Source: Bacillota bacterium (GTDB lineage: Bacteria > Bacillota > Clostridia > Christensenellales > UMGS416). Taken from it: 64,000 nucleotides of DNA. Below are positions 1 to 64,000 of the stretch, one piece after another (within the stretch, counting starts at the first letter, position 1; each line of letters opens with the position of its first letter). The position numbers and the translations under genes are program-made. Under the pieces are notes generated by a model. It did no database searches and was not told the DNA's origin. It saw only the letters and a program-made list of their open reading frames with translations. The DNA is taken from assembly GCA_023421955.1 (NCBI GenBank), contig JAEZSE010000001.1, positions 13,110 through 77,109 on the forward strand, in the 5' to 3' direction.

Positions 1-1010
1 GCGAGGAACTGCTTGCCGCAGTCGTGCGCGTGTTTGGCGTGCACTCGGCCAGCCCCGCTGTGGTCTGCGAGCCTACAATGGAGAGGATCGTAGATACGGC
101 ATTGGAGCTTGTGAAACAGGAGCGCCCCGGTGGCGGCAGCTTCAAGGTGGATGCCCGCCGGGCTGACAAAAGTTTCCCGCTGGAATCCCCGGAGCTGGCC
201 CGACAGCTGGGCGGCATGGTGCTACGGGCCAACCCTGCCATTTCCGTGGATGTGCACAATCCTGCCTGGCGGCTCTATGTGGAGGTGCGCGACAGTGCCT
301 ATCTCTATACCCGTTTTGTGGATGGCCCCGGCGGCATGCCGGTGGGCACTGGCGGCCGCGTGGCGCTGCTGCTGTCCGGCGGCATCGACAGCCCTGTAGC
401 CGGTTACATGCTGGCTCGCCGTGGCGTGGAGCTGGAGGCCATCTACTTTGACAGCCCACCCCACACATCAGACCGGGCCCGCCGCAAGGTGGTTGACCTT
501 TGCGAGACGCTATCCGGCTTTTGCGGGCCGATCCGCCTGCATGTGGTGCGGTTCACTGAGATCCAGGAGACTATCTACACCCAGTGCAACCCCGAATACC
601 TCACGATCCTGATGCGCCGGTTCATGATGCGCATCGCCAACCGCATCGCGGCGCAATGCGGCTGCGAGGCGATGGCCACCGGAGAGAACCTGGGCCAGGT
701 GGCCAGCCAGACCATCCAGAGCATCGCCGCCACCAACGCTGTGTGCGTTATGCCGGTGTTCCGGCCATTGATCGCTTTTGATAAGGTGGAGATCATTGAC
801 AAAGCCCGGCAGATCGGCACCTATGAGATTTCCATCCTGCCTTATGAGGACTGCTGCACCGTGTTTGTGCCCAAGCACCCGGCCACCAGGCCAAGGCTTT
901 CTGATGTGGAAAAGGCGGAAGCTGTGCTGGATATTGAGGCGATGTGCGCGGAGGCATTGCAGCGGGTGGAAGTTATCCCCACTTCTTCCCCCACAGCTTC
1001 ATCTCTTTGA
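1..1010 (+). CDS. thiI: tRNA 4-thiouridine sulfurtransferase ThiI, C-terminal part (5' end outside window)
   Basis: Frame is open from the window edge (track ORF 24..1010). PP-loop motif SGGIDSPVAGYM followed by a ThiI-type C-terminal region. Confidence 0.85.
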   Translation, partial: EELLAAVVRVFGVHSASPAVVCEPTMERIVDTALELVKQERPGGGSFKVDARRADKSFPLESPELARQLGGMVLRANPAISVDVHNPAWRLYVEVRDSAYLYTRFVDGPGGMPVGTGGRVALLLSGGIDSPVAGYMLARRGVELEAIYFDSPPHTSDRARRKVVDLCETLSGFCGPIRLHVVRFTEIQETIYTQCNPEYLTILMRRFMMRIANRIAAQCGCEAMATGENLGQVASQTIQSIAATNAVCVMPVFRPLIAFDKVEIIDKARQIGTYEISILPYEDCCTVFVPKHPATRPRLSDVEKAEAVLDIEAMCAEALQRVEVIPTSSPTASSL

Positions 1011-1311
1011 TGATTGGCTTCAGGCTCATGCCCTTTTCGGTGAGTTCATAAATCACTGTGGGTGGGATCGTGGGATAAGCAGTGCGCGTAACCACGCCCT
1101 TCTGCTCCAACTCCTTCAAGCGATCTGATAAGGTTTTCGGGCTTACACCGGCCAGCGACTTTCTCAGTTCGCCAAAGCGCCTCGGCCCATCAAACAGGTC
1201 GCGTATGATCAAAAACGTCCATTTGCCACCCAGGATGTCCAGCGCCTTTTCAATGGAGCATTCCACATGCTCCGCACAACAAATCGATTCAGAAGGCTCT
1301 CTTGTGAGCAT
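973..1311 (-). CDS. HxlR-family winged-helix transcriptional regulator
   Basis: 112 aa. CSIEKALDILGGKWTFLIIRDLFDGPRRFGELRKSL is the HxlR signature. Divergent from the reductase genes; its 3' end overlaps the thiI 3' end. Confidence 0.85.
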   Translation of the reverse strand: MLTREPSESICCAEHVECSIEKALDILGGKWTFLIIRDLFDGPRRFGELRKSLAGVSPKTLSDRLKELEQKGVVTRTAYPTIPPTVIYELTEKGMSLKPIIKEMKLWGKKWG

Positions 1312-1325
1312 TTTTTCTCCTAATG

Positions 1326-1341
1326 GTTACATTTTTGTAAC
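1326..1341. promoter_or_regulatory. Candidate HxlR operator: inverted repeat GTTACA-N4-TGTAAC
   Basis: Perfect palindrome in the 128-bp divergent intergenic region, with an extra TGTAAC half-site at 1355..1360. Confidence 0.4.
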
Positions 1342-1439
1342 TATATAAGGTTGTTGTAACTACTTTTTATTCTAAAGTCCCGATGGTATCATGTCAATGT
1401 GTGTAACAAGAACCCACCAAGACGGAAGGGGATGGCGCC

Positions 1440-2552
1440 ATGGAACGAAGGCAATTCGGAAAGACAGGCTTATCCACATCCTTGCTGGGCTTCGGCGGCT
1501 TTCATCTGCTGGAGATTCCCCAGACTGAGGCTGAATTCCTGTTAAACCGCTATTTGGATACCGGCGGCAACTACATTGAGACGGCGGCCAGTTATGGTGA
1601 CGGTGAATCGGAACTGAAGATTGGCAAGTCCGTATCCCACCGCCGCGATGAGTTTGTTTTGGTCACCAAGACTGCTGAGCGCAGCGCCCAGGGCTGTATG
1701 GATCAACTGGACCGCAGCTTGCAAAATCTGAAAACCGACCATGTTGATGTTTTGTTGATGCATGCTGTGGGCACAATGGAGGATCTTGAGAAGATCCAGG
1801 CCCCTGGCGGCGCGCTGGAATCAGCGGAGAAGGCGGTTAAGGCTGGCAAGGTGCGGCACATCGGCATCTCCATGCACGGCCAGCCGGACGTGTTGGTCGC
1901 CGCGTTGAAGGCTTATCCGTTTGTTGCCGTGATGAGCACAATCAACTATTACGACCGGTTCAATTTCCCCGAGATCGAGGGAGAATTGCTGCCGCTGGCA
2001 CAGGAGAAAGGCGCGGCGGTGATTCTGATGAAGCCGCTGGCCGATGGGCTGCTGTGGCGGTCACCGGAGCAGGCGTTCCGCTGGGCAATGAGCCAGCCAG
2101 TTTCGGTGGTCGTGGCCGGAATGAACAGTCGCGCGATGCTGGTGAAGGACCTGGCCTTGGCCGAGGGCTTCACCGCGATGACTGAGGTGGAAAAGGAAGC
2201 GCTTTATCGTGATGCGGTGGAGTTGGGCAATTATGTGTGCCGCCAGTGCGGCAAGTGCATGCCCTGCCCGGAAGGTATTGACATCCCGCTGCTCTGCAAG
2301 CTGGAGGGCTATTACGACCGCCAGATGGCCGACGGCACAGCGGACAATGCAGCTGAATTTGCTCTTCGGGAGCGGTTACGGTTCTGGTTCGGCAACCGAG
2401 ATTTGGCACTGGCCCGTTATCAGGAGGTGGCAGTGAAGGCTGACCGCTGCACTGCCTGCGGCCTGTGCATCCCCCGGTGCCCTTATGGCATCGACATCGC
2501 CCGCAAGATGTCCATCATCGACTACAAGCTGGGCGGCAGAAAAGTTCTTTAA
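1440..2552 (+). CDS. Aldo/keto reductase with C-terminal 4Fe-4S-type Cys motifs
   Basis: AKR N-terminal domain (FGKTGLSTSLLGFGGFHL, DHVDVLLMH). C-terminal CRQCGKCMPCP and CTACGLCIPRCP motifs. Confidence 0.85.
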   Translation: MERRQFGKTGLSTSLLGFGGFHLLEIPQTEAEFLLNRYLDTGGNYIETAASYGDGESELKIGKSVSHRRDEFVLVTKTAERSAQGCMDQLDRSLQNLKTDHVDVLLMHAVGTMEDLEKIQAPGGALESAEKAVKAGKVRHIGISMHGQPDVLVAALKAYPFVAVMSTINYYDRFNFPEIEGELLPLAQEKGAAVILMKPLADGLLWRSPEQAFRWAMSQPVSVVVAGMNSRAMLVKDLALAEGFTAMTEVEKEALYRDAVELGNYVCRQCGKCMPCPEGIDIPLLCKLEGYYDRQMADGTADNAAEFALRERLRFWFGNRDLALARYQEVAVKADRCTACGLCIPRCPYGIDIARKMSIIDYKLGGRKVL

Positions 2553-2597
2553 AGTAGGTAATGTGCCGCAAGGCAACGAATACACGGAGGATAAAAA

Positions 2598-3722
2598 ATG
2601 ATCTATCGTAAGTTTGGCAACACAGGAGCGGAAATCTCGGTGCTTGGCTTTGGGGCAATGCGTCTCCCCACCAAGTCCATTGACGGAAACACTGTGTTTG
2701 ATGAGGAAGAAAGCATCCGGATTATCCACAGGGCCTTTGAACTTGGTGTCAATTATATCGACACCGCTCCCTATTACTGCGACAAGGTCAGTGAAGTGAT
2801 CGTGGGCAAGGCGCTGAAGGGATGGCGCGACAAGGTGTATCTTTCCACGAAGAACCCCATCGAAAGCGCCTCTGGCGACGATTGGCGCAAGCGGCTGGAG
2901 CTGTCTTTGACCAAGCTGGACACCGACCACATTGACTTTTACCACATGTGGGGCATCAGCTGGGACACTTATGTGAAGGAGATCGATGTAAAGGGCGGCC
3001 CCATGGAGGCAGCTCGCAAAGCCAAGGAAGAGGGCCTGATCCGCCACATTTCCTTCTCGTTCCATGATGAGCCCGCCAACATGATCAAAATCATCGACAC
3101 TGGTAACTTTGAAACGGTTCTCTGCCAATACAACCTGCTGGATCGTGCCAATGAGGAAGCCATTGCTTATGCCCATGAGAAGGGTTTGGGCACTGTGATT
3201 ATGGGCCCGGTGGCCGGCGGCCGCCTGGGCACGCCCTCGCCGGTGATCCAGAAGCTGGCCCCCAGCCGTGTTGCCAGCAACGCTGAGCTTGCGTTGCGTT
3301 TCGTGCTCACCAACCCCAACGTGACCTGCGCGCTGTCCGGCATGGGCAGCATGGCGATGGTGGAGGAAAACTCCCGCGTGGCCTCCAACGAGGCCTCCCT
3401 GAGCGCTGATGAGCTCACCCGCATCAACGCCAGCATGGAAGAGAACAAGAAGCTTGCCGAGCTCTACTGCACCGGTTGCAACTATTGCATGCCCTGCCCG
3501 CAGGAGGTCAACATCCCGTTGAATTTCCAGATGATGAACTATCATAAGGTGTATGGCATCACCGAGTATGCCAAGGCCGAATATGCCAAAATAGGCACCA
3601 CGGACTGGATGAAGGGCAAGAAAGCCGAGGAATGCATCGAGTGCGGACTCTGCGAGGAGAAGTGCCCGCAGAAAATCGAGATCCGCAAGCAGCTCCGGGA
3701 GACGGCGGAAGCGCTGCGGTAA
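2598..3722 (+). CDS. Aldo/keto reductase with C-terminal 4Fe-4S-type Cys motifs (tandem paralogue)
   Basis: YRKFGNTGAEISVLGFGAMRLP, DHIDFYHMW, CTGCNYCMPCP and CIECGLCEEKCP. AGGA RBS upstream. Confidence 0.85.
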   Translation: MIYRKFGNTGAEISVLGFGAMRLPTKSIDGNTVFDEEESIRIIHRAFELGVNYIDTAPYYCDKVSEVIVGKALKGWRDKVYLSTKNPIESASGDDWRKRLELSLTKLDTDHIDFYHMWGISWDTYVKEIDVKGGPMEAARKAKEEGLIRHISFSFHDEPANMIKIIDTGNFETVLCQYNLLDRANEEAIAYAHEKGLGTVIMGPVAGGRLGTPSPVIQKLAPSRVASNAELALRFVLTNPNVTCALSGMGSMAMVEENSRVASNEASLSADELTRINASMEENKKLAELYCTGCNYCMPCPQEVNIPLNFQMMNYHKVYGITEYAKAEYAKIGTTDWMKGKKAEECIECGLCEEKCPQKIEIRKQLRETAEALR

Positions 3723-3735
3723 CAAGAAACGAACA

Positions 3736-3768
3736 GAAAGCCCCGCGCTAGCGCGCGGGGTTTCTGTT
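3736..3768. terminator. Bidirectional intrinsic terminator hairpin
   Basis: CCCCGCGC-tagc-GCGCGGGG stem flanked by an A-run and a T-run. Lies between convergent genes. Confidence 0.7.
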
Positions 3769-3785
3769 TGTATTCAACGATCGGT

Positions 3786-4409
3786 TTACTGCTCCTTTTT
3801 GTGTACAATGTTCTCAACTGTCACTTTTTCAACATTACAGTATTTTTCAAACATATCGTTCGTAATGTTATAATCACCGATCATGACGCTTACCAATGTA
3901 TCATTGTCCAAGAACAAGATAAGCGAGAACCCGAGGTCTATATGTGTTGCATCCAGATATATATACTCCCGGTTATTCATAGAAATCTTTTCTGCATATT
4001 CATACTTCGTTGAGAGGTTTGCTTTCACCTCATCATCCAGCGTATGAGTGTTTGAGAAGTGCTTATGAATTGTACTGAACCATACTTCGGTATCTTCAGG
4101 GGTCGTATATCTCCACGTGTAGCCGTATGGTTCCAGTTGAATGGATTTGAATGACAATTCTTTCGGTAAATTTACCGGGCGCAAATAGAAGTCTGGAAGC
4201 GCATAGTCCATTTTGGCGATCCCGCCATGCGGATCAGCATAGGCTTGAACAAATTCATCCTCTGAACCATAAATAAAGACTTCATCGACAAATACCTGTG
4301 ACGGAGGATTTGGCAGACGAGCAGTCTCCAAAACTTGTTCGTTAGTCGAACAGGCTGACAAATGCAACATCAAATGGCCGCACAGAAGCACCAATATCAG
4401 CTTTCTCAT
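3786..4409 (-). CDS. Hypothetical lipoprotein (AT-rich islet)
   Basis: Signal peptide with lipobox LSAC. No recognisable domain. Composition is visibly more AT-rich than the flanks. Confidence 0.6.
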   Translation of the reverse strand: MRKLILVLLCGHLMLHLSACSTNEQVLETARLPNPPSQVFVDEVFIYGSEDEFVQAYADPHGGIAKMDYALPDFYLRPVNLPKELSFKSIQLEPYGYTWRYTTPEDTEVWFSTIHKHFSNTHTLDDEVKANLSTKYEYAEKISMNNREYIYLDATHIDLGFSLILFLDNDTLVSVMIGDYNITNDMFEKYCNVEKVTVENIVHKKEQ

Positions 4410-4600
4410 ATATGCTCCTTTAGGCTTGAGCCGCTAGGTTGGTATTATGACCCAAACAAAATATTACTCTTTCACTGACTAGATGGACAGCGCAAGTTTT
4501 GTCGAAAAACCTGTGGTGTGAGTTGGTTCACACTGTGCTAGAATATCAACACATAGAATTTGTGTTTATTCATTAATAAATTGTTCCTTGGTGGTTCTAC

Positions 4601-4792
4601 ATGGACAACACAAAACGTAGCAACATCCAAATCGGCGCCAATGTACGTGTGGTGCAAAAGCACCACCAACGCACCGGCGAACTCACCGAAGGCATCGTGA
4701 TGCGGATCCTCACCAACTCTCCTAATCATCCCCACGGCATCAAAGTGATGCTGGAAAGCGGCATTGTGGGCAGGGTGAAGGAAATTCTGTGA
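4601..4792 (+). CDS. YwbE-family small protein (TIGR03833/DUF2196-like)
   Basis: 63 aa. RTGELTEGIVMRILTNSPNHPHGIKVMLESGIVGRVKEI matches the YwbE family pattern. Confidence 0.75.
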   Translation: MDNTKRSNIQIGANVRVVQKHHQRTGELTEGIVMRILTNSPNHPHGIKVMLESGIVGRVKEIL

Positions 4793-4898
4793 TTTGCCGG
4801 TCATCCTTGGAGCTTTAGGTATTTCATGTTTTTCACTCTGTTCGCGTTGACATTGCGGGGATATCTTGTAGAATTTACGTTGTTCAAATGCATTTATC

Positions 4899-7187
4899 AT
4901 GAACTTATTCCCGAAGATACAGGAGACCCCCATGAACCTCCGTCAATGGCTTGCCCACTTCCAGGACAACCCCGCCACAGCCCGCAACATCGCCTATTGG
5001 CATGTGCAGGACAGCCGGCCTGCCGTTTTCGAGCCATTCCCTGAATGGCTGGACGACCGCATTGCGTCCGCGCTTAAAAAGCGCCAGATCTGGCATCTCT
5101 ACAGCCACCAGCGGCAGGCGGTGGACCTGGCCCACGACGGGCGACACGTCACCGTAGTCACACCCACCGCGTCGGGCAAAACGTTGTGCTACAACCTTCC
5201 GGTGCTCAATCGAATTGTGGAAGACCCCACGGCGAGGGCGATCTATCTGTTTCCGACCAAGGCATTGTCTGCTGATCAGGTGAGCGAGCTCTATGAGCTG
5301 ATCCAGGCCGCCGAGGTGGATGTGAAAACCTACACCTACGACGGCGACACGCCCCCGGCCGCCCGCAAGGCTGTGCGGCAGGCCGGTCACATCGTGGTGA
5401 CCAACCCCGACATGCTACACAGCGGTATCCTACCCCACCACACCAAGTGGGTGAAGTTGTTTGAAAACTTGAAATATGTCGTGATCGACGAGGTGCATAG
5501 CTACCGCGGTGTGTTCGGCAGCCATTTGGCCAACGTGATCCGAAGGTTGAAGCGCCTGTGTGCGTTTTACGGCTCCAACCCCCAGTTCATCTGCTGTTCC
5601 GCCACGATTGCCAACCCCCGGGAGCTGGCTGAACAGGTCACCGGTGTGCCCATGGCGCTGGTGAATCAAAACGGTGCGCCGCAGGGGGAGAAGCACTTTA
5701 TATTCTACAATCCGCCTGTGGTCAATGAGCAATTGGGCATCCGCGCAAGCTCCCTGCAGGAGAGCAAGAAGATCGCCACTGACCTTGTGATCAACGGCAT
5801 CCCCACGATCGTGTTCTCCCGCGCGCGCGTCACGATGGAGGTGTTGGTGTCGGCACTAAAAACTGCTGTGAAAGATGTGCTGGGTGACTCGGGCTTGGTG
5901 CGCGGCTATCGCGGCGGATACTTGCCCAGCGAACGCAGGGCCATCGAAAAGGGCCTGCGGGAGGGCAGTGTGCGGGCCGTCGTGAGCACCAACGCGCTGG
6001 AACTGGGCATCGACATCGGTAGCCTGGACGCCTGCGTCTTGAACGGCTACCCCGGCACCATCGCCAGCACCTGGCAGCAGAGCGGCCGGGCGGGGCGGCG
6101 GCAGGGGGTGGCTGCCACGGTCTTCGTGGCCAACTCCAGCCCCATCAACCAATTCATGATGAAGCACCCGGAATACTTTTTAAACCAGCCGCCGGAAAAC
6201 GGCCTGGTGAATCCCGACAACCTCTACATCCTGTTGAGCCACGTGAAGTGTGCGGCCTTCGAGCTGCCCTTTCACGATGGCGACGGCTACGGCGGCAAGG
6301 GCATCTCTGAGGTGCTGAAGTTCCTCGAGGATGCCGGCATCCTCCGGCATGTGGGCGGCGTGTGGCACTGGGCGGCAGAGGAATTCCCGGCCTCCGATGT
6401 GAGCCTCCGCAGCGCCAGCAACGAAAACTTCATCATCATCGATACCACCAGCGGCACCCACCGCGTGATTGGCGAGATGGACCGGTTCGCCGCGCCCATG
6501 CTGCTGCACGACGAGGCGATCTACATCCACGAGGGCCAGCAGTTCCAGGTGGAGAAACTGGACTTTCCCAACAAGAAGGCCTATGTGAAGTCGGTGGATG
6601 TGGATTACTACACCGATGCTGACCTGGCAGTGAGCCTCCGTGTTTTGGACTGCTTTGCCAATGAGCAGCGGCGGATCAGCGGCAAGGGTTGGGGCGAGGC
6701 GCTGGTAACAAGCCTTGTCACGATGTTCAAGAAGATGCACCTGGAGACCCATGAAAGCATCGGCTGGGGCCGCGTGCACCTGCCGGAGTTGGAGATGCAC
6801 ACCACGGCCTATTGGATGAGCTTTGACGAGGGCTTTTTCCGCAGTTATGGTTCCGACGCATTGGAAGGCGGCTTGATGGGCATCGCCAACCTGGTCTCCA
6901 ACATCGCGCCGGTCTATCTGATGTGCGACCCCAAGGACATCTCGGTGTTTCCGCAAGCCAAGAGTCCATATACACAGAATCCGACGATCTTCATCTACGA
7001 CACGATCCCCGGCGGCATGGGGCTTTCTGAGAAGCTTTATGACCTGCACAACACGGTGCTGGAGCAAAGCCTCAAGATGGTGAAGGAATGCCCCTGCCCG
7101 TCGGGCTGCCCAAGCTGCGTGGGGCCCGATGGAGTGGATAAGCGCATGGTAATTGGGCTGCTGGAGGCGATCTGCGGGGATTCTTGA
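4899..7187 (+). CDS. DEAD/DEAH-box helicase with C-terminal DUF1998/MZB zinc domain (YprA/MrfA-like)
   Basis: Walker A TPTASGKT, DEVH box (VVIDEVHSYRG), helicase C motifs (QQSGRAGRR). C-terminal CPCPSGCPSCVGP four-Cys motif. Confidence 0.85.
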   Translation: MNLFPKIQETPMNLRQWLAHFQDNPATARNIAYWHVQDSRPAVFEPFPEWLDDRIASALKKRQIWHLYSHQRQAVDLAHDGRHVTVVTPTASGKTLCYNLPVLNRIVEDPTARAIYLFPTKALSADQVSELYELIQAAEVDVKTYTYDGDTPPAARKAVRQAGHIVVTNPDMLHSGILPHHTKWVKLFENLKYVVIDEVHSYRGVFGSHLANVIRRLKRLCAFYGSNPQFICCSATIANPRELAEQVTGVPMALVNQNGAPQGEKHFIFYNPPVVNEQLGIRASSLQESKKIATDLVINGIPTIVFSRARVTMEVLVSALKTAVKDVLGDSGLVRGYRGGYLPSERRAIEKGLREGSVRAVVSTNALELGIDIGSLDACVLNGYPGTIASTWQQSGRAGRRQGVAATVFVANSSPINQFMMKHPEYFLNQPPENGLVNPDNLYILLSHVKCAAFELPFHDGDGYGGKGISEVLKFLEDAGILRHVGGVWHWAAEEFPASDVSLRSASNENFIIIDTTSGTHRVIGEMDRFAAPMLLHDEAIYIHEGQQFQVEKLDFPNKKAYVKSVDVDYYTDADLAVSLRVLDCFANEQRRISGKGWGEALVTSLVTMFKKMHLETHESIGWGRVHLPELEMHTTAYWMSFDEGFFRSYGSDALEGGLMGIANLVSNIAPVYLMCDPKDISVFPQAKSPYTQNPTIFIYDTIPGGMGLSEKLYDLHNTVLEQSLKMVKECPCPSGCPSCVGPDGVDKRMVIGLLEAICGDS

Positions 7188-7190
7188 AGT

Positions 7191-8417
7191 TCAACGAACC
7201 TTTGTGTTCACGAGCATCACTGCGCCACTGGCAAATGCCACCGGCACAGTGATCAGAAACGCGGTTGTCCACCCCAATGCTTCAGCCACTCCACCCAATA
7301 GCAACGGCCCCAACGCCAACCCGATGTTCTGGCCCAGGATCAGGATTCCCATCGCAGACCCGCTCTGCTCTGGTGAGCCTGCCGCCTCACTGGCAGCCGC
7401 AAATGCGCAGACCGGCAGCACTGGAGGGACTATTCCCAGAATTACAACATACGGCAAAAACCACTGAGTTGGAATGAAGGGTATCAAGGCAAAGCTTGCT
7501 GCGCTGATGACCATGCTTGCGGCACCCAAAACTCGCCTTGAACCGGTGCGGTCGGATAAAAGACCAGACAGTAGAGACGACACGATGGCGGCGAGACAAC
7601 AGATGCTTGTGAGGCTGGCGGCATCAGCCAAAGCCATGCCCCTGTTTTTGACCAGATAGGTTGGCAGGAATGTTTGTATGCTCACATAACTAATGACATA
7701 AAGCCCGATGGCGGCTGAAAGCAGCCAGATTGTTTTGCTGGCCATGACAGAACCTGATGGGGAAGACAAAGTCATTGGCTTCTGTTCAGTGCTATTCTTC
7801 TTGCTTTCCAACCGGGCCATCAGAATCAACCATATCATCAGGAAAAGCATTGTATAAGCTGATGCCAACCACCAGACCGATTGCCATCCCCCCAGGACTA
7901 AAACGCGCGGCGCCAGGTTATATGTGATTACTTGCCCGATGCCCATATAGCAGGCGAACAGGCCCATTGCCAAGCCACGGGACTTCGGATTGGCGGCCAC
8001 TGAGACAATTGATGGACCGGCGATGGCGACCAGTGCCATGCCTGCGCCTTCCACAACCCTGCTGAGCACCAACAATGCGAAGCTCGTGGTAAGTGCTCCG
8101 GCCACAGATCCTGCCAGCAGGAGCACAAGAGCTGCCAGCACGCATTGCCATGGGCCGAACTTGCGGATCAACATGCCGCCGGGCAGCGCCAGTGCGATGC
8201 CCGTAAGCGGAAGCACAGATATCAATAGGCTCAGTTGCGTTTCACCGATTTTTAAGGTTTCCATTAGGTATGGAGCGATGGCAGAAACCTTATTCAGATG
8301 AAGTGGTGCTGCAACCGCAGTCAGCAAAAGGATACTCATGATTATGGCGGGGGAAACGATAGGCTTTTTTGCTCGAACTGAATGCATGGTTTCATTTCCT
8401 GATTCCCGGTTTAGCAA
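7191..8417 (-). CDS. MFS transporter
   Basis: About 12 hydrophobic segments and MFS-like loops. Tail-to-tail with the helicase, 3 nt apart. The true start may be the internal Met (MHSVRAKK). Confidence 0.75.
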   Translation of the reverse strand: MLNRESGNETMHSVRAKKPIVSPAIIMSILLLTAVAAPLHLNKVSAIAPYLMETLKIGETQLSLLISVLPLTGIALALPGGMLIRKFGPWQCVLAALVLLLAGSVAGALTTSFALLVLSRVVEGAGMALVAIAGPSIVSVAANPKSRGLAMGLFACYMGIGQVITYNLAPRVLVLGGWQSVWWLASAYTMLFLMIWLILMARLESKKNSTEQKPMTLSSPSGSVMASKTIWLLSAAIGLYVISYVSIQTFLPTYLVKNRGMALADAASLTSICCLAAIVSSLLSGLLSDRTGSRRVLGAASMVISAASFALIPFIPTQWFLPYVVILGIVPPVLPVCAFAAASEAAGSPEQSGSAMGILILGQNIGLALGPLLLGGVAEALGWTTAFLITVPVAFASGAVMLVNTKVR

Positions 8418-8573
8418 GACAGAATAATATTATATCAGATATCATGTGGCATGGCTTATTGATACAGTTGTATATAGTGGTGGGTTTCAGTGTTCTATCA
8501 GGAGTATTGGATAATGAGACTAATTGTAAGTGGCGGCATTCACCAAATTCCTTGTGTTTTTGCCAATTCATGA

Positions 8574-8602
8574 TTGACAGCCTTGATTATTTCTAGTAAA
8601 AT
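8574..8602 (+). promoter_or_regulatory. SigA-type promoter of rplM-rpsI, followed by a ~110-nt structured leader
   Basis: TTGACA, 17 nt, TAAAT-like TAAAAT. The leader 8603..8712 is GC-rich with short hairpins; an L13-leader type of autoregulation is possible but unverified. Confidence 0.55.
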
Positions 8603-8712
8603 GTTCGTTGCGTCTAATCGGCCATACAGCCCCGGCCGGGACTACGCAGGCAGCAACCGAAGCGGTAACCCCCACGCCGCAGATGGCCCGTTGCCAAGTA
8701 TGGAGGGACCCG

Positions 8713-9147
8713 ATGGATACTTATATGGCGAATGCCGAAACTGTGCAGAAGAAATGGGTCGTCGTGGATGCGGCGGGCCAGCCCTTGGGCAGGCTCACCA
8801 GCCAGATCGCGGCTGTGCTGCGCGGCAAGAACAAGCCCACGTTCACGCCCCATGTGGACTGTGGCGACAATGTCATTGTCATTAACTGTGAAAAAGTGAT
8901 GCTGACGGGCAAGAAGGCCGAGAAGAAGACATACGCCCATCACACCGGGTATGTCGGCGGACTCAAGGTGCGCACCTTCAAGCAGGTGCTGGCCAAGGAG
9001 CCCGAGTTCGTCATTTATCACGCCGTAAAAGGCATGCTGCCCCACACCATTTTGGGCCGCAAAATGCTCAGGAACCTGCGCATTTTCAAAGGCCCGGAGC
9101 ACAAGCATCAGGCGCAGCAGCCCGAACAGATCACGCTGTTGAAGTAA
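8713..9147 (+). CDS. rplM: 50S ribosomal protein L13
   Basis: [37 protein letters not shown] 5 nt upstream. The track ORF start at 8608 is an upstream in-frame extension. Confidence 0.95.
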
Positions 9148-9160
9148 GGAGAGAGCACAC

Positions 9161-9559
9161 ATGGCAGAAGTTTTACAGTATCGGGGCACAGGCCGCAGGA
9201 AGACTTCCATCGCCCGCGTGCGCCTCGTCGCCGGCAACGGCAAGATCACGGTCAACAATCGCGACATCGACGATTATTTCGGCCTTGAAACATTGAAGCT
9301 GATCATCCGCCAGCCGCTGGTTCTCACCGAGAACCAGGGCAAGTATGATGTCATCGTCAATGTGGAGGGCGGCGGCCTTTCCGGCCAGGCCGGGGCCATC
9401 CGCCACGGCATTGCCCGCGCACTTCTCGGTGTGGATGGCGGCGCGTTGCGCCCCCCGGTCAAGAAAGCCGGTTTCCTCACCCGCGACTCCCGCATGAAGG
9501 AGCGCAAGAAGTACGGCTTAAAGGCAGCCCGCAGGGCGCCCCAGTTCAGCAAGCGCTAA
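9161..9559 (+). CDS. rpsI: 30S ribosomal protein S9
   Basis: [16 protein letters not shown] ... [17 protein letters not shown], the canonical S9 termini. Confidence 0.95.
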
Positions 9560-9571
9560 TTGCAGCATGAG

Positions 9572-9600
9572 AAAGCCGCCCTGTTGGGCGGCTTTTCTTT
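9572..9600 (+). terminator. Intrinsic terminator of rplM-rpsI
   Basis: GCCGCCC-tgtt-GGGCGGC stem followed by TTTTCTTT. Confidence 0.85.
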
Positions 9601-9639
9601 GTAGTTTTCGCTTTTCGGAAAACCGAGAGTCATGCCTTC

Positions 9640-9720
9640 CTTACCTCCCTCTTGAGGGAGGTGCCCTCCTCTATCGCAGCGCGGCGCTGCGATGTGCAGA
9701 GGGCGGAAGGAGTGCTCACG
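9640..9720. repeat. GC-rich palindromic repeat modules (same family as other loci)
   Basis: CCTCCCTCTTGAGGGAGG (9644..9661) and ATCGCAGCGCGGCGCTGCGAT (9673..9693). GGGCGGAAGGAGTGC resembles the GGGCGGAGGATAGC box at 18.2 kb and 62.1 kb. Confidence 0.45.
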
Positions 9721-9741
9721 GCTCTTGTTCCTGACTCAGCA

Positions 9742-11757
9742 TTACAAGGCACTCGTACAGCTAAAATCCAGCCGGACGCTCTCAAACGCTTCCAGTACAT
9801 CGATGCGGACAGTTGCAACGCCGTTCTCCTGTGTGAAGGGGCATTCCTTGCCGCTTACAAGGCTTGCTGCGCGCAGGATGGGCTTGGCACACGGCACTTT
9901 TATGGTGATGTCACGGACTGGCACAGGCTTCAGATAAGAGGTGCCAAAATGGCCTGTGCCATTCACCAGCTGCACCAGGGCATGCCCGCCGCTCGCGCTG
10001 ATGCCAAAGGTGACTTCAACCATGCCGGTGAGGCCCTCGGCCACGCTGGAAAGCCCTGCTATTGATGTCAGCACATCTTTCAGAAGCAGATAGGTATTGC
10101 TGTAACCCTCGCGGAAGTAGAGCTCTCCAGCCTTCCAGGGCAGGGTGACGCACTTGCCTGCTCCAAACCCATTGGCCACGATGCCGGGGTGCTCTGTGAC
10201 CGTGGTGTGGTAGCAGCGTTCCGGTGGGCCGAACATCTGCGGTGCAATCATTTGCAGGTGCCTCTCCGCGCCATCGGAATACTCGTTGTACCAGTAGCTA
10301 TCGCCGAAGAAAACCACGCTCGTTTCATTCAATGAGGGGAGGAGATTCACCTCTGCGTCACCGATCCGGAACATAGCGGAAACCATATCGTCCCGCCGGA
10401 TCACTTGTTGGCGCACACCTGCGCACGTAAGCGGGTTGCCTGCATAGGGCTCAAACTCTTCATCATATTTCAAGCTGTCACCGGAACAGATCAAGCAGCC
10501 GCCGTTTTTCACATAGCAGTCCAGCTTTTCTGTCAGTGCCTTGGGCACCACCTCAACGCCGCCCAGGATGATGGCCTTGTATTTGCCAAGGTCGCCACGC
10601 AGGGCGCTGTCAGCCTCCGCTTCGTCAAACAGGATGTGGCTTTCCGTCAAAGCCCTCATCCAGCCGAACTCCTCCGGAGAGCGGGCCCACTTGTGTGTGC
10701 GGATCACCAGTGCGTCGGCCACCGATTGCATGCCCAGGTAGCTCTGTTCATTCTCCGCGGCAAACCGGAAGACCTCTTTGATCGGCCCGTATCCGGAGCG
10801 GTCCAGCTTGTTGTCCAACCTTCCAATCAGGTAGTAATCGATGCCGCCCAGGTTTGCCAGGTCCTGCCAGAGCCGCAGTTGCTGGAGCTCCGGGTTCACC
10901 GCTACATGCCGGTAATAGAACCCAATGAAGTCCACGGTCGTGTTGCTTGCCGGTACCGCTCCGTCCACGCCCCGGATGCAGCGTGTGTTGGAGGAGGCGC
11001 TGTATTGCCACGACGGTAGCGCTCGGCCATACTCCGTGTTGGATTCCATCCGGTGGAAGTCGATGCCTTCGATCATGATCTGGGGGTTGATCCCGTGCAC
11101 CAGCTCCTCCAGCTGCCGTTTCTGGTCTGCAAGGACGCGGCGTTGAAAGGCGCGGTAGGCCCGAAAGGTGGGGTCCTCCATCTTGGTCGTGGAGGGCAGG
11201 TCCTTGTCGTACTGCTCTTTGAACTTCCGTTTGCAGCTGTCGCAATGGCAGATGCCGTATTGGCGATAGCTGTAGTCCTGCACTTGGAAGCCGCCCATGT
11301 TGATAAACAAGCCGTCGATCGGCAGTGTCTCGCAGACCTCCCGGATGATTCTCAGCGCATAATCCTGTTGGTATCCGCCATTGACGCAGGCGTGCACATC
11401 GCCGTTGTAGTCCACGATGTCGCCGGCTGCGGTGCGGTAGGCCCAACCGGGGTTCTGTTCATAGAAGGGGCGGCGGATCTTGGAAAAATCGGTACGGGCA
11501 AGCACCCGGATGCCGCTTTTATGGCAGAGCCCCATTACTTTCTCCAGGCTGTCGCCTTTCAGATATGGGCTTTGGAAGTGATAAGGCAGTTTGGTCGGAT
11601 AGCTGGCGATGATGCCGGCGGTGTTGATCAGCACCATCGTCGCGCCAAAGTCTTTGAGCTGCCGCACATATTCCTCGGCATCCATATCCAGCATGTCAAT
11701 TTCGCGCAGATTGGTCTGTATCAACCGCCAGGGGGTGTTATGCCACCAATGGTCCAT
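9742..11757 (-). CDS. Putative glycoside hydrolase-like protein (GHL6 / GH42-like TIM barrel plus trimerisation-type domain)
   Basis: N-terminus WWHNTPWRLIQTNLREIDMLDMDAEEYVRQLKDFGATMVLINTAGIIASYPT resembles the hypothetical glycosyl hydrolase 6 family. No signal peptide. Confidence 0.55.
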   Translation of the reverse strand: MDHWWHNTPWRLIQTNLREIDMLDMDAEEYVRQLKDFGATMVLINTAGIIASYPTKLPYHFQSPYLKGDSLEKVMGLCHKSGIRVLARTDFSKIRRPFYEQNPGWAYRTAAGDIVDYNGDVHACVNGGYQQDYALRIIREVCETLPIDGLFINMGGFQVQDYSYRQYGICHCDSCKRKFKEQYDKDLPSTTKMEDPTFRAYRAFQRRVLADQKRQLEELVHGINPQIMIEGIDFHRMESNTEYGRALPSWQYSASSNTRCIRGVDGAVPASNTTVDFIGFYYRHVAVNPELQQLRLWQDLANLGGIDYYLIGRLDNKLDRSGYGPIKEVFRFAAENEQSYLGMQSVADALVIRTHKWARSPEEFGWMRALTESHILFDEAEADSALRGDLGKYKAIILGGVEVVPKALTEKLDCYVKNGGCLICSGDSLKYDEEFEPYAGNPLTCAGVRQQVIRRDDMVSAMFRIGDAEVNLLPSLNETSVVFFGDSYWYNEYSDGAERHLQMIAPQMFGPPERCYHTTVTEHPGIVANGFGAGKCVTLPWKAGELYFREGYSNTYLLLKDVLTSIAGLSSVAEGLTGMVEVTFGISASGGHALVQLVNGTGHFGTSYLKPVPVRDITIKVPCAKPILRAASLVSGKECPFTQENGVATVRIDVLEAFESVRLDFSCTSAL

Positions 11758-11903
11758 GAGTCACCTCAGTGATTTTTTGTTCCAAACCATATTAATCAAT
11801 CCGGGCAAGATTCTCAAGCCAAACCTCCTGTTCATGAGCATAAAGAAAGCCTCCAGCCGCTTTTTCCGCGACGGGAAGCTTTTTCTCTTGCTGAGGGAAC
11901 CGA

Positions 11904-12806
11904 TCAACCTTGCTTGTAGCGTCTGAGCTTCAATGCCGATAGCGCCAGGAACACCACTGCCGTGCCCGCCAATACAATGAGCATGGTGGGCACTGTGATC
12001 ACCGAATCACCCCAGTAGAGCTGAATGCCATACATCCTGGAATAGTCCGCGATTGCTGTAGCCTGGGCATGGGCTGGCACACTGGAGAACACTTCCTTCA
12101 ATGGCTGCTCGCAGAAGATTTGCCGCAGCAGCGCCGCGCTGTGGCTGAAAGGCACCACGTTCACAATCTTCTGCACGAAGGAGGGCAGGATGCCCAGCGG
12201 CACATACACACCAGTGATGAAGCCGATCATTGTGCCCAACAGCGTACTCAGTGTACCAAATGCCGAGCCTGATTTCAGAAATGAAGCCAGCAAAAACATC
12301 GTCGAGGATGACGTGATCACAGACAACACCATCACACCAAACGCCTCAAGCAGCTTCTCTGGCTGCAGGAGATGGCCCCCTCCGGAGAGGATATACAGCT
12401 CGCTCAGCACGAAGGCGATCAAGCTGAACACCAGTGTGATGATCCAGGTGGCGATCAGGTAACTAAGCACCACGGCCGTGCGGCTTGCCGGTGCCACGAT
12501 GAAGTCTGGAAAGCGTTTGTCCTCAATGTCAAACACCATTGTGCCCAGCGCACCAAGGGAAAGCGTGACCGCGTTGATGGCCAGCAACCCTGACATGATC
12601 CACGTGTCCACCAGGTATCGGGCGCTTTCGGTGACCAAGCCATATTGCTTCATCATGCCCTCAATGTTATCCACCTGCACCTTGCCCAAAAAGAGTGCGT
12701 ACAAGCCAATGATGATGATGACGGACAGGAAGGAGAAGAACACGGACATACGGTTGCGTGTATACACCAGGATGTTGCGCTGCGTTAATTTCCAGATCAT
12801 GCTCAT
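11904..12806 (-). CDS. ABC-2 type transporter permease
   Basis: Six hydrophobic segments. 4-nt overlap with the upstream ATPase gene. Confidence 0.75.
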   Translation of the reverse strand: MSMIWKLTQRNILVYTRNRMSVFFSFLSVIIIIGLYALFLGKVQVDNIEGMMKQYGLVTESARYLVDTWIMSGLLAINAVTLSLGALGTMVFDIEDKRFPDFIVAPASRTAVVLSYLIATWIITLVFSLIAFVLSELYILSGGGHLLQPEKLLEAFGVMVLSVITSSSTMFLLASFLKSGSAFGTLSTLLGTMIGFITGVYVPLGILPSFVQKIVNVVPFSHSAALLRQIFCEQPLKEVFSSVPAHAQATAIADYSRMYGIQLYWGDSVITVPTMLIVLAGTAVVFLALSALKLRRYKQG

Positions 12807-13729
12807 TCCTCCCCCTCACCGCGGATTTGGTGCCCGGTCACATTCATAAACACAGTATCCATATTGCCTTTCACCACCTCAAAGCTAGCAACCAACGGCT
12901 CGAATCGCTTCAGGATCGCAAGAGCTTCCAGGCTGTCTTTCACAGGGATGGCGATGGTATCATTCTTGACGGTATGCTGCAAATTGTCCTGAGAAAGCCG
13001 GGCAGTCATGCCGACCATGTCTTTCGGCACCAGGATCAGGCAATCGCTGCTGTATTGATCTTTTAGTGCAGACGGTGTGCCCTGGGCTACGATCTTTCCA
13101 TGGTCAATGATCGCAACGTCGTCGGCAGTGGCGGCTTCTTCCATGTAGTGAGTGGTCAGGAATACGGTCATCTTCTCCTTGCGCTGCATCTCATACAGCG
13201 AGTTCCACACCTTGAGGCGTGTCTGCGGGTCCAGACCCGTGGTGGGCTCATCGAGGAAGAGGATTTTTGGTGTGTTTACCAGCGCCCGCGCCACATCGGT
13301 GCGTCGCCTCTGGCCGCCGGAGAGCTTGCCGTAACGTCGGTCGATGAAGTCGCCTAGGCCCACCACATCAGTGAGGTACTCCACGCGCTTCTTGAGCGCC
13401 GCGCCTTTCACACCGTAGAAGCTGGCGCGCACCTCCAGGTTTTCACGCACGGTCAGCAAGTCGTCCAGCACCGAGTGCTGAAACACCACGCCGATGCTGC
13501 GGCGAATGTCATCATCCTGGCGGCCCAGCTTGTGGCCGTTAATGATGATTTCTCCCTCTGTTTTGGAAAGTGTGGTGCAGATCACATTGATCGTGGTGGA
13601 CTTGCCTGCGCCGTTTGGCCCCAGAAAGGCAAACAGCGCGCCTTGCTCCACTGTGAAGCTGATGCCGTCCACGGCGGTCAGGCTGCCGTAGCGCTTCACG
13701 AGGTTTTTCACTTCGATGATGGCGGACAA
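12803..13729 (-). CDS. ABC transporter ATP-binding protein (DrrA/ABC-2 exporter type)
   Basis: Walker A GPNGAGKST, signature LSGGQRRR, Walker B ILFLDEPTTGLD. Confidence 0.9.
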   Translation of the reverse strand: MSAIIEVKNLVKRYGSLTAVDGISFTVEQGALFAFLGPNGAGKSTTINVICTTLSKTEGEIIINGHKLGRQDDDIRRSIGVVFQHSVLDDLLTVRENLEVRASFYGVKGAALKKRVEYLTDVVGLGDFIDRRYGKLSGGQRRRTDVARALVNTPKILFLDEPTTGLDPQTRLKVWNSLYEMQRKEKMTVFLTTHYMEEAATADDVAIIDHGKIVAQGTPSALKDQYSSDCLILVPKDMVGMTARLSQDNLQHTVKNDTIAIPVKDSLEALAILKRFEPLVASFEVVKGNMDTVFMNVTGHQIRGEGEE

Positions 13730-13985
13730 TATGATACTCCTCCTTATAATTGATGAATGGCTTGCTTATGAACAAATAGTATTATACTGAAGTTTCTTTG
13801 CTTGAAAAGGAAAATCTGCCAACTCCATCAATTTGATGCTCAAATGATACGAATCTGAGGGTCAGATGGTTTACAATGAATGACTACATTGAAATGTATA
13901 GACAAAAACCCACCCAGCGGCATGCGCAGTGGATGGGCAATTGATCACGCGAAGGGGTTATTTTTAGCACTGAAGGAAATGAGGT

Positions 13986-14663
13986 TTATTCTTCGTCTTC
14001 CTGTTCCGGCTCTTCATCCTCATACTCTTCCGGTGCAATTACGATGTGGCGGTAGGGCTCCTCACCCTCTGACCATGTCTCAATGCCATCGTAGTCGGCC
14101 AGGGCGGTGTGGATGATACGGCGTTCATAGCTGTTCATCGGCTCCAGCTCCTGCCGCTCGCCGGTCTCGTCTGCCTTCTCGGCGAGCCTGCGGGCCAGAC
14201 GCACCAGCGTTTCCTCCCGGCGAGCGCGGTAACGGCTCACGTCCAGCGACACATGCCAGTACTTCTCGCTGTCACGGCCCTGGGGGTTCACTACAAGGCC
14301 TGTCAGCAGCTGAAGGGCGTCCAGCGCGTCTCCGTGATGGCCGATCATGGGGCCTACGTTCTCGCCGTCCACATTGATGGTGAGTGTGTCTCCGTTTTCC
14401 TGGATGTCGATGGTCGGTTCGGGCAACCCCATCAGCGTGGCGACCCTGTTCAGGAAGTTCGTGGCGATGCTGACCGGTGCAGACGCCACCGCCACAATTT
14501 CTTTGGCACGCACACGGGCCATCTTGGCACCCAGACCAAGGATGCCGCGGCTGCCTTCGTCCAACACGATGATATCTGCGTTCTCACGGCTCACGCCCAG
14601 TTGTGTCAGCGCGGCGGCGATCGCGTCATCCACCGTCCGCCCGATGCATTCCACTGTTTTCAT
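13986..14663 (-). CDS. khpB: Jag/KhpB RNA-binding protein (Jag_N, KH, R3H) with acidic C-terminal tail
   Basis: Sits immediately downstream of yidC. R3H region MNSYERRIIHTAL. Tail EEYEDEEPEQEDEE. Confidence 0.85.
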   Translation of the reverse strand: MKTVECIGRTVDDAIAAALTQLGVSRENADIIVLDEGSRGILGLGAKMARVRAKEIVAVASAPVSIATNFLNRVATLMGLPEPTIDIQENGDTLTINVDGENVGPMIGHHGDALDALQLLTGLVVNPQGRDSEKYWHVSLDVSRYRARREETLVRLARRLAEKADETGERQELEPMNSYERRIIHTALADYDGIETWSEGEEPYRHIVIAPEEYEDEEPEQEDEE

Positions 14664-14665
14664 GT

Positions 14666-15685
14666 TTATTTTCCCTCCTTGGGATTCTTCTTGCCCTTTG
14701 CCCGCTCCAACCGCTTGGCTTCTGCCTCGGCGGCGCGCTGGGCGGCTTCTCGTTCCTCTTGCTCCTGCTTGGCCTTTTCTTCTTCCAGGCGCTTCGATTC
14801 ACGCATCTTCCAGACGAAGTCAACGCCCTTATAAGTCGCGATCGATACCAGGTTGCTCGTAATCCAGTAGAGCGCGAACACGGCGTTGCTGCCCGCGGTG
14901 AAGAACACCGACATAACCGGGAAGAGATATTGCATCGTCTTACCGGAAAGGGGGTTCTTCGGGGCATTGGGGTCGGTTTGCGCCGCTTGCGGCGGCATTG
15001 TGATCTTGGTCTGCCACCAGCTGGTCAGGCCTGCCAGAAGCGGTAAAATGAGCCAACCGTTGTAATTGGTGGCGGTGCGGGCGATCAGGCCGCTCATCAC
15101 GGCGTTATATTGCACTTGGGTGATGCCCTTGAAATTCTCCAGCAGTGACACTGCTTGGAACGACGGGATGATGGAGGAATTCCAGCCGAAGAGATTGAAA
15201 CCGTTGGGGCCGAAGAACGCCGTGTCCGGAGCCCACACGTTGTGCACCCACAGCCAGGGCTGAATCATCTTTAGCGCGGAATCCAAACCGTTGTTGATCA
15301 CTTCGTTATAGAGTTTGAAGATCTGCTGGCCAGCCATGATGTTCAGCGCGCCGAAGAAAGCGATGAACAGCGGCATCTGGATGAGCGATGGCAGGCAGCC
15401 GGAAAAGGGGCTGGCCTTTTCCTTGCGATACAGCTCCATCGTCATCTGGGCGGCTTTTTCTTTGTCGTTTTTGTACTTTTCGTTGATCTTCTGGATCTTG
15501 GGCTGCAGTGCCGCCTGCTTCTTCATGCTGATCTTGGACCGGATGTCCAGCGGCATCAGCACTATGCGGAACAGGACCGTCAGCACAATGATCGCCCAGC
15601 CGTAATTGGGGATGAAGCTGTACACCCAGTTCAGCACAGTACTAAAAATGGGCACGATGTCTTTGATGATGGGCCAATTGTACAT
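14666..15685 (-). CDS. yidC: Membrane protein insertase YidC/Oxa1 family with Lys/Glu-rich C-terminal tail
   Basis: YidC core (PLDIRSKISMKKQAALQPKIQKINEKYKND, GCLPSLIQMPLFIAFF). Synteny with yidD and rnpA. Confidence 0.9.
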   Translation of the reverse strand: MYNWPIIKDIVPIFSTVLNWVYSFIPNYGWAIIVLTVLFRIVLMPLDIRSKISMKKQAALQPKIQKINEKYKNDKEKAAQMTMELYRKEKASPFSGCLPSLIQMPLFIAFFGALNIMAGQQIFKLYNEVINNGLDSALKMIQPWLWVHNVWAPDTAFFGPNGFNLFGWNSSIIPSFQAVSLLENFKGITQVQYNAVMSGLIARTATNYNGWLILPLLAGLTSWWQTKITMPPQAAQTDPNAPKNPLSGKTMQYLFPVMSVFFTAGSNAVFALYWITSNLVSIATYKGVDFVWKMRESKRLEEEKAKQEQEEREAAQRAAEAEAKRLERAKGKKNPKEGK

Positions 15686-15934
15686 CTATGACTCCTTCCT
15701 TCCGCCTTTTGAGCGGGAGGGCAATATCGGAACCGGGTCGTATCCGCCTTTGAAAAACGGGTTGCACCGCAGCACCCGTTTGGCTGCCAACCAGCCACCC
15801 CTGAGCGCACCATATCGCTCCACGGCTTCCATTGCATACGCACTGCAGGTGGGCAGATAGCGGCAGGAAGGGGGCAGCAGGGGGGAGATGTAGCGTTTAT
15901 ACCCCTTGAGGAGGCTCAGCAGAAGTGCTTTCAA
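15686..15934 (-). CDS. yidD: Membrane protein insertion efficiency factor YidD
   Basis: [31 protein letters not shown] is the YidD signature. A TTG start 9 nt after AAGGAGG is inferred; the track ORF extends to 16036 with no better start. Confidence 0.8.
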
Positions 15935-16286
15935 CGCACTGCACCTCCTTGAGCAGATTGCCTTTTTCCAGCAGGTGCTGCATCGAGGCGATGACTTCCG
16001 CAAAGGGCAATCCCACCGCCGCAGGCCTGGCCACAAAAACCAATAGATAACCTGTGCGGATGCGCGGCAAATGTATGCGGCAGGCTTCGCGCATCAAACG
16101 CTTGATGCGGTTGCGCACGGTGGCCTTGCCCACTTTCTTGCTTACAGAAAAACCCACCCGCATGGAGCCGGGCGGGCCAGACTTTACATAGACCAGCGAG
16201 AGCGTGCGGTTGGTGCAGGACCTGCCCTTGTTGTAAACATACTTAAATTGCGCGTTTTTTCTGAGGCGGTACCTGGCGCTAAGCAA
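15897..16286 (-). CDS. rnpA: Ribonuclease P protein component
   Basis: [17 protein letters not shown] ... [24 protein letters not shown] start after GGAGGAG is preferred, because the ATG at 16322 lies inside the rpmH-distal hairpin. Confidence 0.85.
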
Positions 16287-16320
16287 TGCGCTCTCCTCCC
16301 ATGGCGGCCTGACAGACTTC

Positions 16321-16348
16321 AAAAGGCCGGTTCGACACCGGCCTTTTT
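16321..16348 (-). terminator. Hairpin / partial terminator between rpmH and rnpA
   Basis: Minus strand reads GGCCGG-tgtcgaa-CCGGCC followed by TTTT. Confidence 0.6.
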
Positions 16349-16356
16349 CCTACCTG

Positions 16357-16491
16357 TCAGGCTGTGAGGACCTTGCGACCCTTTTCCCTGCGACGGGCCA
16401 ACACCTTGCGGCCGTTCTTGGTGGCCATACGCTTGCGGAACCCATGCTCCTTCTTGCGCTGGCGTTTCTTCGGCTGATATGGTCTGATCAT
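16357..16491 (-). CDS. rpmH: 50S ribosomal protein L34
   Basis: [44 protein letters not shown] (44 aa). The track ORF start at 16542 is an in-frame extension. Confidence 0.95.
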
Positions 16492-16577
16492 AACAGTTTC
16501 CCCTCTTGCATCTTCTTTGGCATTGTTCAGAAAGAATGGCATAAAATGCCCATTGGCACCTGAACAGTTGCCATACC

Positions 16578-16606
16578 ATTATAATGACAAGGGAATGTGC
16601 TGTCAA
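16578..16606 (-). promoter_or_regulatory. Consensus SigA promoter of the rpmH operon
   Basis: Minus strand reads TTGACA, 17 nt, TATAAT: a perfect match in both hexamers and spacing. Confidence 0.8.
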
Positions 16607-16667
16607 CATACAGATTTGGCATGTTGCAACACTTTCCTTTACGTGGAACCACCGTGCATCTGATGAC

Positions 16668-17984
16668 TCACATATTGATCAAATCTGAAAATTCGATATC
16701 CAATCTTTTGTCAAGCGGGACCCGCTCGGCACCGCACTGCGCAATATCGGTTTGCGGCTCGAATACGGGTAGGCGAAAATAGAAAGTGCTGCCCTCGCCC
16801 ACTTTGCTGGTGAACCATATCTTACCGCCCATCAGCTCCACCAAGCCCTTTGAAAGCGCAAGCCCAATGCCCACACCCTCGTTGTTGCGGGTGAGTGATG
16901 TATTGACCTGTCGAAACATGTCAAACATGCTGTCTTTCTTATCGTCCGGGATGCCGCAGCCATTATCTGCTACACATACAGTCAAATGATTGTGCCGGTA
17001 TGCCAGCGAGACAATTACCTGGCCACACGGATTTGTGTGCTTGATGGCGTTTGAAAGTAGGTTCATCAGCACCCGCTCATATTTTTCGTGGTCCATGGTG
17101 ATGGGGAGGGTAGCCATTTCGTTGCGGAATAGGAGCGCGATCCCCCGCTTTCTGGCATAGGCTGTGGCTGATTCCACGATGCTCCTGGTATTGGCCACGA
17201 TATCGCCAGTGAATCTAACACAATGCATGGAACCGGCATTCACCGCGGTAACATCCAGCAGGTTGCTGATCAGGCGGAACATTCTGTATGTGTTTTGTCG
17301 GAGCACCGCCACATTGTGCGTAATTTTATCTCTGTGGCCACAATCCGCCTTCTCCAGATGAATGTCCATCAGATCCAGATCCATCAGCATGATGGAAAGT
17401 GGTGTGCGAAACTCGTGGGAGATATTGGTGAAGAAGTCTGAAATCAAGCTGTTTTTTCGCCTGAGCTCTTCTTCATATTCCTTTCGGGGCGTGATGTCAA
17501 AACAAGATGCGTAATACTTCACCGCCTGGCCGTTCTCAAAGATGTATTTCCCCCTGACCAGTACCCAAACAGTTTGATTGTGATCCGGAATCATTCGAAA
17601 CTCAATGCTGTCATTGGTTTCGCCGATCTTGATCATTGAGTGAAAATGGTCTCTGACCCGGTCTCGGTCTTCCGGATGGACGGCAAGAATGATGCGTTGA
17701 AGCTGCTCGTTGCTGCTTAAGCCCTCAATGTTCAGAAGCCTCGCAAATTTGTCGGAAAATACCAGGTTCTGCCAGTTGCCGATGTCAATGGTAAATGATC
17801 CGATGGATGAGCCATCCAGGATGTCCAGTATGGATTGGGCACTCACTGCGCTGTCGATTGCTGTCGTGTGCAATGTGAGGGTTTCGTAGACGGAGTCAGC
17901 GAAGCTCAAGGAGTTGCGCATACCCATCACCCCTGTTCGAATTGTGTATGAATGGCTGTTGCATTCGATAATTAATTTTATCAT
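16668..17984 (-). CDS. Cytoplasmic PAS-domain sensor histidine kinase (orphan)
   Basis: No TM segments. PAS-like region, H-box SHEFRTPL, HATPase N and G boxes (LLSNAIKHT, DNGCGIP, GIGLALSK). No adjacent response regulator. Confidence 0.85.
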   Translation of the reverse strand: MIKLIIECNSHSYTIRTGVMGMRNSLSFADSVYETLTLHTTAIDSAVSAQSILDILDGSSIGSFTIDIGNWQNLVFSDKFARLLNIEGLSSNEQLQRIILAVHPEDRDRVRDHFHSMIKIGETNDSIEFRMIPDHNQTVWVLVRGKYIFENGQAVKYYASCFDITPRKEYEEELRRKNSLISDFFTNISHEFRTPLSIMLMDLDLMDIHLEKADCGHRDKITHNVAVLRQNTYRMFRLISNLLDVTAVNAGSMHCVRFTGDIVANTRSIVESATAYARKRGIALLFRNEMATLPITMDHEKYERVLMNLLSNAIKHTNPCGQVIVSLAYRHNHLTVCVADNGCGIPDDKKDSMFDMFRQVNTSLTRNNEGVGIGLALSKGLVELMGGKIWFTSKVGEGSTFYFRLPVFEPQTDIAQCGAERVPLDKRLDIEFSDLINM

Positions 17985-18067
17985 ATTTTTGTTTGTATTG
18001 CTATAAATTTGAAAAATGATTCAATTTTGCCACAATTATAAGATCAAGAAAAACATGGAAATGGTGA

Positions 18068-18097
18068 TTGACAACACGCTGCCAAAGGAATTAAAAT
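18068..18097 (+). promoter_or_regulatory. Candidate promoter upstream of the rsgA leader
   Basis: TTGACA, 18 nt, TAAAAT. Confidence 0.45.
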
Positions 18098-18285
18098 TGG
18101 CATATCATGTGAAAAGGAGTGGCTTGCGATGTTGGAGTTTGTGGCGTGGAAGGGCGCGAAAAACTGAATAGGCGGCCATAGTGGCCCATCTCCAACGACA
18201 GCCCCTTATGACACCGCCCCCCCAGTGGGCGGAGGATAGCCAGATCAGGCGCGGCAGATGTCGCGCTTTTTTGTTGGTTTCCAGC

Positions 18286-18316
18286 GCCGGAGGCATGCCC
18301 TCCGGCTTTTGCTTTT
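18286..18316 (+). terminator. Intrinsic terminator inside the rsgA 5' region, preceded by a weaker one at 18249..18272
   Basis: GCCGGAGG-catgc-CCTCCGGC followed by TTTTGCTTTT. The upstream hairpin is GCGCG-N8-CGCGC followed by TTTTTT. Confidence 0.65.
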
Positions 18317-18436
18317 GAACGGACAGGAAGGAGAAATGTTTTATGTGCAAGAGAGATTATGCCTGCGCGCGTAGCGCAATCGTGACCGACAGAACAACGG
18401 AACAGAACTTGAAAAAACGAGGAGAATTGATTCAAT

Positions 18437-19501
18437 ATGGCAAATATCATCGATGCGTATGGTTGGAATGATCATTGGCAGATGCAATGGGAAGCGCTTG
18501 GTTATGAAGGACTGCTGCCGGGCCGCGTAACTGCCCGCTGGCGCGGCCAATGGGAAGTGGTGTGCTGCGACGGGCCGCGGCTCGCTGATCTCACAGGCCG
18601 GTTTCGCAGAGATCAGCCCGAGGATGCCTACCCGGAAGTTGGTGACTTTGTGGCGGTGCGTGCGGATCAGGGCAGCACGCGGATTGCGGCCTTACTCCCG
18701 CGTAAAAATGCGCTGGTGCGCCACATGGCCTTTACTGTGTCCGGCCGGCAGGTGCTGGCTGCCAATGTGGACACGGCGTTCGCAGCAATGGCGCTGGACC
18801 GTGATTTCAACCTCAGGCGCATGGAGCGCTACCTTGCGGCCATCGCCGAGGGCGGTGTGAAGCCGGTAGCCCTTTTGACCAAGGCAGATCTCTGCCCTGG
18901 TTATTGGGCGAAAGTTTATGGCCTCACCGATCTGTTTCCTGGCTTGGTGGTGCTGCCGATCAGCGCTGTGACGGGTGAGGGGCTGGACGCACTGCGCGGC
19001 CTGCTCCACCCTGGCAGCACGTCGCTGGTGATTGGCTCCTCCGGTGTAGGGAAGTCTACGCTGCTGAACTCTCTTTACGGAAGCGACTTCATGCGCACAG
19101 GGGCCTTGCGCAGCGACGGTTTCCGGGGCGCCCATACCACCACCAACCGTCAGATGGCGGTGCTGCCAAACGGAGCGCTGCTGATCGACACGCCTGGTAT
19201 GCGAGAACTTGGTGTCGTGGGGGATGGTGACGGCCTGGCGGATGCCTTTCCGGATGTTGCGGAGCTTGCGGCTGGATGCCGGTTCCGTGACTGCTCCCAT
19301 GAGCGGGAGCCCGGCTGCGCTGTGCGGCAGGCCCTTGAAGAGGGCCGGCTGGATCTGAAACGCTTGAAAAGTTATCGCAGCATCGGCAAGGAAATGGAGC
19401 GTGAACAGGCAAAAGCGGACTTCAGATTGAACCATCTGCAGAAAAATGAGAGGGAGACCAAGCGGAAGGAGGCAATCATGCGGGATGTAGATTATGAGTA
19501 G
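18437..19501 (+). CDS. rsgA: Ribosome small-subunit-dependent GTPase A
   Basis: GSSGVGKSTLLNSL, DTPGMRE, zinc motif CRFRDCSHEREPGCAV. Confidence 0.9.
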   Translation: MANIIDAYGWNDHWQMQWEALGYEGLLPGRVTARWRGQWEVVCCDGPRLADLTGRFRRDQPEDAYPEVGDFVAVRADQGSTRIAALLPRKNALVRHMAFTVSGRQVLAANVDTAFAAMALDRDFNLRRMERYLAAIAEGGVKPVALLTKADLCPGYWAKVYGLTDLFPGLVVLPISAVTGEGLDALRGLLHPGSTSLVIGSSGVGKSTLLNSLYGSDFMRTGALRSDGFRGAHTTTNRQMAVLPNGALLIDTPGMRELGVVGDGDGLADAFPDVAELAAGCRFRDCSHEREPGCAVRQALEEGRLDLKRLKSYRSIGKEMEREQAKADFRLNHLQKNERETKRKEAIMRDVDYE

Positions 19502-19519
19502 AAAATGAAGTGATAATCG

Positions 19520-19546
19520 GTAGGGGCGGGGTTCCAACCCCGCCCC
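19520..19546. repeat. REP-like hairpin (GTAG head plus GGGGCGGGG/CCCCGCCCC) between convergent genes
   Basis: GTAG-GGGCGGGG-ttccaa-CCCCGCCCC. May also act as a bidirectional terminator, though it has no T-run. Confidence 0.6.
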
Positions 19547-19641
19547 GTATTTGACTGGATAGATTGTGGGTTTATTTATAGATCCAGATGTCCTAGCGGG
19601 CATATGCATACGCCCCTGCATTACCCACTCAAGTTGATTTC

Positions 19642-20784
19642 TTATAGCTGATGGATTACGTCAGAGAAGTTCAACGCCCCGGAAACCTTAATTTGCTCCC
19701 CAACAGCCTTCTTGAGCTTCATTCCCGCCTTTGTGTCCCCTACCAACACCGCGCCGACCAACATGCTGTCCCGAATCATCAGGCAGCCATAACCAGCATC
19801 TGTTTCTTCACCGAGTGAAGCAATTCCGTCACCCTCCGTGATGTCACCCACTGAAAGTACATTGAGCGCTCCCACCTTCAGCATTGGCGAGGGTGGGGTT
19901 TCTACATAGGTTATATTGCCACCTGCAGCGTTCGCCCCCGCAACCTTGCCCTGCTCTTGTGCCACAGTCATCAGGCACCAATTGCGGCCATTGAATTCAG
20001 CTGCATCACCACAAGCATAAATGCCCGGTATGTTGGTGCGCATGTGTTCGTCCACCAGGATGGACCGGCCCGCTGTGATTGCAGTGCCGAGCACCAGCGA
20101 CAGATCAGCCCGCACACCGGCGCACAGCACCACGCAGGCGCCTTCATACACACCGGGGCAGGTTTGGGGGTCCTGGCCGGTCATGATTTCCATGCCCGAT
20201 TCCTCCAGCCTGCGCTGCAGGTATCGGCCCGCTGCCTGGTTCAGTTGCCTGGGCATGAGCCACGGCGCAAGCTCTATCACGGCAGTCTTCACCCCAGCCG
20301 TGTTGAGCTCCCAGGCCGTTTCCAACCCCAGCAGGCCGCCGCCCACCACGATAGCCCTGCCGACCGCCAGGGCTGCGCTGCGCAAGCGCACAGCGTCGTC
20401 AAAATTGCGCAGTGTGATGGGTGGCACTTTGCAGGGTAGGTTCGGTCGGTTGGGCAGGGCTCCTGTGGCCAGCACAAGGCTATCCCACATCAGCACTGTG
20501 CCATCGGTGAAACGCGCGGTCTTCCGCTCCGCATCGAGTTGTTCTGCTGTGATGCCAGTCAGCAATGTGACACCCCGACTGGAGAACCACTCCGGTTTGC
20601 GAATTGCTAGGGCTGCTGCTTCTGTTGGCTCGGAAAGGCAGTGGGTGAGCCGGGGCCGCCAGTAGGGTGCGTATGGCTCTGCGCCGCACAGCGTTACACT
20701 GGCGCCTTGTGCCGCCGCGCTGTCCGCCGCTGCCAGCCCCGCTGGGCCAGCTCCGATGATGAGCACTTGATTCTTTGTATTCAT
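19642..20784 (-). CDS. FAD-dependent pyridine nucleotide-disulfide oxidoreductase (rubredoxin reductase / NADH oxidase-like)
   Basis: Two dinucleotide-binding motifs, VLIIGAGPAGLAAA and AIVVGGGLLGLE. About 380 aa. Confidence 0.75.
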   Translation of the reverse strand: MNTKNQVLIIGAGPAGLAAADSAAAQGASVTLCGAEPYAPYWRPRLTHCLSEPTEAAALAIRKPEWFSSRGVTLLTGITAEQLDAERKTARFTDGTVLMWDSLVLATGALPNRPNLPCKVPPITLRNFDDAVRLRSAALAVGRAIVVGGGLLGLETAWELNTAGVKTAVIELAPWLMPRQLNQAAGRYLQRRLEESGMEIMTGQDPQTCPGVYEGACVVLCAGVRADLSLVLGTAITAGRSILVDEHMRTNIPGIYACGDAAEFNGRNWCLMTVAQEQGKVAGANAAGGNITYVETPPSPMLKVGALNVLSVGDITEGDGIASLGEETDAGYGCLMIRDSMLVGAVLVGDTKAGMKLKKAVGEQIKVSGALNFSDVIHQL

Positions 20785-20929
20785 GGTATCTTCCCAGTCT
20801 TGTATTGACGCTTATTATACACAATTTACCATTTCCTCGAAATACATATTGCGGAATAAGCTTGTGTAGCACGGTGATTATGATCAAACTCCCCTGTCTG
20901 GACATAAGATGCCTGGAGGGGTGGTTTGA

Positions 20930-21619
20930 TTGAAGCCGGTCGATGTGCATTCAAGGGCAGTTGAGGAAAAGTTGGAGTATCAGGGCGTTACGATGGTGAA
21001 TGTGGATATTTCTTATCCGGAGATCCGGGGAGAGATCTCAAAGCTCTGCGAGAGGCGGTTCAATGAGCATTATGCAAGGGAGGCTCAAACCCAGCGAAGG
21101 CATGCTCGCGGGGAGTTGTACGGTAGTGCGGTGGAAGATTTCAAATTCAAACAGGAGAAGGGATACCCATTCAACCCATACGAGTTGATGCAGGCATATT
21201 CTGTAACATTCAACTCCCAGCCGGTTCTCAGCTTGTATTATGATGTGTATCAATACACAGGCGGAGCTCACGGCATGACCGAGCGCACCGGTGACACCTG
21301 GGACCTGCAGCGCTGCCGGATGGTGGCTATGGGCGACTTGTTCCGCCGGGGCTATGATTACACAGTTCCAATCTTCAAATACATAAGCGTTGAGGCGGCC
21401 CGCAGGCAGAGCGGCGAGGCTTCCTACTTTGATGGGTTGGAGCAAAATATCCGGAAGTATTTCGATGAGAAGAACTATTTCCTCTCCTGCCAGGGGCTTA
21501 ACGTGTTTTATCCGCTCTATTCCATCGCGCCTTATTATGTGGGGATACAGGTGTTCACCGTGCCTTATGGCATGTTTGGAAATAATCTGGTAGTTCCGCT
21601 GGTAGCGCTTTGCAAATAG
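20930..21619 (+). CDS. DUF3298/DUF4163-like protein (RsiV/PdaC C-terminal type)
   Basis: YYDVYQYTGGAHGMTERTGDTWDL and FYPLYSIAPYYVGIQVF are characteristic of DUF3298. Confidence 0.65.
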   Translation: MKPVDVHSRAVEEKLEYQGVTMVNVDISYPEIRGEISKLCERRFNEHYAREAQTQRRHARGELYGSAVEDFKFKQEKGYPFNPYELMQAYSVTFNSQPVLSLYYDVYQYTGGAHGMTERTGDTWDLQRCRMVAMGDLFRRGYDYTVPIFKYISVEAARRQSGEASYFDGLEQNIRKYFDEKNYFLSCQGLNVFYPLYSIAPYYVGIQVFTVPYGMFGNNLVVPLVALCK

Positions 21620-21692
21620 AATCCCGGCTCTATGCATTGCCAAACGCTCATGCAGGGCGTATCCTTATCGGTATCTTCTATTTGGAGCTTCC

Positions 21693-21980
21693 ATGGATTT
21701 TCTGAAGATGTTTTTTTGGACCGTTGTACTCACCGCCAACATCGCCGGCACGGCGGTGGCTTATTCGGATAAGCAAAAAGCAAAACAGAAGAAGTGGCGC
21801 ACACCCGAGAAGGCATTCTTGTGGCTGGCCGCGCTTGGCGGCGGGCCGGGTGTGCTCATTGGGTTTATGGCGTTTCGGCACAAGACTCGTCATTGGAAAC
21901 TGATCGCCGGCGTAATCAGCCTCATGATTGTGTTTTACGGGCTTGTCTACGCCCTTGTTACATTAACACGATCTCTTTGA
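21693..21980 (+). CDS. DUF1294 membrane protein
   Basis: KWRTPEKAFLWLAALGGGPGVLIGFMAFRHKTRHWK. Confidence 0.75.
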   Translation: MDFLKMFFWTVVLTANIAGTAVAYSDKQKAKQKKWRTPEKAFLWLAALGGGPGVLIGFMAFRHKTRHWKLIAGVISLMIVFYGLVYALVTLTRSL

Positions 21981-23031
21981 TCGTCATGTTCAGCGTTGCG
22001 CTGTCGGAGGTTAGATCCAGATACTCGTCGGTGGGCTTGCCCTCGTGGATCACACGGATCTTCGGCCTCAGGCAGGAGAGTTCATAATTTTGTACTACAA
22101 TTCCCATGATGCCATTGCTGAGCTTCACACAGGTGCCGATGGGGTAGGGGGCCACTTTCCTCGTAAAGGCCTTTACCACCTTCGGGTCGAAGGTGGAGCC
22201 ATAGCCGCCCATGATGTATTCCATCGCATCGGAGGGCAACATGGCGCGCCGGTATGGCCTGTCGGAGATCAATGCGTCATACACATCAGCCACGTTGACG
22301 ACGCGCGCGAAAAAGTCAATCTGCTCGCCGGAGTAACCAAACGGATACCCGTTGCCGTTGTATTGCTCGTGGTGCAGCAATACTACCTTCAGTGATTGCT
22401 CGGGCACCTTGCCATGGTTGCGCAGGTAATCGTAGCCCTTCTGGCTGTGCTTTTTCATTTCCTCGAATTCTTCCGCGTTGAGCCTGCCGGGCTTGTTCAT
22501 CACCTTTTTATCGATAAAAACCTTACCGATATCGTGGATCAACGCGCCCATTGCCAGTTCGTGCAGGCGGGTGCGCGTCAAGCCCAGCACCGTGCCCATT
22601 ACCGCGGAGAGCACCGCCACGTTCACGCTGTGACTGAAGGTATAGTCGTCAAATGTGCGTAGGTCCACCACGTTGACCATGAGCTTCCTGTTATACAGAA
22701 TCTCGTCCACGATATCGGTTATGACTTTTGAGATCAGGTCAAACTGCTGAGCCGCCCTGGACTCAGACTTATTCTGCACACTGATGAACAGCGATTGGAT
22801 GTCAGCCTTTGCCTTATATTTCAAGGTGTCGCTGATCACGCTTGCCACTTCCAGGTCTTTTGACAGATCATCGATGATGTATACGCCCTGAAACCCCAAT
22901 TGGCAGATTCGGTTGATCAGAATGCCGCTGAGTTTCACACCTTTTCGCAGCATGACCTTCTTGCCTTCCATGATCAGGTCGGATGCTAATATCTGGCCTT
23001 CTCGCAGGCAATTGGCCGGTACATACCTCAT
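21958..23031 (-). CDS. HD-GYP domain protein (putative c-di-GMP phosphodiesterase)
   Basis: HSVNVAVLS, HDIGK, HHEQYNGNGYP. Confidence 0.85.
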   Translation of the reverse strand: MRYVPANCLREGQILASDLIMEGKKVMLRKGVKLSGILINRICQLGFQGVYIIDDLSKDLEVASVISDTLKYKAKADIQSLFISVQNKSESRAAQQFDLISKVITDIVDEILYNRKLMVNVVDLRTFDDYTFSHSVNVAVLSAVMGTVLGLTRTRLHELAMGALIHDIGKVFIDKKVMNKPGRLNAEEFEEMKKHSQKGYDYLRNHGKVPEQSLKVVLLHHEQYNGNGYPFGYSGEQIDFFARVVNVADVYDALISDRPYRRAMLPSDAMEYIMGGYGSTFDPKVVKAFTRKVAPYPIGTCVKLSNGIMGIVVQNYELSCLRPKIRVIHEGKPTDEYLDLTSDSATLNMTIKEIVLM

Positions 23032-23102
23032 ACGGGCAAGCTTTCCTCTCCTGTTACTCTGCCGGGCATCGGGCTTTCATATGGCCTTACCGGCTCCATT
23101 GA

Positions 23103-24521
23103 TCAGTCGATCGACTTGATGTTCAGCTTCTCAGCCAGGGCGCAGTCAATGGCCACATAACCATCCCGACCCATATATTCTGCCCACTCTTCCTTGGTCA
23201 GGAAGGATACCACACTGTTGAAATTCCCCTGGTTGGCAGCGTCCAGCGCCGTGGTCTCGATCAGGATGTATTCGCCGGAATTATACCACGTCTCCACCGC
23301 TACCTGCGCATGGCCCGGTAGCAGAATGATCACGGCGTGCATGTTGGTTCGCTGAATCGCCGAAGCCATGGTTGCGGCGGTTTCTACGCACAGGCCGCCT
23401 TTCGTTTCGATCACCTGGGCGGGGGTCTTCACGCTCTGCATGTCTCCGCTGGTGGCGCTGAAGGGTGCCATGATGTATTTCACCTGGTATCTGTTGGCCA
23501 GAGTATACATCATCGAGCAGACCTGATATGCGGTGATCTGGGCATGGGTGAGGCCTGAGATTTCCTGATACCCCACAATGGAGTCGATCGCACCCCCGGT
23601 GAGCTCGCTAAAGGAATCGGCGCTGTCTCGCAGCATCTTATCGATCTCTTCCGCTTCCGGCGTTACCCACGCCAGGATGTTTTCACTGTAGGGCGTGCCG
23701 TCTGCGTCAGCCCACAGGATATCGTTGCGGGAGTATAGCTTGATCGTGTTTGTGTCCTGCTTAACAATTTCGCCGGTGTTCATGTCGGTCACCGTGATGA
23801 TCAGTTGTGCTTCCTTGGAGGACTTCAAGGATTTCGCGGCGTTTTCCAGCAGCGGCGGATGGATGATGAGCTCAGTCTCCGCGCGGGAAACCTCCACCAT
23901 TTGCTCGAACTTCTGCGTGAACTCCGGAATTTCCACTGTCACCATCAGCTTGGTTCTGCCCCGGTCGGTCCAGCACTGCATATACACCACATAGTCCATG
24001 GACCGGTAGTTGGCCGGGATGATCTCATTGTGGAACTTATACTCACAATTGGTTTTGACAACGTTTGGATCAATTTTCAAGTCCTCTGGAAAAGGTTTGA
24101 GCTCCACCGTCCTGGGCCAGAACACATAAGCCGCACCTGCTCCCAGCAGGAGCACCACAACAGTGATGATGGCCACGGCACCCAAGCCCAGGCCCCAAAA
24201 CAAGCCCGCGCGGGATTTCTTTGCCTTCGGCGCATAATCCGGCACTGCTTGCCGGATTGTGTTCGGCTGCGAGACGGGAGGCGGGGCGGGTGGAGTAACT
24301 CCCCTGCTTTGAGGCGCAACGGCGCCTTGCTGACTTGCAGCCGGGTGTGGTTGATGCGCCACGGCGCCGACCGGTGAGCCGCACTTCGGGCAGAACCGCT
24401 CCCCTTGCGCCATTGCTGCGCCACAGAACTTGCATGAGGCAGCCACTCTGTGGCCGCATTGTTCACAGAAAGTCATTGAGTCGCCCAGGGGATGACCACA
24501 CTTTTCGCAGAACTTCGCCAT
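23103..24521 (-). CDS. Double zinc-ribbon membrane protein with extracytoplasmic transglutaminase/papain-like C-terminal domain
   Basis: N-terminal CEKCGHP..CEQCGH..CKFCG..CPKCG, Pro-rich linker, one TM. The C-terminus has Cys (GGLCVETAA), His (LPGHAQVAV) and Asp (ETTALD) in transglutaminase-core order. Confidence 0.6.
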   Translation of the reverse strand: MAKFCEKCGHPLGDSMTFCEQCGHRVAASCKFCGAAMAQGERFCPKCGSPVGAVAHQPHPAASQQGAVAPQSRGVTPPAPPPVSQPNTIRQAVPDYAPKAKKSRAGLFWGLGLGAVAIITVVVLLLGAGAAYVFWPRTVELKPFPEDLKIDPNVVKTNCEYKFHNEIIPANYRSMDYVVYMQCWTDRGRTKLMVTVEIPEFTQKFEQMVEVSRAETELIIHPPLLENAAKSLKSSKEAQLIITVTDMNTGEIVKQDTNTIKLYSRNDILWADADGTPYSENILAWVTPEAEEIDKMLRDSADSFSELTGGAIDSIVGYQEISGLTHAQITAYQVCSMMYTLANRYQVKYIMAPFSATSGDMQSVKTPAQVIETKGGLCVETAATMASAIQRTNMHAVIILLPGHAQVAVETWYNSGEYILIETTALDAANQGNFNSVVSFLTKEEWAEYMGRDGYVAIDCALAEKLNIKSID

Positions 24522-24533
24522 ATCAATCCCCTC

Positions 24534-25415
24534 CTAGTTCCCCAGCTTGTCAAGATTGGCCTGCACCCATTTGGACAAGCCCTCGTTGACCTGCTGGACT
24601 GTGCTCACGTCTTGCTTGAGTTTCTTCATACGATCTTCTGTGTCGGCGTCGGCATCGGCGGAAACCTTGGTAAACTTCCGCTCCAGGATGCCCATGCGGT
24701 ATGCAGCGCCGTTTCTTCGCACCGGGTCGTCTATTTCCTCTGCGATCAGAGAATATAGCACAGCGTCGTTCATTTCATTGAGTGACGCGATCATGTTTTC
24801 GTTCATACTCTGAAGGAAGGAAGGCACCTCGCTGGACTTCAATTTTCCAACAGCCTTTTCAATCGCCTGGTTGATTTCCTCATACATACCCGCCGGATCG
24901 GTTGCGCTGACATTGCCGATGGCATCCATCTGAGCGGCCAGGTCCAGCAAAGCCTGCATATAGTGGAGCACTTGCATATATTCCTCCACCACGTCAGCTG
25001 CCAGTACAAACTGGGCAATCTCAGCCTTGCGCAATTCAGCCATATCCTTGTTGTCCAGCTCTGGCCTTGCCTTAAGATCTGTCAAGGCCTTCTTGAGCCG
25101 GCTGTCATACTTTTCCAGGATGTCCATATAGAAGGTAACTTCTGATTCGGTGATCTCCTCAGTATCGGAGGAACTTTCATCCTCCAGCAACCCAAGATCC
25201 TCATCGGCGATCAGCTCATCGATGATCTTCAGCTCTTCGAGCGCGGATTTCAGTTCCTTTGTGATCTCTCCGTTATTTGCGGGTGCCTTTGCAAGAATGC
25301 CAATGGAAGCATTTGCCGCCACGCCGCTTCCCACTGGTGCGGTGCAGCCTGCTACAACCAACGCCAGCACTAGAACCAGCGCCACTGCCTGAGGCCACTT
25401 ATCTGCATGGATCAT
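24534..25415 (-). CDS. Hypothetical helical lipoprotein
   Basis: Lipobox VVAGC. Acidic, predicted all-helical. 12 nt upstream of the zinc-ribbon gene, so probably co-transcribed. Confidence 0.55.
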   Translation of the reverse strand: MIHADKWPQAVALVLVLALVVAGCTAPVGSGVAANASIGILAKAPANNGEITKELKSALEELKIIDELIADEDLGLLEDESSSDTEEITESEVTFYMDILEKYDSRLKKALTDLKARPELDNKDMAELRKAEIAQFVLAADVVEEYMQVLHYMQALLDLAAQMDAIGNVSATDPAGMYEEINQAIEKAVGKLKSSEVPSFLQSMNENMIASLNEMNDAVLYSLIAEEIDDPVRRNGAAYRMGILERKFTKVSADADADTEDRMKKLKQDVSTVQQVNEGLSKWVQANLDKLGN

Positions 25416-25559
25416 GCGAGTTCCTCCTGACTGACCTATGCCATCCTGAAAAGGATGCCTGAATGGGAGCTTAACATTGATATAGGTACCCAGATTCTAA
25501 CATTATATATCACAGTATTTATTAATTCCATACATGCATGAGTGGTTTTATTCCTGAGG

Positions 25560-26267
25560 TTAGCGCCCCTCCGACGAATCACCCACAAAGGGCACGGCGT
25601 TCAATATGTTGGGGTCGGTTACGTTCACATAAGACTCTGGCACCTGCCCAACAATAATGCATTCGGTCACGAGCACCTTTGTGCTCACATCAACTTGCTG
25701 GCTCTGCATGGGGATCACGATCCTCACTGTGGTGTGGACATTCAGATAGATCTTATGGCGTGTCTGGTTGATTCCTTGATTCTGGAACTCAGACTCAAAA
25801 TCGGTTGTGACAGACCCCACCGGGATGATGCGGGCATAGATATTTGGTCCTCTGCCAGCCAGCAGCTGCCCGCCTAGCACGGTGCCCAGCGGGATGCCCA
25901 CGCCAGCCTCCCCGATCTTGGTAATGTTCCCCTGCGTGGTCATGGCAGTCGTCATTGCGATGTCATTCATTTTCATCGTGTCTGCCTGGATCAGCATCAC
26001 ATTGCCGTCTTTGTCTTGTACAATGCGGATGAGATCGGTGTATTTTACTGGATTGGACATCACCGAACGAACCGAGTCGTTCATGGCCTGCACAGCCATG
26101 GAACGCACGCGGGCTTCGGCCATTGTGATGATGACCGGTGCGATGTTGTTGTCCACATAGACAAACAGGAAGATTCCAATTAGCATCAAGATAATGGCCG
26201 TGGTGGCCAATCGGACTAAAAACGGCCTGGATGGCCGGAAACGTGGCTTGCTCCAGCGGAAACTCAT
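25560..26267 (-). CDS. yunB: Sporulation protein YunB
   Basis: N-terminal TM. IPLGTVLGGQLLAGRGPNIYARIIPVGSV ... IVIPMQSQQVDVSTKVLVTECIIVGQVP matches the YunB family. Start set at the Met preceded by GAGGGGGAG. Confidence 0.8.
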   Translation of the reverse strand: MSFRWSKPRFRPSRPFLVRLATTAIILMLIGIFLFVYVDNNIAPVIITMAEARVRSMAVQAMNDSVRSVMSNPVKYTDLIRIVQDKDGNVMLIQADTMKMNDIAMTTAMTTQGNITKIGEAGVGIPLGTVLGGQLLAGRGPNIYARIIPVGSVTTDFESEFQNQGINQTRHKIYLNVHTTVRIVIPMQSQQVDVSTKVLVTECIIVGQVPESYVNVTDPNILNAVPFVGDSSEGR

Positions 26268-26550
26268 GATACTCCCCCTCTGATATTCTATGAGGGGGAA
26301 CTTCATGATATTTGGATTTCTTCGTTGAGGGGAGAAGTGTCATCTCTCAATGACAAATCTATGGGCACAGAAATGTGCTCAGGCAGCTGAACGATGTTTA
26401 TTTCAATCGCACGAACGGGGGGCATCAGTACTTGTTTGCCGAGCATGATGTGGAGGTTCAGCTGCGGTATGGGGATGTTTTGCCGCAAGGGACAGTGTCA
26501 TTTGAGTGACTTGCGAACCATGATGAAGGGCTGCTGGTCGCATTCTAGTG

Positions 26551-27864
26551 CTAGCTTTCAATTTCATCAAGTGACAGTTTCATGAAATAGTTACAATAAT
26601 CAACAAACAACCAAACATACCCAGATTCAACATCTATGGATATGTGTTGTCCGTCATTATGAAATGAATCGAGAGACCAGAGCCTTTCAAGCTTATGAGA
26701 ATCGCAGTCAAAGGAGTACAACTCTAGTTGCACCTCGATGGGCCACCTGTCTCCATTTGCTTCCTCCCATTTTAGTGGATTTTGTAATAAGAGATACCAT
26801 TTTTCATCTGTATTATGAATTGATAACCAGCTATCTTGTAAGAATGGAAATGGTTGTTTATGTATAGTCTCATCATTTTCAATACTATAATAACAAATAT
26901 CAGTCACATTGAGGTATTGAAACTCATTGCCAACAAGCTTCATGTTGACATAGCCACTAAATTGGGGTTCTGGAAATTCGGAGGTAAGTCTGCCGTTGGC
27001 TATACTATACGCATAAAGAGAGCCCTCATTAATACTATAAACATATAGATATCTTGTGTCATTTGCCTCCGAGTATTCTTTAAATGGTGGAGATATTTTT
27101 CCTTTATGTAAATCGTATAAGTAGCTTGTCTCAGGATCTCCCATATAATTGATTAAAGCAAAGGGCTTTTCTTGATATCCTGTAGCCCGCGATAATTGTC
27201 CGTTATTTGGAATATTCACTTTATCAAACTTCCCTTGATTCAACTCATACTTCATAACAAACGTAAATTCTTGATCTTTGATATAATATGTATATTTGTA
27301 GAAAACATAATTCTCATCAACGTAGATGATATCAGTTATTTCGCTTGTTATTTTCTCTGGTTTACCATTTGAATACTTAAATAGAGTGGGGTCTGAGTAC
27401 TCATATTCCTTATTTTGACTGCGCCCCAAATAGTACAGACATCCAGCTTTATCAAGAAACATTTGATCAATGATGGCTAATTTTGTGTTGAACAATTTTC
27501 TGCTTTCACCGGTTATCTTGTCCATTTGATAAATACACTTATTGTTGATGGCCTTACTGCCATCCATTTGATAATACACATAATCATCATCAGCAACAGT
27601 GTATTCTGATATCTTTTGCCCTTGACATGGCTCACTACTTAAAAAATCGCTCAAAGGATCTACGTTTACCGTAGGTGTAGGACATATTGTGGGTGAATTT
27701 ATTCTCGGAGAGGCTGTATGTTGGGTTGAGGGTTGAAGCGTCATAAGCGTTGATGTGGTTGGCAATGGTGAAGATGATGGTCTCAACTTCGTTTGGGCAT
27801 CACAACCAATGACAAAAATCTGTAATACCAAAAGTATTGATGTGATAGCTTTCTTCATGTTCAT
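26551..27864 (-). CDS. Lipoprotein with DUF5050-like beta-propeller repeats (AT-rich island)
   Basis: Lipobox VIGC. Recurrent aromatic-rich blades (YVYYQMDG, CLYYLGR, YVFYKY). Strongly AT-rich relative to the flanks. Confidence 0.6.
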   Translation of the reverse strand: MNMKKAITSILLVLQIFVIGCDAQTKLRPSSSPLPTTSTLMTLQPSTQHTASPRINSPTICPTPTVNVDPLSDFLSSEPCQGQKISEYTVADDDYVYYQMDGSKAINNKCIYQMDKITGESRKLFNTKLAIIDQMFLDKAGCLYYLGRSQNKEYEYSDPTLFKYSNGKPEKITSEITDIIYVDENYVFYKYTYYIKDQEFTFVMKYELNQGKFDKVNIPNNGQLSRATGYQEKPFALINYMGDPETSYLYDLHKGKISPPFKEYSEANDTRYLYVYSINEGSLYAYSIANGRLTSEFPEPQFSGYVNMKLVGNEFQYLNVTDICYYSIENDETIHKQPFPFLQDSWLSIHNTDEKWYLLLQNPLKWEEANGDRWPIEVQLELYSFDCDSHKLERLWSLDSFHNDGQHISIDVESGYVWLFVDYCNYFMKLSLDEIES

Positions 27865-28075
27865 ACTCCAAGTGCCAGTTGTTTCATATCATCTTTCCAT
27901 AATAACTCTATAATCCTTCAAGTGTAGAAAGTGATAGTCTTCTGTTCATTTTAGTTCATGGTCAACAAAATGTCCAACACATATGTCAATCTCACACAGA
28001 TATTTGCATTCCCCTCCATTTTCCTGTATCATTAATCAGTTAAACTCTATCTCCCTTTTGAAAGGAAGAAACCGC

Positions 28076-29878
28076 ATGCCCCGCAGGCAGGACTATATTA
28101 GGAACTTTTGCATCATCGCCCACATCGACCACGGTAAGTCCACGCTGGCCGACCGCCTGTTGGAACTCACCGGCGTGGTGGCCCAGCGCGACCTGGAGGA
28201 GCAGATGCTCGACACGATGGACCTGGAGCGTGAGCGTGGCATCACGATCAAGGCCCAGGCCGTGCGCATGCCCTATGTGGCGCTGGACGGGCAGGAATAT
28301 GAACTGAACCTGATCGACACCCCTGGACACGTGGACTTCAGCTATGAGGTGAGCCGGTCGCTGGCAGCCTGCGAGGGCGCGATCCTTGTGGTGGATGCCA
28401 CGCAAGGCATCGAGGCGCAGACGCTGGCCAACGTGTATCTGGCGCTGGACCACAACCTGGAGATCATCCCGGTGATCAACAAGATCGACCTGCCCAGCGC
28501 CGATGTGGAGGCTGTGCGCAAGGAGATTGAAGACATCATCGGCCTGGATGCAAAGGATGCCCCGGCGGTCTCCGCCAAGGAGGGCATCAACATCCGCGCC
28601 ATCCTGGAGCAGGTGGTCAAGCTGGTGCCGCCGCCCAAGGGCAGTGAGGATGACACGCTGCGGGCATTGATCTTTGACTCGTATTATGACAACTACAAAG
28701 GTGCCATCAGTTTCGTTCGCATCGTGGAGGGCAGCGTGGTGCCCGGCGACCGCATCCGCATGATGGCGACCGGTTCGGAGTTTGAGGTCACTGAGGTGGG
28801 CATGTTCCGACCCCGCCTCACACCTACCGGCGGCCTCTATGCCGGCGAGGTGGGCTATATCTGCGCCAGCATCAAGAACGTGGCCGAAACCCGCGTGGGC
28901 GACACGATCACCAACGCGTCCTCTCCGGCTTCCGAGCCCCTGCCAGGCTATAAGGAAGCCATCCCGATGGTGTTTTGCGGCATCTATCCGGCCGACGGCG
29001 CCCATTATGAGGATGTGCGCGACGCGCTGGAGAAGCTGAAACTCAATGACGCCGCGTTTCAGTTTGAGCCTGAGACGTCGGTGGCGCTGGGCTTTGGGTT
29101 CCGCTGCGGCTTTTTGGGCCTTCTGCACATGGAGATCATCCAGCAGCGCCTGGAGCGGGAGTTTGACCTGGACCTGGTCACTACCGCCCCCAACGTGGTC
29201 TACAAGGTGGTGCTCAACGACGGCACGGTGCTGATGATCGACAACCCCAGCAAGCTGCCCAATCCCACCGACATCGAGCACATGGAGGAACCGATGACCT
29301 CGGCCCACATCATCACGCCGGTGGAGTATGTAGGCGCCATCATGGGCCTGTGCCAGGACAAGCGGGGCATCTTCGGCGAGATGAAGTATCTGGAAGCCAC
29401 CCGCGTGCAGTTGAGTTACAAGCTGCCGCTCAACGAGATCATCTACGACTTCTTTGACGCGTTGAAGTCCCGCACGAAGGGTTATGCTTCTTTCGATTAT
29501 GAGGTGACCGGCTATGAGCCCAGCGAGCTTGTGAAGCTGGACATCCTGCTGAACGCCGAGATCTGCGACGCGCTGTCGCTGATCACCCACAAGGAAAAGG
29601 CCTATGCCCGTGGCCGGGCGATGTGCGAGAAGCTGAAGGAAGCGATCCCGAGGCAGATGTTTGAGATCCCGATCCAGGCGGCCATCGGTGGCAAGATCAT
29701 CGCCCGCGAGACGGTGAGCGCCTTCCGCAAAGACGTGTTGGCCAAATGTTACGGCGGCGACATCACCCGCAAGAAGAAGCTGTTGGAAAAACAGAAGGAA
29801 GGAAAGAAGCGCATGCGCCAGGTGGGCAGCGTGCAGGTGCCCAGCGAGGCGTTTATGTCGGTTCTGAAGCTGGATTGA
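28076..29878 (+). CDS. lepA: Elongation factor 4
   Basis: [34 protein letters not shown]. Start set at MPRRQDY after AAAGGAAG. Confidence 0.95.
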
Positions 29879-31152
29879 TGGCAGGACTCTATATCCACAT
29901 CCCCTTTTGCGTGAGAAAATGCGCCTACTGCGACTTCCCCTCCGTGGCTGGAAGGGAAGAGGACGCGGGGCGCTTTTTTGCTGCGGTGGTGAGGGAGGCG
30001 GAGCTTTGGTGGGATGATTGCGTCGGTGGAGGGATTGGGCGGGTACCGAGCCCCGCCCGTACATCGACAGCATGTTCAATCGATTCCCTACCCTCCCTTA
30101 ATAAGGGGGGATGCCGCCTCAGCGGCAGGGGGGATTTCACTGGGATGTCACCAACAGTGACAGGGGGAGTCCATAAGAGAGTTTTCTCCACCGTCTTCCT
30201 TGGCGGCGGCACTCCCTCCCTCCTTCCAGCTGGCGATCTGGAGCGGCTCATGGACAGCCTGCGCTTGGTGCTGGACATCTGCCCCATTGAGTTCACCGTG
30301 GAGGTAAACCCCGGCACCGTAGACAAGGCGAAGCTCGAATCCTTTCGCCGCATGGGGGCCAACCGCATTTCCTTTGGCGTGCAGGCGGCGCAAGACGGCC
30401 TGCTCAAGCGCATCGGGCGCATCCACACATGGGCTGACTTTGTTCGATCTTTCGAGCTGGCCCGTGAGGCCGGATTCACCAACATCAATGCCGACATGAT
30501 GACCGGCCTGCCCGGCCAGACCGTGACTGACGCGGTGGATACTGCCCGCAGGCTGGTTGCGCTGGGAGTGGAGCATGTGTCCTGTTATGGGCTCATCCTG
30601 GAGGAAGGCACACCGATGTTTGCTGCTGTGGAATCCGGCGCGCTCACCGTGCCTGATGGTGATCTGGAGCGGGAGATGTTCCACGAGGCGAAGCAGGTTC
30701 TTGAAGCGGTGGGGATCAAGCGCTACGAGATTTCCAACTTCGCAAAGCCAGGCATGGAGTGCCTGCACAACCTCACTTACTGGCGAAATGAGGATTGGCT
30801 GGGGTTAGGCCCCGGCGCCGCGTCACACTTTGACGGCGTCCGCTGGGAAAACTACCCCGATCTGGATAGCTATATGCTAGCGTTGGAGCAGGGCGCGTTG
30901 CCCCCTGCTGACACCCATGAGATTGGCGGCAAGGAGACGGCTTTTGAATCAGTGATGCTGGGCTTGCGGCTGGTGGAAGGCATCGACTTGAAGCGCTTTG
31001 CAGCCCGCCATGGGTTCTCGTTCCTGGAGCGGTTTGGTGCGGTTATGGATAAACAGGTTGAATTGGGCCTGATGCAGAAAACCCCGCGCGCAGTCAGTCT
31101 GACCGAGCGGGGGATGGATTTGCAGAACTCTGTATTGATGGAGTTCATGTAG
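29878..31152 (+). CDS. hemW: Radical SAM heme chaperone HemW (HemN-like) carrying a ~55-aa in-frame insertion
   Basis: LYIHIPFCVRKCAYCDF, FLGGGTPSLL, HNLTYW. TGATG overlap with the lepA stop. Confidence 0.85.
   Translation: MAGLYIHIPFCVRKCAYCDFPSVAGREEDAGRFFAAVVREAELWWDDCVGGGIGRVPSPARTSTACSIDSLPSLNKGGCRLSGRGDFTGMSPTVTGGVHKRVFSTVFLGGGTPSLLPAGDLERLMDSLRLVLDICPIEFTVEVNPGTVDKAKLESFRRMGANRISFGVQAAQDGLLKRIGRIHTWADFVRSFELAREAGFTNINADMMTGLPGQTVTDAVDTARRLVALGVEHVSCYGLILEEGTPMFAAVESGALTVPDGDLEREMFHEAKQVLEAVGIKRYEISNFAKPGMECLHNLTYWRNEDWLGLGPGAASHFDGVRWENYPDLDSYMLALEQGALPPADTHEIGGKETAFESVMLGLRLVEGIDLKRFAARHGFSFLERFGAVMDKQVELGLMQKTPRAVSLTERGMDLQNSVLMEFM
30014..30180 (+). repeat. GC-rich modular palindromic element inserted in frame within hemW
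   Basis: Contains a REP-like hairpin (30037..30058) followed by TACATCGAC, box CCCTCCCTTAATAAGGGGGGATG..CAGGGGGGATTTC (30091..30138), and GGGATGTCACcaacaGTGACAGGGGGAGT (30142..30170). All three recur at other loci. Confidence 0.8.
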
Positions 31153-31214
31153 CATTTTATCATGTATTTGTCTATAATTCTTATCAGACTATAAAGCAAT
31201 GATGAGGTGTTGAA

Positions 31215-31646
31215 ATGAGTATATTTGATCATCTCCAAAGATCAAAATCTAGGCAGTTGAATGACAAATACATTCTGGATGTGTTGAAAGCAAAATGCGG
31301 TAATTGTGTAACTGAACAGGTCTTTTCAATACGGATTGAGAGAAAGTGGCTTGCAAGGTACTATATACCGATACTTCCGAACACGAGATATTTCTATCTT
31401 ATATGCAATGATTGTCAGTGTCAAACCGAGATTTCCAAGAATGTTGTTAAGAGGTTAAAGAAATTCAAGCAGTGTACAACACTGCTGCTGGAACACAAGA
31501 TATCAGACGAGGAATACCATGCTGCATTGATTCAACATGGCGTTTTTCCTGATGAGTTCATCCCAAACAATGATTGGGAGTGCCCGAAGTGCAAAAGAGC
31601 AAATAGCGGCATCACATATCGTTGTAAATGCGGATATGGTGTTTAG
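31215..31646 (+). CDS. Hypothetical Cys-rich protein with C-terminal RanBP2-like zinc finger (AT-rich islet)
   Basis: CGNC...CNDCQC...WECPKCKRANSGITYRCKCG. Confidence 0.5.
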   Translation: MSIFDHLQRSKSRQLNDKYILDVLKAKCGNCVTEQVFSIRIERKWLARYYIPILPNTRYFYLICNDCQCQTEISKNVVKRLKKFKQCTTLLLEHKISDEEYHAALIQHGVFPDEFIPNNDWECPKCKRANSGITYRCKCGYGV

Positions 31647-31675
31647 TTTGAGGCCTTAGCAGTTTGGATCTTTCT

Positions 31676-31894
31676 TTACGGTGTGCAAACCGTCAGATCC
31701 CTGTATTGCGCAAGAGGGCATGCCCCCAGTGTTGCTGCTGGCTCTACGATGTCGCCGATTGGCTGCAACGCCTGTATGGAATCCGTTGTTGCGGTGTTTG
31801 ACCCAGCAATGGGTTCCGCTGCTGTTTCCTTTGGCAAGCCGCAGGCAGTAAATAGCACTGAAATCGTAAAGAACAGAATCATCATTTTTTTCAT
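31676..31894 (-). CDS. Small hypothetical lipoprotein
   Basis: MKKMMILFFTISVLFTAC lipobox. GGGAGG RBS. Start set at the internal Met of track ORF 31676..31942. Confidence 0.5.
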   Translation of the reverse strand: MKKMMILFFTISVLFTACGLPKETAAEPIAGSNTATTDSIQALQPIGDIVEPAATLGACPLAQYRDLTVCTP

Positions 31895-31986
31895 GGGGTT
31901 TACCTCCCGATACAGATTGATCTTACCATCTGCTTGGCACATACATCGTGATCATTTACACATTAACCGGGGGCACAATCCTTCTA

Positions 31987-32679
31987 TTACCTCGAACTTT
32001 GAGACAAATCACCTTCATTGCTGTACCCATTGCTCTCCCAGTATCCCTTGTAGTTTGTGTCATCTGAAAGCTCAATGCGGCTGACCCATCGTGCCCATTT
32101 GTAGCCCCATTTATCTTCCGCCACAAAGATGAAGGGGTAGCCCATCTCCGGCGGCAGCGCGATGTCGTTGGCGGCGTAGGCAATCATCAGGTTCTTTTCG
32201 AGGATTTCCTGCAGCGGTAGCGAGGTGGTATAGCCGTCCACAGCATGGAAGATCACGGTTTTGGCCTCTGGCTGCACGTTTGCCGCGTCCAGCAGCGCCT
32301 TCATTGTGACACCTTTCCACAGGATTGTCGCATCCCAGCCTTCCACACAATACAGAGTGATCAGCCGCTCCTCGCTTGGCAAGGCCTTGACTTCGTCATA
32401 GGTGTATTGTTTGGGGGTGTTCACCAAACCATCCACAGTTAGTCGATATGTAGTGATATCCACCCTTTGGGTGCCTTTGATCGAGTTGTCTCGAGGGCCC
32501 ACAGCGGGGTCGAGCTTCCTGCCGTTGTATTCCCGAAGTTCGCCTTCGCGGTAGCGCTTCATTGTGGCGGTGGACACGGTATCGGGTGCGGGGGAACCGG
32601 CCATTCCAGAAGGCTTCGGGGCAGCACAGGCAGCGAGGATGAGAATGGGTAACAGACAAAGTGCAAGTATTTTTTTCAA
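31987..32679 (-). CDS. Molybdopterin-dependent oxidoreductase-fold lipoprotein (sulfite oxidase/MsrP-like catalytic domain)
   Basis: ITLYCVEGWDATILWKGV and DGYTTSLPL, typical of the oxidoreductase molybdopterin-binding domain. Lipobox LAAC. A TTG start after GAGGAGG is inferred. Confidence 0.7.
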   Translation of the reverse strand: MKKILALCLLPILILAACAAPKPSGMAGSPAPDTVSTATMKRYREGELREYNGRKLDPAVGPRDNSIKGTQRVDITTYRLTVDGLVNTPKQYTYDEVKALPSEERLITLYCVEGWDATILWKGVTMKALLDAANVQPEAKTVIFHAVDGYTTSLPLQEILEKNLMIAYAANDIALPPEMGYPFIFVAEDKWGYKWARWVSRIELSDDTNYKGYWESNGYSNEGDLSQSSR

Positions 32680-32805
32680 GAGGTGCTCCTCCTCAATGCT
32701 GGATTGAGTCAACTATAGTATAGGCAGAATCAGATCGAATGAATGTGATAATGCGCACAACAAATCCGAGAGATTGGCACCACCGGAAGATGACGGACAA
32801 TGCAC

Positions 32806-33070
32806 GGGCGGACTCTGTACCGGCCCGAGACTGTAAGCAACGCAGGCAAGCAAGGCCGAAAACCACATCTTGACATTCTGTGTGCAGGCTGATTGCCTGA
32901 TCGAGCCCGCCGAATGCATAAAAGGGCGCAGGGCGAAGCCCTGTATACACCCCCCTCCCCCATAAGGAGTGCGATAGTGGCCAATAGTCTGATGGGGGAG
33001 GGGTAGAGGTGGGGGGTCACAGGATAATAGAAAGGGGTCGGTACAGAGCCCGACCCCTACCATAGACATC
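32806..33070. repeat. Cluster of repeat-family modules in a 390-bp non-coding gap
   Basis: Degenerate REP-like copy at 32806..32826 in inverted orientation. 11-bp long-range stem CCCCTCCCCCA (32952..32962) with TGGGGGAGGGG (32993..33003). Intact REP-like hairpin GGGGTCGG-tacagagc-CCGACCCC plus CTAC at 33034..33060. Confidence 0.7.
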
Positions 33071-33103
33071 ATTTTCTGGTGATATCGTTTCTGCAAAGAG
33101 ACG

Positions 33104-35332
33104 TTACTTCTTCTCATCACCGTAAAAATTGATCAGACAACCCGCCAGCAGGATTGGCCGCTCGGAGGCCGACAGCGGCAGCTTCATCTTGATCTTGCGC
33201 ACCGAACCATTGGGCTCGATCAGGATGCCATAGACGCTTTCGCGAGTGCCCTGCACGGTGCCACGGATGCCGGCAATCACGATTTTCTGGCCCACTTCAA
33301 AGCTCTCATCGCTGAGGAAGGGCAGGATGCCCCAATTGCAAAGGTTGCTGCGGTAGCGCTTGGTGGCGTATTCCTGGGCGATGTTGGCCCAGCCGCCCAG
33401 CACCTTCTGGCAGCTGGCGGCCTGCTCGCGGGCGGAACCGTCGCCGGGCTTCACGGCGTAGATCGCCGAACCGATGCCGGTGTTTTCCGGGGTGAGGTTG
33501 ATGCCGGTCAGCTGCGAAAGCTCCAGGAGCAGGGCGCTTTGGCCAGTCAGGCGCTCAGCCTCCAGTGCGCGCACGGCCTTGGAGCGGCCCACATAGCCCG
33601 GATCCTTGCGCGACAGCGTGAAATCTGCCAGCTTGTGGGGGTTGGAGCGCCAGCTGGACGTCTCGCCGGAGGGGATCAGCTCGTCGGTGGTGGTCACCGG
33701 ATCATCGATGGCGGAGACGATTTCCAGCACGATGTTGTCCGGCAATGGCTGGAAGTCCGGCCAGTCGGCGATGTTGGGTCCGAAGCGCAGCGGCGCGTCT
33801 GTCTTTGCGTCGCCCCAGCCGGAGTAGACACGGGCACGGTAGGGGCTGTCGTCATAATGATACTCCGGCACGGCAGGCATCTCGATTTCAGTGGCAGGGG
33901 TGAGCATGCCGCCGTTTGCGGCGGTGGCGGCGATGCTGCGGGCGTCCATCAGCGCCACGGCGGAAACCTGCCCCAGGTCGGGCTTGGAGCCTTCGCGGTT
34001 GGGGAAGTTGCGCGTGGTGTGGCGGATGCTCAGGCCCTGATGGGGCGGTACGTCGCCGGCACCGAAGCATGGGCCGCAGAAAGCGGTGCGCAGCGTGGCC
34101 CCGCTGGCAATCAAATCGGCCAGCGCGCCGTTTTTCATCAGCTCCAGCATCACCGGCTGGCTGCCGGGGTAGGCGGACAGCGCGAACTCACCGGAGCCGA
34201 TGGACTTTCCTTTCAGGATACCCGCCGCGATGGCCAGGTTTTCATAAGTGCCGCCAGCACAGCCGGCGATCACTCCCTGCTCCACATGGAGCTTGCCATT
34301 GATCAGCTTGTCGGTGAGCTTGTACTGAAGGCCCGGCGCATCCATTGCCTTTCCGGCGCTCTGCTCCACGGAGCGGAGGATGTCGCCGGCGTTCTGGTTG
34401 AATTCCTCAATCGTATAAGCGTTAGAGGGGTGGAAGGGCAACGCGATCATCGGCTTGATCTTGGAAAGATCCACAACCACCGCGCAGTCATACTTGGCCA
34501 CGGCATCGGGGGCCATTGGCTTATAATCGTTCCCGCGGCCATGGATGGCCAGGAATTCCTTCGTCTTCTCATCGGTGGTCCAGATGGAGGAAAGGCAGGT
34601 GGTCTCCGTGGTCATCACGTCGATGCCGTTACGGTAATCCATGGATAGGCCCGCCACACCGGGGCCGGCAAACTCCATCACCTTGTTCTTCACAAAGCCA
34701 CTGGCAAAGGTGGCCTTGATGATCGCCAACGCCACGTCGTGGGGGCCAACGCCGGGCTGCGGCGCGCCGGTGAGCCAGATCAGCACCACCTCCGGCCGTT
34801 TCAGGTCATAGGTGCGGCTCAAAAGCTGCTTGACAAGCTCCGGCCCGCCCTCACCCACGGCCAGCGTGCCTAGCGCGCCGTAGCGGGTGTGGCTGTCGCT
34901 CCCCAGGATCATTGCGCCGCAGGCGGCGTGCTTCTCTCGCATATAGGTGTGGATCACGGCCAGATGAGCCGGCACATAGATGCCGCCGTATTTCACCGCT
35001 GCCGAAAGGCCGAAGAGGTGATCGTCCTCATTGATCGTGCCGCCCACCGCGCACAGCGAGTTGTGGCAGTTGGTGAGCACCCACGGCACCGGGAACTTAT
35101 CAAGGCCGCTGGCGCGGGCTGTCTGCAAAATACCCACATAGGTGATGTCGTGGCTGGCCAGCGCGTCGAACTTCAGCTTGAGCTCTGTATCGGAGCCGCT
35201 GTTGTGCGCGTTCAGGATACCCCAGGCCATCGTGCCGGAGGCTGCAGTCGCTTCCAGCGCTGGGTCGATGGATGGGGCCATTTCTTTGCCGTTCAACAAG
35301 TAGACGGGTTTTTCAATCAGTTGAATCATCAT
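33104..35332 (-). CDS. Aconitase-family hydratase (putative aconitate hydratase)
   Basis: [24 protein letters not shown] and a C-terminal swivel domain. 742 aa. Confidence 0.75.
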
Positions 35333-35422
35333 ATCACTGCTTTTCTTTGGAATTCCTCAAATTATACCTGTTAGCGGTGTTTCCGTCAATGCGAGTTGCA
35401 TATTATCAACATGAAAGAATAT

Positions 35423-36664
35423 TTATACAACCGAAGTTTGTTCCTTGTCAAACCTAAAGTAGTACCCTTTTGCTTCATTGGCAAGGCGCAACCCCCGTGC
35501 TTCCACCGTTTCGCGGATTGCGGGCAGAGTGGTTTCTGTGGCAGTGGTGATCAGCTGCCCATCTCCCGGCAGCAAGGCGCACAGCTCGCCATACAGACCG
35601 GAGATGTCAGCGAATCCATCGGTTGCACTTTCCACAACTATGAGATCATAGGGGCCTGGAAACTGATCACTGATGCTTTGATATGGCCCATACATGGATT
35701 TGCGGCAGACGGTGGCCAGGTCCGCAAGGGTGTGCGGCGCATCGGCCAAATAGTCGATTGCCACGTCCTCCACACCAATGCGGCGATACATGTTTTTGAT
35801 CTGCAGCAGCGTGGATCCGCAGGAGCCGCCCAGACCTAAAATGCTCACCGGGCCCTGGCGCTTGTACCAGTGCAGGTTGACCACATCCATGTCAATATGA
35901 GCCGCTGCCCAGGAGTCCACGCCGAACTTTTTGATAAACAAGGTTCGATTGCGCTGGGGTAGGTTGTTTTTTTCGTATTCGGCGTTGAAGGTTACCGAGC
36001 CATAATGGTGCACGTAGGTGTCGCCTGCCAGGATGAGCCGCCAGCCCATTCGCCGCAGCTTGAAGCTGATGGCGTCATCGTCGTAGGCACCGGGGTTGAA
36101 ATCCTCGTCAAACCACCCGGCATCAGCAATGGCCTTGGCGCGGAAAAGGCAGGTGTAGGTGACCAGCTTCATCCGGTCTTCCCAGAGCCTTGGGTTGCTT
36201 CGATTGCGGCGATCGGCCAGTGCGTGCAGTTGCTCAAGAGTTTCATAGGGCAGATTCACCTGTTGGCGGTTGGAGGAGAACCCGCACACCGGTACGGCCA
36301 TGGCAATTCTCTCATCCGATTCCATAACGGTGACCAGGTTTTTCAGCCAATGGTCGGTTGCCACGATGTCGTTGCTCAGGTTCAGCACGTATTTGCCCTC
36401 GCCCAGTTGCAGCCCCCGGTTGATGGCCCGGTCCACGCCGATGTTTTCCTCAAACCGCAGCTTCTTTTTGTGGGGCAGGCTGTCGAAGTATTCGGCTGTG
36501 CCGTCGGTGGAGCCGTTGTCCACGGTGATCAGCTCATAATCCACGCCGTCGGTGTGTGCGATCAGGCTCTCGTAGCATTGTTTTGTGTAGTCCAGATGGT
36601 TGTAGGCCAGCAGCACCACGCTCACTTGTGGCTTATGCTCAGGCCTGGGTTCTGTCAGCAGCAT
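35423..36664 (-). CDS. Family-2 glycosyltransferase fused to a Rossmann methyltransferase-like C-terminal domain (paralogue A)
   Basis: VSVVLLAYNHLDYTKQCYESL..YELITVDNGSTDGT, a DED region, and C-terminal ILGLGGSCGST...YDLIVVE. Start set at the Met after GGAGGA. Confidence 0.75.
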   Translation of the reverse strand: MLLTEPRPEHKPQVSVVLLAYNHLDYTKQCYESLIAHTDGVDYELITVDNGSTDGTAEYFDSLPHKKKLRFEENIGVDRAINRGLQLGEGKYVLNLSNDIVATDHWLKNLVTVMESDERIAMAVPVCGFSSNRQQVNLPYETLEQLHALADRRNRSNPRLWEDRMKLVTYTCLFRAKAIADAGWFDEDFNPGAYDDDAISFKLRRMGWRLILAGDTYVHHYGSVTFNAEYEKNNLPQRNRTLFIKKFGVDSWAAAHIDMDVVNLHWYKRQGPVSILGLGGSCGSTLLQIKNMYRRIGVEDVAIDYLADAPHTLADLATVCRKSMYGPYQSISDQFPGPYDLIVVESATDGFADISGLYGELCALLPGDGQLITTATETTLPAIRETVEARGLRLANEAKGYYFRFDKEQTSVV

Positions 36665-36677
36665 GGGCTCCTCCGGT

Positions 36678-38006
36678 TCATGATGCAGGATGACCGGCCA
36701 TGAATTGGTCGAACCGATCCAGCACATAGTCCAGCATATGCGAGGTTAAGCCGGGGTAGACGCCAATGAAGAAGGCGTTGTGCAGCACCTTTTCAGTGTT
36801 ATGAAGGGGCCCGGCGATGCGGCAGTGGATCGTGCGGTAAGCCGGGTGCTTTAGGATGTTGCCGGCGAAGACCATACGGGTCTCGATGTTGCCCTCCTCC
36901 AACCATTGCACCAGCTCTGACCGGGTGAAGCCTGCGCCTTCCCGCACCATCAGCGGCAGCGCAAACCAGGATGGGTCAGCTCCCGGCAGCGCGGTGGGCA
37001 GCTGCAGGCGGTTGGCATAGGGGGTCAATCCTTCGGCCAATCGAGCGAAGTTCGCCTTGCGCTTTGCGGTGAAATCCGGCAGCTTTTTGAGCTGCTCGAC
37101 GCCCATCGCGCACTGGATGTCCAAGGGCTTTAAGTTGTAACCAATGCTGCTGGTGACATACTTGTGATCATAGCCCTCAGGCAGTCCTACAAACTTGTGA
37201 CTGAACCGGCAGCCGCAGGCACCTTGAGGGTTTTCCTCACCGGTGCGGCACCAGCAGGCCCGGCCCCAGTCCCGCAGTGAAAGAGCCTGGCGGTAAAGAA
37301 CTGTGTTGTTGGTCACCACCGCACCACCCTCTCCCATCGTGATGTGGTGGGCGGCATAAAAGCTCATTGTAGCCATGTCGCCGAAACTGCCGCAGAGCCG
37401 GCCCTGATAGCGGGAATCCAGCGCGTCACAGGTGTCCTCGATGACATAAAGCCCATGGGCCTGGGCAAAGCCCATGATCATATCCATCTGGGCTGGGTTG
37501 CCCAGCGTGTGGGCCACCAGAATGGCGCGGGTGCGTTCCGAGAGTGCCCGGTTCAACAACCCTGCATCCAGGTTATAGGTGCCATCCTCCAAATCTACAA
37601 ACACCGGCACCAGGCCATTTTGCAGCACCGGGTTCAAGGTGGTGGGGAAGGCCAGCGCCGCTGTGATCACCTCGTCGCCGGGCTTCAGCGGGTCTGGCAA
37701 ATTGGGGGAGCACAGGGCACTCACAGCCAGTAGGTTGGCTGACGAGCCGGAGTTCACAATGAGGGCGTGCTTCATGCCCATATACTGCCTCAAGCATTCG
37801 GCAAAGGCGTCGCCATACGGGCCCAGCGTCAGGCGGAAGTCCAGCACACTGTCCACCATGGCCTGCATCTCCCGCTCGTCATACACTCGCCCGGCATAGT
37901 GCACGCGGCTTTTGCCCGGTACATAGGTTTCTTCCTCGCGACGGAGGGCGTAGAGTTGTTGAACCCGGTTGAGGATTTCAGCCCGTAACTGTGTTTCGGT
38001 TGGCAT
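36678..38006 (-). CDS. rfbH: CDP-4-keto-6-deoxy-D-glucose 3-dehydrase (E1; RfbH/DdhC type)
   Basis: YAGRVYDEREMQAMVDSVLDFRLTLGPYG..LIVNSGSSANLLA. His replaces the Schiff-base Lys (SFYAAHHITMGEGG). Cys cluster CWCRTGEENPQGACGC. Start set at MPTETQ after AGGAGG. Confidence 0.8.
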   Translation of the reverse strand: MPTETQLRAEILNRVQQLYALRREEETYVPGKSRVHYAGRVYDEREMQAMVDSVLDFRLTLGPYGDAFAECLRQYMGMKHALIVNSGSSANLLAVSALCSPNLPDPLKPGDEVITAALAFPTTLNPVLQNGLVPVFVDLEDGTYNLDAGLLNRALSERTRAILVAHTLGNPAQMDMIMGFAQAHGLYVIEDTCDALDSRYQGRLCGSFGDMATMSFYAAHHITMGEGGAVVTNNTVLYRQALSLRDWGRACWCRTGEENPQGACGCRFSHKFVGLPEGYDHKYVTSSIGYNLKPLDIQCAMGVEQLKKLPDFTAKRKANFARLAEGLTPYANRLQLPTALPGADPSWFALPLMVREGAGFTRSELVQWLEEGNIETRMVFAGNILKHPAYRTIHCRIAGPLHNTEKVLHNAFFIGVYPGLTSHMLDYVLDRFDQFMAGHPAS

Positions 38007-38019
38007 GATGGTGCCTCCT

Positions 38020-38150
38020 GATTTTGGTAGGAGCGGGGCTCTGTACCCGCCCCATCTACTTGCCATTGACTCCTAACTTGCCGCCTGCGGGCGGGAAATC
38101 CCCCCTGACCTCTGCGGAGGTCATCCCCCCTTCATAAGGGAGGGTTTGGA
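38020..38150. repeat. Repeat-family element in the intercistronic gap of the sugar operon
   Basis: GTAG-GAGCGGGG-ctctgtac-CCGCCCC (38027..38054). The reverse complement of 38095..38144 aligns with 30091..30138, with compensatory changes in the central hairpin. Confidence 0.8.
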
Positions 38151-38151
38151 G

Positions 38152-39252
38152 TCACAGCAACTCCACCAGCTTCTCGCACACAAACCCCACGTCTTCATCG
38201 GTCATGTTGGCCGCCGAAGGCAGAGAGATGCCTTGTCGCTCCACCATGGCGGCCACGGGGTTGGCGAAGCGCTGCTCCAACGTTGGGAAGCGGCTCATGC
38301 GGGGGAATGCGGGGCGGGCGTGAATGTTGCAGGATCGTAGGCCGGCCAGGATGGCATCTCGTTGCTGAATGGTATGGCTTGGCAGCAGTATTGATGGATA
38401 GCAATAATTGCTTCGGCAGCCTTCCCGTTCCCGGATGAGCCATATGGCGTCCACATCCTTAAGCCGCCGCTCATATCCGGCAAACAGCGCCCGCTTTTTT
38501 TCCATCAGCTCGTCGGCCCGCTCCAGTTGGGCAAGGGCCAATGACGCGTGCAGGTTGCCCATCGTGTATTGATAGCCGATTTCATCGGACCAGAATACAG
38601 CCTGGCTGTCTGTTCGGCCCATGTTGGAGAGCAGCTTTGCCCGCTCATAAAGGTCATCACTGTCGGTCAGGAAGATACCGCCCTCGCCGCAAACGGCCAT
38701 CTTGGCGCCCTGGAAGCTGAAGCAGGCGATGTCGCCGAAGCTGCCCACCGGTTTGCCTTGATAGGTGGCTCCCAGTGCCGGGGCAGCGTCCTCAATCACA
38801 GCAAGCCCATGCTCACGGGCGATGGACAGGATCGTATCCATATCCGCCGGGTGGCCGAAGGTGTGCACCAGCATGATGGCGCGGGTTTTCGGCGTGATGG
38901 CCTGCCGGATGGCTTCGGGGTCAATGGTCCAGGTGTCCGGCTCGATATCCACCAACACGCAGGTGGCACCGGTGTAGGCGATGGCATAGGCCGTGGCTAC
39001 CCAACTGAAGTCGGTCACGATCACCTCATCACCGGGCCCCAGGCCTAGTGAGGCCACCGCCAGGTGCAGCGCCACAGTGCAGCAATGGGTGGCGATGGCG
39101 TGCTTCACACCGATGCGTTCCGCAAAAGCTTTCTCCAGCCGTTTCACGTAGTTGTCATAGTTCTCATACCAACCGTTCTTCACGGCATCCAGCACATAGC
39201 CCACCTCGTGGTCGGTGATGTCAGGGCCGGCAAAGCTGATCTTGTGATCCAT
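38152..39252 (-). CDS. DegT/DnrJ/EryC1/StrS-family sugar aminotransferase
   Basis: FSFQGAKMAVCGEGG with the catalytic Lys retained. 366 aa. Confidence 0.85.
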   Translation of the reverse strand: MDHKISFAGPDITDHEVGYVLDAVKNGWYENYDNYVKRLEKAFAERIGVKHAIATHCCTVALHLAVASLGLGPGDEVIVTDFSWVATAYAIAYTGATCVLVDIEPDTWTIDPEAIRQAITPKTRAIMLVHTFGHPADMDTILSIAREHGLAVIEDAAPALGATYQGKPVGSFGDIACFSFQGAKMAVCGEGGIFLTDSDDLYERAKLLSNMGRTDSQAVFWSDEIGYQYTMGNLHASLALAQLERADELMEKKRALFAGYERRLKDVDAIWLIREREGCRSNYCYPSILLPSHTIQQRDAILAGLRSCNIHARPAFPRMSRFPTLEQRFANPVAAMVERQGISLPSAANMTDEDVGFVCEKLVELL

Positions 39253-39268
39253 GGCAATCTGTCCTCCC

Positions 39269-40417
39269 TTAATGGTGTTTCAGGCGCTGCAGCCGCTCGC
39301 AGGCTTCGTCCAGCACACGGTCCACCTTGGCAAAGCAAACGCGCACCAGTGTTTCGCCCCGGCCTTCGGTGCAGAAGGCACTGCCGGGCACTACGGCCAC
39401 ACCGGTGGTATTGAGGACGCGCATTGCCTTCTCCTTGGAGGTTTCTCCAGGCACAAAGCTTGCATCAGCCAGGATGTAGTAGGCTCCCTGCGGCACATGG
39501 GGTGAAAATCCAGCAAGCGAAAGACCCTCGCACATCCGGTCGCGCTTGGCCTGATATTGGCTTCGGAGCTGCTCATAATGGATCTGTGGCAGTTCCGGAA
39601 GCACGGAAGCCACAGCGGCTTGCATGGGAGCGGGCGCGCACACATACACCAGATCACTGGCATATCCCACCAGCTTGGCGAGCTCCGGAGCGCAGGAGCA
39701 ATACCCGATGCGCCAACCGGTGATGCTGAAGGTTTTGGAAAATCCGGAGATTGTAACTGTGCGGTCGCGCAGCGCCGGCACCGAGCCGGGGCTGATATGC
39801 CGCTTGCCGTCATAGACGAAATACTCATAGATTTCATCGGTGAACACCAGCAGGTCGTGCCGGATGCAGATATCTGCCAGTCGCTCCAGTTCCTCCTGAG
39901 TGAACACCTTGCCGGTGGGGTTGACGGGGGTGTTCACAAGGATGGCGCGGGTTTGTGGTGTGACAAGGTTCTCCACCTTGTCTGCGTCAAATGTCCAGTC
40001 CGGCGGTGATAACTCTGCTAGAACCGGCTCGATGCCCAGCACCTGCAAGGTGTATAGGTGGTAGCCGTAAAACGGTTCAAACAGGATCATCTGGCTGCCA
40101 GGCTCCAGCAGCGCCATGCAGGCGCTGCAAAACGCACCGGAAGCGCCGCAGGTGACCACGATGCCGCCGTTGGGATCGGCAGCAATGCCGTTGTAGTAGC
40201 GAAGCTTATTGGCGACGGCCTGTTTTAGTTCAGGGATGCCGTCGTGGGCGGTGTAGTGGTTCTGCCCGGCGTGAATTGCGGCGCACGCCTGATCTTTGAG
40301 ACCCGGAGGCAGCGGCATGTCGCAGACGCCCTGCGACAGGTTGATGCCGCCTGCCCGGTCGCAAAGCTCTGTCATGATGCGGATCTCCGACTTGGCCAAT
40401 GCCTGCATGCCGTTCAT
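39269..40417 (-). CDS. Class I/II PLP-dependent aminotransferase (amino-acid/keto-acid type)
   Basis: NTPVNPTGKVF, SGFSKTFSITGWRIGY. ATGA overlap with the upstream gene. Confidence 0.85.
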   Translation of the reverse strand: MNGMQALAKSEIRIMTELCDRAGGINLSQGVCDMPLPPGLKDQACAAIHAGQNHYTAHDGIPELKQAVANKLRYYNGIAADPNGGIVVTCGASGAFCSACMALLEPGSQMILFEPFYGYHLYTLQVLGIEPVLAELSPPDWTFDADKVENLVTPQTRAILVNTPVNPTGKVFTQEELERLADICIRHDLLVFTDEIYEYFVYDGKRHISPGSVPALRDRTVTISGFSKTFSITGWRIGYCSCAPELAKLVGYASDLVYVCAPAPMQAAVASVLPELPQIHYEQLRSQYQAKRDRMCEGLSLAGFSPHVPQGAYYILADASFVPGETSKEKAMRVLNTTGVAVVPGSAFCTEGRGETLVRVCFAKVDRVLDEACERLQRLKHH

Positions 40418-42747
40418 ATTTGTTCTCCTAAGCCAGCCAGTGTCATGTGCAGATATTCGGGGTCATGCTGCTCCACCTCGGCGATGAACCCGTTGCGCAG
40501 GTAAAAGGCAATGGCACGATCGTTGCCGTGCAGCACACGCAGACCGATGGATTGGAGCTTCAGCTCTTGCAGCGCCCAATCGGTCATCGCATGCAGTGCT
40601 TGGGCCATGATGCCGGAATGGCCTTGCTTTTCACCCCGCAGCACGGCATCCACCTCGCAAAACTCTCGGGCGTAATTGAAGCTGGATAGCCCAATATGGC
40701 CCACCGGCTCTCCGTCCGGCCCTGTGATCAGGAAGAGCAGCCTGTCCTCTCGGTTCAGCACCTGTTGATCCAGCCAGAGGGCAGTGCTTTCCTCCGTAGC
40801 GGTGAACGGCGCGGCAGAGAGTGCATCCTGGTTTTCGTTGCGCCACCGGCAAAGCAATGTATCCAAACCGGGCAGTGTTTCCCGCCAATCCATCGTGATA
40901 GGCCGCAGCCATCCCTTCAATGCTCCGCCGTCAACATGGATGGGCAGCAGCGACAGCGGGTCGGCGGGGCATTTGCGCTTCATGCGCTTAAATGAAGAAA
41001 CCACAGATTTCCGGAAGAGATCTTCAGATTGATCTGGCGGTGCTTGCCAGGGCTCCACCAGAATGAGCGATTGAAACAAGTCTTTATCGAGCGGTGGGTC
41101 CTGCTCCTCAATGGGCTTGTGCACCAAAAGCTTGGGTGTAATGGGCATGTCTTGCGGCAACATGACCTCGACGAGCGTCGGGCCATCGGCTTCCAGCGCC
41201 GCCCGGAGTGCTTTGATATTGTCCATTCCGATCCGCACCGACGGGATGCCATACGCCTGCGCCACGGCGGCAAAAACCGGCGCGGCATAGCCATCCACCG
41301 TGGCGGCAAACCGGCTGTCGAAGTACTGTTGCTGGAACTGGCGGATCATGCCCAGGCAACCATTATTGAGCACCACAATCTTTACGGGAATGCCTTCCCG
41401 GTGCACCAACGCCAGCTCCTGGATGTTCATCTGCATACCGCCGTCGCCGGCGATGGCAAGGGGGGTGGGGCACCCCGCATACCACGCCCCGATGGCTGCC
41501 GGCAGCGCGAAGCCCATGGAACCCATTCCACCGGTGGTCAGGATCCGCTGCCCTCCGGAAACCCGCAGATGCCTTGCTGCCCACATTTGGTTGCCGCCCA
41601 CATCCAGGCAGGCCGCGCCATCCATGGGCAGCCAACTGGTCACGGTGTCCAGTATGGCAACCGGGCCGCTGGGCTCCTCCGGCAGGCTGGCGCGGCACTG
41701 GTCAACCCACCCCAGCCAGTCATAGGTGTTTATTTGGATGCGGCTTTGGATACTGTTCAGCCGGGTGAGGAATTCCTTGATGTCTGTCTTGACCGCCAAT
41801 TCCTCCGGCTTGACTTTACGGTTCAGCTCGTGCTCATCCAGATCCACGCGAATGAGCCGTGCGGCGCGGGCAAAGCTCTCTGGCTCTGTACCGGTCTGGC
41901 GGCTGTCCAGCCTCGCACCGAGGGCAAGGATCAAGTCGCTGTTTGCCAGGGCCATGTTTGCAAGGCGGTGGCCGTAGGTGCCGGCCATGCCCAGCCACAG
42001 CGGGGAATGGTTATCAAAGCTGTCGCGGCCCATCAATGTGGTCACCACAGGGAGCCGCAGCGCTTCAGCAAGCTCCGCAAGCGCACTTGTTGCCCCGGCC
42101 AGCCGCACCCCTCCGCCGGAGAGGATCACAGGCCGCTTGTAGCCGTTGAGCGCGCGGATCACAGGATCCAGCTGCAAGTGTTCTTTGTCCAGCTGTGGTG
42201 GCTGATAGCCATCCAACAAACCTGGTTCCACTTCCGCCCGCTGCATATCCATCGGCAGGTCCAGCAGCACCGGCCCCGGCCTGCCGCTTGTGGCGGTGTG
42301 AAGCGCCTTTTCCAGTTCGAACCGCAGTTTGGCCGGATCATTCACCCTCGCGGCATATTTGGTAATGGGGGCCGCCATGCTCACGATGTCGGTTTCCTGA
42401 AAGCCCCGCTGCCGGAGGGGCAGGTCACCTTTGTATTCGTAGGTATTGACCTGGCCAGTGAGGTAGAGGCAGGGGATCGAGTCAAACCATGCGCTGCCGA
42501 TGCCGGTGAGCAGGTTGGTGGCGCCGGGGCCGCTGGTTGCCATTGCCACGCCCACGCTGTTTTTCCATCGGGTATAACCTTCGGCTGCAAAGGCTGCCCC
42601 CTGCTCGTGATATGTGCCCACAAACTGGATGCCTGGCAGCTTTGCAATGGAGTCGATCAGGTGGGTGATCGCACCGCCGGGCACGCCAAACACATGGGTG
42701 ACACCAGCATCCCGCAGAAAGCAGGCCACATAGTCCGATGCTTTCAT
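40414..42747 (-). CDS. ThDP-dependent acetolactate-synthase/YerE-like enzyme fused to a C-terminal GNAT acetyltransferase domain
   Basis: N-terminus HVFGVPGGAI, ThDP motif GDGGMQMNIQEL..VVLNNG. The last ~180 aa are GNAT-like (VGHIGLSSF..EVDAVLRGEK..RAIAFYLRNGF). Start at MKASDY gives an ATGA overlap with rfbG. Confidence 0.8.
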   Translation of the reverse strand: MKASDYVACFLRDAGVTHVFGVPGGAITHLIDSIAKLPGIQFVGTYHEQGAAFAAEGYTRWKNSVGVAMATSGPGATNLLTGIGSAWFDSIPCLYLTGQVNTYEYKGDLPLRQRGFQETDIVSMAAPITKYAARVNDPAKLRFELEKALHTATSGRPGPVLLDLPMDMQRAEVEPGLLDGYQPPQLDKEHLQLDPVIRALNGYKRPVILSGGGVRLAGATSALAELAEALRLPVVTTLMGRDSFDNHSPLWLGMAGTYGHRLANMALANSDLILALGARLDSRQTGTEPESFARAARLIRVDLDEHELNRKVKPEELAVKTDIKEFLTRLNSIQSRIQINTYDWLGWVDQCRASLPEEPSGPVAILDTVTSWLPMDGAACLDVGGNQMWAARHLRVSGGQRILTTGGMGSMGFALPAAIGAWYAGCPTPLAIAGDGGMQMNIQELALVHREGIPVKIVVLNNGCLGMIRQFQQQYFDSRFAATVDGYAAPVFAAVAQAYGIPSVRIGMDNIKALRAALEADGPTLVEVMLPQDMPITPKLLVHKPIEEQDPPLDKDLFQSLILVEPWQAPPDQSEDLFRKSVVSSFKRMKRKCPADPLSLLPIHVDGGALKGWLRPITMDWRETLPGLDTLLCRWRNENQDALSAAPFTATEESTALWLDQQVLNREDRLLFLITGPDGEPVGHIGLSSFNYAREFCEVDAVLRGEKQGHSGIMAQALHAMTDWALQELKLQSIGLRVLHGNDRAIAFYLRNGFIAEVEQHDPEYLHMTLAGLGEQI

Positions 42748-43819
42748 CGGTCGCCTCTCGTTTCCAGCATCCGTGCGCTGTAGTCTTCCATTTGGCGCTG
42801 GCATATTGCTCGTACGTCAGTGCCCTCAAAGCGCCGATACCAATCGGCTGCCCATTTGAGTCCTTCGTCCAGTGAGAGCTGAGGTTTCCACCCCAGCAAT
42901 GCCCTGGCCTTGGTGCAGTCCAGGCTCAACAGTGTGGCTTCATGGGGGTCTGTGGGGCATGAGCAATCAGCCCAGCTTCCGCTGCCCCAAAGCTTCAGGA
43001 ACTGCTCCACTACTGTCTGCACTGGCACGATCGAATCGGCACAGGGGCCGAAGTTCCACGGCCCGGCAAATTTGTCAGGATCATGCAGCAATCTTTGCAT
43101 GAGCGCGAGATAGCCGGACAGTGGCTCCAACACATGCTGCCAGGGCCGCACGGCTTGGGGGCTCCGCACCTCCACGGGCATGCCGGCCCTCAACGCCCGC
43201 ACACAGTCTGGCAGGATGCGGTGGGCAGCCCAATCTCCGCCGCCAATCACGTTTCCAGCCCGGGCCGTGGCAATGGCCTTGCCTGGAAAGGAGCGCCGCC
43301 ACGCTGCTGCGACCAGCTCTGCGCAACCCTTGCTGGCGCTGTAGGGGTCATAACCGCCCATGGGGTCGCATTCGCGGTATCCCCACAGCTGCTCGCGGTT
43401 TTCGTAGCACTTGTCTGAGGTCACGATCACCGCCGCCTGCGTCTCCTCAAACTGCCGCACGCATTCCAGCACATTGACCGTGCCCATCACGTTGGTTTCC
43501 ACCGTCTCGGCAGGCCTGGCGTAAGATTCCCGCACGATGGCCTGCGCTGCAAGGTGAAAGACCATGTCGGGCCGGTATTCGTCAAACACCGCCCGCAATG
43601 CCTTCATGTCGCGGATGTCTCCATGGATGTCGTCTATGAGCTCATCTAGCTTGCAGAGCATGAAATTATCCTGCGGCCCGGTGGGGGGCAGCGCATAACC
43701 CACCACATTGGCCCCCAGTCGGTGCAGCCATAACGCCAGCCACGAGCCCTTGAAGCCCGTGTGACCGGTCACCAGCACCGTCTTGCCCCTGTATACGCCG
43801 CCAAACGGCAGGCCTGCGT

Positions 43820-43838
<19 letters not shown>
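42744..43838 (-). CDS. rfbG: CDP-glucose 4,6-dehydratase
   Basis: VLVTGHTGFKGSWLALWL, YSASKGCAE. About 360 aa. The start could alternatively be 43823. Confidence 0.9.
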
Positions 43839-44590
<752 letters not shown>

Positions 44591-44661
44591 GCTTTGCCTC
44601 CCCGGTTGGTCTGGCCCTGCGGCTTCTTCATGATATGCCGGGGCAGGTGCTGTTGTTCGCT

Positions 44662-44697
44662 CCATCTGCCCCTGATCTGGCTGTGGCAGGCAGATGG
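44662..44697 (-). promoter_or_regulatory. Intercistronic stem-loop (9-bp stem) between the GT2-MT gene and rfbF
   Basis: CCATCTGCC (44662..44670) pairs with GGCAGATGG (44689..44697). Confidence 0.45.
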
Positions 44698-44735
44698 ATA
44701 TCGTTTGATCCAGATTGCGGATCTCCCGAGGGATA

Positions 44736-45983
44736 TCAGCTGCTTGCTGATTTTATAAAGCTCAGATAATAATGGTTGGCCTGTTTTCCAAACCTGGCCC
44801 CCAGGCCATAGAGCACTCCCATTGTTTCAAACAGGATGCCATCGTCCGCCGCTGTGCAGGCCAGCTGGCCGCCGGGGTTCAGCATGCCATACAACATATG
44901 GTAGAAGGCAGGGCGGTCTGAGATCAGCCGCGTGTCGGTCTCCAGTACAATGAAGTCAAACGACTGGCCGGCAAATTGCACAGCTGCATCCTCCGGCGCT
45001 CCTACTTCGCAGCGGTCGCAGATTGTTTTGAGATCGGCCATCTTACCGCGATCCGATGCCAGATAGGAAAGCGTCGCTTGTTTGCAGCCGAAGTACCGGC
45101 AGTTGTTCTTTACATGCAGCGCCGTGGAGCCATAGGATGAGCCGATTCCCAGAATGCTTGCGCTCTGCCCACCATCATAGGTGAGAGTATCCACCATCGT
45201 GCAGTCGATCAGGCCGGCCAAATAAGGGTCCGCGTTGAACTTCGACATGAACAGCCGCAGATTTCGGATTTGCAGGGTTTTGTCCTTTTCATATTCCGCG
45301 TTAAAGGATCGGGCCCCATAATGATGAACGAACGTGTCGCGGGCAAGAATGACCTTGTAGCCCATCCTTCGGATGGAAAAACAGATGGCGTCGTCATCAT
45401 AACAGCCGGGGTTGAAGTCCTCATCGAAGCCGCCTAGCGTTTGCATGATCTCATTGCGGTAAATGCCCAGGTAAGTGGATAGCTTCAGCCGCTCCTCCCA
45501 TTTGCCGGGGTCGCTCACATTGTGGCGTTCGGCATACCGCTGGATAGCCTCCATAGTGGTGCAGCCGATGTTGATTTGCTGGTAGTTGCAGGAGGCGTTG
45601 CACACCGGCACGGCCATGCCCACCCTTGGGTCTGTCTCCAGGATGGCTACCAGGTTGTCCAACCAACGGGCGGTCACCACGATATCGTTGCTCACGTTCA
45701 GCACGTATTTGCCGCGAGCCGCACGGATGCCATGGTTGATCGCCTTATCCACGCCGATATTTTGCGCAAAGCTGATATGCCGGGCTGCGGGCACGCTTTC
45801 CAGATATTCCTTTGTGCCGTCGGTAGAGCCGTTATCCACGGTGATCAGCTCATAATCCAGGTGCGCGGTGTGGCGAAGTATGCTCTCCACGCACTGGCGT
45901 GTGTAGTCCAGATGGTTATACGCCAGCACCACGATGCTGGTCAGCGGCTGCGTTCCACTTTCAGAAACAGAATCATTGTGCAT
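44736..45983 (-). CDS. Family-2 glycosyltransferase fused to a Rossmann methyltransferase-like C-terminal domain (paralogue B)
   Basis: SIVVLAYNHLDYTRQCVESIL..YELITVDNGSTDGT, C-terminal ILGIGSSYGST...FDFIVLE. Collinear with paralogue A along its whole length. Confidence 0.75.
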   Translation of the reverse strand: MHNDSVSESGTQPLTSIVVLAYNHLDYTRQCVESILRHTAHLDYELITVDNGSTDGTKEYLESVPAARHISFAQNIGVDKAINHGIRAARGKYVLNVSNDIVVTARWLDNLVAILETDPRVGMAVPVCNASCNYQQINIGCTTMEAIQRYAERHNVSDPGKWEERLKLSTYLGIYRNEIMQTLGGFDEDFNPGCYDDDAICFSIRRMGYKVILARDTFVHHYGARSFNAEYEKDKTLQIRNLRLFMSKFNADPYLAGLIDCTMVDTLTYDGGQSASILGIGSSYGSTALHVKNNCRYFGCKQATLSYLASDRGKMADLKTICDRCEVGAPEDAAVQFAGQSFDFIVLETDTRLISDRPAFYHMLYGMLNPGGQLACTAADDGILFETMGVLYGLGARFGKQANHYYLSFIKSASS

Positions 45984-46042
45984 GAAAGCCCCTTCCTCTC
46001 TGCCAGCAGTCTATTCCAGGCAACAGAATGTTTGACAATGAA

Positions 46043-46070
46043 ATGGCGGCTGACAAATGTCAACCGCCAT
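46043..46070 (-). terminator. Strong stem-loop just downstream of the collagen-like gene (possible attenuator or mRNA stabiliser)
   Basis: ATGGCGGcTGACAaaTGTCAaCCGCCAT, about 12 bp paired. On the minus strand it is followed by TTCATT, which is only a weak T-tract. Confidence 0.5.
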
Positions 46071-46089
46071 GGCGCGAGCCTTGCGCGTA

Positions 46090-48156
<2,067 letters not shown>

Positions 48157-48328
48157 TTATCATATGTTGGTAGTGGCTGATCTGCCAGCGAGATGGTGTT
48201 GTGATAGATCCATTAACCCATCGCCTCAAATATCTTTGTATATCACCAGCGGATTGTTGATTCGCCTACCATTTCATAGTTGGATGGGATATACTGATAC
48301 CGACTCAAGTCAGCAGGAAGGTCGCAGC

Positions 48329-49615
48329 ATGTCATCCCCGCATTTGTTTACGATGAAACAGGCCAAAACCCAGCACCCGACCTATTTCTGGTTCGTGATG
48401 AGCGGCGTAATGAACGCCATCATGTTTTCACTGTTTAACCCCTTCACGGTGAAATTCCTGGAGCGGATCGGTGGCAGCGACTTCCACATTTCGCTGCTGA
48501 ACTCGTTGCCGGGTTTGGTGGGCGTGGCTGTGAGCCTGCCCGGTGCGTTGTGGCTCACAGGGCGAGGGGGTAAGGCCCTTAAGGCGCTTACGATTGATTT
48601 CACACTGGCCAGTCGGCTGATGCTATTGGCATTGGTGCCGTTGGTGTGGCTGTCGCCGCAGTGGGCACCGATTTGTTGTGTGGTGCTGCTGGCATTGAAA
48701 AACGTGCCCGAATCGATCTCGATGACGGCTTTCCAAGGGCTCACTGGTGACCTTTTCGCGCCGGAAGACCGTTCCACCGCCATCACGCAGCGGAGCCTTG
48801 TCAGCGTGCCTGCCACACTGTTGGTGTCGCTGCTCTCCGGTGTGGCGCTGAGCGTGCTGCCGGGCAATGATGCGCAGCGGCTCACCATGTATCAGGGCTT
48901 CTTCCTGGTCGCGACGGCGGTGGGCGTGGTTGAGGTCGTGATGATGCGGCGCATGGGTGATCCCACCCATGCCGAGGCGGTGGTTGAGGCCCGGCCTCAG
49001 CTGCGCCCGATGCTTGCCTTGCTGTGGCAGAACAAACGGTACATAGCCTATACCGCCGCCTCGCTTGTGTTCTATTTCACCTGGCAGATGGGTTGGCCGC
49101 TCTTCAGCATCTACCAGATCCTGCACCTTGGCGCCAATGAGATGTGGCTAAGCGTGATGAATGTGCTCAGTGCTATCGGCATGTTTGTGGGTTACCGCTT
49201 CTGGAACAAATCGATCCTCCGATGGGGCAACGGGCGCACGGCGGTGTTCGCAACGCTTGGCATGGCGTTGAACCCCGTGTTGATGGTGGTGTTTCCCAAC
49301 CTCTATTGGGTCACCGCCACCAACCTGCTGGCCGGTTTTGTCACCGCCGGCACCTCGACAGTGCTGCTGAACGCGCTGCTGGAGGTTTCGCCGCAGCAAA
49401 ACCGCGTGGTCTATGTGGGTGCCTACAACACACTGGTGAACCTGAGTCTGTGCGTTTCGCCGTTTGCCGCCTATTTCCTGCTGCATTGGACTGGCATCAC
49501 CACGGCGCTGATTGTGGTGAGCGGATTCCGGCTCGTGGGCAGTTTTGCTTTCTGGCTCTACACGCGCAGAAACGACAGGCAATCCACAAATGCACCGTTG
49601 ACAGAGTCAGACTAA
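48329..49615 (+). CDS. MFS transporter
   Basis: About 12 TM segments. Start set at MSSPHLF after AGGAAGG. Divergent from the collagen-like gene. Confidence 0.75.
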   Translation: MSSPHLFTMKQAKTQHPTYFWFVMSGVMNAIMFSLFNPFTVKFLERIGGSDFHISLLNSLPGLVGVAVSLPGALWLTGRGGKALKALTIDFTLASRLMLLALVPLVWLSPQWAPICCVVLLALKNVPESISMTAFQGLTGDLFAPEDRSTAITQRSLVSVPATLLVSLLSGVALSVLPGNDAQRLTMYQGFFLVATAVGVVEVVMMRRMGDPTHAEAVVEARPQLRPMLALLWQNKRYIAYTAASLVFYFTWQMGWPLFSIYQILHLGANEMWLSVMNVLSAIGMFVGYRFWNKSILRWGNGRTAVFATLGMALNPVLMVVFPNLYWVTATNLLAGFVTAGTSTVLLNALLEVSPQQNRVVYVGAYNTLVNLSLCVSPFAAYFLLHWTGITTALIVVSGFRLVGSFAFWLYTRRNDRQSTNAPLTESD

Positions 49616-49664
49616 CGTAGTAGTCTATAGCCGGACGCACTGTTCAGCATGAGGAGGTCCGGCG

Positions 49665-50633
49665 ATGTTTATGTTTGGTTCCCGTGAAAAGAGGATGGCG
49701 GCAGCGCTTGCCCCATGGATATTGCTCATGCTCCCACTGGCACTGGCCGGTTGCCAGAGCGCCAGTCTTTCTTCGCCTGCTGGCACTGTGAATGCGCAGG
49801 CGGCTGCCACATTGCCAATCAAACCCTTGCCGGGGTCCTCAAACCCAGTATCAGCCACGGCATCTGCACTGGAGCAAACCGGTGAGGAGAGCAATTTGCC
49901 CCAGACTGCAACCGTGGAGCTGGTGTTGGCCGGGCAATCCATCCACACCGTGGATGTGGTGGACAGAGCCGGCAAGAAGGTGCTGATGGACGCCATCTTC
50001 AACCATCTGATTCGTTCCGCTGCCTGGCCCGGTGACGATCCCGACACCGTCAAAAACAGGATCACAATCCGCGTGCAGTTTGAAAGAGATGATGGGTATC
50101 CCACCGTCTACCATGTGTTCGAGCGGGATGGGCAGCACTGCATGCAGGCGGGGCAGGGCATGTACACCATGATCAACGAAGAGGTGTATGAACCGCTGCG
50201 GGAGCTGGCGATGGGCTATGGCCTGCCCGATACAATGACGGTGCTCTCCGGTAAGCATGAGGTCAGGGCCATGGCTGTGCCGGTGGATTCACTGGGCAGT
50301 GCAAGGGGCGTTACTCCGCAGGTTATGGCAGAGTATGTGCAATATCTGGAGCTTGATCCGGCCCATAGAAAAGAAACAATGACGCCCTTTTCACCCATAG
50401 TGGGTGGTCAAAAAGCTTTTGGCTCGTATACTCTTTATAATGAGCAATTTGAGCAGATGAAGTTCATCATGCCATCGGGGCTGGAGCCGCAGACCTATCT
50501 GTTTCAAAATGCCAAGCCTGGCCGATACATCGTTGTGCTGCAGACCACGGATCCTACGCAATCAGATTCAACAAGAATCACCCGACAATATTTCTTTGGC
50601 GTGATCGTGCCGGAGAATTACTACACGAAATAA
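49665..50633 (+). CDS. Hypothetical lipoprotein
   Basis: Lipobox LALAGC. No recognisable domain. Confidence 0.55.
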   Translation: MFMFGSREKRMAAALAPWILLMLPLALAGCQSASLSSPAGTVNAQAAATLPIKPLPGSSNPVSATASALEQTGEESNLPQTATVELVLAGQSIHTVDVVDRAGKKVLMDAIFNHLIRSAAWPGDDPDTVKNRITIRVQFERDDGYPTVYHVFERDGQHCMQAGQGMYTMINEEVYEPLRELAMGYGLPDTMTVLSGKHEVRAMAVPVDSLGSARGVTPQVMAEYVQYLELDPAHRKETMTPFSPIVGGQKAFGSYTLYNEQFEQMKFIMPSGLEPQTYLFQNAKPGRYIVVLQTTDPTQSDSTRITRQYFFGVIVPENYYTK

Positions 50634-50662
50634 ATACATGACACAATTGGGACAATGGGAAG

Positions 50663-50696
50663 AAAGCCCCGGAAACGCTTAGTTTCCGGGGCTTTT
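50663..50696. terminator. Bidirectional intrinsic terminator
   Basis: AAAGCCCCGGAAAC-gctta-GTTTCCGGGGCTTT between convergent genes. Confidence 0.85.
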
Positions 50697-50723
50697 GGAC
50701 TCGAGTTAGTCATTCCTCACAAG

Positions 50724-51674
50724 CTATCTCGCTGCCGTCTCTACCAAAAAGGCGCCTTCGTTTTTCTCCTCCAGCACCCGGATGCCATGATAGAACATCC
50801 AGCAAAGAGGCGTCTCGACGCCTAGTTCTTCCCCCAATTTGATCATCTTACCGGCGAACATCTCGGTTTCCGTTTTGCGGCCAGCCTCCAGATCCTGTAA
50901 TGTGGAGGGCTTGTTGAAGTAGGGGAGTCGTTTAATCTGCGATTCCTGGCGTTCGATGTCCTCCGCGCCCAGCGCCACGCCCAGTTTGTTGGCGACATGC
51001 ACCACTTCCCACATGGCTTTCCGGCGGATCTCGTTTGCGTGGTCGCTCACACGGTAGGCTCCGAAGGGGATGCCCAGCAGCGCGCAGGTGAGGTTTTCCC
51101 CCACGTTGCACATAAACTTGAACCACATGCCCTTGACCATATCAACATCGATCTCATAAGGAATGCCCGCCGCGTCGAACAGGGCTTTCACGGCCAGTAC
51201 CCGCTCGGTAAGTAACTCATTGCAAGCCTCCCCAAAATGCACCTTGCCGAAGCCTGGGTCAAAATTGGCCACGCCGTCCTTCATCACGATGGAAACGCGC
51301 ATGTAGGAATAGAGCACATGCTCCCAACCATAGGCGGCGGCCAATAGTTCCTCACTGTCAATGCCGTTCATCACACTCAGGATCACCGTGTGCGGCCCCA
51401 CCTGGTTGCGGATGTCTGCAATGGCCTGCTTGAGGCCCGTGTCCTTCACGGCCATGAGGATCAGGTCCGCCGGGTCTCCTTGTTGGTCCGGGGAGATCAC
51501 GCGGAAACGGTGGTTGACGCCATTGGCGGTGACACCCCTGCTTTTCAACCGTTCGCCGCGTTCACCACCGGCCAGCACCCGGAAGTTTTCGCCGCCCAGC
51601 AGCGCCTCCAGCCGGGGCGCGAACCAGATGCCCATGGCCCCCAGGCCGATCAGGGTGACCTTGTTGATTTGCAT
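50724..51674 (-). CDS. panE: 2-dehydropantoate 2-reductase (ketopantoate reductase)
   Basis: KVTLIGLGAMGIWFAPRL Rossmann N-terminus and an ApbA/PanE-type C-terminal domain. Start set at MQINK. Confidence 0.75.
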   Translation of the reverse strand: MQINKVTLIGLGAMGIWFAPRLEALLGGENFRVLAGGERGERLKSRGVTANGVNHRFRVISPDQQGDPADLILMAVKDTGLKQAIADIRNQVGPHTVILSVMNGIDSEELLAAAYGWEHVLYSYMRVSIVMKDGVANFDPGFGKVHFGEACNELLTERVLAVKALFDAAGIPYEIDVDMVKGMWFKFMCNVGENLTCALLGIPFGAYRVSDHANEIRRKAMWEVVHVANKLGVALGAEDIERQESQIKRLPYFNKPSTLQDLEAGRKTETEMFAGKMIKLGEELGVETPLCWMFYHGIRVLEEKNEGAFLVETAAR

Positions 51675-51779
51675 TGCAATGCTCCTTGGAGTGGGGTTGT
51701 TGATGCAGTATAGCATAATGTGCCCGGAAATGACAAAGCACCTCTCATGGAGAGGTGCTTTGAGGGAAACCGGGGCAAC

Positions 51780-52547
51780 TTAGTTATAGATGATCCTGCG
51801 CTCCTCAGCATAATAGTGGGCCTTGCTCGTGCCGCCGAACCATTCATAGGGCACATCCTGATCTGTTTTCCTTGCGGCGAGGTCTTTGGCCCCGGCCAGC
51901 AGCTCATCCAGCAGGCGGGCGTCTGTCAAGCCCTGCGAGCGCCATTGCCAATGGCCAGCGAGAAGATTGTCAAACTCGCCGCGCCTGGCCTCAAGGCGCT
52001 CCAATGATTCCACCAGCTTCGGGATAGGCAGGCTGTCCTCCAGCTGCATCCAGATCATATCCAGCACCCCGTCGCCGGTGAAGAGGATGCGGTCCTCACG
52101 GCTCAAAAGGCATATGCATCCCGGTGTGTGGCCTGGCAAAGCGATGGCCTCCAGCATGATGCCGCCCAGGTCAAACATATCCCCATCGTCAAGACCGGCC
52201 AGCTCGCAGGCCGTAAGGCCCTGGGCATCCATGGCTTTGCGCATGTCCGGATCCTTCAGATCCTCACGAAACATCCATTGATCAAGCTCATTCAGATGCA
52301 CCTTGTCAAAGTAAACATTCCCGGCTGTGTGGTCGCCGTGGCCATGGGTATTCAACACCACAAGGGGGAGGGTTGTGATGGAGCGCACAACCTCGCCGAA
52401 GGATCGGTCCTCCAGCATCATCGTGTCGACCAGGGCGGCGCGGGTGCTGCCCCGCACTACGTAGGACACGCCCCAGCCTTCCATCACGAGGGCTGTGATG
52501 TGGTCATTGACCTGTACAATTTTCAGCTTCTCGGCCATGGTGTTCAT
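51780..52547 (-). CDS. MBL-fold metallo-hydrolase
   Basis: LNTHGHGDHTAGN motif; later GHTPG. Confidence 0.8.
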   Translation of the reverse strand: MNTMAEKLKIVQVNDHITALVMEGWGVSYVVRGSTRAALVDTMMLEDRSFGEVVRSITTLPLVVLNTHGHGDHTAGNVYFDKVHLNELDQWMFREDLKDPDMRKAMDAQGLTACELAGLDDGDMFDLGGIMLEAIALPGHTPGCICLLSREDRILFTGDGVLDMIWMQLEDSLPIPKLVESLERLEARRGEFDNLLAGHWQWRSQGLTDARLLDELLAGAKDLAARKTDQDVPYEWFGGTSKAHYYAEERRIIYN

Positions 52548-52583
52548 CCTTCCTGTTGGTTTATCCTAACCAACGAACCATCA

Positions 52584-54695
52584 TTATGCTTTGTTCAGGA
52601 TTACGGAAAGCCCCTCGAAATCCTCAGCGCCTGAAACAAAGAGCTGGCCATCCGTTATGCGTGCGGCCACGCCGCTGCGTGCGTAACAATCGGCGATTCC
52701 ATAACTGGGGAACTGGCCGACTGTGAACTCCTTGCCGGCCATCTCGCCAAATGTGGTGATCACAACAAGCACCTGCCCGTTGTCTCCCTCGCGGGCCAGC
52801 GCCTGCCAGCCCTTTGGGTGCCGGTAGGAAACCACGGGCTCGCCCAAGCGGCGGGACTTGCCGTCGCGGATGATCGGCGCAGCCTTGTGATAAAAATCCA
52901 CGCCGTCTGACACGATTTTCCACTGCCCGTCGGAGAGGTTGTAAATGTCGCCGGAGAGGCACATGCGCCCCAGCATCGTGTTGTTGATGGAGTAATGGAG
53001 TCTTCGGTCGGAGTCGGTGCCGTGCAGCACCGCCCAGATCTGGCTCTGTGCCGGCAGGATCGCCCGGTGCACATTGGCCGCGATGATCGGAATTTCGTTG
53101 CACTCATGGGCGTCCGAGAAGGATGCCATCGACACCAGCGACATCATCGTGGGCTCCAGCCTGTGCCCGCCGGAGGAGCAGTTTTCAATCACCAGGTTTG
53201 GCAACTCCCGCCGGATCTTGCGGAAGAAGCCCACCGAGCCAAGCACCGTCTGCCGAAGGCCTTCGCCCAGGGATTCCGCGCCGTCGCAGCCCACGCCGAT
53301 GTTATCGTTGTAGTCCACCTTGAGGTAGCCGAAGCCGCCCTCACGTAGTGTGCCGATCACCTTCTCCGTCAGGTATTCGATCACCTTGGGCTGGCGCATG
53401 TCCCAGAATTTGCGCTCCCCGTTGGTCAACACCGCCCCATTGCGCTTCAGCTGCATGTCCGCCTGGTGCCATGCGTCGTCGGGGTGGGGGGCCGCTGCGT
53501 CGTTGCCGATGTTTTCCATCTCAAACCATAGCCCAGGGATCATGCCGCACTCCCTGATTTTGTCGCAGACATAGCGCAGGCCGTGGGGGAAAAGCTCCGG
53601 GTTCACCGCCCAGTCGCCAATGCCGCCGGTCCAGTCGCCCGGTTTGTTTGTATACCAGCCGGCATCGATCACCAGGTATCGAAAGCCCCTGTCTTTGAGC
53701 TTTTCAGCGATTTTCAGGATGTTTTCCTCGCTGGGCTGCCCCCAGGTCGTGCAGTATTCGTTGAACAGCACTGGCATGTCCTTTTCCACGGGCGGGATTG
53801 CCTCCAGCACCGGCCTTTGGGAGTCCACAAGGCTTGCAGACACATCGTCGATGTCTCCGATACAAGCAGTCAAGACTGCCGGCACTGTTTCAAAGGCCTG
53901 GCCCGGTGCAATTGTCTTGCGGAAATGGCCGAACTCGTAATCGGCGATGCCGCCGCACAGGTCATAACGGCTTTTGCGGTTAAAAACCTCGATCTGCCAG
54001 GAAGACGGGCTCCAAAGCTGCACGCCGAGGAAATTGCCATACTTCCTGTCTTCCAGCACGCACCAGGGGAAGAAGCCCCGCACCGGCATGCTGCCCACCT
54101 GGCCGAAACGGATGGACTGGGATCCGAAGTTGGCCCAGGAGGGTTCCAATTGCAGATCGGCGAATTCCTCGCTGGTCAGCCGCCCCTCTGAGCTCCACTT
54201 GCTGCGCAGGCGGTGCAGCACCAGGTCTTCCACACGGTTGTCCTTTTCCTGCATCGGAAAGCCGCAGAGTGCGAAAGAGGTGAGCATCTCAAACGTCACC
54301 GGATCGCTGGAGATGTTTTCGAGCGCCGTGCTGGAGCGAGCAAACGGCTGCTCCGGATGAAAGGTGAGGCGATGACGCGCCCGCACGCGGCTGCTTTCAT
54401 AGACGGTCTCCACAGTGGTCATGCCGTCCGCCGTGGTGGAGACGTCTTGCTTGATAAACTGCAGCTCCGCGGTGCTTTGCCCGTAGAGCATCGTGTGCCC
54501 ATGGGAAAAGCCGCCAGGAAATTTGTCACCTGCCAGGTGCAGCTGCACGCAGGGGGAGAGATCCCACCGGCCATCCAGCTCGATGGAGGCGTATCGTTCT
54601 TCCGGCACGAGCGCCAGGCCCACGGTGCCGCCGTCCTCCGTGAGATAGACGGCGCGCATGCCTTTCAGGGGGAACTCGCTGTAGATTTTCTTCAT
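52584..54695 (-). CDS. Alpha-galactosidase (GH36)
   Basis: YLVIDAGWY, GYLKVDYN, ENCSSGGHRLE. Start set at MKKIYSEF. Confidence 0.85.
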   Translation of the reverse strand: MKKIYSEFPLKGMRAVYLTEDGGTVGLALVPEERYASIELDGRWDLSPCVQLHLAGDKFPGGFSHGHTMLYGQSTAELQFIKQDVSTTADGMTTVETVYESSRVRARHRLTFHPEQPFARSSTALENISSDPVTFEMLTSFALCGFPMQEKDNRVEDLVLHRLRSKWSSEGRLTSEEFADLQLEPSWANFGSQSIRFGQVGSMPVRGFFPWCVLEDRKYGNFLGVQLWSPSSWQIEVFNRKSRYDLCGGIADYEFGHFRKTIAPGQAFETVPAVLTACIGDIDDVSASLVDSQRPVLEAIPPVEKDMPVLFNEYCTTWGQPSEENILKIAEKLKDRGFRYLVIDAGWYTNKPGDWTGGIGDWAVNPELFPHGLRYVCDKIRECGMIPGLWFEMENIGNDAAAPHPDDAWHQADMQLKRNGAVLTNGERKFWDMRQPKVIEYLTEKVIGTLREGGFGYLKVDYNDNIGVGCDGAESLGEGLRQTVLGSVGFFRKIRRELPNLVIENCSSGGHRLEPTMMSLVSMASFSDAHECNEIPIIAANVHRAILPAQSQIWAVLHGTDSDRRLHYSINNTMLGRMCLSGDIYNLSDGQWKIVSDGVDFYHKAAPIIRDGKSRRLGEPVVSYRHPKGWQALAREGDNGQVLVVITTFGEMAGKEFTVGQFPSYGIADCYARSGVAARITDGQLFVSGAEDFEGLSVILNKA

Positions 54696-54741
54696 TACTG
54701 TTGTGCGAAAACAGGGGCTGTTTTCGCTCTCCTTTCCAAGT

Positions 54742-56562
54742 TCAGTGCACAATCACCGTTGTGCTCACCTTTGCCAGGTGAGGATCCAGATCGCGTTCGG
54801 AGGAAAGATTGAAGACGGGCTCTCCGCAGATGTTGAAATGCACCCGCCGGATCGCCGTGCAACGAGGCGTGCCGGTGAGGGCCTCCTGCGCGTGATACGA
54901 GATCATCAGGTTGCCGTGGGCATCCCGGAAGAAGGCGTTGTGCCCCGGCCCATATTCACCCTCCACGGAGTAGTGGCTCATCAGCGGCGCGGGGCTCTTC
55001 GCCCAGCAGGCGGGATTCATGAGGTCGCTGCCAATTGTGGCAGTGAGAAGCCCGACCGCATAGGTGTAGCCGCCGGCTGCTCCGCCGGAAATCGCCAGGA
55101 AGACCTTTTCGCCGGTCACAATGGCATAGGGACCTTCGTTGTTGATCGTGCCCTGCACATTCTCCCAGCCATAAAGTGGCCGCGACAGAAGCACCGGCTC
55201 GCTTGTGAGCCGCCAGGGTTCCTCTTCGTTGATTGTGGCGATGAAGAGCATCGAGCCGGTGTCCTGCGGGGTGAAGATGTGTTCACGGTAGGACCACACC
55301 AGATAGGATGCGCCGCCGGCTTTGAAATAGGTCATGTCCAGCGTGATACCATCGGTTGCCAGATAGGCTTCGTCTTGCTTCATCACGCGCACCGGGGCTT
55401 CCCAGCTGCCGAGGTCTGTGACGCTGCCACCCGGTTTGAGGCGCATCATGTGCGACTGCGGCCCCCAGCCCTCTCTCGCCAGTGCGCATAGGATATAAAG
55501 CGACCCACCGATCACATGGAACTCCGGCGCCCAGAAGCACCGGGTGAATATACTTTTACCGAGGATCAGGTGCTCTTCAATACCGGGGGCAAACAGGCCC
55601 ATCGGCGTGTCCGCCTCACGCACATAGAACCCTACGGCATCGGTGTTGTCGTTGGTGGCGATAAAATAGTACTTGCCGTTCCAAGCCAGCAAGTCCGGAT
55701 CGGCATATCCTTTGGCCAGAGGGAAGGGATATGCATCCTGCACCACCTTGCCGCAGACATTGTAAGCGCCGGGCTTGCCAAAGCCGATAGCACCGGCATC
55801 CCACAGCACTGGCTTCTGTGCCGTGGAGCCGTCGGAATAGAGCGCGGTGGCCTGCACTGCGTTCAGTTCAGACAGGGATTGGGCCTCGACGGTTTCCGGC
55901 ACCTGCACCGCCACATTGCGCAGCGGCATCCACTTTGCTGCAAGCCTGTCGCAGAAGTCGCTGCCCACCGAAAGGATGTTGCCGTTGATAGCACCCTCTG
56001 GGCCGGTTGCTTGCGCCGTGCCCGGCATGCTGCCTGCCATTCGAGCCGGAGACATGCTGTCATTGCCACCAAGGCCGGTTAATGTATTTTGATACACGTT
56101 CCCTTTGGTGTCGCGCCAGGTCATCAGGTATTCTTTTGCGCCTGCGTCATAAGCACAGGCCACCTCGGTCACATGGGTATCACAGCCCAAGTCCACCAGC
56201 CCGATTTCGCGGAACGTCTGCAAATCATCGCTGGTCCAGAGAAGGATATTCCCCCGGCTTTCCTCATCGGGGCTGCCGTCTCCGTTCACGCGCACCGCCA
56301 CCATTGCAAAGCCGCTATCAGCTGTTCGGAAAAGCCAGGGAGACCGCAGCGCCTTCAAATGGATCGTGTTGTCATTGCCGATTGGGGAGGCAGCAAACAG
56401 GATGCCGTAGTTCTGGTTCAGCGCCTCAAACTGCCCGCCCGGTCTGCGGATGGCGAAGTGGGCACTGCAGGCCAGATGGGTGGGGTAATCCTCCTCCCTC
56501 GGCTCGCGGGTGTAGATCAGGATTTCCGCCATTTGAGAGGTGACTCCGTTTAGCATGCGCAT
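54742..56562 (-). CDS. GH43-family glycoside hydrolase with N-terminal accessory domain
   Basis: GYADPDLLAWNGKYYFIATND, FWAPEFHVIGGSLYI, NNEGPYAIVTGEKVFL. Confidence 0.8.
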   Translation of the reverse strand: MRMLNGVTSQMAEILIYTREPREEDYPTHLACSAHFAIRRPGGQFEALNQNYGILFAASPIGNDNTIHLKALRSPWLFRTADSGFAMVAVRVNGDGSPDEESRGNILLWTSDDLQTFREIGLVDLGCDTHVTEVACAYDAGAKEYLMTWRDTKGNVYQNTLTGLGGNDSMSPARMAGSMPGTAQATGPEGAINGNILSVGSDFCDRLAAKWMPLRNVAVQVPETVEAQSLSELNAVQATALYSDGSTAQKPVLWDAGAIGFGKPGAYNVCGKVVQDAYPFPLAKGYADPDLLAWNGKYYFIATNDNTDAVGFYVREADTPMGLFAPGIEEHLILGKSIFTRCFWAPEFHVIGGSLYILCALAREGWGPQSHMMRLKPGGSVTDLGSWEAPVRVMKQDEAYLATDGITLDMTYFKAGGASYLVWSYREHIFTPQDTGSMLFIATINEEEPWRLTSEPVLLSRPLYGWENVQGTINNEGPYAIVTGEKVFLAISGGAAGGYTYAVGLLTATIGSDLMNPACWAKSPAPLMSHYSVEGEYGPGHNAFFRDAHGNLMISYHAQEALTGTPRCTAIRRVHFNICGEPVFNLSSERDLDPHLAKVSTTVIVH

Positions 56563-56583
56563 GTTCTCCTTTGGGGGTTTATT

Positions 56584-58275
56584 CTATGGCTTGCTTGCTT
56601 CAATTCGAACATCCATCCGGCAAGGGTTTTCCAATTGCGCGCCGTCTGCAGATAATATGGTCGGGCTCAGTAGCAGCGACACCGCACCCTCATCTACCAG
56701 GCATGTCTTGGGCCGCACCGTGAGCAACGTGCCGGTGGTATCCAGCAGGAAGTGCAGCGGGATGGCCTGACCGTCTTGCCCGACCAGATAGACCAGATTG
56801 TTCCAGTTGGTTGCCGGATCCATTTGTTTTAAAAACCTGACCTTGAAGCAGAAGGAACTGCCACGGGGGGTGGAAGCTTCCGGCAGTGTTTTGAGGCTGG
56901 GCGCGCTCAACACCCCTACCGCTTCTGGCAACAGTTCGATTGAGCCTGTAACGGGCTTTTCATCCTGATTGTATTGATAAATGAGCTTCGCCTTTTCCAG
57001 CTTGATCTGGCTCACCATTGCGTCGTGAAATAGCTGCACCGGTTTGGCATCCTTACCGGCCTGGTAAAGATAGCCGTCATTGGAATCCACATAATAGAGG
57101 TTGCCGTTGAAAAACTCCATTTGGAAAGCGTAAACGCCGGGAAGGATGGTTTGGCGGCCTGTGCAGTCCAGGTTCATGCGTTCAATGCCGTTGTTACCGG
57201 CAAAATATACCGATTGGCCTTCCAAATCCAGTGCGTAACTCCAACCAGTCTTGGCATAGGTGTTGTAGCTTGCGTCGGTGCAGGGCGGAGGCGGCACAAT
57301 GTTCACGACATTGCCGTTCATAGTGAAGCCGCCAGACATCAGGCCGCCATCCTTCAGGCTCGTGACCCGGGCTGCATCGTCCATGAGCATGGTCCTCAGC
57401 GTGTTCACTGTGTCACCGGCGTTCCCGGCGCCCCAGGTTGTGTCGCTGTGATACCACTTGCCGTTGATCTTCACGATGTTCCAGGCATGGGGCTCGTTGC
57501 TCACACACTCGGCCTCCACGCCGCTCTGGTTCAACAGATAGCGCATCAGCATTGCGTAGCCTGAGCAGATGCCCTCGCCCCGGGTGACGATGCTGTAGGG
57601 CGACCAGGTTTTCACATCATCAATGTTGGCCGTGTAGTTGGACATCCGGCAGACAGCGTCATAAAGCGCCGCCAGCTTTTGCAGGTCATTGTAGTCTTCC
57701 GGGGCTACATCATGGATCAGGTGGCCCAGGCGGGCATGAAAGGTCTCCGTGTCGTGCAGGATATGCGCCCTGTCACCGGTATAGGTAAAAGTAGCCTTCT
57801 TGCCGTTTTTGCTCACCTTGGAATCCTTGAGATAGAAAAGCAGAAAGTTGGTGTCCAGGGTAAAGATCAGGTTGTTCATCCTAAGGCGCGAGTATTTGAA
57901 TGAGGAGGTGTCCAGCTCTGGCTCGAGGTTTTGGACCGCATGAAAAACCTGGTTGTATTTATCCCGGTCCACATAGTCGGGGTTCAGCAAACAAAGGCCC
58001 AGCAGGCTGTGCGGGTCTGTGGTGTCCACCTGCAGCACCTCCGGGTCGGCGGCAACTTCGATGCCCTCCACAGCAAGCGGGGGCACCGGGGTGGGTGTTG
58101 GAGCCGGTGTGGGGCTCGCGGTGGCTTCTCGCGTGGCGGTGGAGGGCGGATGCACTGTTGTTCGTTGGGATGGAGACGGTGTTGCGGTCTGGTTTCCGCC
58201 GCATCCGGCTAGAAATGCCGCCACCAACAGGAGTGCATATAAGGCGTGAAAGTTATGACGAGCTTCCTTTTTCAC
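56584..58275 (-). CDS. Lipoprotein with transglutaminase-like core and DUF5050-like repeats
   Basis: Lipobox LAGC. GEGICSGYAMLMRYLL..EPHAWNIVKINGKWYHSDTTW gives the Cys-His-Asp core. NLYYVDSNDGYLYQ. Confidence 0.75.
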   Translation of the reverse strand: MKKEARHNFHALYALLLVAAFLAGCGGNQTATPSPSQRTTVHPPSTATREATASPTPAPTPTPVPPLAVEGIEVAADPEVLQVDTTDPHSLLGLCLLNPDYVDRDKYNQVFHAVQNLEPELDTSSFKYSRLRMNNLIFTLDTNFLLFYLKDSKVSKNGKKATFTYTGDRAHILHDTETFHARLGHLIHDVAPEDYNDLQKLAALYDAVCRMSNYTANIDDVKTWSPYSIVTRGEGICSGYAMLMRYLLNQSGVEAECVSNEPHAWNIVKINGKWYHSDTTWGAGNAGDTVNTLRTMLMDDAARVTSLKDGGLMSGGFTMNGNVVNIVPPPPCTDASYNTYAKTGWSYALDLEGQSVYFAGNNGIERMNLDCTGRQTILPGVYAFQMEFFNGNLYYVDSNDGYLYQAGKDAKPVQLFHDAMVSQIKLEKAKLIYQYNQDEKPVTGSIELLPEAVGVLSAPSLKTLPEASTPRGSSFCFKVRFLKQMDPATNWNNLVYLVGQDGQAIPLHFLLDTTGTLLTVRPKTCLVDEGAVSLLLSPTILSADGAQLENPCRMDVRIEASKP

Positions 58276-58496
58276 GAACTGCCTCCTGCATTTTTGCTTT
58301 GTCTGATTGGAATGCCAATGAATCTGTTGACAGTTTCGGCCCCGGTTGATTATATCTCAAATTCTGCCACGTCAAAAGACCCGAAAGTCATTCTCCCCGT
58401 GCTGAAACGATAGTCTCATGTGCCTGCCATCACAGAACAGTGGTTTTGTTTGATGGATACTGTTTAATATGCAAATTCGGCAAGCATAAAGCAATG

Positions 58497-58524
58497 TTCA
58501 CACCGGCTGCTCATCTGCTATAAT
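58497..58524 (+). promoter_or_regulatory. Candidate SigA promoter of the DUF4364 operon
   Basis: TTCACA, 16 nt, TATAAT, about 15 nt upstream of the GGGGA RBS and ATG. Confidence 0.5.
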
Positions 58525-58539
58525 TGGCGTGCAAAGGGG

Positions 58540-59094
58540 ATGGACATGAAGTACAAGCTGAAAACCGAGCTGGCTGTGAATAAGTTGATCCTGCTTTATC
58601 TGGCCTCCCGGATGCCCCAAGGGCTTGGTCACGATGATTTCGTGCTCTTCAACGACGAAGGTGACTGGATGCTCTATTTTGACATGGAGCAATACCTGCT
58701 GGAGCTCGTGGAAGGCGGGCTGCTCTCCGTGCGGGTGCAGACGGACCAAAAGTTTTATGCCGTAACGGCAGAGGGCTTGAATGTACTTGGCCTGCTTAAG
58801 AGCAAGATCCCCCTTTCGATCCGCAGCTTCATCGGTGAGAAGATGGCCGAGCGGCGTTTAGATCTGGAGCGAGACCAGGAGATTACCGCCAGCTATGTGC
58901 AGGACTCTGCCGTTGAATTCCCAGTCATGCTTCGCATCTTTGAGAACAACCTGCCATTGCTGGAATTGAACCTGACCGCACCCAGCGCCGAAGCCGCAGA
59001 GTTGGTGTGCCGCCGTTTCAAGCGCGATGGTGCCGATATTTATGCCTCTCTCATTGAGCGGCTGACCCAAGACGAAGACAAGGAGACCTCCTGA
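58540..59094 (+). CDS. DUF4364-family protein (putative wHTH regulator)
   Basis: ELAVNKLILLYLASRM...MLYFDMEQYLLELVEGGLL. Confidence 0.7.
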   Translation: MDMKYKLKTELAVNKLILLYLASRMPQGLGHDDFVLFNDEGDWMLYFDMEQYLLELVEGGLLSVRVQTDQKFYAVTAEGLNVLGLLKSKIPLSIRSFIGEKMAERRLDLERDQEITASYVQDSAVEFPVMLRIFENNLPLLELNLTAPSAEAAELVCRRFKRDGADIYASLIERLTQDEDKETS

Positions 59095-59097
59095 CCA

Positions 59098-59346
59098 ATG
59101 GCAACATTCATCCCCGAAGGCGTCTGCTCCTCCGAAATTGTGTTTGAAGTGGAGGGGGGCATTGTGACCAAATGCCGCTTCACCGACGGCTGCGACGGCA
59201 ATCTGGAGGGCATGGCCCGCTTGGTTGTGAATCGCCCGGTGGAGGAAGTGATCCTGCTGCTGGAGGGCATCCAGTGCCGCAACGGCACCTCCTGCCCGGA
59301 CCAGCTGGCGCAGGCATTGAAGCAATATCTCACAGATCACGCATAA
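59098..59346 (+). CDS. TIGR03905-family TSCPD-domain protein
   Basis: FTDGCDGNLEGMARL...GIQCRNGTSCPDQLAQAL. Confidence 0.75.
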   Translation: MATFIPEGVCSSEIVFEVEGGIVTKCRFTDGCDGNLEGMARLVVNRPVEEVILLLEGIQCRNGTSCPDQLAQALKQYLTDHA

Positions 59347-59359
59347 AACTGGAGCTAAC

Positions 59360-60088
59360 ATGCGAAAAACAGTGTTCTGGGATTTTGATGGCACGCTGGT
59401 CAGGAGCCAGAGCCTGTGGACCGGTTCGGTGTACAAGGCATTGGCGGATGCAATCTCCGATTGCCCGTGGACGATTGAGGATGTGCGCCCCCACATGCAA
59501 TCCGGTTTTCCGTGGCATTGCCCGGAGCGTGATTATTCCCACCTGGTCTCCGGCACCTGCTGGTGGGATCATATGACAGAGCACTTTTCAAGGATTTATC
59601 GCACGTTGGGCGTGCAGGCCGATCATGCTGATGCAGTTGCCGCCACGATTCGGACAAAGGTGTTGAACCCTGACAATTATGAGCTGTATCCGGATGCCGT
59701 ACAGGCGCTGCAAGCCTGCCTTGATGACGGATGGCAGAACCATATCCTTTCAAACAATTATCCTGAGTTGAACTCTGTGATGGAAAGTCTTGGGATCGCC
59801 AAGTATTTCAGTGGTATTACAGTCTCCGCGCTGGTCGGTGTGGAAAAGCCGCGACCTGAGATTTTTGAGGCAGCCCGCGCCGCAGCTGGGAATCCCAGTC
59901 TTTGTGTAATGGCGGGTGACAACCCCGTGGCAGACATCGCCGGAGCAACCGCCGCCGGCATGCGGGCAATCCTGGTGCACGGAAGGGTATGCCAAGGATT
60001 AATCATACTACCGATTGAGCTGTGTGAAGTGCCTTCGATGCTGCATTGTATCAACAAAGGGCAAGGTGAAACAAATGGTGCATATTGA
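59360..60088 (+). CDS. HAD-family hydrolase
   Basis: VFWDFDGTLV motif I, ILSNN, GDNPVADI. Confidence 0.8.
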   Translation: MRKTVFWDFDGTLVRSQSLWTGSVYKALADAISDCPWTIEDVRPHMQSGFPWHCPERDYSHLVSGTCWWDHMTEHFSRIYRTLGVQADHADAVAATIRTKVLNPDNYELYPDAVQALQACLDDGWQNHILSNNYPELNSVMESLGIAKYFSGITVSALVGVEKPRPEIFEAARAAAGNPSLCVMAGDNPVADIAGATAAGMRAILVHGRVCQGLIILPIELCEVPSMLHCINKGQGETNGAY

Positions 60089-60623
60089 GACCGATCGCCT
60101 GATCACCCGAAATTTCCTGCCGGAGGACTGGCAGGCGCTGCAAGCCATTGTGCTGGACTTCCAGGCGTCACCCTATGCCGATTATGATTATCGCTGGCCT
60201 ACTTCCGAAGAGGAGCTAAGGGGCATCTGCCAGTGGTTTGCCAATGGCGACGACTTCGTTGCTGTGTGCTTGAAAGCTGACGAATCCGCCGGCCCGGTGG
60301 GTTATGTCGCGATCAACGGTGCGGACACGCCCAACCGGCGCAACCTGGGCTATTGCTTTCACTCCGCTGCCCATGGCCGGGGCCTGGCGCTGGAGGCTTG
60401 CCGCGCGGTGCTGGCCCACGCCTTTCACAACTGGGGCGTGGAAACAGTGGTTTCCGGCACGGCACAGGCCAACGGGCCTTCGGTGCGACTGCTTCTGAGC
60501 CTCGGGTTTCGCCAAACCGGCGAACACACCGGCTCCTTTTCAGAGGCTGAGGATGGTACGCCTGTCACCTTCACCGGCTTATCCTTTGAGCTCACTGCTG
60601 AGGAATTCATTAACAAATTTTGA
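60075..60623 (+). CDS. GNAT-family N-acetyltransferase
   Basis: IETDRLITRNF, GYVAING, HGRGLALEACRAVLAHAF. Start set at MVHIETD, overlapping the HAD gene by 14 nt. Confidence 0.8.
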   Translation: MVHIETDRLITRNFLPEDWQALQAIVLDFQASPYADYDYRWPTSEEELRGICQWFANGDDFVAVCLKADESAGPVGYVAINGADTPNRRNLGYCFHSAAHGRGLALEACRAVLAHAFHNWGVETVVSGTAQANGPSVRLLLSLGFRQTGEHTGSFSEAEDGTPVTFTGLSFELTAEEFINKF

Positions 60624-60670
60624 ATCCTGTGAACCAAATGCACTTCTGAAAGCATCTATCCTGTGAATGC

Positions 60671-61246
60671 ATGCATGCAGCAAGGATGGTGGTCCATACG
60701 CAAGCACAACAGAACATAACTCAAACTCGTGCCAGCGCCGTTTCACTGGCTGCGTCCGGCGACGCGGAGGCATTCTCCCGGCTCATATTGGAGCACGAGG
60801 GCATGCTTTATCGCGTGTGCCGCACAATCCTCAAAAGCGAGGCTGACTGTGCCGACGCTGTGCAGGAAACGGTGATCACGGCCTGGCGCAGCCTGGGGCA
60901 GCTGAATAACGCCGAAAGCTTCCCGGCTTGGGTGGCACGGATTTGCATCAACCGCTGTTATCGCCAGCTGCGCCGGTCTAAACGGACGGAAGCCGAAGCG
61001 GCCTTTGCAGCCCATGAGCCAGGCCACGATGCGCGGCTGGACGTTTCCTGCGCCGTCGCCGCCCTGCCGGAGAGTCTGCGGCTGGTCGTGGCGTTCTACT
61101 ACTTTGAAGACTGGAAGGTGGAGCAGATCGCCCGGGCCACGGGCCTCATGCGCGGCACGGTGAAATCCCGGCTCCACAGGGCCCGCCAACTTTTGGCGGA
61201 GCAATTGCGAAACTACAAGGAGGGATTCCGCGATGACTCGCGATGA
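60671..61246 (+). CDS. ECF-type RNA polymerase sigma factor
   Basis: Region 2 (AEDAVQETVITAWR, FPAWVARICINRC) and region 4 (LPESLRLVVAFYYFEDWKVEQIARATG..GTVKSRLHRAR). Confidence 0.85.
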   Translation: MHAARMVVHTQAQQNITQTRASAVSLAASGDAEAFSRLILEHEGMLYRVCRTILKSEADCADAVQETVITAWRSLGQLNNAESFPAWVARICINRCYRQLRRSKRTEAEAAFAAHEPGHDARLDVSCAVAALPESLRLVVAFYYFEDWKVEQIARATGLMRGTVKSRLHRARQLLAEQLRNYKEGFRDDSR

Positions 61247-62111
61247 TATTCTGAAAAAGAGGATGAGGGCTGGCATGCCGGTGCCCACGCCGATGTTTGC
61301 GGGCAGGGTTCGCCAGACGCTGGACAGGCTGCCGGAAAGAAAGAGGTTTTCACTGTTCCGTTATCTGCCTGCTGCGGCGATGACCGTGGTGGCTGTGGCG
61401 GTGATCGGGCTGGCGGTGATGAGCCGGATGGATCCTGGCGGCATGGGCAATTGGTTTCAGGCGCTGGCAGGTGGGGAAGCAACGGCGACAGTTGATGTGA
61501 CGCCGATCCCCACCCCGGAGGGGACCGTTGAGGAGACCGCGCTTGAAACGCTGATCCCCACAGAAACACCGATGGGAACTGTGGAAGTCGTTGATACGCC
61601 GGTGACCACCCCAGAGCTCACGCTTGCTCAGGCGACGCAAGAATCCAGAAGCGGCAACAAGGACTTCTTAAAGATCGGCAATGATTTGCTCAAGGCGGAC
61701 GGGTTGGGCTCTTTGAAATTGGGAATGACCACTAGCGAACTGATCGCCTATCTTGGCAAACCTGAATCAGAAACTGAGCCCCTGGTATGGGGGTCTGACG
61801 GCAGTGCGCATTACACCGCCAATTACCCATCACTTGGGCTGACCATTGGTTTGGTGGAAGAAGATCACTCCGGAACCAGATATGTGGTATGTTCGATCCA
61901 AGCGGTAGCGCCATGCGGTCTGGCCACCCGGAGGGGATTGGTAAGGATCGGTGACACGAAGGATGCGGTGATCACTGCTTATGCCGATTCCATCAGTGAT
62001 GAGGATACAGGCTCCGAAAGCATCGTTGCTGGGTCCGTATATGGGGGCATCCTTTTTGGCTTGAAAGATGGTATTGTAGAATCCATTTTTATCGGAGCCG
62101 CAGCCGAATAA
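61233..62111 (+). CDS. Putative anti-sigma factor (single-pass membrane protein)
   Basis: 14-nt overlap with the sigma gene. One TM (AAAMTVVAVAVIGLAVM), a Thr/Pro-rich linker and an extracytoplasmic domain. Confidence 0.55.
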   Translation: MTRDDILKKRMRAGMPVPTPMFAGRVRQTLDRLPERKRFSLFRYLPAAAMTVVAVAVIGLAVMSRMDPGGMGNWFQALAGGEATATVDVTPIPTPEGTVEETALETLIPTETPMGTVEVVDTPVTTPELTLAQATQESRSGNKDFLKIGNDLLKADGLGSLKLGMTTSELIAYLGKPESETEPLVWGSDGSAHYTANYPSLGLTIGLVEEDHSGTRYVVCSIQAVAPCGLATRRGLVRIGDTKDAVITAYADSISDEDTGSESIVAGSVYGGILFGLKDGIVESIFIGAAAE

Positions 62112-62271
62112 CCGAAGGTAGTGTTCCAAGTAACAAGGGCCGCGATCATTCGCGGCCCCTTCAGCTATCCTCCCGGCGGTATCGCTCAACATGATCGAGC
62201 CACACTTGTCCCCCTCCTCTGAGGGGGATGTCACAAAGTGACAGGGGGAGTATGGTGACCAAGCGGTAGGA
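62112..62271. repeat. Repeat-family module cluster between convergent genes
   Basis: Hairpin GGGCCGCGA-tcat-TCGCGGCCC (62137..62158), box GCTATCCTCCCGGC, CCCCCTC-ctct-GAGGGGG, and GGGATGTCACaaaGTGACAGGGGGAGT (62225..62251), which is nearly identical to 30142..30170. Confidence 0.75.
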
Positions 62272-62817
62272 TCAAACTTCACTGTCAGACAGGATCGAGA
62301 ATATCTGGTGATCCTGCCACTGCCCATTGATCTTCACACCCTTGCGCTCAATGCCTTCCTTTTCAAAGCCCGCCTTCTCCAGCACCCGCATGGAGCCAAC
62401 ATTGACCGGCATGGCCCCTGCCTCCACCCGGTGCAGCTTCAGCTCCTCAAAGGCATAGCGCACCGCAAGCTTCAACGCTTCCGTGGTGTAGCCATGGCCG
62501 TTGTGACGCTGATCCAACGAGTAGCCCACCATGCATTTCTGCAAGGGGCCCCGCATGATGTGAAACAGGTTTACGTCTCCGATCAGTTCTCCGGTCTCAG
62601 TGAGGAATATGCCGAAGAAATAGTCGCGTCCCTCCGCCCGTCGTTGTTCGACATCATTGAGCATGCTGCGTACCGAATCAATCGTGTAGTAGTCACTATC
62701 ATGGGCGGGTGAAAATTTCTGGAAGAAGTCCGCGTTGCGCAGGCGCAATGAATGCAGGGCATCGGCGTCTGCCGGCTCCAGAAAGCGGAGGTAAACTCGT
62801 TCTCCGGTAAGCTTCAT
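62272..62817 (-). CDS. GNAT-family N-acetyltransferase (RimJ/RimL-like)
   Basis: LRFLEPADADAL, GYSLDQRHNGHGYTTEALKLAVRYAFEEL. Confidence 0.8.
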   Translation of the reverse strand: MKLTGERVYLRFLEPADADALHSLRLRNADFFQKFSPAHDSDYYTIDSVRSMLNDVEQRRAEGRDYFFGIFLTETGELIGDVNLFHIMRGPLQKCMVGYSLDQRHNGHGYTTEALKLAVRYAFEELKLHRVEAGAMPVNVGSMRVLEKAGFEKEGIERKGVKINGQWQDHQIFSILSDSEV

Positions 62818-62869
62818 GAATGAACTCCAAATATTTGATGAGCATCATATTACGGGAAAGCTGGATGCA

Positions 62870-63040
62870 GCGCAAGTGTCCTTCACTGGGCGGCTCATGA
62901 GCCGCCCGCGTAGTTCAAGTAAGAAAAGTGGTGTGGTAAGGAGATCGGCCTGGTTTGGTTTGGCCAGACAGCCCGCAAATATGAGGAAGGGGCCGGTACA
63001 GAGCCCGGCCCCTACATCGACCGCCATATACTGGCACATC
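62870..63040. repeat. Repeat-family module cluster
   Basis: TTCACTGGG followed by the 20-nt perfect palindrome GGGCGGCTCATGAGCCGCCC (62888..62907). REP-like GGGGCCGG-tacagagc-CCGGCCCC with CTAC and ATCGAC...ATCGAT (62989..63040). Confidence 0.75.
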
Positions 63041-63068
63041 GATCTTTATACTAACTACAGCCTGTTGC

Positions 63069-63869
63069 CTACTTTGCAATCTCATAAACCACGGATACTG
63101 ACGCCGTCACTTCCAGCGTACCGGATTGCACCGGCACTGCTCCCCCCTTGGAACCCATCGCCGCGTCAGCCATTTCATAGGTCGGACCGCTGTAGCCGCT
63201 GGACTCATTGATTGTGCGCACGGCTCCCACTTTCACCCCGAGGGCTGCTGCCATCACGTCGGCGCGGGCGCGGGCCTTTTCCATCGCCTGTTTCAGTGCG
63301 TCGTTGTAGGCCTGGGTGCGGTCCAGCACGTCAAAGCTGATGCCGTAGGAGCTGTTGGCGCCGGCGTCGGTGGCGGCGGTGAGCACCTGCCCCAGTTTTG
63401 CCAGGTCCTTCACACGCACGCTCACATTGTTGAACACGCGGTAGCCGGTGATCTTCTGGCCTTTTTCGTCATAGACCGGGTAAATGTTGAAGTTTGTCGT
63501 GGTGATGTCCTCGTCGGCGATGCCGAATGTCTTCACGGCCTTCAGCACCTTGTCCATCGCCTCATTGTTGGCCTTGCGGGCCTTGGAGGCGTCGGCGTTG
63601 GTGGTCTCCACGCCCAGCGTGACGGTGGCCACATCGGGCTTTACGGTGACCGACCCCTGGCCAGACACCGAGATGCCGCCTTGATCTGATGTCTCAGATC
63701 CGGAGCCGCCCATCAGCAGATCGGAGGATCCGGGATTGATGTTGCTGCTTGCGGCGCCTTTGTCGTCATATGTTTGCGGCTGGCCGGTGCAGCCTCCCAG
63801 AAGCAGCATTGCAGCCAGTATTGCGGCCAACAGGGCCGTGATCGAAACCTTGCGGTTGAAACTCATCAT
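63069..63869 (-). CDS. SIMPL/DUF541-domain lipoprotein
   Basis: Lipobox LGGC. ISVSGQGSVTVKPDVATVTLGVET...VPVQSGTLEVTASVSVVYEI. Start set at MMSFNRK after AAGGAGG. Confidence 0.75.
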   Translation of the reverse strand: MMSFNRKVSITALLAAILAAMLLLGGCTGQPQTYDDKGAASSNINPGSSDLLMGGSGSETSDQGGISVSGQGSVTVKPDVATVTLGVETTNADASKARKANNEAMDKVLKAVKTFGIADEDITTTNFNIYPVYDEKGQKITGYRVFNNVSVRVKDLAKLGQVLTAATDAGANSSYGISFDVLDRTQAYNDALKQAMEKARARADVMAAALGVKVGAVRTINESSGYSGPTYEMADAAMGSKGGAVPVQSGTLEVTASVSVVYEIAK

Positions 63870-63886
63870 AATCTTTCCTCCTTCCA

Positions 63887-64000
63887 TCACTTCAGAGCAA
63901 AGGTGATGTTGACGGATGCGTTGACTTCCATGCTGCCGGAGGAGACCGGCACGCTGCCGTTTGCACCATATGTCACTCTGTCGTAATAGATTGGATACCA
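63887..64000 (-). CDS. C-terminal end of a second SIMPL/DUF541 paralogue (5' part outside window)
   Basis: My own translation of the minus strand gives ...VTYGANGSVPVSSGSMEVNASVNITFALK*, parallel to the C-terminus of the downstream paralogue. Not in the ORF track because it is short. Confidence 0.5.
   Translation of the reverse strand, partial: WYPIYYDRVTYGANGSVPVSSGSMEVNASVNITFALK

Follow-up and report, generated by a model that had tools for sequence, protein, structure and literature searches.

The small GC-rich hairpins of the 64-kb window (the whole stretch of DNA analysed here) are probably GTAG-tagged REP elements, bacterial repeats of an ordinary REP type. GGGNNGG-TACNGAGC-CCNNCCC-(C/G)TAC is present in four copies, at 30037 (+), 33035 (+), 38027 (−) and 62990 (+), the same four that an independent repeat search recovers; searching with GGGNNGGTACNGAGCCCNNCCCNTAC at up to two mismatches gives four matches in the window versus none in 100 dinucleotide shuffles. 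Our covariance model, R1, scores these copies at 40–46 bits and adds two more, at 19520 (a second loop type) and 32802 (decayed), giving five or six REPs per 64 kb; its significant matches number five in the window and nine in ~137 kb of relatives' DNA. The unit is 26–27 nt long, formed by a GTAG head that directly abuts the stem foot, a GC-rich stem of 7–8 bp and an 8-nt loop that is conserved and reads GCTCNGTA on the strand with GTAG. All hairpin sequences reported in the first-pass annotation are confirmed at their positions, as is the REP-like anatomy that it proposed.

A constant loop above a covarying stem, also described there, is borne out. Window stem pairs change between TC/GA, CC/GG and CG/CG, and across 32 distinct sequences 93.8% of stem cells are paired, with 18 double-sided changes against 6.4 in shuffled controls (0 of 500 shuffles reach 18). 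Pairing collapses when the stem register is slid, and does not extend to the position immediately flanking the stem (36%). Compensatory stem changes maintain the hairpin, while loop and head, whose sequence is much better conserved than that of the stem, stay fixed. Nor is the motif confined to the window, a possibility that the first-pass annotation had allowed for: it occurs in >120 metagenome stretches, with several copies per contig and two to three on each of several Ga0315282 contigs. A scan that left the base before TAC free yielded 126 non-redundant copies, on contigs of 26% to 66% GC; that base is C in 113 of them (90% CTAC, which is GTAG on the other strand), and stem covariation with fixed loop and head recurs in this set. 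Among 185,579 species representatives the strict window motif was found in one relative only.

Copies, single or paired as inverted dimers, mostly follow genes closely on the 3′ side and point either way. The REP at 33034..33060 (+; GGGGTCGG-TACAGAGC-CCGACCCC-TAC, GTAG first on the − strand; R1 44.8 bits) follows the aconitase stop (33104) at a distance of 44 nt, with TTTCTATTAT next on the mRNA strand; its single-stranded DNA fold is −10.5 kcal/mol (z −4.3), and orthologous copies occupy L087 12068–12094 and L089 12269–12295. That at 62989..63015 (+; GGGGCCGG-TACAGAGC-CCGGCCCC-TAC; 46.4 bits, fold z −3.9) lies 54 nt downstream of a SIMPL-family gene (stop 63069, − strand), with orthologous copies at L215 10846–10872 and L216 10876–10902; unrelated metagenome contigs such as L101 and L134 carry REPs identical to its 26-mer. 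The REP at 38027..38053 (−; 43.5 bits), between two DegT-family aminotransferase genes (Pfam; 38152–39252 and ~36678–38008, both − strand), indeed points the other way, with GTAG leading on the + strand, and its stem carries one A·C mismatch. The relatedness claimed for 19520..19546 (+; GTAG-GGGCGGGG-TTCCAA-CCCCGCCCC; 23.8 bits, E 1e-3; single-stranded DNA fold −14.2 kcal/mol, z −4.0) stands, but with a different loop, TTCCAA, that recurs in relatives (L090 7214–7240 and 8290–8316, L214 7653–7679); this copy lies in the spacer of a convergent rsgA-like gene (ends 19501) and NAD(FAD) oxidoreductase gene (ends 19642). The degenerate copy noted at 32806 maps to 32802..32827 (−; GCAC-GGGCGGA-CTCTGTA-CCGGCCC; 13.4 bits, E 0.3), and its L089 ortholog has decayed less (29.4 bits), which marks the window copy as a genuine REP in decay. 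The ATCGAT tail, said to follow several copies, follows only two, at 30060..30084 (+; TACATCGAC-N10-ATCGAT) and 63013..63043 (+; TACATCGAC-N16-ATCGAT).

The positions of these copies raise the alternative that they are host transcription terminators or mRNA 3′-end stabilisers, alike through common function and not as mobile DNA. Three or four of the five intergenic copies lie 20–130 nt from a gene 3′ end, the 33034 copy fits the terminator consensus, and the aconitase and SIMPL REPs, conserved in three genomes, have T-rich sequence next on the mRNA strand. We nevertheless regard this reading as unlikely. Only 33034..33060, one of the five window REPs, passes a terminator scan, and a T-rich tail is present in only 6 of the 126 metagenome copies and lacking in the other 120; the REPs are therefore not plain terminators in general, and neither the constant coincidence with terminators nor the missing head that the first-pass annotation had considered is seen. 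Common function would leave unexplained an identical 8-nt loop and GTAG head across unrelated spacers in genomes of 26% to 66% GC, and copies face either way with respect to the upstream gene, with one inside coding sequence. The ordinary T-tailed terminators elsewhere in the window genome, moreover, differ in stem and carry proper T runs. As GTAG-tagged REPs, the aconitase and SIMPL copies have probably become 3′-end hairpins after insertion (acting in termination or mRNA stabilisation), because they are GTAG-first in the mRNA with T-rich sequence after, and no other part of their spacers is as well conserved.

Boxes B and C, which often adjoin the REPs, are separate lineage-specific hairpin modules: the shared boxes reported earlier are real and vary in order, but they are not parts of one modular element. 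Box B at 30091..30140 (+) comprises CCCTCCCTTAATAAGGGGGGATG, a variable hairpin CCGCCTCAGCGG and then CAGGGGGGATTTCAC; an inverted second copy at 38093..38144 (−; 84% over 32 nt) has a different inner hairpin (ACCTCCGCAGAGGT), and a further copy lies downstream of aconitase in L089 (12324–12375) and is absent there in the window and L087. Complete box C (62205..62251, +; CTTG-TCCCCCTC-ctct-GAGGGGGA-TGTCAC-aaa-GTGACA-GGGGGAGT) sits in the spacer of convergent genes ending at 62111 and 62272, and alignment finds it at the orthologous site of L216 and not of L215. Copies in L087, L090 and L213 show the compensatory change GTCAC/GTGAC to GTCGC/GCGAC, and the 3′ part alone (GGGATGTCACCAACAGTGACAGGGGGAGT; 30142..30170, +), inside hemW, is orthologous to L087 10218–10248, whose hairpin also carries a compensatory change. 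TTCACTGGG occurs three times and GGAGGATAGC twice in the window.

That the hairpins instead delimit a larger non-autonomous element (a MITE, or a long REPIN-like element with inverted REPs at its limits), with boxes B and C as its interior and single hairpins as remnants, is improbable. The inverted pair 32802..32827 and 33034..33060 (GTAG ends outside, ~205 nt apart) does bound a ~270-nt stretch that alignment places in the window and L089 and not in L087, and REPIN-type doublets occur in metagenomes, with a 21-nt spacer in the L101 type. Most REPs, however, stand alone and lack boxes (19520, 62989, L087 12068), some boxes have no REP (62205; hemW of L087 and L213), and module order and orientation vary site by site. 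Neither box is present in any of 120 REP-carrying metagenome loci of other organisms, and no target-site duplication is recognisable. BOX elements of Streptococcus pneumoniae are likewise modular short repeats in varying numbers in the intergenic DNA of a Bacillota genome; they keep a fixed A-B(n)-C order, in contrast to the varying order and orientation here, and the window REP module stands alone in many other organisms. No sequence similarity between BOX and the window repeats was found, and Rfam, the RNA-family library, has no match in the window.

Conservation itself might suggest that loop and head are the site of a host DNA- or RNA-binding protein, kept by selection with no transposase involved (as gyrase, IHF and Pol I bind REPs in E. 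coli), and both the constancy of loop and head far beyond the stem and the standing of REPs as conservation islands in diverged spacers would suit this. We consider it most improbable as an explanation: no candidate protein is known, near-identical copies at new sites such as hemW would go unexplained, and such a role would be compatible with a RAYT transposase origin and not an alternative to it.

The GTAG REPs of E. coli, Pseudomonas and Stenotrophomonas (Di Nocera, De Gregorio & Rocco 2013, PMC3733652) are likewise 26–27 nt long with GTAG at the foot of a 7–8 bp GC-rich stem. Like the window REPs, they form sub-families via complementary stem changes, have occasional degenerate heads (GTAC, GTGG), occur as singletons and as inverted dimers with GTAG ends outside or inside, and lie mainly downstream of ORFs, with some inside genes. 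The window family differs in its host, an uncultured spore-forming Bacillota lineage whose phylum is not among the GTAG hosts of that survey, and in its 8-nt loop, strongly conserved across very different genomes. This loop is longer than the 2–5 nt of the RNAMotif REP rule of Quentin 2018 (PMC6006769); Di Nocera 2013 included GTAG families with loops of 9–15 nt. REPINs (Bertels & Rainey 2011, PMC3116915) consist of two inverted REPs with a short spacer, as do the L101-type doublets and the L090 hemW pair (7157–7183 with 7214–7240), and share with REPs of the window lineage a long persistence at orthologous sites. The window REPs, in contrast, are nearly all singletons, their sole pair having the long spacer given above, and whereas REPIN–RAYT systems have been described as specific to lineages and passed on vertically, the window 26-mer is nearly unchanged across genomes of 26–66% GC.

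Comparison among related genomes shows that REP copies are gained, lost and rearranged and that some persist at orthologous sites. The aconitase and SIMPL REPs are kept at the same sites in three genomes with diverged flanks; the intergenic REPs examined at orthologous sites are conserved and not polymorphic, a point against the GTAG-REP explanation.

As first reported, the window holds no transposase: Pfam on 40 ORFs, phmmer with E. coli RayT and an HUH-Y motif scan are all empty. RAYT (PF01797), whose members partner GTAG REPs (Nunvar 2010, PMC2817692; Messing 2012, PMC3479197; Corneloup 2021, PMC8266576), was not found in the window or in ~137 kb of relatives, a weak negative because RAYTs are single-copy and these ~200 kb of the lineage cover only a few percent of each genome. 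A metagenome organism carrying the same REP has a Pfam Y1_Tnp gene (E 1e-8) and a second HUH-Y ORF, the latter with another GTAG REP on both flanks; the one Y1 gene found near this exact window-type REP (L103) is without visible flanking copies of it. We infer that RAYT mobilises REPs in this lineage. The REP hairpin would form in single-stranded DNA (Nunvar 2010, Messing 2012, Ton-Hoang 2012, Corneloup 2021), where a single-copy HUH/Y1 RAYT (TnpA-REP) encoded elsewhere in the genome would recognise it via head and stem-loop, then cleave and copy it. Boxes B and C accumulate at the same permissive sites as the REPs.

One such site is hemW (29878..31152, +; Pfam Radical_SAM and HemN_C), which encodes a radical-SAM heme chaperone and whose ATG overlaps the lepA stop. 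Window HemW has 424 residues versus the usual 370–378 (homolog lengths, alignment), with an in-frame, stop-free insert at residues 49–99 (30022..30174, +) formed by a REP, an ATCGAC..ATCGAT tail, box B and part of box C. The REP (30036..30062, +; GGGCGGG-TACCGAGC-CCCGCCC-GTAC; 40.2 bits) has the head variant GTAC and is translated in the ORF as GIGRVPSPART. That the 30037–30170 cluster lies inside the hemW ORF had been missed in the first-pass annotation. Rickettsia palindromic elements (Ogata et al. 2000, cited in PMC3733652) and intragenic REPs (Di Nocera 2013) are similarly in-frame palindromes in still-functional genes, where they add a stretch of peptide at a surface position that tolerates it; the Rickettsia elements differ in being 100–150 bp and without a GTAG head, and the hemW insert in being a patchwork of REP and other short hairpin modules whose content differs between close relatives at one site. 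AlphaFold places residues 49–99, at pLDDT <50 and without secondary structure, between helix 27–49 and strand 102–109 of an otherwise confident model; the REP is read through and translated within this disordered surface loop, which tolerates insertions. The nearer relatives L087 and L089 lack the hemW REP that the window shares with L090 and P0005. Relatives have inserts of about +5 to +81 residues and varying content at the same site, and in at least eight related HemW proteins these consist of different REPs or hairpins.

The window repeat is a genuine GTAG-type REP family, assigned to that class by its anatomy, with no cognate RAYT (the Y1/HUH REP-associated transposase) seen in ~200 kb of its lineage. 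Searching with the pattern GGGNNGGTACNGAGCCCNNCCCNTAC at up to two mismatches returned four window matches (30037–30062, 33035–33060 and 62990–63015 on the + strand; 38027–38052 on the − strand) and none in 100 dinucleotide-preserving shuffles. Independent repeat detection recovered the same four copies, and the hairpin sequences quoted in the first-pass annotation were all found in place. Our covariance model of the hairpin (R1, built on 32 distinct family members) scores these four at 40–46 bits and also finds 19520–19546 (23.8 bits, E ~1e-3), with head and stem unchanged around a TTCCAA loop. The element at 32802–32827, earlier described as a degenerate copy at 32806–32826, reaches only 13.4 bits; its orthologue in the related locus L089 scores 29.4 bits and is so much better preserved that the window element must be a real, eroding copy. 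Single-stranded DNA folding of intact copies gives the expected hairpin (−9 to −14 kcal/mol), formed by a GC-rich stem of 7–8 bp (a palindromic stem-loop of this class being 20–40 bp, with a fully paired, GC-rich basal stem of at least 6–7 bp) and an 8-nt loop, TACNGAGC, or a second loop type of 4–6 nt; the 38027 copy contains one A·C stem mismatch. Four window copies have the head GTAG and one has GTAC, with GCAC at the decayed element; members of the class have GTAG (or GTGG, GYAG) within 0–2 nt 5′ of the foot of the hairpin.

The family is mainly extragenic, with five of the six window copies intergenic and the remaining one inside hemW; GTAG-type REPs favour sites 3′ of ORFs in unidirectional or convergent gene pairs. 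Four copies lie 19–99 nt past a stop codon: 19520 (19 nt 3′ of an rsgA-like gene, in a convergent gene pair), 33034 (44 nt past the aconitase stop), 38027 (in the spacer of two DegT-family genes) and 62989 (54 nt past a SIMPL-family gene). Singletons predominate; 32802 and 33034 form an inverted pair with GTAG ends outside, ~205 nt apart, and the related locus L090 has an inverted dimer with GTAG ends inside, 30 nt apart (7157–7183 and 7214–7240). Scaling up from this density of 5–6 copies per 64 kb would predict a few hundred copies at a genome size of ~3 Mb; GTAG-type REPs usually exceed 100 copies per genome. The TACATCGAC...ATCGAT tail, originally ascribed to several copies, does exist but follows only two. 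Beside one REP, a C run CCCCCCTCCCCC and a G-tract block GGGGGAGGGGTAGAGGTGGGGGG ~35 nt further on form a long-range hairpin (window 32950–33016), and the corresponding block in L089 (12233–12254) is GGGGGAGGGGTAGGGGTGGGGG, a perfect four-tract G-quadruplex motif.

Beyond the window, a strict scan with GGGGNNGGTACAGAGCCNNCCCC across 185,579 species-representative genomes gave six matches, only one of them in a relative (L083, from genome OH_CBB_53); the other five lack the head and are about the number expected by chance. Scanning metagenomes with a pattern in which two bases of the left arm, four of the right arm, one in the loop and the one preceding TAC were unconstrained matched more than 120 stretches, and the motif is thus not restricted to this window. 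Among the matches listed, 126 non-redundant copies lie outside the lineage (132 including the window and relatives; 39 distinct cores); the commonest form among the metagenome matches listed is GGGCGGGTACGGAGCCCCGCCCCTAC, with a second subtype, GGGCCGG...CCGGCCC, dominant in another metagenome. The window 62990 copy is letter-identical to copies on unrelated metagenome contigs, and the contigs that bear the repeat span 26–66% GC. In one sample, several long contigs have two or three copies apiece, and doublets in inverted orientation, spaced by 21 nt, are seen repeatedly (L101, L129, L136, L153 and others). A loose 15-base motif run against viral contigs gave 80 matches, all attributable to chance in coding DNA and only one with a complementary stem. 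Full-text literature searching with the repeat sequence brought up eukaryotic promoter papers only, all unrelated, and the sequence is absent from those supplements of Di Nocera 2013 that were examined; the window itself has no Rfam match at the gathering threshold, and no tRNA was found in it. Metagenome genomes with the TACGGAGC type also contain other GTAG REP families, among them GGGCGTATGCAATACGCCCCTAC, GGGCGCGGCAAGCAGCGCCCCTAC and GGGCGACGCATGCGTCGCCCCTAC (L093 1335–1357; L139 1959–1981; L181 1960–1985 and 2640–2760; L096, L138 and L167), all with a GTAG-GGGC...GCCC frame.

Covariation analysis bears out the original claim that the stem covaries around a constant loop. Across 32 distinct sequences, standard pairs occupy 93.8% of stem cells, and double-sided changes occur in 18 cells versus 6.4 under shuffling, with none of 500 shuffles reaching 18. 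Both pairs whose two sides were unconstrained in the scan display C:G/G:C and C:G/U:A exchanges. Sliding the 3′ partner by one column lowers pairing to 66–70%, and pairing stops at the stem, the position directly outside it being unpaired (36%). Of the 126 metagenome copies among the matches listed, 113 have C at the unconstrained base preceding TAC, which yields CTAC, the opposite strand of GTAG. Compensatory stem changes combined with a fixed loop and head indicate that the hairpin is selected as a structure and the loop and head as sequence, the pattern expected of a protein-recognised DNA or RNA hairpin.

To our knowledge, work on REPs and RAYT transposases has been almost confined to Proteobacteria. 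Point by point, the anatomy of the present repeat is like that of the GTAG superfamily of Di Nocera 2013, whose members have stems of 6–13 bp, keep GTAG in ~90% or more of cases (sometimes degenerate), split into sub-families by complementary stem changes, form dimers with GTAG ends outside or inside, and are located downstream of ORFs with some copies inside genes (PMC3733652). The 8-nt loop falls outside the 2–5 nt RNAMotif rule of Quentin 2018 (PMC6006769); this is one pipeline's rule rather than the family's, because Di Nocera 2013 accepts GTAG families with loops up to 9–15 nt (PMC3733652). The GTAG hosts surveyed were Proteobacteria, Cyanobacteria, Chloroflexi and the PVC superphylum, a list without Firmicutes (PMC3733652), and no mention of Firmicutes/Bacillota was found in the REP/RAYT literature searched. 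With our family the class reaches an uncultured lineage of spore-forming Bacillota, and basic understanding of REPs is left unchanged; two points should concern specialists, namely a 26-mer common to genomes of very different composition and a recurrent, probably translated, insertion site in HemW.

Could these hairpins simply be transcription terminators? Among window copies only 33034 passes an intrinsic-terminator consensus, a T-rich tail on either strand accompanies just 6 of the 126 metagenome copies among the matches listed, and ordinary T-tailed terminators with unrelated stems exist in the window (for example, 18252–18320); the copies do not, therefore, always coincide with Rho-independent terminators. 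Orthologous persistence nevertheless gives part of this idea some footing at two sites, where a copy is kept 3′ of aconitase in the window, L087 and L089 (alignment A2) and 3′ of the SIMPL gene in the window, L215 and L216 (alignment A5), all loci of related genomes. Both copies present GTAG first in the mRNA followed by T-rich sequence, and both are the best-conserved part of diverged spacers; heads drift (GTAC, GTGG) and loops drift, with stems kept. From these alignments we read the two as REPs that may serve the upstream gene in an acquired or original 3′-end role. Between the SIMPL stop and the orthologous REP, L216 has a (CAGTAGT)n 7-nt tandem repeat (10793–10850), of which the window retains a degenerate trace only.

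The shared boxes around some REPs are real but are not parts of one modular element, and of the proposed 'REP/BOX-like family' the GTAG-REP anatomy stands and the BOX-like composite does not. Box B consists of CCCTCCCTTAnnnAAGGGGGGATG, a variable hairpin and CAGGGGGGATTTC; box C of TCCCCCTC-loop-GAGGGGGA-TGTCRC-loop-GYGACA-GGGGGAG. Recurrence of both is limited to the window and its relatives, where they lie in both orientations and sometimes without a REP, and their inner hairpin also shows compensatory change (GTCAC/GTGAC versus GTCGC/GCGAC). Neither was found in 120 REP-bearing metagenome loci of other organisms among the matches listed. The modules are ordered and oriented differently at each site, and the box sites examined have no recurrent full-length unit, terminal repeats or target duplications, which leaves a single BOX- or MITE-like element unsupported; boxes B and C are separate from the REP. 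The G-run direct repeats of the box B inner hairpin were considered as a target-site duplication and rejected, since both G runs are present in L087, which lacks the hairpin.

One cluster, at 30036–30170, is not intergenic but inside hemW, a point overlooked at first pass. The gene starts at an ATG at 29878, overlapping the lepA stop, ends at 31152 and encodes a canonical N terminus; the stretch separating the first helix from the GGGTPS strand holds a REP with its ATCGAC..ATCGAT tail, box B and a portion of box C, all in frame with no stop codon and including the peptide segment GIGRVPSPARTSTACSIDSLPSLNK. Window HemW is consequently 424 aa against 370–378 aa for ordinary HemW. AlphaFold models residues 49–99 as a disordered loop (pLDDT <50) joining helix 27–49 to strand 102–109, with the remainder confident (pTM 0.77). 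Related HemW proteins have inserts of ~+5 to +81 residues at the same site with differing contents: L090 holds two REPs as an inverted dimer, together with partial copies in tandem; the protein P0005 has GRVRSPAPT, canonical GGGCGGGTACGGAGCCCCGCCCCTAC translated; L214 a TTCCA-type REP, then three 21-nt tandem repeats of the REP right arm; L087 boxes B and C and no REP; L213 box C in reverse orientation; and L089 another C-run/G-run hairpin. All eight related HemW inserts, that of L213 included, are in frame and free of stops. An excised or bypassed segment need not keep frame, so judging from these reading frames the inserts are most likely translated and tolerated. This also disposes of an intron, intein or translational bypass, and the inserts are far too short for either of the first two.

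In-frame palindromic repeats within genes have precedents in the Rickettsia RPEs and intragenic REPs (PMC3733652). At least eight related HemW show an essential-type gene accommodating in-frame repeat DNA in a single surface loop, and the set offers a natural series on protein tolerance of such inserts. Tandem part-duplicated REP arms occur in hemW of L090 (7090–7183, four partial repeats of the loop-side part GGGACGGAGC) and L214 (7680–7745, the 21-nt unit ACCATACCCGCCCGCAGCGCA three times, giving the peptide repeat PYPPAAQ), which suggests replication slippage at the hairpin. Repeat inserts can also mislead start-codon prediction: the public hemW call P0013 on L213 (10001–10996) starts past the insert and loses the radical-SAM CxxxCxxC, with the ORF intact from 9773.

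Presence and absence vary between relatives, which points to gain and loss. The hemW REP is found in the window, L090 and P0005 and is absent from L087 and L089, which are nearer relatives; L087 also lacks the ~270 nt enclosed by the 32802/33034 inverted pair; box B lies 3′ of aconitase in L089 only; and box C in the GNAT spacer is shared by the window and L216, not L215. As first proposed, no RAYT or other transposase lies in the window, as judged from Pfam scans of 40 ORFs, a phmmer search with the E. coli RayT protein and a scan for the HUH-Y motif. Phmmer with the same query against 4,655 ORFs of all loci likewise gave no match. RAYT genes are single-copy and typically flanked by REPs; the lack of a PF01797 gene in the window plus ~137 kb of relatives (~200 kb, well under 5% of any one genome) is therefore a weak negative. 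Support for a transposase is indirect and comes from an unrelated metagenome organism bearing this REP, the source of both Y1-like ORFs that the HUH-Y scan picked out across all loci. One, on L103, is a Pfam Y1_Tnp gene (E 1e-8) not flanked by this REP on the visible side; the other, on L181, has a different GTAG REP on both sides, the classic RAYT arrangement. Directly upstream of lepA in L213, a reverse-transcriptase gene absent from the window (6271–7824, − strand; RVT_1, 517 aa) could belong to a group II intron or a retron.

The current view, so far as we know, is that REPIN–RAYT pairs are strictly vertical and lineage-specific. The abundance of one 26-mer in genomes of very different base composition bears on purely vertical REP/RAYT inheritance. 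Across hosts of 26–66% GC, this Bacillota lineage included, the GTAG head and 8-nt loop are the same and the stem is nearly so. We advance as a tentative and rather doubtful proposal that REP/RAYT pairs moved horizontally across phyla, or that a recognition constraint froze the REP before the phyla diverged, with the corollary that the HemW α1–β2 loop would be a recurrent landing site whose independent inserts were then translated. Horizontal transfer between distant phyla, if true, would run against the strictly vertical view.

The window is chromosomal, ~56% GC and of spore-forming Bacillota type (yunB, rnpA–yidC–jag, lepA and hemW), and close relatives have SASP and flagellar genes. Its closest public relative is the MAG OH_CBB_53 (L083, identical in sequence to L089), which shares 97% identity in LepA and 94% in aconitase. 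An 11-kb sugar-modification block (~36700–48100) missing from otherwise syntenic L089 contains three DegT/aminotransferase genes, an NDP-sugar dehydratase, a nucleotidyl transferase, a 796-aa ORF and a collagen-like gene, along with REP 38027 and a box B copy, and looks like a variable surface-polysaccharide island. The collagen-like gene (46090–48135, − strand) is a 681-aa ORF whose long 9-bp periodic repeats encode Gly-X-Y triplets (Pfam Collagen, 3e-31). Between hemW and a molybdopterin oxidoreductase lies a low-GC stretch of ~830 nt (31153–31986; 33–40 nt in L087 and L089) with a Cys-rich 143-aa ORF lacking a Pfam match (31215–31646). GC falls to 0.40 within 26000–28000 around a 437-aa ORF (26551–27864, − strand), which, like its 417-aa counterpart in L089, has no Pfam match. 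The jag (KhpB), yidC and rnpA cluster occupies 13986–16322 on the − strand; in many Bacillota this cluster adjoins the replication origin.

Follow-up and report, generated by a model that had tools for sequence, protein, structure and literature searches.

How a gene for a radical-SAM protein comes to carry hairpin repeats within its reading frame, and what this does to the protein, is the question raised by hemW in the 64,000-nt stretch of Bacillota DNA analysed here (hereafter, the window). The original prediction held that repeat DNA had been inserted in frame into this gene, between the CxxxCxxC motif and the GGGTP strand. The sequence and translation proved to be as quoted there, and the reading frame is open. 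We consider it probable that the insert is a mosaic of two short GC-rich hairpin repeat families, translated into a predicted loop that a functional HemW tolerates.

An intact HemW with a long α1–β2 linker

The hemW gene follows lepA directly, the lepA stop codon overlapping the hemW ATG at 29878 (TGATG). We placed the lepA start from the conserved N-terminus within a longer open reading frame (27983–29878). The hemW product scores 281 bits against the TIGR00539 HemW equivalog of NCBIfam (cut-off, 205 bits), with the match split into two stretches around the insert, and contains the Pfam domains PF04055 and PF06969 (HemN_C). Its motif reads C11-x3-C15-x2-C18-D-F20; in HemW proteins, Phe stands where HemN has its fourth Cys. 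Among known structures, HemN itself is the closest match (PDB 1OLT, TM 0.74). The protein is a HemW by its score, which exceeds the equivalog cut-off, by the Phe that comes after CxxxCxxC, and by its HemN_C domain. Across 62 HemW homologues, 51 columns are invariant, CxxxCxxC and GGGTP among them. A database look-up found no protein identical to the window HemW on record, and a genome scan returned a single close locus, in a metagenome-assembled genome labelled Bacillota bacterium OH_CBB_53. The nearest HemW proteins measure 410, 393, 458, 402, 415 and 382 aa, compared with ~375 aa for the rest, and all are lengthened at the α1–β2 linker.

The stretch from helix α1 to the GGGTP strand measures 60 aa in the window protein, whereas it is 7–10 aa long in 53 of the 62 aligned homologues. 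The net gain is about 50 aa; the insertion first reported thus stands, at a size somewhat below the ~55 residues given for it. Alignment of orthologues placed the linker interval, and comparison by eye with the insert-free gene of lineage L009 showed no clean boundary, footprint or target duplication. The insert lies ~25 residues past the Fe–S motif, adjoins the SAM-binding GGGTP strand, and its predicted translation includes the peptides GRVPSPAR and LSGRGDFTGMSPTVTGGVHK. Two of its six reading frames are free of stops, namely that used by hemW and one of the antisense frames; in the 273-nt insert of lineage L006, the frame in use is the sole open one. As so few frames are open, the open frame reflects selection on HemW and not base composition.

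Structure modelling, suggested at the outset as a check, gave a predicted disordered loop. The AlphaFold2 model, computed from the 62-sequence alignment, has a mean pLDDT of 89.4, with values below 50 for residues 54–99 and of ~95 or higher elsewhere. The low-confidence segment is placed between a helix (residues 27–49) and a strand (residues 103–110). In TIM-type radical-SAM barrels, the cluster and the SAM site are on one face and the α-to-β connections on the other, and a disordered excursion at the α1–β2 position is plausibly harmless. A linker of 28 aa is also present in P0067, an unrelated HemW homologue, which indicates that this site tolerates extra length.

Two families of hairpin repeats

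Table 1 Features of the window, with position, strand and the evidence used for each.
Feature	Position	Strand	Evidence
Intergenic REP doublet between convergent genes: A2 arm GTAGGGGCGGGGTTCCAACCCCGCCCC and inverted hairpin GGGCATATGCATACGCCCCTGC	19520..19620	+	Sequence comparison
lepA (elongation factor 4)	28076..29878	+	ORF; orthologous lepA–hemW pairs with Pfam LepA_C
hemW, radical-SAM heme chaperone, 424 aa, intact	29878..31152	+	TIGR00539, PF04055, PF06969, fold
Expanded α1–β2 linker, residues 45–104 (insert and remodelled remains of the original ~10-aa linker)	30010..30189	+	Alignment, AlphaFold2, RNA fold
Module A in hemW, REP-like hairpin: TGGGCGGG, loop TACCGAGC, CCCGCCCG, TAC, tail ATCGACAGCAT	30036..30073	+	Pattern and covariation
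Module E subtype a in hemW (modules B and C as first delimited)	30083..30138	+	Pattern match, copy alignment, covariation of hairpin 2
Module E subtype b in hemW, 5′-truncated (module D as first delimited): GGGATG, hairpin TCAC.CAACA.GTGA, CAGGGGGAGT	30142..30170	+	Pattern; same junction in hemW of L003
Intergenic A (GGGGTCGG TACAGAGC CCGACCCC TAC), downstream of an aconitase-like gene	33034..33060	+	Pattern, ORF map
Intergenic A, ~10 nt upstream of the RBS of the gene starting at ~38017 (−)	38027..38054	−	Pattern
Intergenic E subtype a	38095..38144	−	Pattern
Intergenic E subtype b, full length, between convergent genes	62208..62251	+	Pattern
Intergenic A, tail TACATCGACCGCCAT	62988..63015	+	Pattern

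The hemW insert shares its modules with repeats that lie between the genes of the window (Table 1). The pattern for the A hairpin matched at 30042, 33040, 38027 (−) and 62995, that for B–C at 30091–30138 and 38095–38144 (−), and that for D at 30142–30170 and 62225–62251. Each of the three patterns had 0 matches in 100 dinucleotide shuffles, so the sharing is real and far beyond chance. ORF maps and local sequence place the window copies other than those in hemW in intergenic positions. The original prediction had the same modules recurring at 33.0, 38.1, 62.2 and 63.0 kb. The sharing holds, but the content of these sites is not uniform: those at 33.0 and 63.0 kb have only A, that at 38.0–38.1 kb has A and B–C, and that at 62.2 kb has only D. 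At 38.0–38.1 kb, E precedes A, opposite to the order in hemW.

Family A consists of a 7–8-bp stem with variable middle positions, the loop TACNGAGC and a 3′ CTAC. On the opposite strand it reads GTAG, GGGNNGGG, GCTCTGTA and CCCNNCCC, and this combination of a GTAG tag with a GC-rich palindrome gives module A the form of a REP. Three of the four window copies have CTAC after the stem; in the hemW copy, the opposite-strand head is GTAC, a degenerate GTAG. When the stem was analysed as 8 bp with an 8-nt loop, 94% of cells were paired and 13 cells were changed on both sides, with compensatory changes at two stem positions. None of 500 shuffles matched this covariation, and slid controls were 33–68% paired.

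Copies of A also occur beyond the window. Searching metagenome contigs for the loop together with the 3′ stem gave 16 loci. The CTAC that follows the stem in 16/16 of these copies was imposed by the search pattern, whereas the 5′ bases, on which it set no constraint, make a perfect hairpin in all 16. Several of the loci have an inverted partner 30–50 nt away, like REPIN doublets. Among the intergenic GTAG-type repeats of the window are three A copies and one A2/A3 doublet, and lineages L001, L003 and L006 contain more copies. A2 is a second REP subtype that is also found within hemW of L006 and L007, and its inverted partner at 19520–19620 is a third kind of hairpin. Family A thus combines a stem-loop palindrome, a GTAG tag, and dispersed, mostly intergenic copies with inverted dimers, as REPs do.

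The mobilisation of REPs of this kind is attributed to RAYTs (Di Nocera et al. 2013, PMC3733652). In an unrelated metagenome contig (L021), an A hairpin lies ~60 nt upstream of a gene for a 206-aa protein, with another GTAG hairpin downstream of the gene. The protein matches NCBIfam NF047646 (REP_Tyr_transpos) with E = 1.3e-15 and 57.5 bits, below the 80-bit equivalog cut-off, and Pfam Y1_Tnp with 16.7 bits, below the cut-off of 23. Its alignment with E. coli RayT spans the HUH and Tyr motifs, and its homologues with PF01797 number in the thousands, many of them named RayT. On the NCBIfam match, the pairwise HUH/Tyr alignment and the named homologues, we accept the gene as a putative member of the RAYT family. 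A tblastn search with E. coli RayT and the L021 protein gave no credible match in the window or in ~110 kb of loci from its Bacillota clade. The link between A and a transposase is therefore indirect, being suggested by this one unrelated contig.

The modules first described as B, C and D proved to be one family, E, with two subtypes (14 copies aligned). Its members run from a C-run/G-run hairpin through ATG to a second hairpin with a freely varying stem, and end in (C)AGGGGG(G)A. In hemW, subtype a consists in order of TTCCCTAC, hairpin 1 (CCCTCCCTT.AAT.AAGGGGGG), ATG, hairpin 2 (CCGCC.TCA.GCGG) and CAGGGGGGATTTC. Of the six pairs of hairpin 2, five are altered on both sides, and pairing extends to 94% of cells; hairpin 1 shows mostly G–U variation. 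In both families, hairpin structure is thus supported by compensatory base changes.

Rfam gave 0 matches in the whole window at the gathering score. For 29950–38200 at E up to 5, it gave two matches, neither of them on a repeat copy or near the gathering score. A known RNA family or a self-splicing intron was rejected, as no relevant Rfam match was found. Family E is an undescribed structured repeat family that is absent from Rfam. A full-text literature search with the hairpin sequences returned only unrelated eukaryotic promoter and primer matches, and BLASTN of the insert against plasmids and phages gave no match.

Stable hairpins could stall ribosomes, and in yeast mitochondria GC-rich hairpin elements are bypassed during translation. 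On these grounds, an intron, an intein or ribosomal bypassing might eliminate the segment before translation or in its course, and the mature protein would lack it. We regard this as highly improbable. A segment of 150–170 nt (~50 aa) is too short for a group I or group II intron or for an intein, the Rfam search found no intron even at the relaxed threshold, and removal would require neither a preserved frame nor a lack of stops. Both are nonetheless found in all eight variants of the insert that can be read at full length, although other frames contain stops.

The same codon interval in related lineages

In eight other lineages of the same Bacillota clade (L001, L003, L005, L006, L007, L008, L027 and L028), the α1–β2 linker holds differing mosaics of A and E. 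The eight full-length variants, which include that of the window, are all in frame and without stops, in a set of lineages found mostly via a protein database, which favours intact genes. The insert of L005 has the arrangement A–linker–E, matching the window in both colinearity and frame. L028 has the same E, likewise without a change of frame, and the contig edge falls within the insert. L003 has an inverted E and a direct E, and the direct copy has the right junction of the window; L027 has an inverted E and an E-like unit. L001 retains a degenerate E, and L008 a short E-like remnant. In the L006 insert, A fragments in tandem are succeeded by A and by an inverted A2, with a REPIN-like doublet at 7158–7239, while that of L007 has A2 followed by three copies of a 21-nt unit. 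The hemW reading frame runs through the A module in one phase in the window and in another in L006.

The composition of these mosaics extends to sites outside hemW. A 102-nt A–linker–E composite is colinear in hemW of the window, hemW of L005 and one intergenic site of L001. Intergenic repeats in the relatives lie at 12031–12375 in L001, at 12067–12094 in L003, and at 8290, 12425 and 14943 in L006. The original prediction had been framed so that close orthologues with the segment in genomes free of the intergenic repeats would count against it; in these three lineages, the two occur together. In the spacer downstream of the aconitase-like gene, the window and L003 have A alone, whereas L001 has A and E, which indicates that modules come and go.

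The wide distribution of the inserts also bears on the integrity of the assembly. The elements are repeated and one contig, L028, ends within the insert, as might be expected if repeats had induced a misjoining, but it is hardly credible that the hemW insert is an assembly chimera. Eight other lineages have related inserts at this codon interval, in independent ENA, JGI, NCBI and Logan assemblies. Colinearity with hemW is kept across both junctions, and L003 has the right one in common with the window.

Two members of the clade, L009 (protein P0008) and P0009, have no insert. In a neighbour-joining tree of the HemW body, from which the insert was removed and P0012 and P0013 were left out, the seven full-length insert-bearing proteins fall into one clade with 77% support, which also includes two insert-free members. 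The insert-free P0008 is sister to the insert-bearing P0006 of L007 (100% bootstrap, 81% aa identity). Either one old insertion was remodelled and twice lost, or the linker was colonised repeatedly.

The gene itself is maintained. Across the insert-bearing lineages, the HemW body has dN/dS values of 0.13–0.20 at dS of 0.6 to >1, and is under purifying selection; the catalytic radical-SAM motifs and the HemW motifs are invariant. A tolerated loop and a gene on its way to a pseudogene had both been put forward at first. An insert of 50 aa so shortly after the Fe–S motif and beside the GGGTP strand could be damaging, and gene callers truncated the orthologues P0012 and P0013. That the insertion inactivated HemW and left the gene to decay is nevertheless disfavoured, and we judge it very unlikely in view of the low dN/dS, the 51 invariant columns, the TIGR00539 match and the confident AlphaFold2 prediction outside the loop, which favour the tolerated loop. 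The two truncated proteins were themselves considered as cases of a hemW broken by the insert, and this was rejected: the L027 gene is in frame from its true ATG, the gene caller having truncated it, and that of L028 is merely cut by the contig end.

Evolution of the insert and its relation to known repeats

The insert evolves differently from the gene around it. In the comparison of the window with L005, the insert has dN of 0.24 and dS of 0.20 (dN/dS ~1), with the differences spread 5/8/7 over the three codon positions, whereas dS in the flanks is 1.2, about six times as high. The even spread over codon positions, the dN/dS of ~1 and the other frame used in L006 indicate that the segment is not constrained as a peptide. 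The A–linker–E composites of the two genes are 80% identical in nucleotides, without gaps; counted from the alignment, the spacer between modules is ~50% identical and the hairpins and motifs are ~90% identical. Sequence comparison suggests one of two things: that the insert is under constraint at the DNA or RNA level, or that conserved repeat copies renew it. The low dS of the insert is not accounted for by simple neutral decay of a translated loop.

The first of these options would allow for a function in the nucleic acid itself: the hairpins may be kept as an RNA stabiliser or attenuator that would uncouple the expression of lepA from that of hemW and set the ratio of the two, or as a docking site for a hairpin-specific HUH enzyme, with the peptide as a by-product. 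Several observations are in line with this, beginning with the low dS at a dN/dS of ~1 and the contrast between variable spacer and conserved modules. As RNA, the 176-nt insert folds into the four A/E hairpins at −71.3 kcal/mol and is more stable than shuffled sequence (z = −2.3). Among the hemW copies in the same frame, E hairpin 2 changes in a compensatory manner (GCCGC/GCGGC in the window, GCCCCC/GGGGGC in L005 and GTCGC/GCGAC in L028), and hairpins are present at this one site in nine lineages. The TGATG overlap leaves no intergenic room for a regulatory element between lepA and hemW, and REPs are reported to occur mainly just downstream of ORFs and to function as RNA elements (PMC3733652).

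We nonetheless consider such a function unlikely. The content, order and orientation of the modules vary by lineage, with E inverted in L003 and L027, and L009 and P0009 do without any insert. In L007, lepA and hemW are 108 nt apart and the insert is present nonetheless. Moreover, a low dS and seemingly compensatory differences would likewise arise by gene conversion, or if conserved source copies were the origin of repeated insertions. If a nucleic-acid function were true, it would account for the low dS, for the compensation in hairpin 2 and for the persistence of changing hairpins in lineages that are ~70% identical, and the HemW α1–β2 linker would be a selected ‘intergenic region inside a gene’.

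In the account that we prefer, that of a tolerated mosaic, A and E elements would have entered the HemW linker in an ancestor of the Bacillota clade, probably mobilised via single-stranded DNA by a RAYT-type HUH transposase, without target duplication. The cluster would later have turned over by insertion and inversion of modules, by tandem slippage (L006 and L007) and by deletion, which may have left a remnant in L008 and nothing in L009 and P0009. Selection on HemW would purge every frame-breaking variant. The segment would then be translated as a floppy loop on the barrel face opposite the Fe–S/SAM site, in a protein that still works, and would evolve as a DNA element and not as a protein domain.

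In-frame insertion of hairpin repeats is an already known type of event. REPs tagged with GTAG/CGTC are mostly intergenic but occasionally intragenic, as single units, dimers or clusters, and the intragenic copies encode 20–30 aa, and up to 43–82 aa in Thauera and R. conorii (PMC3733652). Like the window, these cases have short GC-rich GTAG palindromes in frame within genes; the survey nowhere mentions Firmicutes, and the loop sequence of the window is absent from it (PMC3733652). Unlike the surveyed examples, the hemW cluster joins a REP to a second, non-REP hairpin family, and its mosaics vary over at least nine lineages.

The likeness to REPINs and REPtrons lies in the GTAG head followed by a hairpin, in the inverted doublets (window 19520–19620, L006 hemW 7158–7239, L013 and L016) and in the RAYT-family gene of L021, which is flanked by two GTAG hairpins. 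REPINs are usually described, in the part of the literature consulted, as lineage-specific and vertically inherited; unlike them, near-identical A hairpins occur in contigs with GC contents of 0.29 to 0.64. The present system also differs in that tblastn detected no RAYT in the window or the clade loci. In E. coli BIMEs, REPs cluster with other short motifs in variable order and orientation, outside genes and in enterobacteria. Both BIMEs and the hemW insert combine REPs with partner motifs, but here the cluster is intragenic and the partner, E, is a two-hairpin element.

A further parallel, drawn in the original prediction, is with the Rickettsia palindromic elements, reportedly found by Ogata et al. 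in 2000 in frame within protein-coding genes. The two resemble each other as selfish palindromic repeats in frame in conserved genes, apparently tolerated, and in some instances at orthologous sites across species. The Rickettsia elements differ in phylum and GC content and presumably in sequence, and RPE-1 is a single unit of ~100–150 bp, whereas independent modules make up the mosaic in hemW. The comparison may accordingly hold for the way in which the elements work, and we claim no membership by sequence. The kind of event was thus rightly named, but it goes beyond a single recent insertion confined to the genome of the window, as the linker carries differing mosaics in at least nine lineages including the window.

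What is unusual is the uncultured Bacillota host, the second structured family, the long-lived hypervariable codon interval and the low synonymous divergence. In practice, such inserts mislead gene callers, as in the truncated P0013, and break assemblies, as in L028. The finding adds an uncultured Bacillota clade to those in which REP-like repeats have colonised essential-type genes in frame. At least nine natural alleles of one loop, each a different mosaic, are available from it, and this series could be used to study new peptides from selfish hairpin DNA, the tolerance of the radical-SAM barrel, and the effects of intragenic hairpins on mRNA.

Tandem duplications in the hemW insert and its effect on annotation

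Within the hemW inserts of two relatives, we observed tandem duplications. The insert of locus L006 carries about four units of ~30 nt (7031-7160) encoding TEQITGAG-like repeats, and that of locus L007 carries three copies of a 21-nt unit (7678-7740) encoding PYPPAAQ. These duplications indicate that slippage adds to the variability of the hemW loop. The repeat insert also trips automated pipelines, as seen at two further relatives' loci, L027 (9773-10996) and L028 (1-60). In L027, the gene caller started hemW at an internal GTG, and the Fe-S motif was lost from the called protein (P0013); in L028, the contig end falls within the insert.

Surroundings of hemW and other features

Between hemW and the Oxidored_molyb-type gene lies a low-GC island (31150-31990; GC 0.37-0.45 versus 0.56 for the window), which contains a Cys-rich ORF. 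Because the two genes are only ~40 nt apart in the relative's locus L003, the island looks like a lineage-specific insertion. Upstream of the Oxidored_molyb-type gene, the window (32900-33020) and the relative's locus L001 (12130-12260) share a conserved ~120-nt stretch with many runs of C and of G (CCCCCCTCCCCCATAAGGAG...GGGGGAGGGGTAGAGGTGGGGGG). It had no Rfam match at E values up to 5 in a scan of 29950-38200, and may represent a leader RNA, a regulatory RNA or further repeat debris.

Elsewhere in the window, the tandem repeats D1 and D2 (9-nt units) correspond to the (Gly-Pro-Thr)n tracts of the collagen-like ORF, whose C-terminal domain is non-repetitive; we take the ORF to resemble exosporium or BclA-type collagen-like proteins. 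Two segments 9316 nt apart (36261-36622 and 45577-45938) share 74-77% identity and are probably parts of paralogous genes. The reverse-transcriptase gene of L027 may belong to a group II intron or retron-type element.

Coordinates of genes and repeat-associated units in the window and in related or metagenomic loci
Feature	Location	Strand	Remarks
Cys-rich 143-aa ORF	window 31215-31646		CxxC pairs; inside low-GC island
Oxidored_molyb-type gene	window 31987-32712	-	
681-aa ORF	window 46090-48135	-	long collagen-like (Gly-Pro-Thr)n tracts
517-aa reverse-transcriptase (RVT_1) gene	L027 6271-7824	-	directly upstream of lepA
REPtron-like unit	L021 4320-5066		RAYT-family gene between two hairpins
RAYT-family gene	L021 4364-4984	-	flanked by GTAGGGGCAGGCCCCCGTGCCTGCCC and A hairpin

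A and E hairpins on metagenome contigs

The REPtron-like unit lies on an unrelated metagenome contig (L021). On a second metagenome contig, 1.6 kb long (L019), A occurs alongside the GGGCGTATGCAATACGCCCCTAC hairpin and several E elements (60-260 and 1270-1530), and in one of these E elements loop 1 contains an additional nested hairpin. Co-occurrence of the families thus extends beyond the hemW clade loci. On a third (L012), the same kind of GC-rich hairpins, GTAGGGGCGTATTGCATACGCCC and GTAGGGGCGGGGCTCTGTACCCGCCC, lie at 1950-2040 in an AT-rich spacer adjoining a ribosomal-protein operon. As this contig has a GC content of only 0.29, the hairpin sequences are conserved between hosts that differ widely in base composition, an unusual property for REPs.
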